Below are positions 1 to 32,000 of a stretch of 32,000 nucleotides of DNA, one piece after another. The DNA is from an uncultured bacterium. Its GTDB lineage: Bacteria; Auribacterota; JACPWU01. Within the stretch, counting starts at the first letter, position 1; each line of letters opens with the position of its first letter. The notes under the pieces are model-generated. The model saw only the letters and a program-made list of their open reading frames with translations. It was not told the origin of the DNA and did not search any database. The translations under genes and the position numbers were made by a program. The stretch lies in contig CAZXEQ010000002.1 in NCBI GenBank assembly GCA_964640155.1, positions 210,001 through 242,000 on the forward strand. The letters are read 5' to 3'.

Positions 1-308
1 GACACTGCAAAAATAGGCAGTTGATGAATAAAATTAGTGGTCCCATCCAAAGGATCAATAATCCAAAGAGGTTTTTTAGCATCAAATTGATATTGAGCAG
101 ATTCCTCAGCTAATATCTGATGATCCGGGAAATGATGTAAAATTTTTTCAACAATCATTTTTTCAGATCTTTGATCTACTTCTGTCACATAATCATTTTG
201 ATCTTTAAAATGAATATGATGTTTTTTAAGTTTGGGCTGTTCTTTTAAAAACATCGCACCCACTTCTCTCGCCATTTTAATAACAAAATCAATCGTTGGT
301 TTTTTCAT
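1..308 (-). CDS. suhB: Inositol monophosphatase family protein (SuhB-like), N-terminal part only; the gene runs off the left edge of the window
   Basis: Absent from the ORF track because it is truncated by the window. Reverse-complement translation from the ATG at 308..306 gives MKKPTIDFVIKMAREVGAMFLKEQ...DYVTEVDQRSEKMIVEKILHHFPDHQILAEES...KPLWIIDPLDGTTNFIHQLPIFAV. The W-x-IDPLDGTTNF block is the metal-binding signature of the IMPase/SuhB/CysQ family. Confidence 0.8.
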   Translation of the reverse strand, partial: MKKPTIDFVIKMAREVGAMFLKEQPKLKKHHIHFKDQNDYVTEVDQRSEKMIVEKILHHFPDHQILAEESAQYQFDAKKPLWIIDPLDGTTNFIHQLPIFAV

Positions 309-325
309 AACTCCAAGTTTCGCGT

Positions 326-682
326 TTAAACTTTAAAAGGTTTTTGAATACAAACTTCAAAATTGGAAATGCTTGGCTTCACTGTAAAAAATAAAGATAG
401 TAAAAAGCCGATTGCTAATAAAAATCCTATCAACTTATACCCACATCCCCATCCCATAAAAAAGAGCCCCATAGCGACAAACAATTCCCAAGGCTTTGCC
501 CGAATGGAATGAGGTGGACTCAAAAGAACGGTGACGCTTTCTCCCTTTACCAGCTTTTCATCACATTTAAATTCAAAAGGAATAAAGGTCTGACCTTGAG
601 TCTGTGGAGATTCAAGTTTCAGTTGAATCTTTCCATCTCTAATATCTTGAACAATTCCTTTTTCAGTCATCGTATTATGCAT
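326..682 (-). CDS. Hypothetical small membrane protein: soluble N-terminal half followed by two hydrophobic helices
   Basis: 118-aa ORF lying 17 nt upstream of the suhB-like gene on the same strand. The C-terminal half has two hydrophobic stretches (WELFVAMGLFFMGWGCGY and LIGFLLAIGFLLSLFF). No family was recognised with confidence. The start could be M1 or M5. Confidence 0.45.
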   Translation of the reverse strand: MHNTMTEKGIVQDIRDGKIQLKLESPQTQGQTFIPFEFKCDEKLVKGESVTVLLSPPHSIRAKPWELFVAMGLFFMGWGCGYKLIGFLLAIGFLLSLFFTVKPSISNFEVCIQKPFKV

Positions 683-833
683 TATAATACCCGAATATTA
701 CTTACTTAGGTTAAAGACTTTTTGACTCATTGATATAGTTTGCTGAAGAAGGGGCGAGATGCAAGGCACCCCGGACGTGACGTCGGGGTAACACGTATAA
801 AAACCCTTATCCAACAAACGGGAAAGGTTATTT

Positions 834-1820
834 ATGAAAACATGTTTAGTAACAGGTGGTGCAGGATTTCTAGGTTCACATCTTTGTGATTACTTGCTAG
901 AGCAAGGACATCGCGTGATTTGTTTAGACAATTTTTTGACAGGGAATATCAAAAACATTTCTCATCTTTTAGGTCATGAAAGATTCAAATTTTATAAATA
1001 CGATGTAACGGAATATCTTTTCATAGAAGAACCCATTGATTTTATTTTTCATTTTGCTTCTCCCGCAAGTCCTCGAGATTATTTGGAATATCCTATTCAG
1101 ACACTCAAAGTCGGAGCTTTAGGCACCCATAAAACTTTAGGTCTCGCAAAAGCTAAAAAAGCCAAATACCTTCTTGCTTCTACATCTGAAGTTTATGGAG
1201 ATCCTCTGGTACATCCACAAACAGAAGACTATTGGGGCAATGTAAATCCCGTCGGCCCTCGTGGTGTCTATGATGAAGCCAAACGATTTGGTGAGGCCTT
1301 GGCGATGGCTTATCATCGCACCCATGGAGTCGATGTCAAAATTGTAAGAATTTTTAATACTTATGGACCTCGCATGCGTTTACGAGATGGCCGTGTCGTT
1401 CCCAATTTTATTCCTCAAGCCCTTCAAGGTGAACCCATGACCATTTATGGAGATGGAAAACAAACGAGAAGTTTTTGCTATGTCTCAGATTTAGTTCGTG
1501 GGATTTATCTTCTGGCTATGTCCAAATTGAATGAACCTGTAAATATTGGAAATCCCAATGAAATGACCGTTTTACAATTTGCTGAATTTATTAAATCCGC
1601 GGTCAAAAGCAAAAGTAAAATTGTTTTTGAACCTCTTCCCGTCAATGATCCTCAAGTACGACAACCTGACATTACAAAGGCAAAGAAGCATTTAGGATGG
1701 GAGCCAAAAGTGGGATTGGAAGAAGGTATTTCAAAAACAGTTGAATATTTCAGAAAAGAGTTGGGAGCAGAAAAAGGATCTCAGTCAAAGGCGAAGGCAC
1801 CTCGGGTACAAAAGGTTTAA
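834..1820 (+). CDS. UDP-glucuronate decarboxylase / UDP-xylose synthase-like NAD-dependent epimerase-dehydratase (extended SDR)
   Basis: N-terminal Rossmann motif [12 protein letters not shown]. The catalytic region STSEVYGDP...YDEAKR contains the YxxxK motif, and [10 protein letters not shown] is typical of UXS-type decarboxylases. A GGAAAGG Shine-Dalgarno-like motif lies just upstream of the ATG. Confidence 0.85.
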
Positions 1821-1830
1821 GGATTAAAGA

Positions 1831-3087
1831 ATGAAAAAAATAAAATATATTCTAAGCCTACTTTTGATCTTCTCAGCTTTCTATCTTTTTGCCGATTCTT
1901 CGAATAAAAACCCCTCTCCTGACATTTATGACAATTTGGATCTTTTTGCAAATACCGTAGCCATGCTTCAAAGAGATTATGTAGATCCGGTGGAGCCACA
2001 AAAATTGATTTATGGTGCTTTAAAAGGCATGCTCCGATCTTTAGATCCTCACAGTCAATTTTTAGATGCCCAGGCCTATCGAGAAATCGAGGTTGAGACC
2101 GAGGGGAAATTTGGTGGATTGGGCATTGAAATTACTGTTCAAGATGATTTTTTAACTGTTGTTTCTGCCATAGAAGGAACCCCCGCTGCTGCTGCAGGAA
2201 TTTTGCCCAAAGATCGTATTGTTAAAATTGATGGGAAATCCACCAAAGATATGTCCCTACAAGAAGCTGTAAAGCTTTTGAGAGGTCAGCCTACCACAAA
2301 AATCAAACTGACTATTTTAAGAAGTAAAAAGAAAAAGATTTTAGATTTTGTCATAGAAAGAGCCTTAATTAAAATTAAAAGCATCGCCGCAGCAAAAATT
2401 TTGGAAGATCATATTGCCTATATTCGTATCAGCGAGTTTCAGGAGAGAACAGGGATTGATTTCGGCACACTTCTTGAAAAATTTAAACAAGAAGGAATGC
2501 AAGCCTTAATCCTTGATCTTAGAAACAATCCTGGAGGTCTTTTACAAGCTGCAGTCGATGTGTCAGAAAAATTCATTCCTAAGGGGAGCCTTGTCGTTTA
2601 TACGAAAGGCCGCAAACCCTCACAAAATCTAAGCTTCAACTCTAAGAGGGATCCGATCACCAATGTCCCTATCGTGGTTTTGGTTAATGAAGGAAGCGCA
2701 AGCGCCTCTGAAATTGTTACGGGTGTCGTTCAAGATTTAAAACGAGGGATTGTGATAGGGCAGAAAACATTTGGGAAGGGTTCGGTTCAAAGTGTTATCC
2801 CATTAAAAGATGGGTCCGCTTTAAAATTAACTACCGCAAGATATTTTACACCCTTAGGACGATCGATTCAAGGCTCTGGCATTCAACCTGACATCAGTGT
2901 CAAACTTCCCGCTAAAGAAGCTCTTAAATTGAGAAAGGCTGCCAGAAAAAAATTACTCGAAGGAGAAGAAAGACCGATTATGCGAGATCGTCAGCTTCAA
3001 ACAGCCATTGATCTTTTAAAAGGGGTACGTATTTTTCACGAAATCACAACACCTACCTTACCTGAAAGCAAGGGTCAGGAAAAATGA
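1831..3087 (+). CDS. ctpA: Carboxy-terminal processing protease, peptidase family S41 (Ctp/Prc-like) with PDZ domain
   Basis: N-terminal signal-like hydrophobic segment. PDZ-like region GGLGIEI...GTPAAAAGILPKDRIVKIDG. S41 catalytic blocks are LDLRNNPGG, VNEGSASASEI (Ser nucleophile) and TFGKGSVQ (Lys). The gene starts 10 nt after the upstream stop. Confidence 0.9.
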   Translation: MKKIKYILSLLLIFSAFYLFADSSNKNPSPDIYDNLDLFANTVAMLQRDYVDPVEPQKLIYGALKGMLRSLDPHSQFLDAQAYREIEVETEGKFGGLGIEITVQDDFLTVVSAIEGTPAAAAGILPKDRIVKIDGKSTKDMSLQEAVKLLRGQPTTKIKLTILRSKKKKILDFVIERALIKIKSIAAAKILEDHIAYIRISEFQERTGIDFGTLLEKFKQEGMQALILDLRNNPGGLLQAAVDVSEKFIPKGSLVVYTKGRKPSQNLSFNSKRDPITNVPIVVLVNEGSASASEIVTGVVQDLKRGIVIGQKTFGKGSVQSVIPLKDGSALKLTTARYFTPLGRSIQGSGIQPDISVKLPAKEALKLRKAARKKLLEGEERPIMRDRQLQTAIDLLKGVRIFHEITTPTLPESKGQEK

Positions 3088-4178
3088 AACGGTTTCAAAA
3101 TTGTACATTTGTTTTTTTTCTTTTTCTTTCTTTGTTTTTGACCGGATGTTCTTTCTTCTCCCCCAAAGCCACTCCCTCTCCAAAAATGGAGATTTCGACT
3201 GCACCTCTCAACTTTGGGAAATGGCACGCTGATCTTGTTTCTAAAAAACTTCAAAATGATCAAACCTTTCACCTTCTTTTTCATAGAACTTCTTTTAAAA
3301 AAGAAATTGCTCATTTTAAAGCATGGCTTAAAAACCAAGATTTTGAAGTCATAGAAGAAAAAGTTTTAAAGAGTTCTCTTCCTCAAAAAATAGAATTAAA
3401 GATTCAAAGGAAAAATCTCATTTATAATTTCGAGATCAAACAAAAAGTGAGAGGCAAAATTGCCCTTGTCATTGATGATTTGGGTCATAATCGAAAATTA
3501 CTTCCCCTTCTTTATCAGATCGATTGCCCCATGACTCTCGCCATTCTTCCCCATCTGACTTTCTCTGAGAGCTTATCTAAGGAGCTCCATGAACGTGGGT
3601 ATGAAATCTTATTGCATTTGCCGATGGAAAATACTTCTAATCTTGATCCCGGGCCTGGAGTTATCACCACACAGATGACGGAAGAAGAGATTCGTAAAAC
3701 TATTACAGAGAATTTAAGTAGTGTCCCCCAAGCCATAGGAGCCAATAATCATATGGGATCCAAGGCTACACAAGACTCACGAGTCATGGAAATCACTTTG
3801 GACGAGTTAAAAAAACATGACAAAATTTTTCTAGATAGCCTTACTGCTAAATCTGTCGCTCCTGAATTAGGAAAAGCAAAAGGAGATATCATTCATTCTA
3901 GAGATATTTTTTTAGATAATCAAAATTCTATTTCCTATATTGAGAACCAGCTTAAAGATCTTAGAAAAATAGCACTGCAAAAAGGAGAAGCCATTGGCAT
4001 TGGTCATTTTAAAGCCAATACATTCCAAGCCATTTTCAATATGCAGGAAAGTTTTAAGGATGCAGGGATTAAATTTGTTCTTTTATCGGAGTTTTATAAA
4101 GTTGAACCCCGTACCTCTGCACCAGAAGCGCATCAGCCTTTAGCTGAGAACATAGAACATCGAAATAACTCTCAATAG
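3084..4178 (+). CDS. Divergent polysaccharide deacetylase family lipoprotein (YibQ-like)
   Basis: Lipobox LFLTGCS near the N-terminus. Conserved blocks IALVIDDLG, LAILPH, LLHLPME and ANNHMGS are typical of the divergent polysaccharide deacetylase (YibQ) family. Its ATG overlaps the ctp stop (ATGA), which suggests translational coupling. Confidence 0.8.
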   Translation: MKRFQNCTFVFFLFLSLFLTGCSFFSPKATPSPKMEISTAPLNFGKWHADLVSKKLQNDQTFHLLFHRTSFKKEIAHFKAWLKNQDFEVIEEKVLKSSLPQKIELKIQRKNLIYNFEIKQKVRGKIALVIDDLGHNRKLLPLLYQIDCPMTLAILPHLTFSESLSKELHERGYEILLHLPMENTSNLDPGPGVITTQMTEEEIRKTITENLSSVPQAIGANNHMGSKATQDSRVMEITLDELKKHDKIFLDSLTAKSVAPELGKAKGDIIHSRDIFLDNQNSISYIENQLKDLRKIALQKGEAIGIGHFKANTFQAIFNMQESFKDAGIKFVLLSEFYKVEPRTSAPEAHQPLAENIEHRNNSQ

Positions 4179-4184
4179 TTTGTC

Positions 4185-4217
4185 ATCCCCAAAGGTCTTT
4201 GTCGGGGATCCACTTTT
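4185..4217 (+). terminator. Possible weak intrinsic terminator after the deacetylase gene
   Basis: ATCCCC (4185..4190) pairs with GGGGAT (4204..4209). An inner AAA/TTT extension follows a 3-nt bulge. A short TTTT run lies at 4214..4217. The element starts 7 nt after the stop codon. The stem is imperfect and the T-tract short. Confidence 0.35.
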
Positions 4218-4237
4218 AAGAATTTAAGGTTTTCAAA

Positions 4238-5278
4238 ATGATCGTTCTCGGGATTGAAACATCTTGTGATGAAACAGCAGCTAGTATTTTAAAAGGACCT
4301 CGTGAAATCCTTTCTAATGTCATTTCTAGTCAAATGGAACTTCATCACGCCTATGGAGGGGTGGTTCCAGAAATGGCATCCCGGCGCCATGTGGAAGTCA
4401 TTGATATTGTTGTTCGAGAAAGCATAAAAAAGGCGAAAATTGATCTTTCTCAAATTGATTTAATTGCTGTAACCGTCGGACCTGGCTTGGTAGGATCCCT
4501 TTTGATTGGAGCTACTTTTGCAAAAACATTGGCTCATGCACTTCATAAGCCTTGCATGGGAATCAATCATTTGGAAGGACATCTCTATGCCCCCATGCTT
4601 GAAAATCTTGACCTTGAATTCCCCTGGGTTAGTCTCATTGTTTCAGGAGGCCATACTCTTTTAGTTTGGGTAAAAGCGATTGGACAATACGAGATTTTAG
4701 GCTCTACCTTTGATGATGCAGCAGGTGAAGCTTATGATAAAGTCGCTAAACTTTTAGGACTAGGTTATCCAGGAGGACCCATCATTGACCAGCTGGCCAG
4801 AGAGGGAGATCCCAAAGCTGTAAAACTTCCCAAACCTTATCTCTCTAAAACTTCCATGGACTTTAGTTTTAGTGGACTCAAAACAGCGGTTTTATATTCT
4901 GTCAAAGGATATGGTAGAAACAAAAATACGCCCGTTCACCTAGAAGATAAAGCTTTGAAAAATTTAGCTGCATCTTTTCAAGCATCCGTCGTTGATGTTT
5001 TGACAGAAAAATGTTTAAGAGCGTTAAATCATACCGGAGCTTCCCGATTAGCGATAGGAGGTGGTGTTGCTGCCAATTCTAGACTTAGAGAACATTTGAA
5101 AGAATTCGCTCAAGAAAAAGGATTTGAAGTATTTCTCCCTTCCAAAGCCATGTGTACCGACAATGCTGCCATGATTGCAAGCCTCGGCTGGGCCACATAC
5201 AATGCCGGTCTTCAGGGAGAAGTGCTAGAAGTAAATCCAAAATTGAGGATTAGGGAAGATCAAAAAATTCTAATTTAA
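4238..5278 (+). CDS. tsaD: tRNA N6-adenosine threonylcarbamoyltransferase TsaD (Kae1/Gcp family)
   Basis: Hallmark blocks GIETSCDETA, GVVPEMASRRH, VTVGPGLVGSLLIG, INHLEGH, SGGHT and GGGVAANS. Confidence 0.95.
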   Translation: MIVLGIETSCDETAASILKGPREILSNVISSQMELHHAYGGVVPEMASRRHVEVIDIVVRESIKKAKIDLSQIDLIAVTVGPGLVGSLLIGATFAKTLAHALHKPCMGINHLEGHLYAPMLENLDLEFPWVSLIVSGGHTLLVWVKAIGQYEILGSTFDDAAGEAYDKVAKLLGLGYPGGPIIDQLAREGDPKAVKLPKPYLSKTSMDFSFSGLKTAVLYSVKGYGRNKNTPVHLEDKALKNLAASFQASVVDVLTEKCLRALNHTGASRLAIGGGVAANSRLREHLKEFAQEKGFEVFLPSKAMCTDNAAMIASLGWATYNAGLQGEVLEVNPKLRIREDQKILI

Positions 5279-5603
5279 TTAATTTCTTAGCTAAAGCGTA
5301 TATATCTTTTTTGTCTTGCTCCTTACGAATTCCTACAGCCACTACAATAACAATCACTTTCCCTCTATCTACCTTATAAATAATACGATAGCGTTGACCA
5401 ACTGCTCTAAGACTTCGATAACCCGTTAACTCTCCTACTAAAAGCTTGCCCTGTTTTTCTGGATCGTTTGCTAAATCATCAATACGATCTCGAATCTTTT
5501 CCATGATCCGGCGATCTTGAATGGAAGCTAGCATTTTTCTTGCTTCGTGGGTAAGGAATATTTTCCAACTCACAACTTCAAATCCTTTTTCACTTTCTCC
5601 CAA
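5250..5603 (-). CDS. relE: Type II toxin, RelE/ParE family
   Basis: The C-terminal core LTGYRSLRAVGQRYRIIYKVDRGKVIVIVVAVGIRKE matches the RelE/ParE pattern. The gene lies immediately downstream of a Phd/YefM antitoxin. A GTG at 5573..5571 overlaps the antitoxin stop (GTGA) and may be the true start instead of the ATG at 5603. The 3' end overlaps the tsaD 3' end by 29 nt, in convergent orientation. Confidence 0.8.
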   Translation of the reverse strand: MGESEKGFEVVSWKIFLTHEARKMLASIQDRRIMEKIRDRIDDLANDPEKQGKLLVGELTGYRSLRAVGQRYRIIYKVDRGKVIVIVVAVGIRKEQDKKDIYALAKKLIKLEFFDLP

Positions 5604-5845
5604 GAAAGCAAACGCCCTTGAGTCATTTCCTTGATACTTTTAGAAAGCGAATTCCTTAAATCTGGATCTGCCATCACTTCTAAAGTCTCCACAATACTTT
5701 CATAGAAATCCCACGGCATAATTGCCAGAATGGGTTTTCCTCGACGGGTCACAGTAACCGCCCCAGAATCCTTCTTTCTGGAAAAAGCCTTTGGAAGGTC
5801 CAACAGGGTGGACCTTGCTTTAGAAATAGAGATTGTTTCGTCCAT
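5570..5845 (-). CDS. Type II antitoxin, Phd/YefM family
   Basis: ISISKARSTLLDLPK...VTVTRRGKPILAIMPWDFYESIVETLEV is the typical Phd/YefM N-terminal fold pattern. An AGAGG Shine-Dalgarno motif lies upstream. The antitoxin gene precedes the toxin gene. Confidence 0.8.
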   Translation of the reverse strand: MDETISISKARSTLLDLPKAFSRKKDSGAVTVTRRGKPILAIMPWDFYESIVETLEVMADPDLRNSLSKSIKEMTQGRLLSWEKVKKDLKL

Positions 5846-5863
5846 AAGTACCTCTTTTAGTAT

Positions 5864-5903
5864 TTGTACATCTTATTGTACAAGTATATGCACAAAAGTT
5901 CAA
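5864..5903 (-). promoter_or_regulatory. Putative sigma70-type promoter of the phd-relE cassette with overlapping TGTACA palindromes (candidate operator)
   Basis: Read on the minus strand: TTGAAC (5903..5898), a 17-nt spacer, then TACAAT (5880..5875). Two TTGTACA elements (5864..5870 and 5876..5882, 12-nt period) overlap the -10 and the start region. The second forms the perfect 8-bp palindrome TTGTACAA. Confidence 0.45.
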
Positions 5904-5953
5904 GATTAAATTTTATACGCTGTCCTCGCCATTCGTCTTTTGGAGAACCAAAT

Positions 5954-5998
5954 TTACGTAGCAGCTTCGATCTTACGGTTGACAGCAGCTTGTTGGAA
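5954..5998 (-). repeat. Relic copy of the giant gene 3' end: 14 codons plus stop, FQQAAVNRKIEAAT*
   Basis: 39 of 45 nt are identical to 6547..6591, which encodes FQQAAAQRKIEAAA* at the end of the giant ORF. The stop codon sits at the same relative position. An in-frame TGA lies only 3 codons upstream of the relic, so it is not part of a larger ORF. Confidence 0.8.
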
Positions 5999-6009
5999 AA
6001 ATCTTCAGC

Positions 6010-6270
6010 TTACAAAAGCTCTTTGAATTTTTCAGGAGTGATTTGCAAGTCGTTGATAATACCATGTAAAGTTTTTGGCTTGATATCGTGCCCTGCATGC
6101 ATAGGAATAACAACACGTGCTTGATCAGAATTTCGATAAAAAATGGCGTGACTACCTTTTTGGCGATCTAATTCAAATCCAAGTTGCTTCGCGACACGAA
6201 CCAAATCTTTTGCTTTAACCTGAGGAGGAACGGACTCATGCAGCAATATGGATAGGCTTAATAATAACAT
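6010..6270 (-). CDS. hicA: Type II toxin HicA (mRNA interferase, YcfA-like)
   Basis: KAKDLVRVAKQLGFELDRQKGSHAIFYRN...VVIPMHAGHDIKPKTLHGIINDL is the HicA dsRBD-like pattern, including the G-S-H motif. The annotated ATG start overlaps hicB by 35 nt. A TTG at 6246..6244 is an alternative start. Confidence 0.8.
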   Translation of the reverse strand: MLLLSLSILLHESVPPQVKAKDLVRVAKQLGFELDRQKGSHAIFYRNSDQARVVIPMHAGHDIKPKTLHGIINDLQITPEKFKELL

Positions 6271-6460
6271 CTTCGCAGGGAATAGGTTGTGAATGAGACT
6301 TAAGACTTTCTATATACAGTTGAATTGCCTCTGTAATATTCTTAATTATTTCTTCGTAAGTATCACCCTGAGAGTGGCAACCTCTAAGAGCCGGGCAAAA
6401 GGCATGATATCCCCCATCCTCTTCACGCTCTATAATAACAGTATAGTTATGTTCACTCAT
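6236..6460 (-). CDS. hicB: Type II antitoxin HicB-like (UPF0150 N-terminal domain only)
   Basis: YTVIIEREEDGGYHAFCPALRGCHSQGDTYEEIIKNITEAIQLYIE matches the HicB/UPF0150 fold pattern. The gene lies directly upstream of hicA. An AAGGA Shine-Dalgarno motif precedes the ATG. Confidence 0.75.
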   Translation of the reverse strand: MSEHNYTVIIEREEDGGYHAFCPALRGCHSQGDTYEEIIKNITEAIQLYIESLKSHSQPIPCEDVIIKPIHIAA

Positions 6461-6517
6461 GGATTATATCCTTTACATCCATCACCAACCAACAATTCTA
6501 AAATGCTTGATAACTGT

Positions 6518-6546
6518 AGTGTACTTCACATAAGGGGTAATGTCAA
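6518..6546 (-). promoter_or_regulatory. Putative sigma70-type promoter of the hicBA cassette
   Basis: Read on the minus strand: consensus TTGACA (6546..6541), a 17-nt spacer, then TACACT (6523..6518). The -35 hexamer directly abuts the giant gene stop codon (6547..6549). Confidence 0.45.
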
Positions 6547-6591
6547 TTACGCAGCAGCTTCGATTTTGCGCTGGGCAGCAGCTTGTTGGAA
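6547..6591 (-). repeat. Functional copy of the 45-bp repeat: last 14 codons plus TAA of the giant ORF
   Basis: Partner of 5954..5998 (39/45 identical). Together the two copies bracket 5999..6546, which contains exactly the promoter, hicB and hicA. Confidence 0.8.
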
Positions 6592-9500
6592 GGCCTCTGT
6601 AACATTTCTCATGGCAACAGGTTGCATTGGGGGTAAGGGTTTGGAATCATCATAATCTGAAAGTGTTTTAGCAATCTCTGCAAGTTCATTTGCTTTAAAT
6701 AAGCCTGATTTTTCCAATTCTTGATTCAGTTGAGCCGCTGTCACTGGAGATTCATTGATTAAATTAATAACTGCAAAAAGTTGAGTCAGCACAGCCCCAC
6801 GCTCTGCTTGAACATAAGGAACACGTGCTGCTTTCAAGGCTTCACCTTTACCCCAAACCCCATCAAAATTATCCTTACAAAGGATAAATCTAAAAGAAGT
6901 AGCTGGTAATTCTTGAGCCCCAGGAATACGAGTTCTCAGTTGAGCAAGAACGTCTGTTGTCACATCTTGTCCTTTTGCCGTAGATGGAACAATAAGAGCA
7001 ACTGATTCTAACTCTTGATCTGTTAAACCCTCTGCTTTTAAAAGGCTTCTAGCGATTTTTTCACCTTCCGTTGCAATAACAGGAAGTTTCTTACCTCTCG
7101 CACGATAAGCTTGTACAATTGTTCTTAAACCAACACTTGAAAGTTTACCCGTACCGGTATCTCTCATCATCGCCATATCGATGACTGTGACTATATCCTT
7201 ATCAAAAACAGATTTCGACAAATCTGATGTCGGATTACTCATTTCTTTTGCAAAGGGATCTCGAGCTAAAACAGCTCTGCGTGTAGCTTCAAAATGGGCT
7301 TCCGTTCGATACTCTGACACTTTGCTTTCTGCGAGAGCGTTCAAGAAACCAGGAAGCTGGGTCACAAGATCGTTTAATCTCTCTAAAGCTTCTATTCTGC
7401 GTTCCTCGTCACGAATTCCTGGAATTAAATCTGCTAATTCTTTAGAAATTCCTTCTGTCTTTTTTGTGATCACTCCAGCCGAAACTAACATGGCAAAAAC
7501 GACCTCTGGAGCATCACTAATCCAAGCTTGCATCTCTGAAACGCTCAACTCTGATAAACCTTCTGCTGGAAGGTTGGCTAATTTTTCTTTCAAATTATTT
7601 TGAGCAAAAATGGTGTCGAATAAACCATTTCTAAAAATAAGTTCTTGCTCTGAACGTTGATCCACTCCAGATGCTTGAGTCAGAAGTCTTGTCAATAAAC
7701 GCTGCATTTTTGCTTTGCGAGCTTTTGCTGAAAGACGATAATGAGGAGTTGGAGCATCTGATCTTTCATCTGCCTTCATCCCTTCTAACATATTGCCAAC
7801 TGTACGATAACGCTGCAAACCTTCTTCTTCTTTTACATAGATTTTTTCAGAAGGATTACGGCTATACGGTTCAGAAAAATTTCCTCCTCTAATCCTTATA
7901 ATCGTTGCATTAACTTTTTCCCCAACCAGATAGGCAGCATAAGCACGGTTATGACCAAAACGCATAAAATAGCGTTTACGTCCTTGATCATCCGTTAATT
8001 CATACACAACCACAGGAGTTCTTTGATTCACAGGTTTATCAAATTCCCTTCTCAGCTCTTCCAACCGATAAACAACCACATCACTAAAGATAGAACCTTG
8101 CGTTGGAATAATTTCTGATGGGGCAATGACACGATTTTCCATCGTAATTTCTGAATCCCTGAAAACAGTTCCTCCTAATCCAACACCTGGAGTCTTAAGA
8201 TAAGTAATAATGCCAGGGGGGCGTGACTCTCTAAATTCCGTTCTTCCACCCACTGGCTCAATTCTCCCTCCCACAATTAATCTAGCCCAAGCTTTAAAGA
8301 AATCAAGCCGAGCAACTCTTTGAGGTTCAGGCCTAGATTCTAATTTAGAGACTAGATCATGAATAGTTTCTTCAGGATTTTCTTCAACCATCTTTATTAC
8401 AATTTGTTCTAGAATATGATTTTGAACAGAATCTTCGAAAGTGACTACTTTTTCTCTAGCATCTTTACCTAAGAACTCCTGAACCATCTCATAATGCTGA
8501 GATTTTCTATCATTGTGTTCTTTATAAAGAGCTATTAATTGATCTAGAGTTCTATTTTCAGCAGAAATTTGTTCTAAGAGGAATAGGACTTCGACAACAT
8601 TTGTCCATCTTTTTGCTTTAATATTTTCTTGAATTTGCATTGCCCAGGCAAGAATGTGAATGACACGCGATAGTGTAAACCCTGGATACTTTCCAGAAGC
8701 AAGTACCTCTGCTATCCTAACCTTGTATTCTTTTTCAATATAAATTTCAAACTGTTCATGCTGAAGAGCTGTATTAAAATCAGAGAGTCCTTTTTGAACA
8801 AGAATATAAGTCGTTTGTCCATCTCGAGATTTAAGATGATAGGCTCCTCCAATATTGCGCGAGGCAAAAAGTTGGGCTGCTACATCATTCGCTTCAAACT
8901 CAACGAGTTGATAAGAAATATTCCCCGCTGTATCTGGTGTTGTCCCAGTCGTTTTAGCTTCGGGAGGTAATTTATCTATATAGCTTCTTAAGCCATTCTC
9001 TTCTGCTTCTGTTAAAATGTTTTCAGTATCAGTAGTTGATACATCTACCACACTAACCATTTTACGAGCTCCACCTGATTTTTGACGGGCCTTAAAAGCA
9101 ATAAAGTTTGAGTCTCTTTGTAGGCGGGCTTGTGCAGCTAAAACGTCGTCAAGACTTGGGTTATCTCCTTTCGCTACATATTGTTTAGCTTTAACTATTA
9201 ATGCATCTCGCTCCCATGCTTTCATGGTAATCCATTCTAGTCTAAACACGCTATTAGAGGCTTCTATCCCAAATCTTTCGGTATTTAAGACAGAGAACAG
9301 ATACTCCAGACCCTGCTCAAGTAATGCAAATTCTTTATCTGCCATCACCTGTGATTGTCTTAATCTAGCTTCTCTATCAGCATCTGCCATCACCTCTAAT
9401 TTTCTTAATTCAGCTTCTATATCAGCTAAAGCTTGCTGTCTTGAAAAGAGAGGCTTTTCTGTCCATTTTAAGTCACTGGTCACAACCAGCTCTATCACAG

Positions 9501-12500
9501 CTCCTGTTTCCATCTTAACGGCCTTATAACGCCTTGTTCCATTTGCATCTACTGCTTCGATCTGACCAAAAATTGCATAGCCTTGTTTTACAGCCTCTGG
9601 ATATATTTTCTCAAGCGCTGCTATTTCTGCTTTATCAATATTTTTTGCAGAGGCAAATGCTCTTTCCTGAATTCTCGCAAGTTGGGCTTTTTGATTATCC
9701 TCTATACTTGTTTTCAATAATGCACTCACCTTGGAGCTTAATCCTATTTTTGGCTTTGTCCCTTCTTTATAATGTCGAGCTAATCTTTCTCCAAGAATTC
9801 CTTGTACAGCTTGGTTAAATTCTTGAACTTGGGGAGCTTCATTTGGAAAGAAACGAACAACCCATTTGTCTTGTTCACTTCTATCTGCTGTTAATTCATC
9901 TAATGCATCTTCAAATGAAAGATCTTTAAATTTACTTTGAATGAATTCTTCCAATGCCGGCAATTTCTGTGCGATGGTTTGAACATACTGGGTGCGAAGG
10001 CCGCCTGTATCAAGAACAGGAGTAAATAATTCTGAATTCTGTGCCATTCGAATGTCATTAGCCCAGGCCAAAACATGGAAGATTCTTTCAGCTGTATAGC
10101 CTTTGGGCAATCTTTTCTGAGCTTCCATTTCTCGGATTTCTTTTCCCCATTTGGTTTCTGCAAATATTTCTGAGAGTTCATGCTGTTTATAGAGGGCTCG
10201 ATTACTTGCATTTCGTGATACAAACACATAATGTGTTCCATCAGGCAATGGCAAATGAAATCCATTCGTGAGTTTAAGCTCTTTTGCTAAGTTCCCAATC
10301 GATGGTTTGTTCTTATCCTTAGGCGCAGGATCATTTTCATCAAAATAAATTAATTGATAGCGAATATTGATACCTTCAATTGCACAAGCCTCTTGAATTT
10401 TCTCTACCCCTTCTGCTTGAGCAACTGCCATCAATTGCTGAATTTGTTTATCTGTTAAACTTCTTGCTGTACTATGATTTGGCCCTGGGTCTTTCAAAGC
10501 ACCGACTGCATTTCTTACTACAGTTTCAGGTAAGGATAACTCCTTATACAGTCTCTCAGTAATTCCCATACATGATTTAGCAAAACGTTTTTCATTTTCT
10601 TCTCTTCGTTGAGCCCCCGGACCTACATCTGTGAGAATCCATCTTCCTGAATCGTCCAAGATCTTCCTAAGCATAACTGGCTCTGCATCCTCAGCATTTA
10701 AATACTTACCAGGTGGAGATTGATAACGTGTATTTTTCCATGAAGCTACCTCTAAAAGAACATTCAATGGTTTTCCACTTTCACCAAAAATTTCTTTAAT
10801 TCTTTTTTCTCTATCGCTCCTTAAAGAACTAGATTTTGTAGAAGAACCTAGATCTTCTTTGCGTTTCCCATACAAAGCCCAGTAAAGAAGATCCTCGGTA
10901 ATATTATCCATCTCGTTAGCAAATTTCTGATGCCCTCCTTGAAGATGGTAATTACCAGGTTGGCCTGAAAAATTTCTAATAGTAATTTTTCCATCATTAT
11001 CGATGGCAATATCTCTTAATGGATCAAAATCTTTACTAAAAGTCCGGTCGGGATTTTCATCTATTTCTTTTAATACATTATAAAGAAAACTCGCAACGCC
11101 TTTTAATCTTGCTCCTTTATCATCAGGAAGCGAATTCCACCAGTCTGCAAATACAACTTCTTTCCTGATAGTCACTTTTGGAGGCGTCCTTACAATTACT
11201 GGCATACCAACCAAAGGTTTCACTTCTTGAGGTTGAACAGGTAAAGGTTCTATGTATTTTTCAAAAAGAGGCTTTTCTGTCCATGTTAAGTCACTTGTGA
11301 TAACCAACTCTATAACGGCACCTGTTTCAAGTTTAATCGCTTCATAGCGTCGTGTACCATTTGCATCAGGCTTTTCGATCTGACCAAAAATTGCATAGCC
11401 TTGTTTCACAGCTTGTGGATATATTCTCTCTAATGAAGTGATTTCTGATTTATTAATAGCTTTTGCAGATGCAAACGCTTTTTCTTGAATTTTTGCTAGC
11501 TGAGCTTTTTGATTATCTTCTTTAGTTTGCTTTCGTAAACTCCATCCTACTTGTGTTCCTTCTCTATAATGTTGAGCTAATCTTTCTCCAATCACTCCTT
11601 GTATGCTTTGATTAAATTCTTGAACTTGGACAACCTCATTTAGGAAGAAACGAGTAACCCATTGGTCTTGTTCACTTCTATCGGCTGTCAGTTCATCCAA
11701 GGCATCTTCAAATGAAAGATCTTTAAATTTACTTCGAATGAAAACTTCTAAATCAGCTAATTTTTGAGCTTTTGTTTCAACATGCCCAGCTCTAAAGCCA
11801 GATGTGTTAAGAACGGGCGTAAAAAGTTCTGAATTCTGTGCCATTCGAATGTCATTAGCCCAGGCTAAAATATGGAAGATTCTTTCGGCATTATAGCCTT
11901 TGGGTAATTTTTTCTGAGTTTCCATTTCTCGGATTTCTTTTCCCCATTTGGTTTCTGCAAATATTTCTGAGAGTTCATGCTGTTTATAGAGGGCTCGATT
12001 ACTTGCATTTCGTGATACAAACACATAATGTGTTCCATCAGGCAATGGCAAATGAAATGCATTCGTGAGTTTAAGCTCTTTCGCTAAGTTTCCAATCGAT
12101 GGCTTGTTCTTATCCTTAGGAGCAGGATCATTTTCATCAAAATAAATTAACTGATAGCGAATATTGATACCTTCTATCGCACAAGCCTCTTGAGTTTTTT
12201 CTATTCCCTCTGCTTGAGCTGCTGCCATTAATTGCTGAATTTGTTTATCTTTTAAAGTTCTAGCAGTGCTGTGATTTGGCCCCGGATCTTTTAAAGCTCC
12301 CACAGAAGCTCTATCTATTACTGATGATTGTTTAGTAGAAAAATTTATTCTTTCAAAAATAGATTTCCAAACATCTCCTAACCGTAACCATCCAAGAACC
12401 GAAACTGCAACAGCTCCCAAAATTTTTATAAAAATAGGCACCCAGTTAACACCCATAGCTGCTCCAACAGCAGGCGCAGCACCCACTAATGCAGGTAAAC

Positions 12501-15500
12501 TTGGGATAGCCGCAATAATTAAAACAACAGATAAGAAAGGCAAGAATCGAGAAAGTAGTCCCCAAACTGTCGGGAATTTGGATGCAAAAACACTAAGGAC
12601 AGGTTGTTTTGGTCCTTGGTGAGGAATAAAAATACTCATGACACCCACCACAGCTGCACGAGCCGTGGTTGCCGTTTCATTGGCTTGAAGTCCTTGGGAA
12701 AGTTCCCCTCTTAAATTCACAATAGCGTCGTCTAAATTAGAAACATTTGTTTGAACAGAAGAAAGATCTCTCAAGACATCAGCCCATAATCCTAATTCTA
12801 TAAAGGTTTTCCCAGCGGTCGTTTCATTCAACCTTAATATTTCTCTTAAAAGATCTAACGAAGTTTTTGTCCCTGCCAAGACATCCACATCTTGTGCATT
12901 ACTTCGAAGCATTTCTGAATATCCCCTTAACGCTTCTAAAGTCAATGTAGCTGCTTGGCGACGAGCATTTGCCTGAAAACGTGGAGGTAGGTTTTCTGCT
13001 CTACTCATCAATTCCCGTGCCTGAATTAAAGAATTTTCAATATTTCTTATTTTTCTTTCTCTTTGTACACTTACCAAAACCTCGTTCATTCCAGAAATCG
13101 ATCTGATTCTTGCTCCGTAAGCTTCTATAACTACATTTGCATTTTTTCTTTGCTCAGACCCAAGTTGATCTAATCTAGCTGCAAGACGTTCTCGAACGTC
13201 TAAATAATGATTCATTATTTCTCTTTTTTGAACTTCATCCAATGTCTCTTGAGCCAAAAGATACTCGACATGTAAAAGATCCACTAAATCTCTCATTGTC
13301 AAAAATCGATCTTTAGGACTATAGGATAAAGATATTTTGATAATTTCACGAAGTGTATTGGGAATGTTTGGATTTTCATTTTCTAAAGCTGAAACAAAGC
13401 GATGGGTAAAGATGGCTTGGACTTGCTTAAATTGCTTAGCATTTATAGTTCCATCTTCATTATGACAAGATGTTTTTAATTTTTCTATTTCTAGTGGAGT
13501 TAATCCTCCATCAATATTTAATTCAAAAGGAAAACCTATCGTGAAGAGTTCACAAATTTCAAGAGCAAAAGACCAAACATCACTAGGAAAACTAATCGTT
13601 TCTGTAGAACTTCCAAGGACTTGTTTGACTCTCTCAGGAGCTGCACATTCAAGTCTTCCAAAGAAATCTTTTTCCCCTTCCTTTTCAATTTGTTTAACAG
13701 GAGCGGCAGATCCAAAATCAATCACTTTCACGTTGATGGCATTAGAATCTGCTACTGTTCCCGAAACCATTACATTATCTGAGTTGATATCTCGATGAAG
13801 AAGTCCTGCTCCATGAACTTGAGCCAAACCATTCGCATATTGGCTGGCCACGTGAAGTCTGGTTCTTAATTTAAGCTGAGGAGATTCAGTTGATTCAGTA
13901 ACTGTGGTCGAAAATTTTCCTAATTTTAATGCCTGAGGAACATATTCTATCACTAAAAATGAGACGGATCCTGTCTCTGTACTTTTTTGGTGATCTTGTA
14001 ATATAGCAATATTGGGATGATGACCGATTTTTTCAAGAGCAGAAACTTCTAAATCAAAACTTTTTTCCGCATCGTCTGTATTAAAAGGAACTTTAATAAC
14101 TACAGTTTCTAAACGTTCGTTTAGTGCTAGATAAACTCCAGCCATTCCTCCTTCATCTAACCAACGATAAATTGTATAAGCTTCCTTTTCTCCTTGTATG
14201 ATGATATTACGTTTTGCTAATTCTTCAGGAGACAAGCCAACTCTTATATCTGAAAGAGATATAACATCTTTTCTTAAATCTAGGGGGGGCTGTGGTTTTA
14301 TTGCTTCGCGAGGAACGCGATTTAGTTCAGATTGAACTGCTTTTTCTAGGCTTTGTAATTGTTGCCAACGAATAATTAAGTGATCATGTACCTCTTTTGA
14401 AAGGTTAGGAATGGCTTTTAATTGGCCTAAAGAAACTTCAATTTTCTTGATGCTTTTAAGAAAACTATCTAAAACTCCCAAATACGCCCAATCTGGCAAT
14501 AAAGTGCTCATTCTTTCTCTGTCATGAATAAGAGCAAAAAATACATCCACTGCAGCTTCCAATTTCCCAAGAGCCCTTCTATCAGTAGGTTCTTCTTCTG
14601 TTAATTTAACAACTTCAGCCAAAACATCTAAATCTAAAGCATTTGAAATGGCCACAGGCAAGTTTTGAACACGATTTTCTAAATCTTTTAATTCTCCACT
14701 CAATATCTTTTGATGTGTGTTTCTAGCCCTAGAAATAGCTCTATCCAAATCTGCTAAGATATTTCCTCTGGCTTGCATCGATTTAGAATAATCACTAAAC
14801 CCTTTTAATTGCATCGCTCTGGCTTCATAGGCACTTAAGATAGCTCCCACAGTTGCCTTGCGATCTCCTAGGTTTACTGCGCGCGCATCTAAACGACCTG
14901 CAATTTCAAAATAAAGTTGGCCTAATTCTTTTAATTGAACTTGATTTGGATTTTCTTCTGCTAAAAGTTTTTCTAAACTTAAAAAATCTGAAATATCGCG
15001 CATAGTCAATACACGCTCTTTTGGTTCTTTAGAAAGAGAAATTTTAAGAACGGCCTGTAATGTTTTAGGAATATCCTCTACTCTTTCTTGTTCTAATGCA
15101 TCAACTAGATTCCCAGCTAATACATCTTGCATTCTTTGGACTTCTTCTTCAGAAAATTTTCTTCCAAAGGCTACTTCTATCTTTCTAATATCTTCACTCG
15201 TGATGACATTTTGATCGGAAGTTTTAAAAGGAGAACCCTTTCTAAACACCGTTTCGTAAATCATGATTGCAAAAGCAAACACATCACTTTCGAGCCCAAT
15301 ATCTTTTCTAAGTCCATTTTGATCTAAAGTGCGTATTAATTGAATCAAACTATCTATACGTTCTCTAGACATGTAACTAGGAGTTAACAAAGGTATTTTC
15401 TCTCCTTCATTCTGAAGCGTTGAAAGACGAATCGCTCCTCCCATATCAATTACTTTAGCTTTTTGCCCTATAAGGAGATTACCTGGTTTTAAATCGCGAT

Positions 15501-18500
15501 GAACCCAGTTATAATCATGTAAATCGGCTAAACCTTGTGCCCATTGACCCAAACCATCTAATCTTCGGTAAAGTTTTGTTCTCTTTTCTTCACCTGTTAC
15601 TTCTGACCCTTCTGCGATCGTCTGAGAAAATTGATGCATATCTTTAGGATTTTCGATATTTTCAAGGACTAAAAATGGGAAAGAGTCTACTTTACCGTAA
15701 TCTTTAAACCCTACGATGTTTTCATAAAATGCCGGATTATCATCCTCATATCCAAACGTAACAAAGGCATCTTCTTCTATTTGAAAACTTTGCAAGGCAG
15801 CACTACTAAGATTTAAAGGCATTTTAATAACAACTATTTCATCCTTGTCTGTGTAAGCCAAAAAGACACGACCTAATCCACCTTCTCCGAGAACGTTATA
15901 AATCGTATAAGTACCACGAGGACTTGAGAGAACAACATTTTGAGAAGCAAGACTTTCTTTCGTCAATTCTAAATCATCTAAATTTTTCACCTTTGATAAG
16001 TCTTCGCTTCGCAAATCTCTAACTTTTTTCGACGAGAATCTTATTTGTAATTGCAAGCGTTCTGACGATGGAGCAGATACAGTTTTCAGTTTTGCCATTA
16101 AGGAAAAACCATAGGCTTGAATAGCTTCTCGCGCCAATGTCACGTCAATGCCTGCATCTTCTCTTGTTTGAAGCTGGGCTTGAAAACGATTGACTACTTT
16201 CACAAAATCTTGAACGATGGCTTGAACTTGATTTTCATCCTGTACCGCACCCGCCAAAAATCTTTCTGCTCTTAGAAGTGCTGCCATATCTTGCATGCTT
16301 AATAAGCGATTGCGAGGATTTTTAGACAAACTAATCTTAAGAATTTTTTGTAACGTCCGAGGTATTAAGGCTTCGGGAATAGTTTCATTCTCTAAGTCCG
16401 GAACTAAACGGCCCTCAAGTATTGCCTTTACTTTGGCTACATACTCTCTTCTTAAATCTTCATTCACGCTAGAATATGCTTGCTCTATATTAGCTAAATC
16501 AACGGGTGCAATATCCCTTCCATCTACAAGCTGAAAAGGTAAATTTTTTCCAAAAATACCTTCGTAAACATTTAGAGCAAAAGAAAAAACATCACTTGAA
16601 AGGTCAATTTCTTCCCCTTGAGGCCGACCAGCCAGAATATCTAAATAATTTCTTATCCGTTCTGGTGATAGATAATTTAGAATGCCCATAAAATTATCTG
16701 ATGTTTCTCCTCTTTCATGTATTTCAGACATAGAGATGGCTGCGCCAGGATCAATAACTTTAACTATTTCTTGGCCAGATTCACCGCTAACCAATGCATT
16801 AGTAGGCTGACAATCTCGATAAAGGATATTTCTGCGATGAAATTCCATTAAACCATTTGCCCATTGGCTACTGACACTCAATCTTCTTTGTAACTTTATG
16901 GAATCGTCTTCCAAAGAATAAGTAACAGAATTTCCATAATCATCCAAATATTGGTAATCAGCAATGTGATCAATCACAAGAAAGGGGAATTGCCCGATTT
17001 GACCGCCAGCTCTAAAACCAACAATATTTTGATAAACATCTGGATTGTCAGGAAAAGAACCAAGTGCTTGAAAAGCCGTTAATTCAAAATTTAAAGCAAC
17101 GCGTCCAGGGCCAGTAGTATCTAAAGGCAACTTAACAACGACAGTTTCAAAACGTTCATTGTAGGCTAAAAAGACTCTACCTAATCCACCTTGTCCCAAA
17201 ACCTTATAAATTGTATAAACTTCTTGTGCCCCATGAAGAATGACATTTTGTTCTCTTAAACTTTCTTCACTCAAACCTAACTCTTCAAGTGTAGTAACCG
17301 TGGTCAAATCAATTGAGTTTAAATCTAGAACGTGTAGTTTTCCCATGGCATCTAAAGGAACACCTATAGGTAAATAAGCAATTTTTGCTTCCAATGACTT
17401 AACCCATATCGCTTGAGATTTTCTCAGATGAGCCACGAGTAAATTTCGATAAGTATTGAGTGTATGAATAGCGGAACTTAAATCGAGTCCCTTTTCTTGC
17501 CTTTCTTGAGCTAAAGTTAAAAAGTTTTTTAGGGTCTGTTCAAAAGATTCAATAACCGATCTGGCCTGATTTTCATTAAAAGAATCGTTAGCTAGAAATT
17601 CCTCAGCCGCCATAAAGGCCATCATATCTTGCATGCTAAAGAAGCGTTCTTGAGACTCACGCGTCAAAGCAATTTTCAAGACTTGCTGAAGTCTTTTTGA
17701 AATTCCTGCCTTCGTACCTAGTTCTGAAGGAACGTCATCCCGTAAACTCTGACGGAAATTTCCCCTAAGTAAACCTTCTCTTCGAAGAGCTTGCCCTTCA
17801 TTTAATCTTTGTTGAATTTCTTGTAACTCTTCATGTATGGGACGAATTTCGTCTTCTAAAGCATTTCGAGTTTTTAAATCAGACATAGTCTTTGATAAGA
17901 CTCTCTTACGTGCCATATCTATATCTCGAGAAGCAAGTAAAACATCCAATCTTTCCGCTTGTTCACCAAAGGGATATCCCTCCCTTAAAATAAGTTGATG
18001 CACGATCAAAGCATAAGCAGAAACATCACTGGATAAATTAGTAGGTTCAAAAGCTTTATAAATTCTTTTTGTTAACTCTTTTTGATTTGGGACTGGATCT
18101 GAAGCTTCTAACAGAGGCTGACCAAGCAAAACATTCAACTGGTTTGCAATATCTTTTAATTCTGGTTCAGAAAGAGTCTTAGAAGAAGAAACCCTATTAG
18201 TTAACAAAGCAAGATTCTGTCCTAGATATCTTTCGCGAGACATCCAATTAGGCGTCCCCACATACACAAGTTCAATCCCCTTAGATTTTTGGAGTTGTGC
18301 TTCAGAAATAATGGCGCCCAAATCTATTAATTTAACTACAGGCACTCCATTCACTTCAATAATGAGAATATTCTCTGGTTTTAAATCTCTATAAATCCAT
18401 CCCTGGACATGAAGTTGGTTTAGCGCTGCAGCTAATTGACGAGCAATGGAAAAAGTTGTTTTGGGATCAGGATTTTTCTGTTGAATATATTCTTTTAAGT

Positions 18501-30500: not shown

Positions 30501-31998
30501 TCAACAAAGCTTCAAGTTCATTTGCCTTTGAAAATCCATGTCCTCTATTAAGAAGAGCTGTAGGAATATAAATGGTATAAATTAAATTCCCTTTGTCATC
30601 GACTTGGGACTCTGAAATCGCAGGAATAGGTTGAAGCCCATAACCTTCTCTTTCAAATCCTGTCACGTCTGGGCCTAAATCTACAGGCTGAACACGAATG
30701 AAAGCTTCTTGATATTGAACGCCATTGATCTCTTTAGCTTTTGCAAGCTGGATCTTAGATGCCTTTCTTTGACCTTTTTTCCCGGATTTCACGCCCAACA
30801 AAGCATCTGCAACCCGTTCACTGTGTCCTTGATAGCCTGGAATATCTCCTGCTCCTTCTAAGAGATCACTAACGCCTGTCTCATTAAAATCTTTCCCCGT
30901 CATAGGGACTTTGTTTCTACCTTGCTTCTGTACAATAGCTCGAATTCGGGTAAGTACTCTCGCTTCTTCATCACGCTCCAAATGAAACTCATTGGGTGCT
31001 CGTGCGGTGATGGGAGTTCCCGCCGCTGCAACGCTTAAGACTGCATCAGGGGGTTCGACGAATGCTAGAGCTGGTACTTCTGCTGGTACAGGAGCCCTAC
31101 CAGAATCAGTCAAAACCGCTCGACGAGTAGCAATCATAGTAATCCGCTTCTCCAACCCCTCAAACCATCCCTTCACAGGTTCTGAAAATTTTAACTCCTT
31201 TCGATTGGCACGATCAACATTCGGATCGAAGTCAAAAAGAAAATCTAAACTTTTCTGACCACCTGGAGCATCAGCTGTATAACTTGCCGCATCAGACATA
31301 TAAAAAACTTTTAAAATTTCAAAAAACTCTTGCATCGATTTTCCTGATTCACCTGCCATTTTTTGAATCACAACACTTGCTTCTTCTGCAGTTATGAGCT
31401 CTTTCATATATTCCCCCACCGGATCTCCACTGAGAAGTGCTTGAGCAAGTTTGATTTCATTTTCAGAACAATCAAGCTGTCTTAGAAGAAGTCCTACAAT
31501 ACGAACCGTGTGTATATGCTGATCTCTTTTGTCTCCTTGCATAATCGCTAAATTTTTTCCGATATCATGAATCGCAAGAATCATTCTAAAAAAAACTTTA
31601 TCCACACCAGGAATATCTCTATTGCCAAAATAATGTTCAAACTGACGTAAAACCATCTCTGTGTGTTGTTCAATGGTGTAACCCTCTACAAGGTCCGCGC
31701 CTGCTTCTAATTGTTCTTTAAGGAATGGGTTTGCATCCTTTAAGGCTTTTATGAAGGCTTGCGGGCTAAATGAAGTGGCCGATTGAGCTGCCAGCTGACG
31801 AATATTTGAAACATGGGAGCTATTAATACTCTTAAAAGTATTAGAAGAAAGTTCTGATAGTTTCTTTTGAGCTTCTTCAAATGCCTTCCAAAGCCCCGTT
31901 TCTTCGCGTAACACTCTATTTACTTTTTCTTTAGCCTTGCTGATAGCAGCTTGAACATCTGACCTATTTCGAATATTTTCTGGAACTTGTTTTAACAT
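6547..31998 (-). CDS. Giant multidomain membrane protein of at least 8,483 aa. Order: HD-like domain, hydrophobic cluster, 7 tandem Ser/Thr kinase-like domains, hydrophobic cluster, duplicated H-E-x-x-E modules, ParB/Srx-like domain. The 5' end may lie outside the window.
   Basis: A single open frame of 8,483 codons plus TAA in AT-rich DNA. The largest ORF in any other frame across this interval is 159 aa. Recognisable motif sets occur along the whole length (see the sub-features). The first ATG is at 31998..31996, 2 nt from the window edge, so no upstream stop is visible. Confidence 0.9.
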   Translation of the reverse strand: MLKQVPENIRNRSDVQAAISKAKEKVNRVLREETGLWKAFEEAQKKLSELSSNTFKSINSSHVSNIRQLAAQSATSFSPQAFIKALKDANPFLKEQLEAGADLVEGYTIEQHTEMVLRQFEHYFGNRDIPGVDKVFFRMILAIHDIGKNLAIMQGDKRDQHIHTVRIVGLLLRQLDCSENEIKLAQALLSGDPVGEYMKELITAEEASVVIQKMAGESGKSMQEFFEILKVFYMSDAASYTADAPGGQKSLDFLFDFDPNVDRANRKELKFSEPVKGWFEGLEKRITMIATRRAVLTDSGRAPVPAEVPALAFVEPPDAVLSVAAAGTPITARAPNEFHLERDEEARVLTRIRAIVQKQGRNKVPMTGKDFNETGVSDLLEGAGDIPGYQGHSERVADALLGVKSGKKGQRKASKIQLAKAKEINGVQYQEAFIRVQPVDLGPDVTGFEREGYGLQPIPAISESQVDDKGNLIYTIYIPTALLNRGHGFSKANELEALLKRRGPNIAAGALAHEVSEIIGYQPVRKDEKPRSITHSEAVQITSLYNEDIRSREDAQAGKAVLSDLLRLVMVRAAVQAEPLDITYLEGLGKPYNAIEKYLNLADRPQLHHEVSQRAVELSEEVTNYATTHLAYGYLVTNDRNPTKALNVLSERVDTVFSRGHPVLKRSGPANEVLQKEYDALKSEMKAVYEKLVSEVKLAELLSLLRDVNILMLISSRTYLDTAEWDLDHKHLKRLSAKIEAEHPSDAESPHPIRTLLTQVISWHDKIHPHRRIEKIIVRDAVGARAPPISDEKDITAEQEELALFATNIPEEGRIYKFFLNFLLHHAKDKDDQDRPLAFAILGKGTVRISALNTYDYVLGDLAKRLHLELARKYARQYARYVFPVGARVAVIMPEEIQKRIQKEFQEQFIVLAKEEIEKIKRATDSNNKDEITRCNNALTYLNNLKVETSSGEQPVDPIYQELYEDVRAENQTAYQARLEGGMQATLSDQVKDLKVGETFARIEDLVERITQLNKKLEERKKVVGEMYASDKDVIACKAKLWKLALLKERYYTLKRLQDVPKILSRSKILYVFFERKGIQSTSSRPPAPQPDTPVSFSSRDQMTVFAALKEEIMALGKEQNLAESIAEAWLRHLNTPGNKISGLKDLKVEALKRLEVPLSQEAWGHICENLEPLMGRLIILAERKQPPSFIESYVREAEKGVVVGFVQRTQDIEEFRAQQGAEAELLVEAYGLAGLPPYIFQSDNPREIGAIPDPDNLIGRAQQGLEFLGYHLAAVREGHAARASAQEGELDQYRENTLRYFYQEHTELSQRRSDEKEELQRQDKRGAVEILFRGFEAWLRAPESTRRTFGEFIVPWVGDERENFSASAYRHGISNEDKVKKLAAYEAAASDFDLINDVSRFTKENLENLNEVRRNYLKAKEVVLKKVYHDPRHSDFIRDDFFPFFVQQTFFEGGAFVDNPPKIRYYDSEKGVMVEKVPGISTKKGDEHWTVYRGKDGKVYMIHVDMDFYQALDLLQRRLGILPDNDATIYKTHESIRTIIAQGVEKGLSPQEVALSVIRHMTNNVDVNLNPQNLQGEALKRHNEKIKEYLDQYITPEHLLATGVVTSEEMDAIGISTEQRQGKNQGELAEMMVVKIRDRALEDYKIRMSVMVVDEQMKVLDSGKRVFTGRKTKVGATVGFGEVKQKSIKEIKKVFSDTSNGVEDAKFARVDDDGRTRSLKGTVVNVGSGNAIAPNGKVFENVQAKKSDTKDRERAQIGQIIKWLGELLKWSPYQRLNEFQMKEIAQILYMASEDRNARLPASVAMETIRTNFPHFTKVHEGKLWQILAARWYVGIANIPQRKGQSSPPETIGEVLKLMGKEKNLEDDYRSDLPPNSDWPVVVKRAREAGMLPAIVQLFFRSLFFRLFVGAISGATLFLAYTPLSMLWKVASAQQLPGAENLVQNVTQTVPNIAQPRSLASILVSPGTAIILFAISFVCFGFVALVQKYPNLWDRLIPFLKPAAMVVSVITVSVIAVTLILTSSVGVWFSLGLIFGGFSVFSYLAPQQFDRTLDAIGLGEYAFLSSLENARIFSKKANHRAAMQSYQDALINDPFSDEARKGFFEHFYAAEAEIDPSNLSAFEKGAQTLFLRKEMEDFLREVHQFPPLAQAFFWQDFRVLLRGSIIAQNVFFNYAQRAFESVKAIQDPLEREHAYQALLSSLTRYIVLPQDLLLAFGMPFSAKWQILLAQIQAARENEENLSSHVNLQFLETEETQALLFSSLEKLMGSAGNASSATAQYLKYSRLKAQVEAMIPSIISHRAKLDPRGTILTKLNLVLARVQRPLDEMTQPSREDLDEANQLTQEATQTTADEQLQTYTKAIENLEAAALTPHFPERTFAEGMATLTSIFNQIKVVNARGDSEQAGRLQKLAERLHRSLTLGIAKKDLRTGEAVLIAPWTSENQRETITHFYNDQTALESQDIQVLRKAFIALLDSSEFAQGNPDTVRRVEIFLNRLLERTASAEENWSLYDWGIHDLMGQLVARLSYLPEFIRRSPVFNNLWARLMTPRTQVLQKLRSLGISSDADSMQMLLDDFVERVKKTQDVESRNSLIYISSILLNRLLVLHPELIRVPRWRAYREKTDEEMSKEVYSSHQNNRNRAPDSDLFVRLMTLSKSRTPNKEVNASDILAVCLQILASRPTHPDVVLLFSQTITALEVMAPEIGNQNPYLAIRPYAAAVIALQNFEKTTGKVHPAKARIQSELTAEKKKIGRALGEIGVLIDQADSLTKSDVAEALEVYEQADALLSPLRSIAEIEAVRTLMPKITEQIEQYSGKLIGCWRNLQPDVLLEGKRKQLEEIAVRINVPIVLAPKTVQEIHRQAINEIIETMHVYEWILTARPDSIQAANLLYQTMTLVTELVQAQMNSLIWVSPEERKQAKHVLEITFAQIDAMLSYLERMSKIQNLPKDVAKDLQRVTSTLERFYIVNAQDIALPTNVKLEDIFFMSAESLRLRNVLLKDQAGHVYTIESVIAHSGMSIVYRALDSKGKKVAIKVDLERFYDDFIGAEAATFEKISPEYRARFIDYKGHGSWGPLSFLITEYAEDSENLEDYISTHSISFSEQLRISRECAEGMEGLHQQNIFDGDFKPSNVLVLPDGSTRRIDLGFCRKVEDLNVSNPAQRARNSILGSLYYMSPERHSMSRIFNEEDRSDLAGFEEKIKDIQVDFSSDIFSLALSFCELYGLGFPFVEDEILKIQAYRGQVQSELNALVGAQINLISLRVDQSAIDRVAADIARKRQEINGLIKKEQRARGDAIIKGELKEDIIQERSPPGRDPIPSTLFKILKISLSSDFKDRIFDIHDWVDFLKLEEIILGGIGTPDASFDAAMLLAKISNRVKARLKSENLDSLERVATLEEIIKAYENILGISTETIEDLLAADEDEAVLDMGEAAMVEDPDAPLGRGSQLSGGYTLVEEIGRGGYGSVWTATNSAGETVVIKLPLNKEAFDSFQAELNVFEFLEMQPEYCENIVRYRDKGTIEIKGETLPFIVFEYIENSKTLDVFMREAIESKTPQEVEALRLSLAVQLSQAVAAVDADGKGFLIRDIKPLNILITSQGKLKLIDFGAAISMDTLRSQSGREGDSVSGTLSFMAPERLMNMSVNEALNNPNITANTRSDLTSQLSTIDRSDVFSLALTMYHSVYGAAFPYHIRFYGYGADINALVREVETLFAQRHAKFKDLREAELARPDDPSTLALRAEYNDIDQAFSDKSGEIRDAKFKALLMGELNSDFEDNARKARVPEGLIPVLKISLAKDPKNRIFTAQDLADFIEMEHLLSQQKPEEADISYQRLLKRKTSQDLQSAELQKILLSYKNRINEALALMKAYTPRPDLAAGAKSLNDLGLSPEDLIQKGGVRIRDNNGEYYTIVRKLGQGGMGTVYLALTDSGQQVAIKFPHFNQIKGFQEELKAFNALGTRKDHPKNFEKIVGFDGEGKVGLYPFAVMEYLPNATELYDLTLDPSQVSMAGRLELGESLAQAIATLHALPEELAYRDLNPNNVVMTNGHMKLIDMGAALSVKNMERNAKGLRESNIMGVASFMAPDRLQNLYIIDDIHGLDRDLGVLKRQLDKLAENDPERNKVNASILELQERRREFIAAYLPFSISSDVYAYALVACEFMLGVGFPFSERKRFEQTIDELVEIQRASRKLSSEISRLETIRPDDPSISDKKALLAKMKNQTNRLVERKAEAILTSSVRNDFDTQAAHLTPQLRAVLKTSLSLKPQDRIYTMSHLRDFMRLEKILATENASKEDLENSLAALVEIEKSLQTRAVASSLYESVIAGYRQPLQDRYDAIAGVTPLTGTLVGEAPETQTTARHQIDLSTPESLNQFKADRPADWQPNTPADIGLSKGAFENVEFIVAGADGRKYTITDFVGEGAQGMVFRASDEDGLEFAIKFPKDIKDARGKDSPALTVFQTELDAFQELAKNKDSSFQNIVSYENHGVVGSIPFVVMEMVETPYNLKEYIQQKNPDPKTTFSIARQLAAALNQLHVQGWIYRDLKPENILIIEVNGVPVVKLIDLGAIISEAQLQKSKGIELVYVGTPNWMSRERYLGQNLALLTNRVSSSKTLSEPELKDIANQLNVLLGQPLLEASDPVPNQKELTKRIYKAFEPTNLSSDVSAYALIVHQLILREGYPFGEQAERLDVLLASRDIDMARKRVLSKTMSDLKTRNALEDEIRPIHEELQEIQQRLNEGQALRREGLLRGNFRQSLRDDVPSELGTKAGISKRLQQVLKIALTRESQERFFSMQDMMAFMAAEEFLANDSFNENQARSVIESFEQTLKNFLTLAQERQEKGLDLSSAIHTLNTYRNLLVAHLRKSQAIWVKSLEAKIAYLPIGVPLDAMGKLHVLDLNSIDLTTVTTLEELGLSEESLREQNVILHGAQEVYTIYKVLGQGGLGRVFLAYNERFETVVVKLPLDTTGPGRVALNFELTAFQALGSFPDNPDVYQNIVGFRAGGQIGQFPFLVIDHIADYQYLDDYGNSVTYSLEDDSIKLQRRLSVSSQWANGLMEFHRRNILYRDCQPTNALVSGESGQEIVKVIDPGAAISMSEIHERGETSDNFMGILNYLSPERIRNYLDILAGRPQGEEIDLSSDVFSFALNVYEGIFGKNLPFQLVDGRDIAPVDLANIEQAYSSVNEDLRREYVAKVKAILEGRLVPDLENETIPEALIPRTLQKILKISLSKNPRNRLLSMQDMAALLRAERFLAGAVQDENQVQAIVQDFVKVVNRFQAQLQTREDAGIDVTLAREAIQAYGFSLMAKLKTVSAPSSERLQLQIRFSSKKVRDLRSEDLSKVKNLDDLELTKESLASQNVVLSSPRGTYTIYNVLGEGGLGRVFLAYTDKDEIVVIKMPLNLSSAALQSFQIEEDAFVTFGYEDDNPAFYENIVGFKDYGKVDSFPFLVLENIENPKDMHQFSQTIAEGSEVTGEEKRTKLYRRLDGLGQWAQGLADLHDYNWVHRDLKPGNLLIGQKAKVIDMGGAIRLSTLQNEGEKIPLLTPSYMSRERIDSLIQLIRTLDQNGLRKDIGLESDVFAFAIMIYETVFRKGSPFKTSDQNVITSEDIRKIEVAFGRKFSEEEVQRMQDVLAGNLVDALEQERVEDIPKTLQAVLKISLSKEPKERVLTMRDISDFLSLEKLLAEENPNQVQLKELGQLYFEIAGRLDARAVNLGDRKATVGAILSAYEARAMQLKGFSDYSKSMQARGNILADLDRAISRARNTHQKILSGELKDLENRVQNLPVAISNALDLDVLAEVVKLTEEEPTDRRALGKLEAAVDVFFALIHDRERMSTLLPDWAYLGVLDSFLKSIKKIEVSLGQLKAIPNLSKEVHDHLIIRWQQLQSLEKAVQSELNRVPREAIKPQPPLDLRKDVISLSDIRVGLSPEELAKRNIIIQGEKEAYTIYRWLDEGGMAGVYLALNERLETVVIKVPFNTDDAEKSFDLEVSALEKIGHHPNIAILQDHQKSTETGSVSFLVIEYVPQALKLGKFSTTVTESTESPQLKLRTRLHVASQYANGLAQVHGAGLLHRDINSDNVMVSGTVADSNAINVKVIDFGSAAPVKQIEKEGEKDFFGRLECAAPERVKQVLGSSTETISFPSDVWSFALEICELFTIGFPFELNIDGGLTPLEIEKLKTSCHNEDGTINAKQFKQVQAIFTHRFVSALENENPNIPNTLREIIKISLSYSPKDRFLTMRDLVDLLHVEYLLAQETLDEVQKREIMNHYLDVRERLAARLDQLGSEQRKNANVVIEAYGARIRSISGMNEVLVSVQRERKIRNIENSLIQARELMSRAENLPPRFQANARRQAATLTLEALRGYSEMLRSNAQDVDVLAGTKTSLDLLREILRLNETTAGKTFIELGLWADVLRDLSSVQTNVSNLDDAIVNLRGELSQGLQANETATTARAAVVGVMSIFIPHQGPKQPVLSVFASKFPTVWGLLSRFLPFLSVVLIIAAIPSLPALVGAAPAVGAAMGVNWVPIFIKILGAVAVSVLGWLRLGDVWKSIFERINFSTKQSSVIDRASVGALKDPGPNHSTARTLKDKQIQQLMAAAQAEGIEKTQEACAIEGINIRYQLIYFDENDPAPKDKNKPSIGNLAKELKLTNAFHLPLPDGTHYVFVSRNASNRALYKQHELSEIFAETKWGKEIREMETQKKLPKGYNAERIFHILAWANDIRMAQNSELFTPVLNTSGFRAGHVETKAQKLADLEVFIRSKFKDLSFEDALDELTADRSEQDQWVTRFFLNEVVQVQEFNQSIQGVIGERLAQHYREGTQVGWSLRKQTKEDNQKAQLAKIQEKAFASAKAINKSEITSLERIYPQAVKQGYAIFGQIEKPDANGTRRYEAIKLETGAVIELVITSDLTWTEKPLFEKYIEPLPVQPQEVKPLVGMPVIVRTPPKVTIRKEVVFADWWNSLPDDKGARLKGVASFLYNVLKEIDENPDRTFSKDFDPLRDIAIDNDGKITIRNFSGQPGNYHLQGGHQKFANEMDNITEDLLYWALYGKRKEDLGSSTKSSSLRSDREKRIKEIFGESGKPLNVLLEVASWKNTRYQSPPGKYLNAEDAEPVMLRKILDDSGRWILTDVGPGAQRREENEKRFAKSCMGITERLYKELSLPETVVRNAVGALKDPGPNHSTARSLTDKQIQQLMAVAQAEGVEKIQEACAIEGINIRYQLIYFDENDPAPKDKNKPSIGNLAKELKLTNGFHLPLPDGTHYVFVSRNASNRALYKQHELSEIFAETKWGKEIREMEAQKRLPKGYTAERIFHVLAWANDIRMAQNSELFTPVLDTGGLRTQYVQTIAQKLPALEEFIQSKFKDLSFEDALDELTADRSEQDKWVVRFFPNEAPQVQEFNQAVQGILGERLARHYKEGTKPKIGLSSKVSALLKTSIEDNQKAQLARIQERAFASAKNIDKAEIAALEKIYPEAVKQGYAIFGQIEAVDANGTRRYKAVKMETGAVIELVVTSDLKWTEKPLFSRQQALADIEAELRKLEVMADADREARLRQSQVMADKEFALLEQGLEYLFSVLNTERFGIEASNSVFRLEWITMKAWERDALIVKAKQYVAKGDNPSLDDVLAAQARLQRDSNFIAFKARQKSGGARKMVSVVDVSTTDTENILTEAEENGLRSYIDKLPPEAKTTGTTPDTAGNISYQLVEFEANDVAAQLFASRNIGGAYHLKSRDGQTTYILVQKGLSDFNTALQHEQFEIYIEKEYKVRIAEVLASGKYPGFTLSRVIHILAWAMQIQENIKAKRWTNVVEVLFLLEQISAENRTLDQLIALYKEHNDRKSQHYEMVQEFLGKDAREKVVTFEDSVQNHILEQIVIKMVEENPEETIHDLVSKLESRPEPQRVARLDFFKAWARLIVGGRIEPVGGRTEFRESRPPGIITYLKTPGVGLGGTVFRDSEITMENRVIAPSEIIPTQGSIFSDVVVYRLEELRREFDKPVNQRTPVVVYELTDDQGRKRYFMRFGHNRAYAAYLVGEKVNATIIRIRGGNFSEPYSRNPSEKIYVKEEEGLQRYRTVGNMLEGMKADERSDAPTPHYRLSAKARKAKMQRLLTRLLTQASGVDQRSEQELIFRNGLFDTIFAQNNLKEKLANLPAEGLSELSVSEMQAWISDAPEVVFAMLVSAGVITKKTEGISKELADLIPGIRDEERRIEALERLNDLVTQLPGFLNALAESKVSEYRTEAHFEATRRAVLARDPFAKEMSNPTSDLSKSVFDKDIVTVIDMAMMRDTGTGKLSSVGLRTIVQAYRARGKKLPVIATEGEKIARSLLKAEGLTDQELESVALIVPSTAKGQDVTTDVLAQLRTRIPGAQELPATSFRFILCKDNFDGVWGKGEALKAARVPYVQAERGAVLTQLFAVINLINESPVTAAQLNQELEKSGLFKANELAEIAKTLSDYDDSKPLPPMQPVAMRNVTEAFQQAAAQRKIEAAA
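7891..8130 (-). other. ParB/sulfiredoxin (ParB-like nuclease/NTPase) superfamily domain (aa ~7957-8036)
   Basis: The segment reads VIAPSEIIPTQGSIF...TPVVVYELTDDQGRKRYFMRFGH(8016)NRAYAAYLVGEKVNATIIRI. From memory, the YF-x-x-FG-H-x-R-x-x-AAY...I-x-A-x-I block resembles the sulfiredoxin FGGCHRYAAY...IPAKLV active-site region. It also resembles the ParB GxxRxxA arginine patch. Confidence 0.6.
8626..8922 (-). other. Third, diverged copy of the H-E-x-x-E module (aa ~7693-7791)
   Basis: Three blocks align with copies A and B.
- NISYQLVEFEAND aligns with INIRYQLIYFDEND.
- AYHLKSRDGQTTYILVQKGLSDFNTALQH(7747)EQFEIY aligns with AFHLPLPDGTHYVFVSRNASNRALYKQHELSEIF.
- SRVIH(7781)ILAWAMQIQE aligns with ERIFHILAWANDIRM. 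Confidence 0.7.
9445..10512 (-). repeat. Internal direct repeat, copy B (aa ~7163-7518; contains the H-E-x-x-E module, H7273)
   Basis: Encodes VGALKDPGPNHSTARSLTDKQIQQLM...KQHELSEIFAETKW...ERIFHVLAWANDIRM...TSDLKWTEKPLF. It carries a 7-aa insertion relative to copy A in the segment after HYKEG. Antisense shadow ORFs 9900..10265 and 11865..12062 in the ORF track give nearly the same peptide, which confirms independently that the repeat exists at the DNA level. Confidence 0.9.
11263..12309 (-). repeat. Internal direct repeat, copy A (aa ~6564-6912; contains the H-E-x-x-E module, H6674)
   Basis: Encodes VGALKDPGPNHSTARTLKDKQIQQLM...INIRYQLIYFDENDPAPKDKNKPSIGNLAKELK...THYVFVSRNASNRALYKQHELSEIFAETKW...ERIFHILAWANDIRM...TSDLTWTEKPLF. 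This is near-identical to copy B, with a 1,797-nt offset at the repeat start and through the perfect run. Positions 11920..12058 are 100% identical to 10123..10261. Confidence 0.9.
12367..12657 (-). other. Hydrophobic cluster 2, two to four predicted transmembrane helices (aa ~6448-6544)
   Basis: Hydrophobic stretches: AAVVGVMSIFIP, LPFLSVVLIIAAIPSLPALVGAAPAVGAAMGV and WVPIFIKILGAVAVSVLGWLRL. The helix count is ambiguous by eye. Confidence 0.65.
13255..14181 (-). other. Protein kinase-like domain K7 (aa ~5940-6248)
   Basis: - Gly-rich loop: LDEGGMAGV (partly degenerate).
- Beta3 Lys: VVIK (K5969).
- AlphaC Glu: in FDLEVSALEKI.
- Catalytic loop: HRDINSDN (D6070, nt 13789..13791; the loop Lys is replaced by Asn).
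- DFG: D6094 (nt 13717..13719).
- Downstream motifs: CAAPER, PSDVWSFAL, PKDRFL. Confidence 0.85.
14960..15912 (-). other. Protein kinase-like domain K6 (aa ~5363-5680)
   Basis: - Gly-rich loop: LGEGGLGRV.
- Beta3 Lys: VVIK (K5392).
- AlphaC Glu: in FQIEEDAFVTF.
- Catalytic loop: canonical HRDLKPGN (D5502, nt 15493..15495).
- DMG: D5518 (nt 15445..15447).
- Downstream motifs: SYMSRER, ESDVFAFAI, PKERVL. Confidence 0.88.
16262..17220 (-). other. Protein kinase-like domain K5 (aa ~4927-5246)
   Basis: - Gly-rich loop: LGQGGLGRV.
- Beta3 Lys: VVVK (K4956).
- AlphaC Glu: in LNFELTAFQAL.
- Catalytic loop: YRDCQPTN (D5062, nt 16813..16815; the loop Lys is replaced by Gln).
- DPG: D5083.
- Downstream motifs: NYLSPER, SSDVFSFAL, PRNRLL. 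Confidence 0.85.
17585..18783 (-). other. Protein kinase-like domain K4 (aa ~4406-4805)
   Basis: - Gly-rich loop: VGEGAQGMV.
- Beta3 Lys: FAIK (K4435).
- AlphaC Glu: in FQTELDAFQEL.
- Catalytic loop: YRDLKPEN (D4538, nt 18385..18387).
- DLG: D4559.
- Downstream motifs: NWMSRER, SSDVSAYAL, SQERFF. Confidence 0.85.
19150..20289 (-). other. Protein kinase-like domain K3 (aa ~3904-4283)
   Basis: - Gly-rich loop: LGQGGMGTV.
- Beta3 Lys: VAIK (K3933).
- AlphaC Glu: in FQEELKAFNAL.
- Catalytic loop: YRDLNPNN (D4032, nt 19903..19905; the loop Lys is replaced by Asn).
- DMG: D4049.
- Downstream motifs: SFMAPDR, SSDVYAYAL, PQDRIY. Confidence 0.85.
20545..21651 (-). other. Protein kinase-like domain K2 (aa ~3450-3818)
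   Basis: - Gly-rich loop: IGRGGYGSV.
- Beta3 Lys: VVIK (K3479).
- AlphaC Glu: in FQAELNVFEFL.
- Catalytic loop: IRDIKPLN (D3585, nt 21244..21246).
- DFG: D3603.
- Downstream motifs: SFMAPER, RSDVFSLAL, PKNRIF. Confidence 0.85.
21935..22986 (-). other. Protein kinase-like domain K1 (aa ~3005-3355)
   Basis: - Gly-rich loop: VIAHSGMSIVY (degenerate).
- Beta3 Lys: VAIK (K3034).
- AlphaC Glu: in AEAATFEKI.
- Catalytic loop: DGDFKPSN (D3126, nt 22621..22623).
- DLG: D3144.
- Downstream motifs: YYMSPER, SSDIFSLAL, FKDRIF. Confidence 0.75.
25864..26328 (-). other. Hydrophobic cluster 1, about four predicted transmembrane helices (aa ~1891-2045)
   Basis: Hydrophobic stretches: LFVGAISGATLFLAYTPLSMLW, LASILVSPGTAIILFAISFVCFGFVALV, AAMVVSVITVSVIAVTLILTSSV and GVWFSLGLIFGGFSVFSYLA. 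Confidence 0.7.
30379..30729 (-). other. Possible diverged N-terminal copy of the H-E-x-x-E module (aa ~424-540)
   Basis: NLIYTIYIPTALL...GALAH(513)EVSEIIGY has the same strand-then-HExxE(I) layout as the C-terminal modules. H513 is encoded at 30460..30462. The overall similarity is weak. Confidence 0.3.
31264..31701 (-). other. HD-domain-like metal-dependent phosphohydrolase module (aa ~100-245 of the giant ORF)
   Basis: The H...HD...H...D pattern is present. It comprises EQH(112)TEMV; ILAIH(144)D(145)IGK, with the HD codons at 31564..31569; DQHIH(163)TV; and YMSD(235)AA. Confidence 0.55.
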
Positions 31999-32000
31999 AC

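Follow-up and report, generated by a model that had tools for sequence, protein, structure and literature searches.

A conserved gene end of a giant kinase gene as a candidate recombination site for small toxin-antitoxin cassettes

Introduction

How chromosomal toxin-antitoxin modules enter and leave genomes is still described as unclear (PMC13617665). The closest precedents for the locus described here come from elements that integrate at the 3' end of a gene, for which direct repeats of the target-gene end, cis-mobilizable elements (CIMEs) and accretion have all been documented (PMC5704250; PMC3146451). For example, CIMEs and tandem accretions of the ICESt1/ICESt3 family at fda in Streptococcus thermophilus leave the target gene intact, hold no integration or transfer genes in the insert, and can have further units stacked in tandem at the same site (PMC5704250). 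The ssrA islands of Dehalococcoides likewise form tandem arrays downstream of a single-copy gene, with each island bounded by a direct repeat of the 3' end and some islands lacking an integration module (PMC3146451).

In this study we analyze a hicBA toxin-antitoxin cassette in a 32,000-nucleotide stretch of DNA from an uncultured bacterium (hereafter the window). The cassette is bracketed by two copies of the last 45 bases of a giant gene. As in CIMEs, there are direct repeats of a gene end, an intact target gene and no integrase or transfer genes, and tandem accretion is seen in a relative of the window organism (L005). The differences from CIMEs are that the inserted unit is only 548 bp long and consists of a toxin-antitoxin pair only, that no related integrase-bearing element is known, and that the repeat is 45 bp at 87% identity, corresponding to exactly 14 codons plus the stop. 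The Dehalococcoides islands in turn differ in that their target is a tmRNA gene, their repeat is 20 bp, the islands are kilobases in size and many carry a serine-recombinase module (dsiB), with nothing comparable at our locus.

Several other systems share part of this architecture. Integron toxin-antitoxin cassettes are similarly compact one-operon units that are arranged head to tail, have their own promoter and end in a recombination-site-like repeat. However, our locus has neither an IntI gene nor an attI site, its neighbors being the giant kinase gene and tsaD, and its repeat is the end of a protein-coding gene that is neither palindromic nor prone to fold. A Campbell-type single crossover also leaves two copies of a shared segment flanking the insert, the differences between them reflecting donor-recipient divergence, but 45 bp at 87% is shorter or less identical than the homology it usually needs, and a circle carrying exactly the tail must be assumed. 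The orphan C-terminal modules of CDI/Rhs loci resemble the locus in that a very large gene has its older 3' end left behind downstream of the one now in use. Each such orphan is a variable toxin domain paired with its cognate immunity gene, and the orphans have a conserved region upstream in common, whereas the displaced piece here is a conserved 14-codon tail with a self-contained hicBA operon in between. The likeness to 3'-end displacement at polymorphic-toxin loci drawn by an initial annotation is therefore weak, as the displaced piece is not a variable toxin domain with an immunity gene. Target-site duplications of transposons and insertion sequences are short (2-14 bp), initially identical and accompanied by terminal inverted repeats and a transposase. 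We reject such a duplication for a 45-bp repeat at 87% identity that has no terminal inverted repeats and no transposase. Additionally, a Xer/dif-type site (as in pdif modules and IMEX) comprises 28 bp with two inverted 11-bp arms and a 6-bp spacer; the 45-mer has a direct internal repeat and no dyad, and a Xer/dif-type module is likewise rejected.

Results

The proximal repeat (6547..6591, minus strand) is the working last 14 codons and stop codon of the giant gene and encodes FQQAAAQRKIEAAA followed by the stop. The distal repeat (5954..5998, minus strand) is a displaced, untranslated copy of this gene end that reads FQQAAVNRKIEAAT followed by the stop. We reproduce the previously noted identity at 39 of 45 positions, and translation confirms that the right copy is the terminus of the giant ORF and that the left copy has its stop in the same position with a TGA upstream. 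The edges of the repeat are sharp on both sides, lying at the stop codon TAA and at a TTC (Phe) codon 14 codons upstream, and the repeated unit coincides exactly with the final 14 codons and the stop codon of the giant gene. The distal copy is preceded by TGA-AGA-TTT, which places an in-frame TGA three codons upstream of its first codon, and no start codon was found for it. It carries three amino-acid changes relative to the proximal copy, with three of the six nucleotide differences falling at third codon positions. Translation of the remnant was considered and rejected, as the start codon is absent and the remnant stands in a different frame relative to hicA in the window than in L005.

One challenge to this structure is that the match is due to chance, belongs to a dispersed repeat or comes from faulty assembly. 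No further match to the right-copy 45-mer with up to three mismatches exists in the window or in 100 shuffles, and a looser scan of all 32 kb for segments matching any known tail at 27 or more of 45 positions returned only the two copies (shuffled sequence reached maxima of 24-28 matches). A degenerate DNA pattern for the tail, F-[QN]-[QN]-x-A-x-x-R-K-I-E-x-A-x-stop, gave two matches in genome, seven in metagenome and none in viral collections, all of them unrelated chance matches. In none of the scanned collections is the 45-mer a common dispersed repeat, an explanation that the initial annotation had named as one that could overturn its reading. The structure is also not an assembly artefact, because the locus is 100% identical in four contigs (L002, L003, L004 and L024) from four other sequencing runs. 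With nothing found in its favor, this explanation is effectively refuted.

The bracketed segment (5999-6546, 548 nt) contains only a promoter, hicB and hicA, in agreement with the initial annotation and as established by Pfam matches and a promoter consensus match. The putative promoter (6518..6546, minus strand; TTGACA-17-TACACT), which rests on its match to 10 of 12 consensus positions, starts one base past the TAA of the giant gene. The hicB antitoxin gene (6236..6460, minus strand) encodes 74 aa and matches PF15919 (HicB_lk_antitox, E 1.8e-11), a type of 74-aa HicB protein that is also present in two other genomes (L006 and L007). The hicA toxin gene (6010..6270, minus strand) is an 86-aa ORF matching PF07927 (HicA_toxin, E 8e-18) with a conserved 76-aa core at 6010-6240, and relative to L005 it has a 1-nt deletion that takes the usual ATG out of frame. 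HicA has 187 homologues at E <= 1e-10 and, among the matches listed, these are 73-90% identical and nearly all 76 aa long. The two genes overlap and share one promoter and, judged by adjacent HicA and HicB genes in one operon, the cassette is a HicAB type II toxin-antitoxin module with a predicted toxin. A spacer of 11 nt (5999..6009, minus strand) separates the hicA stop codon from the distal repeat, its counterpart in L005 being 9 nt. A second toxin-antitoxin cassette (5250..5953, minus strand), composed of phd/yefM (5845-5570) and parE/relE (5603-5250) with its own promoter (5903-5875), begins directly past the distal repeat stop codon. There is no tail copy behind phd-parE, and a third copy is absent elsewhere in the window as well. 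Pfam scans of the scanned ORFs outside the giant gene and of the giant ORF itself gave no integrase or transposase match, as had been proposed from the sequence alone. Additionally, no recombinase was found beside the cassettes in the window or in the fetched relatives.

The target gene (6547..32000, minus strand) runs off the window edge, and its product of more than 8483 aa has multiple Ser/Thr kinase domains. Pkinase matches occur in both halves of the ORF (3 and 4 matched stretches), and its Pfam scan returned kinase-related families only, plus one weak DUF5898 match. Its 14-residue tail is kept in homologues that are just 35-40% identical overall (P0001/L001 and L022), both of which end in FNNAAAQRKIEIAA followed by the stop, and AAAQRKIE.AA stands directly before the stop at the very end of these homologues and of the proximal copy. 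The L001 and L022 tails differ by four changes, all synonymous. Their coding DNA is 83% identical, whereas the DNA past the stop codon cannot be aligned. Both genes have a single tail and are free of a cassette, with L022 having 90 nt past the stop codon before a convergent PhoU_div gene and L001 a 131-nt gap after it. The tail is a native and conserved feature of the giant-gene family, and it probably has a function of its own. A protein search with the last 499 aa found one homologue only, P0001. Neither the giant protein itself nor a cut 1012-aa product on L002 was among the matches of this search and the family may therefore be under-sampled; protein-profile scans with the C-terminal region in genome and metagenome collections gave nothing that could be confirmed.

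Unoccupied sites with a single tail were found only in the distant homologues L022 and L001. All of the close strains carry the cassette: look-ups of exact HicA, HicB and Phd sequences gave only contigs 100% identical to the window and turned up no empty site among close strains. A search for hicBA with similar flanks elsewhere identified the relative L005 (TsaD 77% identical), in which a tail copy follows hicBA. The gene order in L005 is hicB-hicA-[tail 375-419]-hicA2-hicB2-[tail 1007-1051], where the second cassette is a different hicA/hicB pair that also has a tail copy behind it. The contig stops inside hicB, which places the giant-gene end of L005 beyond the contig. Its two tail copies match at 41 of 45 positions with the same start and end points, and copy 375-419 matches the distal repeat of the window at 38 of 45. 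Homology between the window and L005 stops exactly at the TAA of the distal repeat. This structure is present in two genomes only, the window and L005. Other HicA homologues, 85-90% identical, were set aside as belonging to other lineages, since they are without the diagnostic residues (SDQ, DLQ) common to the window and L005. From the arrangement in L005, the gene end appears to be one that repeatedly captures small cassettes.

On the simplest view, a target duplication on both sides of an insert arises in situ: here a replication template switch or a long staggered break would have copied 45 target bases, and the distal copy would since have decayed neutrally, with the mismatches recording the age of the event. 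The window pair would fit such decay in that three of its six differences lie outside third positions and three amino acids of the distal copy are altered. However, among the four tail copies there are 12 variable sites, 8 of which are at third codon positions (P = 0.019), a signal that comes mostly from the L005 copies, with the window pair alone at 3/6. This bias is strong in an analogous duplication in L006 (P = 9e-8). In addition, the remnants keep the frame and the TAA, and the left copy of the window is 84% identical to the first copy of L005 although tsaD synonymous sites are saturated; this value is close to that of the enclosing block of hicBA plus remnant, which is 83.6% identical by blastn. 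Furthermore, a different cassette is also followed by this 45-nt unit. We thus consider in situ duplication quite unlikely. The remnants do not appear to be old neutral debris, and the codon-position pattern suggests that the copies diverged as working gene ends, and not as decaying duplicates, and were already different alleles when they were joined. The six mismatches had been taken to mean that the event was not very recent, a conclusion that we do not retain as the mismatches do not date the event. Between the window and L005, synonymous sites differ by 0.42-0.55 in hicBA and by 0.78 (saturated) in tsaD, and the hicBA cassette looks younger than the split of its hosts.

The likeness of the copies might alternatively be kept by selection or gene conversion, if the distal copy served the cassette or its neighbors as a terminator, RNA stability element, small peptide or operator. 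The remnants are indeed more conserved than expected of noncoding DNA. However, no terminator-like site was found at the repeat, the 45-mer folds no better than shuffled sequence (z-scores of -0.24 to +1.04) and there is no Rfam match, and a peptide is opposed by the missing start codon and by a frame relative to hicA that shifts between the 11-nt spacer of the window and the 9-nt spacer of L005. A functional distal copy is, in our assessment, very improbable. The 45-mer does contain a direct internal repeat, AAGCTGCTGC, which occurs twice, and no dyad symmetry or inverted repeat was detected in or around it.

Two unrelated genomes have the same hicBA family between duplicated ends of local core genes (rsmB and ftsB). 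A toxin-antitoxin island in L006 lies between two copies of the rsmB 3' end; the duplicated stretch is 376 nt long and its copies differ at 31 sites, of which 25 are third codon positions (P = 9e-8). In L007, hicBA is enclosed by a repeat of the ftsB/divIC 5' end that spans 90 nt or more. Across the loci, the duplicates measure 45 nt (window), at least 90 nt (L007), and 347 and 376 nt (L006). This variation by locus is in line with an allelic 3'-end replacement by linear DNA through homology-facilitated illegitimate recombination, in which the giant-gene 3' region of a relative together with hicBA would have entered by a homologous joint inside the gene and an illegitimate joint at the Phe codon of the resident tail, leaving the resident 45 bases as a remnant. 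Such a replacement explains why the proximal tail, of donor type, and the distal tail, left from the resident gene, differ in the manner of alleles, and as it makes a recombinase unnecessary it fits the absence of one. It would, however, be expected to produce a random joint, yet the tail copy of the different L005 cassette starts at the same codon, and it presupposes a donor in which hicBA already lay directly past the stop codon. We regard linear-DNA replacement as a serious but unlikely possibility.

Discussion

We lean, by a little over an even chance, toward the view that the 45-base end of the giant kinase gene is a recombination site for the insertion of small toxin-antitoxin cassettes. 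In this mechanism, DNA consisting of a tail copy plus promoter-hicB-hicA would have recombined inside the resident tail. The incoming DNA would most simply be a circle excised from a tail-cassette-tail unit of a related genome, with transfer presumably running from that genome into this one. One tail, hybrid or incoming (6547-6591), would now end the gene and keep the conserved peptide, and the other (5954-5998) would have been moved 593 bp downstream with loss of its translation. The result would be arranged like attL and attR around integrative elements whose target is a gene 3' end. With no integrase inside it, the 548-bp insert may be viewed as a miniature CIME-like unit, that is, a miniature "cis-mobilizable element", and repeated rounds of insertion would lead to tandem arrays (accretion) such as the one in L005. 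The mechanism predicts a circle junction in which the hicA end and 11-nt spacer are followed by one tail and then TTGACATTACC, and an empty-site junction in which the giant tail runs directly into ATTTGGTTCTCC. Joining may have been carried out by a site-specific recombinase encoded elsewhere or by RecA-type homologous recombination. The initial annotation had inferred that the cassette entered at the 3' end of the giant gene and duplicated its terminus, resembling integration that regenerates a gene end, and this finds support in the native tail, in the cassette-free L001 and L022 and in the L005 array.

A number of observations weigh against the recombination-site mechanism. RecA-type recombination works poorly on a 45-bp segment at 87-91% identity, and there is no recombinase in the window or next to the cassettes of the fetched relatives. 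The 45-mer, which has no dyad and does not fold, is unlike typical tyrosine-recombinase core sites and integron attC. The phd-parE cassette has no tail copy behind it. Finally, only two genomes have the structure, and the close strains yielded no empty site.

The same architecture also permits a more far-reaching and, in our judgment, unlikely reading, in which the 45-bp gene end is the docking site of a new cassette-capture system in a poorly sampled lineage, with a recombinase encoded elsewhere that inserts and excises cassettes of ~0.55-0.63 kb, each with one tail copy. If this were true, the system would be integron-like with the end of a protein-coding gene as its attachment site instead of a hairpin, and the giant protein would receive a fresh C-terminal tail with each capture.

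Whichever route was taken, the locus is an unusually clean footprint that has a minimal cassette, base-exact boundaries, a conserved gene end and recurrence in a relative, and its repeat copies look like different alleles and not like decayed duplicates. The locus also draws attention to a family of very large multi-kinase proteins whose C-terminal tail is strictly conserved. If the pattern generalizes, integration that carries along a piece of the neighboring gene may be a common route by which such toxin-antitoxin modules spread between relatives.

Organization of the locus

The giant gene runs on the minus strand from the window edge (32000) to 6547, encodes more than 8483 amino acids and is still open at base 32000. 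Pfam places Ser/Thr kinase domains in both of its halves (3 and 4 matched stretches), with no Pfam family matching the last ~1000 residues and no solved structure matching the last 699. The gene also contains an internal repeat (about 9441-9585 versus 11260-11403, 82%). The initial annotation had described two 45-bp direct repeats bracketing hicBA, and this description is accurate as an alignment of the window gives 39 of 45 identical positions between 5954-5998 and 6547-6591. The hicBA genes are thus flanked on each side by a copy of the giant gene's tail, defined as its last 14 codons plus stop, with similarity breaking off sharply at the stop codon and at a TTC codon 14 codons upstream. An exact-pattern search of the 32-kb window that allowed 3 mismatches found no third copy, and a sliding comparison over the same 32 kb gave no further segment with at least 27 of 45 matches, where shuffled sequence tops out at 24-28. 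The cassette and its repeats are 100% identical in contigs of four other sequencing runs (L002, L003, L004 and L024), which rules out an assembly artefact. Chance or artefact as the source of the repeat therefore has a negligible probability.

The segment between the repeats (5999-6546) contains, all on the minus strand, a TTGACA-17-TACACT promoter (6546-6518) that starts one base past the giant gene's TAA, hicB (6460-6236) and hicA (6270-6010), both genes identified by Pfam, with 11 nt between hicA and the left repeat copy. Relative to the other listed homologues and to L005, a relative with a cassette array, hicA of the window has a 1-nt deletion (in the region 6236-6275) directly behind its customary start codon, an ATG overlapping the stop of hicB. 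The listed HicA homologues are nearly all 76 aa, and the window keeps in frame only an 86-aa ORF from the ATG at 6270 that overlaps hicB by 35 nt. Judged from its sequence, this toxin may be altered in expression or heading to inactivation.

A second toxin-antitoxin module, phd-parE (5250-5953, minus), begins directly after the left copy's TAA and has its own promoter (5903-5875, minus) followed by phd (5845-5570, minus) and parE/relE (5603-5250, minus), both identified by Pfam. This module extends all the way from the distal tail copy to the convergent tsaD (4238-5278, plus), whose 3' end is overlapped by the end of parE by 29 nt. The window TsaD also has a longer C-terminus (...RIREDQKILI) than that of L005 (...RISH), and together with the overlap this suggests that insertion of phd-parE reshaped the end of tsaD. 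A Pfam scan inside and outside of the listed genes found no recombinase encoded in the window, in agreement with the earlier statement that it holds no integrase or transposase.

The tail is a constrained end of the giant protein

Within the protein database, the C-terminal region has P0001 as its sole homologue; this protein, encoded at locus L001, is 40% identical and ends in FNNAAAQRKIEIAA followed by the stop. The same search missed both the giant protein itself and the cut 1012-aa product that L002 encodes; the database may under-represent giant genes, and a single homologue may thus be no sign of rarity. Synteny of tsaD led to a second homologue at L022, which aligns with 35% identity across about 860-870 residues (E 1.8e-134) and has the same terminal peptide as P0001. 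These homologues, 35-40% identical, retain the C-terminal ~400 aa of the giant ORF and its 14-residue tail, which ends in -AA. The coding DNA of L001 and L022 is 83% identical, with the 45-mer exhibiting four changes that are all synonymous, and the DNA becomes unalignable straight after the stop codon. These synonymous-only changes and the loss of alignment past the stop indicate selection on the tail as part of the protein and fast decay of the noncoding DNA downstream. A role of the tail as a degradation or secretion signal is speculation. A functional role for the tail remnant left behind hicA is highly improbable, as the remnant contains no terminator, structure, Rfam match or translatable frame.

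A related cassette array

The Logan contig L005 (SRR22387960) was reached through its HicA, P0009. Its TsaD is 77% identical to that of the window (about 70% for tsaD DNA). A shared block made up of an incomplete hicB, the hicA gene and the tail remnant aligns with the window at 83.6% identity, and homology stops exactly at the remnant's TAA. The residues SDQ and DLQ are common to the HicA proteins of the window and L005 and were not found together in the other HicA homologues examined (P0002-P0026). A first tail copy after hicA (375-419), reading FQQSAADRKIEAAA and stop, precedes a second, different cassette in reversed gene order composed of hicA2 (486-680) and hicB2 (682-897). A second tail copy (1007-1051), reading FQQAAADRKIEAAA and stop, lies 109 nt past hicB2 and is followed by a convergent larC. 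In the visible part of this array, which is bounded by the contig end inside hicB, every cassette is thus followed by a tail copy. The two copies are identical at 41 of 45 positions and have the same start and end points as those in the window. This shared boundary weakens allelic replacement by linear DNA with an illegitimate joint, which we consider unlikely. L005 also has a gene with 23S_rRNA_IVP / bAvd-type Pfam matches between larB and larC (2339-2710) that is absent in L017, another tsaD neighborhood.

Divergence of tail copies and cassettes

The four tail copies from the window and L005 vary at 12 sites, comprising 8 third, 3 first and 1 second codon positions (P = 0.019 for at least 8 third-position sites among 12). 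L005 copy 2 differs from the functional tail of the window by 8 bases, with 6 synonymous third-position changes and 2 within one codon. From these alignments, the third-position bias has the look of divergence under protein-level selection, and it suggests that the copies were once working gene ends in separate genomes and only later came to lie next to each other. For the pair in the window the picture is less clear-cut (3 of 6 differences at third positions, three residues changed), so the distal copy has gathered some decay too.

The left copy of the window is 84% identical to L005 copy 1. Synonymous difference between the window and L005 is 0.78 (saturated) for tsaD and 0.42-0.55 for hicBA, with values of 0.7-1.2 when hicBA from either is compared with that of the unrelated L006 and L007. 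The remnants are preserved far better than neutral DNA would be, and cassette and tail seem to have a more recent ancestor between the window and L005 lineages than do the host genes. Alternatively, the remnants may be constrained or repeatedly renewed. Given either reading, the six mismatches are no clock for the insertion, and the earlier argument that they make the event not very recent is unsupported.

Cassette-free sites and the variable junction behind tsaD

L001 and L022 each have one tail and no toxin-antitoxin cassettes, with the stop followed by 131 nt (L001) or 90 nt (L022) and then a convergent PhoU_div gene. Although distant relatives, they are cassette-free versions of the site, such as the initial annotation had proposed to look for in related genomes. 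The gene order in L022 is tsaD, Na/Pi cotransporter, PhoU_div and then the giant gene in opposite direction, and the window layout of tsaD facing the giant gene is this neighborhood with toxin-antitoxin cassettes in place of the genes in the middle. A block of epimerase, S41 protease (ctpA-like), polysaccharide deacetylase and tsaD is conserved among L017, L020, L021, L022 and L023, with the deacetylase missing in L020 and L021. Three continuations occur downstream of tsaD, namely a Na/Pi cotransporter with larB-larC behind it, PhoU_div leading into type II secretion genes, and PhoU_div leading into the giant gene. The region past tsaD, at the convergent junction, is variable.

Proposed mechanism and known systems

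The locus has the geometry of integration at a gene 3' end, with two direct copies of the exact gene end, an intact gene and an insert starting right after the stop. This supports the original proposal that the cassette entered at the giant gene's 3' end and duplicated its terminus, which the L005 array extends. The same geometry is the expected product of single-crossover integration of a circle bearing one tail copy and the cassette. Such a circle would be released by recombination between the repeats of a tail-cassette-tail unit, and this excision would explain why two different cassettes have identical repeat boundaries. On balance we lean toward recombinational insertion within the resident tail, in which one tail copy arrives with the incoming DNA. 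The 45-mer shows neither dyad symmetry nor folding, which together with the lack of a nearby recombinase disfavors a classical recombinase site, while the short and imperfect homology disfavors RecA joining. A dedicated cassette-capture system that uses the giant gene's end as docking site is doubtful.

The closest descriptions are those of cis-mobilizable elements and their tandem accretion at the end of a target gene (PMC5704250). In contrast to those elements, the insert here is 548 bp with a toxin-antitoxin pair alone, the target is the 14-codon terminus of a giant protein-coding gene, and no parent element or recombinase is known for the hicBA cassette. The array logic is like that of integron cassettes, but IntI, attI and an attC hairpin are all lacking. 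The locus does not fit transposon target duplication or a Xer/dif module, and the likeness to polymorphic-toxin loci initially drawn is a superficial parallel with orphan modules. According to a recent study, how chromosomal toxin-antitoxin modules integrate remains unclear (PMC13617665). The locus is best classed with gene-end-targeted integration and accretion, and its cassette is unusually minimal.

The same footprint in unrelated genomes

In L006 (GCA_031370545.1), a MAG unrelated to the window's genome, the 3'-terminal 376 nt of an rsmB-like gene occur twice (2032-2407 versus 5726-6101, 92% identical), on either side of a 3.3-kb toxin-antitoxin island containing hicBA, and 25 of the 31 differences fall at third codon positions (P = 9e-8). 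An inner duplicate of 347 nt (2651-2997 versus 4456-4801, 97.7%) brackets hicBA more tightly inside the island. Seven tandem copies of a 13-nt repeat (TGACCCCATTCC-like) also lie in L006 at 4328-4481. In the metagenome contig L007, a duplicate of at least 90 nt from the beginning of ftsB/divIC flanks hicBA (283-734) on both sides, a lower bound set by the contig end at the upstream copy. The latter is a truncated 5' fragment (8-97) and the downstream copy (804-894) belongs to a full gene, with 5 of 7 coding-part differences at third positions. Duplication in situ followed by decay is weakened by the codon-position bias, by the conserved remnants and by the recurrence of the tail copy in L005, and we regard it as improbable. 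The presence of the same footprint in two unrelated genomes with the same hicBA family suggests, from three loci rather than a survey, that cassettes carrying a piece of a neighboring core gene may be common.

Follow-up and report, generated by a model that had tools for sequence, protein, structure and literature searches.

A predicted membrane-tethered giant protein of an uncultivated bacterium combining seven Hanks-type kinase domains with a triplicated HExxE…H module

Giant, poorly conserved and repeat-rich ORFs are well documented in Omnitrophota (PMC10066038; 10.1101/2023.11.21.568195; 10.64898/2026.06.07.730766), and their products are often anchored by transmembrane (TM) segments (PMC10066038; 10.64898/2026.06.07.730766, section 8 and Discussion). 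The West-Roberts classes (10.1101/2023.11.21.568195) are defined at 30,000 aa or more, 'Archaeovorin' by SecA-DEAD/SecA preprotein-binding domains together with many TM helices and 'Dockerin-type' by dockerin, discoidin or cellulosome-like features. The DNA analysed here, a stretch of 32,000 nucleotides from an uncultivated bacterium (the window), carries on its minus strand a giant ORF that resembles those of Omnitrophota in being a single, very long, AT-rich and poorly conserved frame with few annotated domains, in having internal domain repeats whose DNA shows them to be old, and in encoding TM segments without a signal peptide; its product also has one domain, the HExxE…H module described below, in common with Omnitrophota proteins. 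However, the protein is 8.5 kaa long as seen, shorter than the cut-offs of 10-30 kaa applied in those surveys, and is without SecA-DEAD, dockerin, C39/S8 peptidase, discoidin and sugar-metabolism domains. No Pfam family typical of 'Archaeovorin' or 'Dockerin-type' proteins was found in its 8,483 aa, which hold about six TM segments, and its Hanks-type kinase repeat is missing from the tandem-repeat scaffolds in section 8 of 10.64898/2026.06.07.730766. Since giant, sequence-unique, repeat-rich ORFs are already the rule in Omnitrophota, the gene extends a known phenomenon; what is new is the architecture of seven kinases plus a triple module. An earlier reading of the sequence had described this architecture as unlike any characterised family, and the searches agreed, as Pfam, NCBIfam, PADLOC and PDB recognised nothing but kinase domains in the giant protein.

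Six-frame translation showed that the minus strand is free of stops for 8,483 codons (6550..31998) up to a stop at 6547-6549, whereas the remaining frames contained at most 164 consecutive stop-free codons within the ORF interval, the largest shadow ORF with an ATG, GTG or TTG start being 159 aa (26719..27198). Given that about 0.070 stops per codon are expected from the base composition of the minus strand, the probability of such a run by chance is about e^-614. The first complete codon is an ATG (31998..31996) with 2 nt of the window upstream of it, so the N-terminus is uncertain and a signal peptide or additional domains may lie beyond the edge. In ten tiles of about 850 codons, GC was 0.52-0.57, 0.34-0.40 and 0.23-0.32 at the first, second and third codon positions, respectively, and the relative synonymous codon usage (RSCU) in frame correlated with that of the four housekeeping genes nearby (r = 0.74-0.85); the coefficients were lower in frame +2 (0.51-0.70) and lay between -0.22 and 0.15 in frame +1. 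GC content along the ORF was flat (0.36-0.42) and the same as in the neighbouring genes. These results demonstrate that the giant frame is coding over its entire length. The sequence-only reading had claimed an uninterrupted frame of this size, broken alternative frames, coding throughout and an uncertain start, and on all four points it was borne out. The coordinates of the features are listed in Table 1.

Table 1. Features of the giant ORF and its surroundings (positions in the window; residue numbers from the first complete codon)
Feature	Position	Strand	Residues	Description
Giant ORF	6547..31998	minus		8,483 codons + stop; open to window edge
HD-like motif region	31099..31713	minus	96-300	H112…H143-D144-IGK…D191…D236, read from sequence
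Hydrophobic cluster 1	25864..26328	minus	1891-2045	about 4 predicted membrane-spanning segments; hydropathy peaks 1.7-2.7
Kinase unit K1	21889..23013	minus	2996-3370	DGDFKPSN, DLG; degenerate Gly-rich loop; PF00069
Kinase unit K2	20509..21666	minus	3445-3830	GRGGYG, VIK, RD, DFG, APE
Kinase unit K3	19129..20316	minus	3895-4290	YRDLNPNN (catalytic-loop Lys to Asn), DMG, APD; long coiled-coil insert
Kinase unit K4	17569..18810	minus	4397-4810	YRDLKPEN, DLG
Kinase unit K5	16249..17250	minus	4917-5250	YRDCQPTN, DPG
Kinase unit K6	14899..15933	minus	5356-5700	canonical HRDLKPGN, DMG
Kinase unit K7	13219..14199	minus	5934-6260	HRDINSDN, DFG, APE
Hydrophobic cluster 2	12376..12576	minus	6475-6541	two strong predicted membrane-spanning segments
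HExxE…H module copy 1	11497..12306	minus	6565-6834	self-BLAST, alignment A1; A1-built HMM E 1e-71
Tail of unit 1	10519..11238	minus	6921-7160	WWxxLP … DFDPLxDI … ALYG; BLAST, alignment A3
HExxE…H module copy 2	9709..10506	minus	7165-7430	83% identical to copy 1; self-BLAST, HMM
HExxE…H module copy 3	8326..9078	minus	7641-7891	diverged; copy nearest to Omnitrophota homologues; used for modelling
ParB/Srx-like motif stretch	7813..8181	minus	7940-8062	IAPSEIIPTQ … PVVVYEL … FGHNRAYAAYLVG
C-terminal orphan region	6550..7812	minus	8063-8483	
45-nt direct repeat, second copy	5954..5998			87% identity, spacing 593 nt; other copy 6547-6591

The appearance of such a gene could also arise from misassembly, from a chimeric contig, or from a run of decaying pseudogene that reads by chance as one frame. 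Logan assemblies from two different SRA runs matched positions 2184-9585 and 4120-5606 of the window at 100%, an agreement limited to the last 3 kb (3' end) of the giant gene, and the Logan contig L001 stops inside a 1.8-kb internal duplication (at 9.4-12.3 kb of the window), a spot where assemblers can err. However, the chance probability given above, the uniform codon usage and position-specific composition of all ten tiles, the flat GC, and the catalytic residues kept in each of the seven kinase units argue against an artefact, as does the genome record, in which the locus lies on a contig of 501,885 bp. The two duplicate copies of the module are 85% identical in DNA with a dN/dS of 0.19, and are therefore not collapsed repeats. 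Taken together, an artefact appears extremely improbable.

Pfam, self-BLAST and an alignment with PknB showed seven Hanks-type Ser/Thr kinase domains in tandem in the giant protein, the number that had been claimed from the letters. The summed scores for PF00069 were 202 bits (E 1.5e-59) for residues 1-4500 and 322 bits (E 4.5e-96) for residues 4001-8483, both above the Pfam gathering score of 31.7 bits; as the two halves gave three and five PF00069 stretches, respectively, with one common to both, the total is seven. The units recur with a period of 450-580 aa and are 25-40% identical to one another by self-BLAST. The residues considered were the beta3 Lys, the alphaC Glu, the Asp and Asn of the catalytic loop and the DFG Asp, and in the alignment with PknB every one of the seven units has retained the Lys that binds ATP, the Asp and Asn of the catalytic loop and the metal-binding Asp of DxG. 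Three units (K3, K5 and K7) have another residue in place of the catalytic-loop Lys, and K1 and K7 have a degenerate Gly loop, implying that some units may be pseudokinases. The nearest PDB sequences to K6 were TTK/Mps1 and S. aureus PknB (E ~1e-8). Each unit has the full core of PknB/Stk1-type Hanks kinases. Unlike those enzymes, the giant protein has seven units per chain, no PASTA or other known sensor domain, and in every unit a helical C-lobe insert of 60-150 residues, which is accompanied by a helical linker. The kinases scored 205-255 bits against NCBIfam equivalog models with a cutoff of 450. No characterised protein is known to us that carries seven complete Ser/Thr kinase domains on a single chain, and the literature search gave no example of a bacterial protein with seven per chain. 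The giant protein would be a natural test case for the mutual activation of tandem kinases.

The kinase array sits between two hydrophobic clusters, which had been noticed before and were recovered by a Kyte-Doolittle scan with a 19-residue window as about four and two predicted membrane-spanning helices, respectively. With an even number of segments in each cluster, the large soluble parts would all share one side of the membrane, that of the cytoplasm with its ATP, and the product is likely to be a membrane-tethered multi-kinase protein facing the cytoplasm. We favour, with somewhat better than even confidence, the view that a single giant gene, genuine and 25.4 kb or longer, occupies the locus, that the uncultivated bacterium carrying it most likely belongs to Candidatus Omnitrophota or is near to that group, and that the product is a membrane-tethered multi-enzyme protein.

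Hydrophobic cluster 2 is followed by the H-E-x-x-E module, a conserved domain of about 240 residues whose triplication, already seen by the sequence-only reading, was supported by self-BLAST, the HMM and alignment A1. The alignment showed the invariants K…H-E-x-x-E…H-x-L-x-W…R, with the invariant His 30 residues after the HExxE motif (H107, E108, E111 and H141 in the numbering of copy 3), and a G-[AG]-x-K motif is conserved at the start of each module. Judged by sequence identity, copies 1 and 2 are the product of a recent duplication of about 1.8 kb. The module family comprises 21 copies across 14 proteins, and Pfam and PHROGs gave no recurring family for 18 module sequences. By sequence comparison the module is a conserved domain family, one that Pfam lacks, that recurs in large proteins and that the earlier reading had overlooked. 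All four module carriers with names come from Candidatus Omnitrophota MAGs; two of them are 'partial' ORFs, one of which (P0002) fills almost all of its contig. These carriers are an indirect lead to an Omnitrophota origin of the giant gene. The neighbouring TsaD gave no lineage signal, the matches listed being at about 50-56% and mostly to Actinomycetota, and exact copies of TsaD and CtpA were met on short Logan contigs only. No close relative of the module was found in the metagenomes. Two further candidates were rejected: 'AHEVSEI' at residue ~513 is not a fourth copy, as the module HMM recovered three copies only, and the tail at residues 6921-7160 is not a pseudokinase C-lobe, as hhalign against the seven kinases gave a probability of 0.1% and Pfam gave no match. 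The module of about 240 residues provides a concrete, expressible handle on giant proteins of opaque function.

A confident AlphaFold model of copy 3 (pLDDT 86.2, pTM 0.82) showed a four-stranded sheet followed by a long helix with HExxE and a helix with the invariant His. Foldseek gave weak matches only, though recurrently to minimal zincins, in the PDB to IrrE/PprI, DPP3 and anthrax lethal factor (every E > 0.1) and in BFVD to an IrrE-N-like protein (probability 0.92, TM 0.55 on target), two Bacillus-phage 'Peptidase' entries (0.94/0.91) and SprT-like proteins; none was significant, the lowest E being 0.2 in the PDB and 8e-3 in BFVD, and no sequence-profile link from the module to zincins was detected. 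The order of elements in minimal zincins (IrrE/ImmA M78, SprT-like), that is, a sheet, an H-E-x-x-[ligand] helix and a third-ligand helix about 30 residues on, is also present in the module model. The ligands of D. deserti IrrE are H82, H86 and E113, a spacing similar to that of the module. However, the module has HExxE…H where minimal zincins have HExxH…E, and has, besides, a bundle of helices at the C-terminus and further invariant residues (K, W and R); the canonical zincin HExxH is absent and H-E-x-x-E is the invariant motif. Because the motif is HExxE rather than HExxH and no Foldseek match was significant, 'metallohydrolase' stands here for a function that we infer.

The sole close relative found was P0001, a protein of 5,549 residues (35% identity) encoded on an NCBI contig of 620,977 bp. 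It shares with the giant protein a unit of about 560 residues (the HExxE…H module plus a 'WW…DFDPLxDI…ALYG' tail) at 27-37% identity, and has three copies of the module and, by BLAST and alignment A3, four or five copies of the tail of unit 1. In addition, one stretch of P0001 is weakly similar to kinase unit K2. However, P0001 has no more than a single kinase-like stretch (E 7e-4 by BLAST), compared to seven kinases in the giant protein, has a different N-terminal domain that by eye is common to P0003 and P0012, and has no counterpart of residues 1-3000 or 7900-8483 of the giant protein.

The sequence-only reading had further placed an HD phosphohydrolase at the N-terminus and a ParB/Srx domain near the C-terminus, and had expected Pfam to return PF00069, PF01966 and PF02195. 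The first of these was found, and the other two were not found on short tiles at E <= 1, neither PF01966 (HD) in residues 1-500 nor PF02195 in the C-terminal tiles. The H, the HD and two D of the HD-like motif align with residues ~480-670 of the metagenomic protein P0010 in the two-sequence alignment A2, and BLAST gave a short match to P0010 (65 aa, E 7e-5), immediately downstream of the motif, that HMMER failed to recover. Neither the sequence nor a two-sequence profile of this region matched the PDB, and NCBIfam gave no match, so that the motif and the pairwise BLAST match are what points to an HD domain. For the ParB/Srx-like stretch, the pattern 'I-P-x-Q … P-V-x-V … F-G-H-x-R-x-x-A-A-Y' resembles the 'FGGCHRYAAY' of Srx, and BLAST against human sulfiredoxin gave E 0.002 over 29 aa. 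NCBIfam had no match for this stretch either, and no ParB or Srx entry was among its PDB matches at E <= 10. Its top PDB phmmer match was an OmpA-like domain (E 0.37), a reading that scores equally well, and a single-sequence AlphaFold model had a pLDDT of 31.4, too low for use. What points to a putative ParB/Srx domain here is the motif 'FGHNRAYAAY'.

Much of the rest of the protein had no counterpart in the databases. The C-terminal orphan region had no genuine HMMER match among 1.84 billion representatives and no match in Pfam or the PDB, residues 1-400 had no match in the JGI metagenomes, and about 5,000 residues in all of this gene, which is under purifying selection, were without a match; the part covered by the exhaustive search was compared with 1.84 billion representative proteins. 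Several apparent matches were discarded. Two proteins returned by the exhaustive HMMER search, P0005 and P0007, are low-complexity or repeat artefacts, the P0005 match (query 1131-1164) being a spurious repeat match of 34 residues, and a pyruvate-carboxylase match to residues ~957-1027 (E 0.002) was judged to be coiled-coil noise.

According to the function that we propose, the giant protein would be a membrane-anchored scaffold whose soluble parts are, by predicted topology, cytoplasmic. By analogy with single Hanks kinases, which act through dimerisation, adjacent kinase units may pair and trans-phosphorylate each other, and the activated units would then phosphorylate cellular targets. If the model of the module is a guide, the HExxE…H modules may be zincin-type metallohydrolases with swapped ligands, in which His, Glu and His would bind the metal and the motif Glu would serve as the base, and they may act on the substrates of the kinases or on the giant protein itself. 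The HD-like and ParB/Srx-like stretches, to go by their motifs, may supply phosphohydrolase and nucleotide- or phosphoprotein-handling functions.

The same domains could instead belong to a delivered effector polyprotein, which would be put whole, or after self-cleavage by the HExxE…H modules, into prey or host, where the hydrophobic clusters would insert in the target membrane and the kinases and hydrolase-like domains would rewire or damage the target. Omnitrophota have been reported as predatory or symbiotic, and a role at the interface between cells has been proposed for their giant ORFs (PMC10066038; 10.1101/2023.11.21.568195); peptidase domains have been proposed to cut giant proteins into smaller polypeptides (10.1101/2023.11.21.568195, section 7). 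The kinase domains match effector-type models such as LegK1 with a domain-level E of 5e-21, far under the cutoff, and G-[AG]-x-K at the start of each module might, speculatively, be a processing site. However, the available N-terminus has no signal peptide or secretion-system signal, no secretion genes lie within the window, and even numbers of TM segments suit a simple inner-membrane anchor, and we regard delivery as a possible but rather unlikely function. A bolder combination of these ideas, in which the modules would form a new family of ligand-swapped zincin proteases that cut a membrane-anchored 'kinase polyprotein', maybe at G-[AG]-x-K, and so free seven diverged kinases and accessory hydrolases for use by a predatory or symbiotic Omnitrophota-like cell on its partner, seems distinctly unlikely.

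Two type II toxin-antitoxin pairs, hicBA (HicAB) and Phd/ParE, lie directly downstream of the giant gene, which would suit an anti-phage or abortive-infection kinase system like Stk2 or PD-T4-6 in a small defence or toxin-antitoxin island. The kinase domains did match the PADLOC models PD-T4-6, mad6, MkoA and Stk2 (lowest summed E 1e-103). However, these matches were confined to the generic kinase core, which PknB-type and many other models match too, and no curated cutoff was reached (117-163 bits for NCBIfam MAD6, compared to 460). Moreover, no partner gene or other defence component was found in the window, and the other neighbouring genes (tsaD, ctpA, a deacetylase and an epimerase) are housekeeping genes. 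Known defence kinases are, to our knowledge, single-domain proteins of a few hundred residues, which also counts against this reading, and a role in defence is very unlikely.

The two copies of a 45-nt direct repeat bracket the hicBA cassette, and the copy at 6547-6591 coincides with the last 14 codons and the stop of the giant ORF.

The giant gene is a long single reading frame under selection. Six-frame translation showed that the minus strand is free of stops for 8,483 codons, from 31998 to the stop at 6547-6549, as the sequence-only reading had claimed, together with a largest shadow ORF of 159 aa, which was found at 26719..27198; every other frame within the interval is open for at most 164 codons. 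From the base composition of the strand, about 7% of codons are expected to be stops, which gives an open run of this length a chance of about e^-614. The ATG is the first full codon and has only two window bases upstream of it, so the giant protein has at least 8,483 residues. In each of ten consecutive tiles of about 850 codons, the first codon position was purine-rich and GC1 > GC2 > GC3 (0.52-0.57, 0.34-0.40 and 0.23-0.32, respectively). In-frame synonymous codon usage in the tiles correlated with that of four housekeeping neighbours (r = 0.74-0.85), and GC along the gene was flat and the same as in the neighbours.

That the ORF is an assembly artefact is considered highly improbable. Logan assemblies from two different sequencing runs matched window 2184-9585 and 4120-5606 at 100% identity, an independent confirmation that covers the last ~1,000 codons only, the remaining 22 kb being outside their reach, and the exact neighbour proteins are recorded on a 501,885-bp NCBI contig. 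The gene contains a recent internal duplication of ~1.8 kb (window 9440-10520 versus 11240-12320), which is a likely assembly break point, as L001, the longer Logan contig matching the 3′ end of the gene, ends exactly inside it. Over 352 aligned codons the two copies share 83% amino acid and 85% nucleotide identity with dN/dS = 0.19, indicating that both are maintained by selection. Within the linker that joins module copies 2 and 3, a 45-bp tandem repeat (window 9337-9426, two copies, 86% match) codes for a helical segment of 15 residues that is likewise repeated.

Features of the giant protein (aa, numbered from the ATG at 31998) and of its neighbours (window positions)
Feature	Position	Strand	Remark
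Hydrophobic segments, about four	aa 1891-2045	minus	
Seven kinase units	aa 2996-6260	minus	period 450-580 residues; 25-40% identity between units
Hydrophobic segments, two strong	aa 6475-6541	minus	
Module copy 1	aa 6565-6834	minus	
Tail common to giant protein and P0001	aa 6921-7160	minus	
Module copy 2	aa 7165-7430	minus	
Module copy 3	aa 7641-7891	minus	
ParB/Srx-like motif stretch	aa 7940-8062	minus	
HicB	~6239-6460	minus	type II toxin-antitoxin pair with HicA
HicA	6010-6270	minus	type II toxin-antitoxin pair with HicB
Phd/YefM	5570-5845	minus	type II toxin-antitoxin pair with ParE/RelE-like
ParE/RelE-like	5250-5603	minus	type II toxin-antitoxin pair with Phd/YefM
NAD-dependent epimerase/dehydratase, CtpA-like S41 protease with PDZ domain, divergent polysaccharide deacetylase, TsaD	834-5278	plus	upstream neighbours

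Alignment with M. tuberculosis PknB showed that all seven Hanks-type Ser/Thr kinase units (K1-K7) retain beta3 Lys, catalytic Asp, Asn and DxG Asp, and the seven cores look catalytically equipped. The canonical HRD is present in K6 and K7, the catalytic-loop Lys is lost from K3, K5 and K7, and the glycine loop is degenerate in K1. Every unit carries a helical insert of 60-150 residues after the APE motif, and K6 matched its nearest solved kinases, TTK/Mps1 and S. aureus PknB, with an E of only about 1e-8. No bacterial multi-kinase chain was found in a literature search. A defence kinase system is very unlikely to account for the array, as PADLOC matches were confined to the kinase core and scores were under the NCBIfam cutoffs.

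The H-E-x-x-E module represents a conserved, previously undescribed domain. Identity is 83% between copies 1 and 2 and 33-36% between copy 3 and either of them; K6, H107, E108, E111, H141, L143, W145, R191 and F214 (copy-3 numbering) are invariant in the 18-copy alignment, and the module drew no Pfam, PHROG or PDB sequence match, also in scans of all 18 members. AlphaFold2 on the alignment (pLDDT 86.2, pTM 0.82) predicted a four-stranded sheet and two helices, a long helix with HExxE, a next helix with H141, and then a helical bundle. The predicted element order and the 30-residue ligand spacing are like those of minimal zincins, but with the second and third ligands exchanged (HExxE…H where minimal zincins have HExxH…E). 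A Foldseek search with the model gave nothing significant (best PDB E 0.2, best BFVD E 8e-3). Zincins recur among the weak matches: an IrrE-N-like protein (probability 0.92, TM 0.55 on target), two Bacillus-phage 'Peptidase' entries (0.94 and 0.91) and SprT-like proteins in BFVD, and IrrE/PprI, DPP3 and anthrax lethal factor in PDB. The model suggests that the module is probably a metal-dependent hydrolase of zincin-like build.

When the last 1,200 residues of the giant protein were searched exhaustively with HMMER against 1.84 billion representative sequences, 15 proteins were recovered; P0005 and P0007 were rejected as repeat artefacts, and the 13 real matches all cover the module only. Word-index searches returned zero matches, missing even the self-match, for queries with relatives in the exhaustive search, so these zeros are not evidence that homologues are absent. 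The single close relative, P0001 (5,549 residues, 35% identity, on a 620,977-bp NCBI contig), has in common with the giant protein a ~560-residue unit of module plus tail, in three copies, and a kinase-like stretch that matches weakly (BLAST E 7e-4), and nothing beyond these. The other carriers have 700-3,250 residues. All four named carriers are from Candidatus Omnitrophota MAGs, and two of them are annotated 'partial'; one of these, P0002, spans nearly its whole contig, which marks this one, if not both, as a piece of a longer ORF. JGI metagenome scans showed no relative of the giant N-terminus and none of the close module subfamily.

One module-bearing Candidatus Omnitrophota MAG protein, P0003 (3,248 residues), also has an intein splicing domain (PF14890, aa 1114-1367, E 1.4e-21) and a methyltransferase domain. 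Reading by eye, P0001 (aa ~60-130), P0003 (aa ~60-130) and P0012 (aa ~70-140) have an N-terminal region in common, with the motif 'I-[IV]-H-I-[QR]-D-[LA]-H-C-x-x-x-A-Q' behind a signal-like segment. This motif is missing from the giant protein as seen in the window, and the region might sit upstream of the window edge if the ORF continues.

While the sequence-only reading was confirmed in its observation of a long single coding frame, its interpretation was supported in part: the HD (PF01966) and ParB (PF02195) domains it expected did not appear when short tiles were searched against Pfam with a threshold as loose as E <= 1, and PDB searches matched neither stretch to a solved HD, ParB or Srx protein. 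Both calls are motif-level leads. The HD-like motif (H112…H143-D144-I-G-K…D191…D236) is the sole exception in aa 1-1890, which had no Pfam, NCBIfam or PDB match; aa 2050-2990 gave no match and aa 8063-8483 no genuine one. The motif aligns with a similar stretch of P0010 in the two-sequence alignment A2; the BLAST match between these proteins was limited to 65 residues immediately after it (E 7e-5), and HMMER did not recover the link. In P0010, a JGI metagenome protein on a 31-kb contig, the HD-like stretch lies immediately upstream of a module copy (the pair at aa ~480-912), and the two may be functionally linked. The ParB/Srx-like stretch matched human sulfiredoxin (an approximate query sequence) with E 0.002 over 29 residues; its best PDB sequence match was an OmpA-like domain (E 0.37), and its single-sequence AlphaFold model had a pLDDT of 31, too low for use.

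With slightly better than even confidence, the protein is read as a cytoplasmic seven-kinase array with two hydrophobic clusters as membrane anchors and three hydrolase-like modules; we infer lineage, start, topology and every function other than 'kinase'. Both clusters appear to have an even number of membrane segments, so the kinase array and the N- and C-terminal thirds that flank it would lie on one membrane side, which should be the cytoplasm since kinases need ATP. Single Hanks kinases (PknB-type) become active when they dimerise and phosphorylate one another in trans, and a seven-kinase chain would raise the local concentration of partners to a very high level. The modules may hydrolyse substrates or process the giant chain itself. 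It is unlikely that the protein is instead an effector or polyprotein that is delivered to, and acts on, a prey or host.

Giant genes of such a kind are already known; what is new is the architecture, the conserved domain family and the unusual seven-kinase array. [quoted passage not shown] According to section 8 of a survey covering thousands of proteins of 10 kaa or more, ~80% are sequence singletons and within-protein domain repeats are the rule; the tandem-repeat scaffolds listed in that section are TSP3, NHL, WD, HEAT, TPR and hexokinase, and a Ser/Thr-kinase array is not among them (10.64898/2026.06.07.730766). By Pfam, the giant protein has none of these scaffolds and lacks both the SecA-DEAD domains of Archaeovorins and the domains of the second named class, dockerin-type giant proteins.

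The genes upstream are ordinary ones with housekeeping or cell-envelope roles, and the epimerase has a homologue (>=90% identity) in a second NCBI assembly. The two toxin-antitoxin pairs sit between the giant gene and tsaD. A direct repeat of 45 nt (5954-5998 and 6547-6591, 87% identity, 593 nt apart) flanks the hicB-hicA cassette, and the copy at 6547-6591 comprises the last 14 codons and the stop codon of the giant ORF. This arrangement suggests that the cassette was inserted directly after the giant gene, whose 3′ end was duplicated in the process.

Follow-up and report, generated by a model that had tools for sequence, protein, structure and literature searches.

Probable old duplication and later short gene conversion of a rare module within a giant bacterial gene

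A giant gene of an uncultured bacterium carries two module copies of about 350 aa that share a run of 139 identical nucleotides, and the question is whether the whole module was duplicated very recently or whether an older pair of copies has been homogenised locally. The earlier note on this DNA put forward a very recent 1.05-kb duplication, with ongoing gene conversion as the alternative; the comparisons described here go against the first proposal and favour the second.

Layout of the giant gene

The window, i.e. the whole 32,000-nt stretch of DNA that was analysed, includes one very long ORF, whose start is provisional, since the ATG that comes first in frame lies at the window edge. The only close homologue found is a protein of 5549 aa encoded on an NCBI contig of 620,977 bp, here called P0001, which was compared as protein only. 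The features are as follows.

6547..31998, minus strand: giant ORF of 8483 codons, host to module copies A, B and C and to the kinases; its only Pfam matches are seven Pkinase domains
12799..23181, minus strand: array of seven Ser/Thr protein-kinase repeats (aa ~2940–6400; Pfam), pairwise 25–36 % aa identity
12376..12570, minus strand: hydrophobic cluster (aa 6477–6541) between the kinase array and copy A, with two to three membrane helices predicted by a Kyte-Doolittle scan only
11257..12312, minus strand: module copy A (aa 6563–6914)
10516..11256, minus strand: single spacer of 247 aa between A and B (aa 6915–7161), homologous to the WWxSLP...FDPLxDI domain found after each P0001 module
9439..10515, minus strand: module copy B (aa 7162–7520), with 2+5 extra codons at about nt 9721–9756
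9337..9426, minus strand: 45-nt (15-aa) tandem repeat, 87 % identical, immediately after copy B
8083..9078, minus strand: diverged module copy C (aa 7641–7972), 23–26 % identical to A and B

Copies A and B, which extend from VGALKDPGPNHSTAR to TEKPLF (aa 6566–6912 and 7165–7518), lie 1797 nt (599 codons) apart in the same frame of this one ORF, exactly as first described, and in the distal part the offset grows to 1818 nt, owing to the 2+5 extra codons in copy B, which account for the 7-codon indel reported there. The homology has sharp edges at about 12318/10521 and 11263/9445, in agreement with the module limits originally proposed (11263..12309 and 9445..10512). The spacer, which had been put at about 250 aa and called unique, has no counterpart after copy B; homology between the spacer and the region following copy B was rejected, as 346 of 500 shuffles scored equal or better.

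The Pkinase profile (Pfam PF00069) matched the seven repeats at aa 2940–6400 but found no match in A, B or the spacer and, hence, the duplicated module is not a kinase repeat. The kinase repeats are also the more diverged, as had been observed. The third module, copy C, lies downstream and was absent from the earlier note; it includes GGARK at its start and retains QHExxEI and HILAWA.

Divergence between copies A and B

Over 352 aligned codons, A and B share 84.6 % nucleotide and 83 % amino acid identity, and the earlier description of the modules as nearly identical was overstated. There are 163 differences in 1056 aligned nucleotides. The synonymous and non-synonymous differences were compared, as had been suggested, using simple Nei-Gojobori estimates on one genome sequence of the gene, and gave an overall dS of 0.53 and dN/dS of 0.19, indicating purifying selection. 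The best two-rate partition (LLR 31) separates a segment of 348 nt at 4.0 % divergence from the remainder at 21.0 %, and the 139-nt run lies within it.

11827..12174, minus strand: low-divergence segment of copy A (two-rate partition), 14 differences in 348 nt relative to its partner
10030..10377, minus strand: low-divergence segment of copy B (two-rate partition)
11920..12058, minus strand: perfect run in copy A, 139/139 identical, encoding AFHLPLPDGTHYVFVSRNASNRALYKQHELSEIFAETKWGKEIREME, the invariant HExxE core
10123..10261, minus strand: perfect run in copy B, 139/139 identical

Outside the 348-nt segment, dS is 0.84 (pS = 0.50), a value near Nei-Gojobori saturation, and dN/dS is 0.17; A and B are, therefore, old duplicates under purifying selection. 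Inside the segment, dS falls to 0.13 (Fisher's test on synonymous sites, P = 4e-9), with dN/dS about 0.15–0.17 both inside and outside, and it reaches zero in the 139-nt core. Silent divergence rises gradually away from this core, with pS values of 0, 0.05, 0.2, 0.3, 0.4 and 0.6.

These values bear directly on the proposal of a very recent duplication of the entire 1.05-kb module, with scattered substitutions that are young. Though the perfect run and several further identical runs of 20–40 nt, all at the same offset of 1797 nt, are what such an event could leave, the 163 differences are strongly clustered rather than uniform, half of the synonymous sites in the flanks differ, and two indels separate the copies. 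A young segmental duplication should exhibit uniformly high identity and near-zero silent divergence throughout, whereas 21 % of nucleotides differ outside the 348 nt. The silent divergence of the flanks refutes this explanation, which is left barely credible.

The 139-nt run and its explanation

The run claimed in the earlier note is uninterrupted and is the longest at offset 1797. Shuffling the 163 differences over the 1056 sites (n=20,000) gave longest identical runs of 33 nt on average and of 82 nt at most. The observed run includes 30 synonymous sites, for which the outside rate predicts ~15 differences against 0 observed (P ~ 7e-10), and in a Sawyer-type permutation the 53 consecutive silently variable codons that are identical were matched by only 1 of 20,000 silent-site shuffles.

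Selection at the nucleotide level could in principle maintain such a run with no gene conversion, for instance if the run contained an RNA or a regulatory element, overlapped another reading frame or were subject to extreme codon preference. The run does coincide with the most conserved part of the protein, and small alternative-frame ORFs overlap it (9900–10265 and 11865–12062), but these ORFs are short and of unequal length in the two copies. An RNA element, promoter or terminator within the run was rejected, as an Rfam search gave no match at E <= 1, the predicted RNA fold was like those of shuffles (z = -0.42), and no promoter or terminator excess was found. Other fully conserved amino acid stretches of the module also carry silent differences: codons 6608–6637 have 0 replacement but 5 silent differences between the copies, so amino acid conservation alone does not remove them. 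Nucleotide-level selection is thus highly improbable.

The possibility that assembly, by bubble merging or consensus collapse in a short-read graph, generated the perfect identity or even the second copy was also considered, since the earlier note had cautioned that short-read assemblies can collapse or expand at such places. The source is an environmental genome and the identity is read from the assembly alone, the run exceeds common k-mer sizes, and merging of similar bubbles can erase a few SNPs. Against this, 15 % of sites differ with a dN/dS of 0.17, a selection-shaped pattern that no artefact yields, and the assembler retained the mismatch at 10262 that adjoins the run. The source contig is 501,885 bp long, and an independent Logan contig (L001, from SRR8893623) is 100 % identical to the window over 7.4 kb (2184–9585) and ends at 9585, exactly where the shared 33-mer 9556–9588 would force a k=31 graph to branch if both copies are present. 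A duplication made by assembly should have identical or error-like copies with no independent support, and this was not what was found. The caution is thereby largely answered, and an artefact is quite improbable.

A and B are paralogous copies in one ORF, both under selective constraint, with a sharp local loss of silent divergence in a contiguous tract where silent identity is significantly above that of the flanks, and a short gene-conversion tract between direct repeats is thus supported. The explanation we prefer, with a probability of roughly 80 %, is an old A/B duplication, maintained by purifying selection, on which short gene conversion later acted at the core. The module of ~350 aa would have been duplicated long ago, and lineage-specifically, within the giant gene, with purifying selection keeping both A and B functional. 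Much later, homologous recombination between the direct repeats, 1.8 kb apart, would have copied a short patch from one module copy into the other (intragenic, non-allelic gene conversion), wiping out the silent differences that had built up across about 350 nt, and the latest event would have left the 139 nt perfectly identical. The converted patch would coincide with the most conserved, catalytic-looking core, where conversion may be self-reinforcing because recombination needs identical stretches to start, and the longest of these are kept in the core. The recombination mechanism and the number of conversion events are what we infer from this pattern; a point against it is the gradual rise in pS, which would call for nested conversion in several rounds or for heteroduplex decay.

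The age of the duplication was assessed against P0001, which contains three full-length modules (aa 2072–2397, 2620–2968 and 3552–3888) and a kinase. A and B are more similar to each other (83 %) than to any other module, and both are about 41 % identical to P0001 modules, with values of 40–42 % for P0001 modules 1 and 2 and 29–30 % for the third. The P0001 modules share only 26–34 % identity with one another, and hence include no pair that is nearly identical and show no trace of recent homogenisation. A variant of our preferred explanation, differing from it only in the age of the duplication, is that the A-spacer-B arrangement is ancestral and shared with the P1_a-domain-P1_b arrangement of P0001, and that concerted evolution of the whole module makes A and B look young; the dS of 0.84 would then date the last full-length homogenisation and not the duplication. 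The order in P0001 is the same (module, WWxSLP/FDPL domain, module), P0001 alignments to copy A continue into the spacer, and gene conversion is demonstrably active at A/B. However, copy B is not followed by this domain, the A/B homology has sharp edges, and no residual A-P1_a/B-P1_b site pattern was found (0 versus 1 informative sites). One-to-one orthology of A and B with the first two P0001 modules was rejected on this last ground, and the variant seems unlikely, though by no means negligible. From these protein comparisons, the A/B duplication appears to be lineage-specific.

The perfect run may also have a consequence for copy number. As the 139-nt identity is direct and in frame, deletion or expansion of 599 codons by unequal recombination is possible; a copy-number hotspot at the A/B repeats is plausible from the sequence, and the copy number of the module may vary between strains.

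Non-allelic gene conversion and concerted evolution are familiar in bacteria from tufA/tufB in Salmonella, from rRNA operons and from the near-identical repeats of large surface proteins (Rib/alpha-C, SasG and Bap, for example). As in these cases, A and B are direct repeats on one replicon, with a tract of a few hundred nucleotides that is centred on the most conserved part and has silent identity far above that of its flanks. They differ in being dispersed (599-codon period), enzyme-like modules in one 25-kb gene, neither tandem structural repeats nor separate genes, and in being homogenised over only about a third of the module.

The module as a rare domain family

Searches of the module against Pfam, NCBIfam, PDB sequences and Foldseek gave no match. 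Neither copy A nor a 20-copy alignment recovered relatives in word-indexed protein searches, and scans of genome and metagenome contigs found neither relatives nor orthologous DNA. Only 13 relatives were recovered among 1.84 billion representative proteins, nearly all of them giant proteins from Omnitrophota, Elusimicrobiota and groundwater MAGs labelled "Chlamydiae". The module signature is GGA[RL]K...QHExxEI...HILAWA; the H-E-x-x-E motif is invariant in 20/20 module copies, and the invariant residues are H-E-x-x-E...H...W...R...F. The GGA[RL]K motif is conserved in the N-terminal linker. Judged from these searches, the module is apparently an undescribed, rare domain family, a point absent from the earlier note.

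AlphaFold2 gave a pLDDT of 44 with three sequences and of 81 with 20 family copies. The predicted topology opens with a helix, followed by two pairs of strands (four in all) separated by a short helix; next come a long helix bearing H-E-x-x-E and a further helix that carries the invariant His 35 residues after the motif. Foldseek against PDB and BFVD yielded no significant match, the best having E = 0.09, probability 0.10 and TM = 0.14. The top weak names were of the Pol-beta-type nucleotidyltransferase fold, which was rejected on that TM and on the lack of a conserved G[GS]/DxD motif; the invariant residues lie on helices in the predicted model, unlike the sheet-borne G[GS]...DxD.

In zincin metallopeptidases, HExxH lies on the active-site helix and the third ligand on the next helix. 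The predicted module is similar in that H-E-x-x-E is on a long helix and is followed by an invariant His on the next, and the H and E at i and i+4 are potential metal ligands, the adjacent E being a potential base, making this a candidate metal-dependent site. The motif is HExxE, not HExxH, and no Pfam or NCBIfam peptidase match, PDB sequence match or significant Foldseek match was found. The resemblance is no more than a lead. In the literature, 'HExxE' turned up only as the iron-sensing motifs of PmrB and Ftr1 and an apparent misprint of HExxH in a CLCA1 preprint.

Giant multi-domain proteins have been described in Omnitrophota and other uncultivated bacteria (bioRxiv 10.1101/2023.11.21.568195; bioRxiv 10.64898/2026.06.07.730766). 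Like these, the window gene is a very long ORF, predicted to be membrane-anchored, with repeated enzymatic domains that go back mostly to old duplications followed by divergence, not to recent tandem expansion, and relatives of the module are found in Omnitrophota proteins. A difference is that the organism is closest to 'Chlamydiae bacterium' MAGs (TsaD 70 % identical; GTDB lineage JACPWU01), a placement taken from a protein search, cluster names and one paper; among the matches listed in a scan of genome contigs, TsaD identities were ~50–56 %, to unrelated phyla. An architecture of seven Ser/Thr kinases plus three HExxE modules is not described in the accessible text of either paper. According to the first, it is unknown where such giant proteins are cleaved, or even if they undergo processing (bioRxiv 10.1101/2023.11.21.568195).

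A more far-reaching reading, improbable as it stands, is that the module may be a putative metal-dependent processing domain, with H6674, E6678 and H6709 as ligands, E6675 as base and GGA[RL]K in the disordered N-terminal linker as target; in Omnitrophota, Elusimicrobiota and JACPWU01-like bacteria the giant proteins would then be polyproteins cut at these motifs, and gene conversion would keep the paralogous catalytic cores identical.

As a process, the A/B conversion would be nothing out of the ordinary, though the protein domain on which it acts is undescribed. The pair provides a clean, quantifiable example of how enzymatic module repeats evolve in giant bacterial genes: an old duplication is held by purifying selection, and short patches of its conserved core are then renewed by gene conversion. 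The module is the more valuable by-product, a rare family found repeatedly in the giant proteins of several uncultivated phyla and a concrete, testable candidate for their processing.

Layout of the repeated modules and support for the assembly

Both segments named in the earlier note as carrying near-identical modules lie in one minus-strand ORF of 8483 codons (6547-31998), the giant gene. Both copies span VGALKDPGPNHSTAR to TEKPLF and the edges of the homology are sharp.

Copies of the module in the giant gene
11257-12312, minus strand: module copy A (aa 6563-6914)
9439-10515, minus strand: module copy B (aa 7162-7520)
8083-9078, minus strand: copy C, a third, diverged copy (aa 7641-7972)

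The in-frame separation of 1797 nt (599 codons) that had been reported for A and B holds across the proximal two-thirds and becomes 1818 nt in the distal third of the module, because copy B carries 2+5 extra codons, the 7-codon indel already noticed. The spacer between them, put earlier at about 250 aa, is 247 aa long and is indeed unique in that no counterpart of it was found after copy B. The perfect identity between 10123-10261 and 11920-12058 is likewise uninterrupted as assembled: all 139 positions agree, and no run at offset 1797 is longer. When the 163 differences were shuffled over the 1056 aligned sites (20,000 shuffles), the longest identical run was 33 nt on average and 82 nt at most; the 139-nt run thus far exceeds chance. 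The seven kinase repeats upstream of the modules are, as stated previously, much more diverged, sharing just 25-36% identity with each other.

Directly after copy B, a coiled-coil-like stretch includes a 45-nt (15-aa) tandem repeat that is 87% identical (9337-9426). The only other nucleotide-level repeat in the giant gene, 113 nt at 15798-15910 and 17106-17218, lies between neighbouring kinase repeats, 1308 nt apart; it is 73% identical and bears no sign of recent homogenisation.

It is unlikely that the second copy is spurious or that the copies were merged wholesale as bubbles during assembly, given that 15% of sites differ with dN/dS = 0.17 and that a mismatch touching the run, at 10262, was kept. 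The source contig is 501,885 bp long in NCBI. TsaD, the product of the gene adjoining the giant gene, was found on two Logan contigs that derive from separate runs, SRR8893623 and SRR31893870, and match the window at 100% identity. The SRR8893623 contig spans 2184-9585, ending within copy B. A 33-nt stretch of it (9556-9588) is shared with copy A at offset 1818. The last copy-B-specific 31-mer of a k=31 graph therefore ends at 9585, exactly where this contig stops, as expected if the reads contain both copy contexts.

Silent divergence and homogenisation of the core

Over 352 aligned codons, copies A and B share 84.6% DNA identity and 83% protein identity (dS = 0.53, dN/dS = 0.19), and the differences are unevenly distributed along the module. 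A central segment of 348 nt around the run was delimited by a likelihood scan (LLR 31), and its synonymous sites differ from those of the rest of the module at P = 4e-9 (Fisher's test). The comparison of synonymous and non-synonymous differences proposed earlier is given for both parts.

Divergence between copies A and B
Central 348 nt (10030-10377 / 11827-12174): 4.0% nt divergence (14 differences), dS 0.13, dN 0.02, dN/dS 0.15
Rest of module: 21.0% nt divergence, dS 0.84, dN 0.14, dN/dS 0.17

The silent divergence outside the central segment indicates that the duplication is old and that both copies have been under purifying selection; hence, the "very recent duplication" of the earlier note does not stand, while gene conversion, which it had offered as an option, is supported by the drop in dS. 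In the 139-nt core, none of the 30 synonymous sites carries a silent difference, where approximately 15 would be expected at the outside rate (P ~ 7e-10), and 53 successive silently variable codons are identical, a result matched by one of 20,000 silent-site shuffles. As codons 6608-6637 include no replacement differences and five silent ones, conservation of the protein alone is insufficient to account for silent identity. For selection acting on the DNA or RNA sequence itself, no basis was found: no Rfam family was detected in 9000-12600 at E <= 1, the run does not fold better than shuffled sequence (z = -0.42), and promoter-like and terminator-like sites are not enriched.

The copies are two paralogous modules, both constrained, in which silent divergence has been lost within sharp bounds centred on a conserved core; the recent event is homogenisation of this core and not the duplication itself. 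One or several short conversion tracts would have arisen by RecA-type recombination between the direct repeats. The proportion of silent differences (pS) climbs gradually with distance from the core, which suggests nested conversion events of differing age, and conversion would favour the core because the longest identical stretches persist there. Unequal exchange at the in-frame 139-nt identity would remove or add exactly 599 codons, i.e. one module and the spacer. Concerted evolution of paralogous repeats through gene conversion is an ordinary process, and this pair is a further instance of it. A recent preprint (bioRxiv 10.64898/2026.06.07.730766) describes domain repeats in giant bacterial proteins as mostly the product of old duplication and divergence, not recent tandem expansion, and the history of A and B agrees with the pattern described there.

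Locus and lineage

The nearest named relatives of TsaD (70% and 69% identity) are both from "Chlamydiae bacterium" MAGs, the former on a GCA_016196885.1 contig whose accession begins with JACPWU01; in GTDB, that name denotes a phylum-level groundwater lineage (PMC11382960). Three related loci (L084, L085 and L088) encode a TsaD 70-77% identical to that of the window. Compared with 834-6547 of the window, the upstream gene order with tsaD (epimerase, S41 protease, YibQ-like deacetylase) is kept in L084 and L085, and in L088 without the deacetylase. Downstream, the place of the toxin-antitoxin pairs and giant gene is taken either by larB/larC-like genes or by an AAA-ATPase gene plus a Na/Pi transporter. 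The giant gene was absent from this position in all three, and tblastn of its product against them gave zero matches; its presence here is therefore specific to the lineage of the window.

Between tsaD and the giant gene, the minus strand carries two toxin-antitoxin pairs, one ParE/Phd-like and one HicA/HicB-like (5250-5845 and 6010-6460). The 3' end of the giant gene (6547-6591), ending FQQAAAQRKIEAAA*, recurs 593 nt downstream as a 45-nt, 87% identical copy (5954-5998) that translates to FQQAAVNRKIEAAT*. As these copies flank the HicA/HicB-like cassette, it looks from the sequence as if this cassette was inserted at the end of the gene with target duplication. At the other end, the first in-frame codon, at the window edge (31996-31998), is ATG. 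Seven family members share an N-terminal signal/TM segment and an 'IQDxHxNYExQ ... GG(F/Y)HT' domain that are missing from this protein, so the true start may lie upstream.

An uncharacterised module family

Searches of Pfam and NCBIfam gave no match in A, B or the spacer, in the initial ~2,900 aa that precede the kinase array or in the last 511 aa, and no PDB sequence matched the module. When 1.84 billion representative proteins were searched exhaustively with HMMER, only 13 matched. One, P0001 (5549 aa, E = 7e-154), is close; it contains three full modules, and after each of them comes a WWxSLP...FDPLxDI domain to which the A-B spacer is homologous. The others, which NCBI assigns to Omnitrophota, Elusimicrobiota or "Chlamydiae bacterium" MAGs, are mostly 2000-5900 aa long and contain a ~250-aa core once or twice. 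Copy C, which starts with GGARK and is 23-26% identical to A and B, outscores both (BLAST E-value) against most Omnitrophota and "Chlamydiae" members. A and B are more closely related to each other than to any other copy and are equidistant from the modules of P0001; no site pattern supported one-to-one orthology with these. Since the P0001 modules share just 26-34% identity with one another, the near-identical pair is peculiar to the genome of the window.

Seven residues are invariant in the 20 module copies compared, namely H, E, E (as HExxE), H, W, R and F (aa 6674, 6675, 6678, 6709, 6713, 6774 and 6795, respectively), and the family consensus is GGA[RL]K ... YxFV ... QHExxEI ... RxAHILAWAxQI ... 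DRSxH ... FExSV. The 8483-aa protein has exactly three instances of the motif [GAV]G[AG][RL][KR], all at an N-terminal module edge, and 15 of 24 family-wide occurrences of the looser G[AG][RL][KRT] are at module starts. The module accompanies Ser/Thr kinases in P0001, P0003, P0006 and the window protein, and methyltransferase, esterase or AAA domains in other members. By eye, P0005 has an apparent intein-like insertion. With no curated model or structural neighbour, few members and recurrence in giant proteins of uncultivated phyla, this domain family is out of the ordinary.

A motif scan revealed a fourth HExxE-type site, AHEVSEI (aa 513-518, ~30445-30460), after a YTIYIP strand-like segment in the unannotated N-terminal region; this site may be distantly related to the module core. 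A Kyte-Doolittle scan showed two hydrophobic clusters, with approximately four predicted membrane helices at aa 1891-2045 (25864-26328) and two to three at aa 6477-6541 (12376-12570). These clusters bracket the region of the seven-kinase array, so the membrane may separate the kinases from the HExxE modules.

AlphaFold2 with the 20-copy alignment produced a confident model (pLDDT 81, pTM 0.81). The N-terminal 31 residues of the model, bearing VGALK, are disordered. This linker leads into a helix and then four strands, with a short helix separating the two strand pairs, followed by the long HExxE helix, a helix with the invariant His and a helical bundle. Against PDB and BFVD, Foldseek gave no significant match (best E = 0.09, TM = 0.14). 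The 139-nt run codes for exactly the strand-strand-HExxE-helix core. In the model, H6674 and E6678 on one helix face and H6709 on the next helix could reasonably form a putative metal site, with E6675 as base; HExxE and ExxE are also known iron-binding motifs (PMC4358008). According to bioRxiv 10.1101/2023.11.21.568195, it is still open whether giant proteins from uncultivated phyla undergo cleavage, and where; it is conceivable, if rather improbable, that the module is a processing activity of giant proteins with GGA[RL]K as its site. The interest of the duplication is modest, and that of the uncharacterised module is greater.
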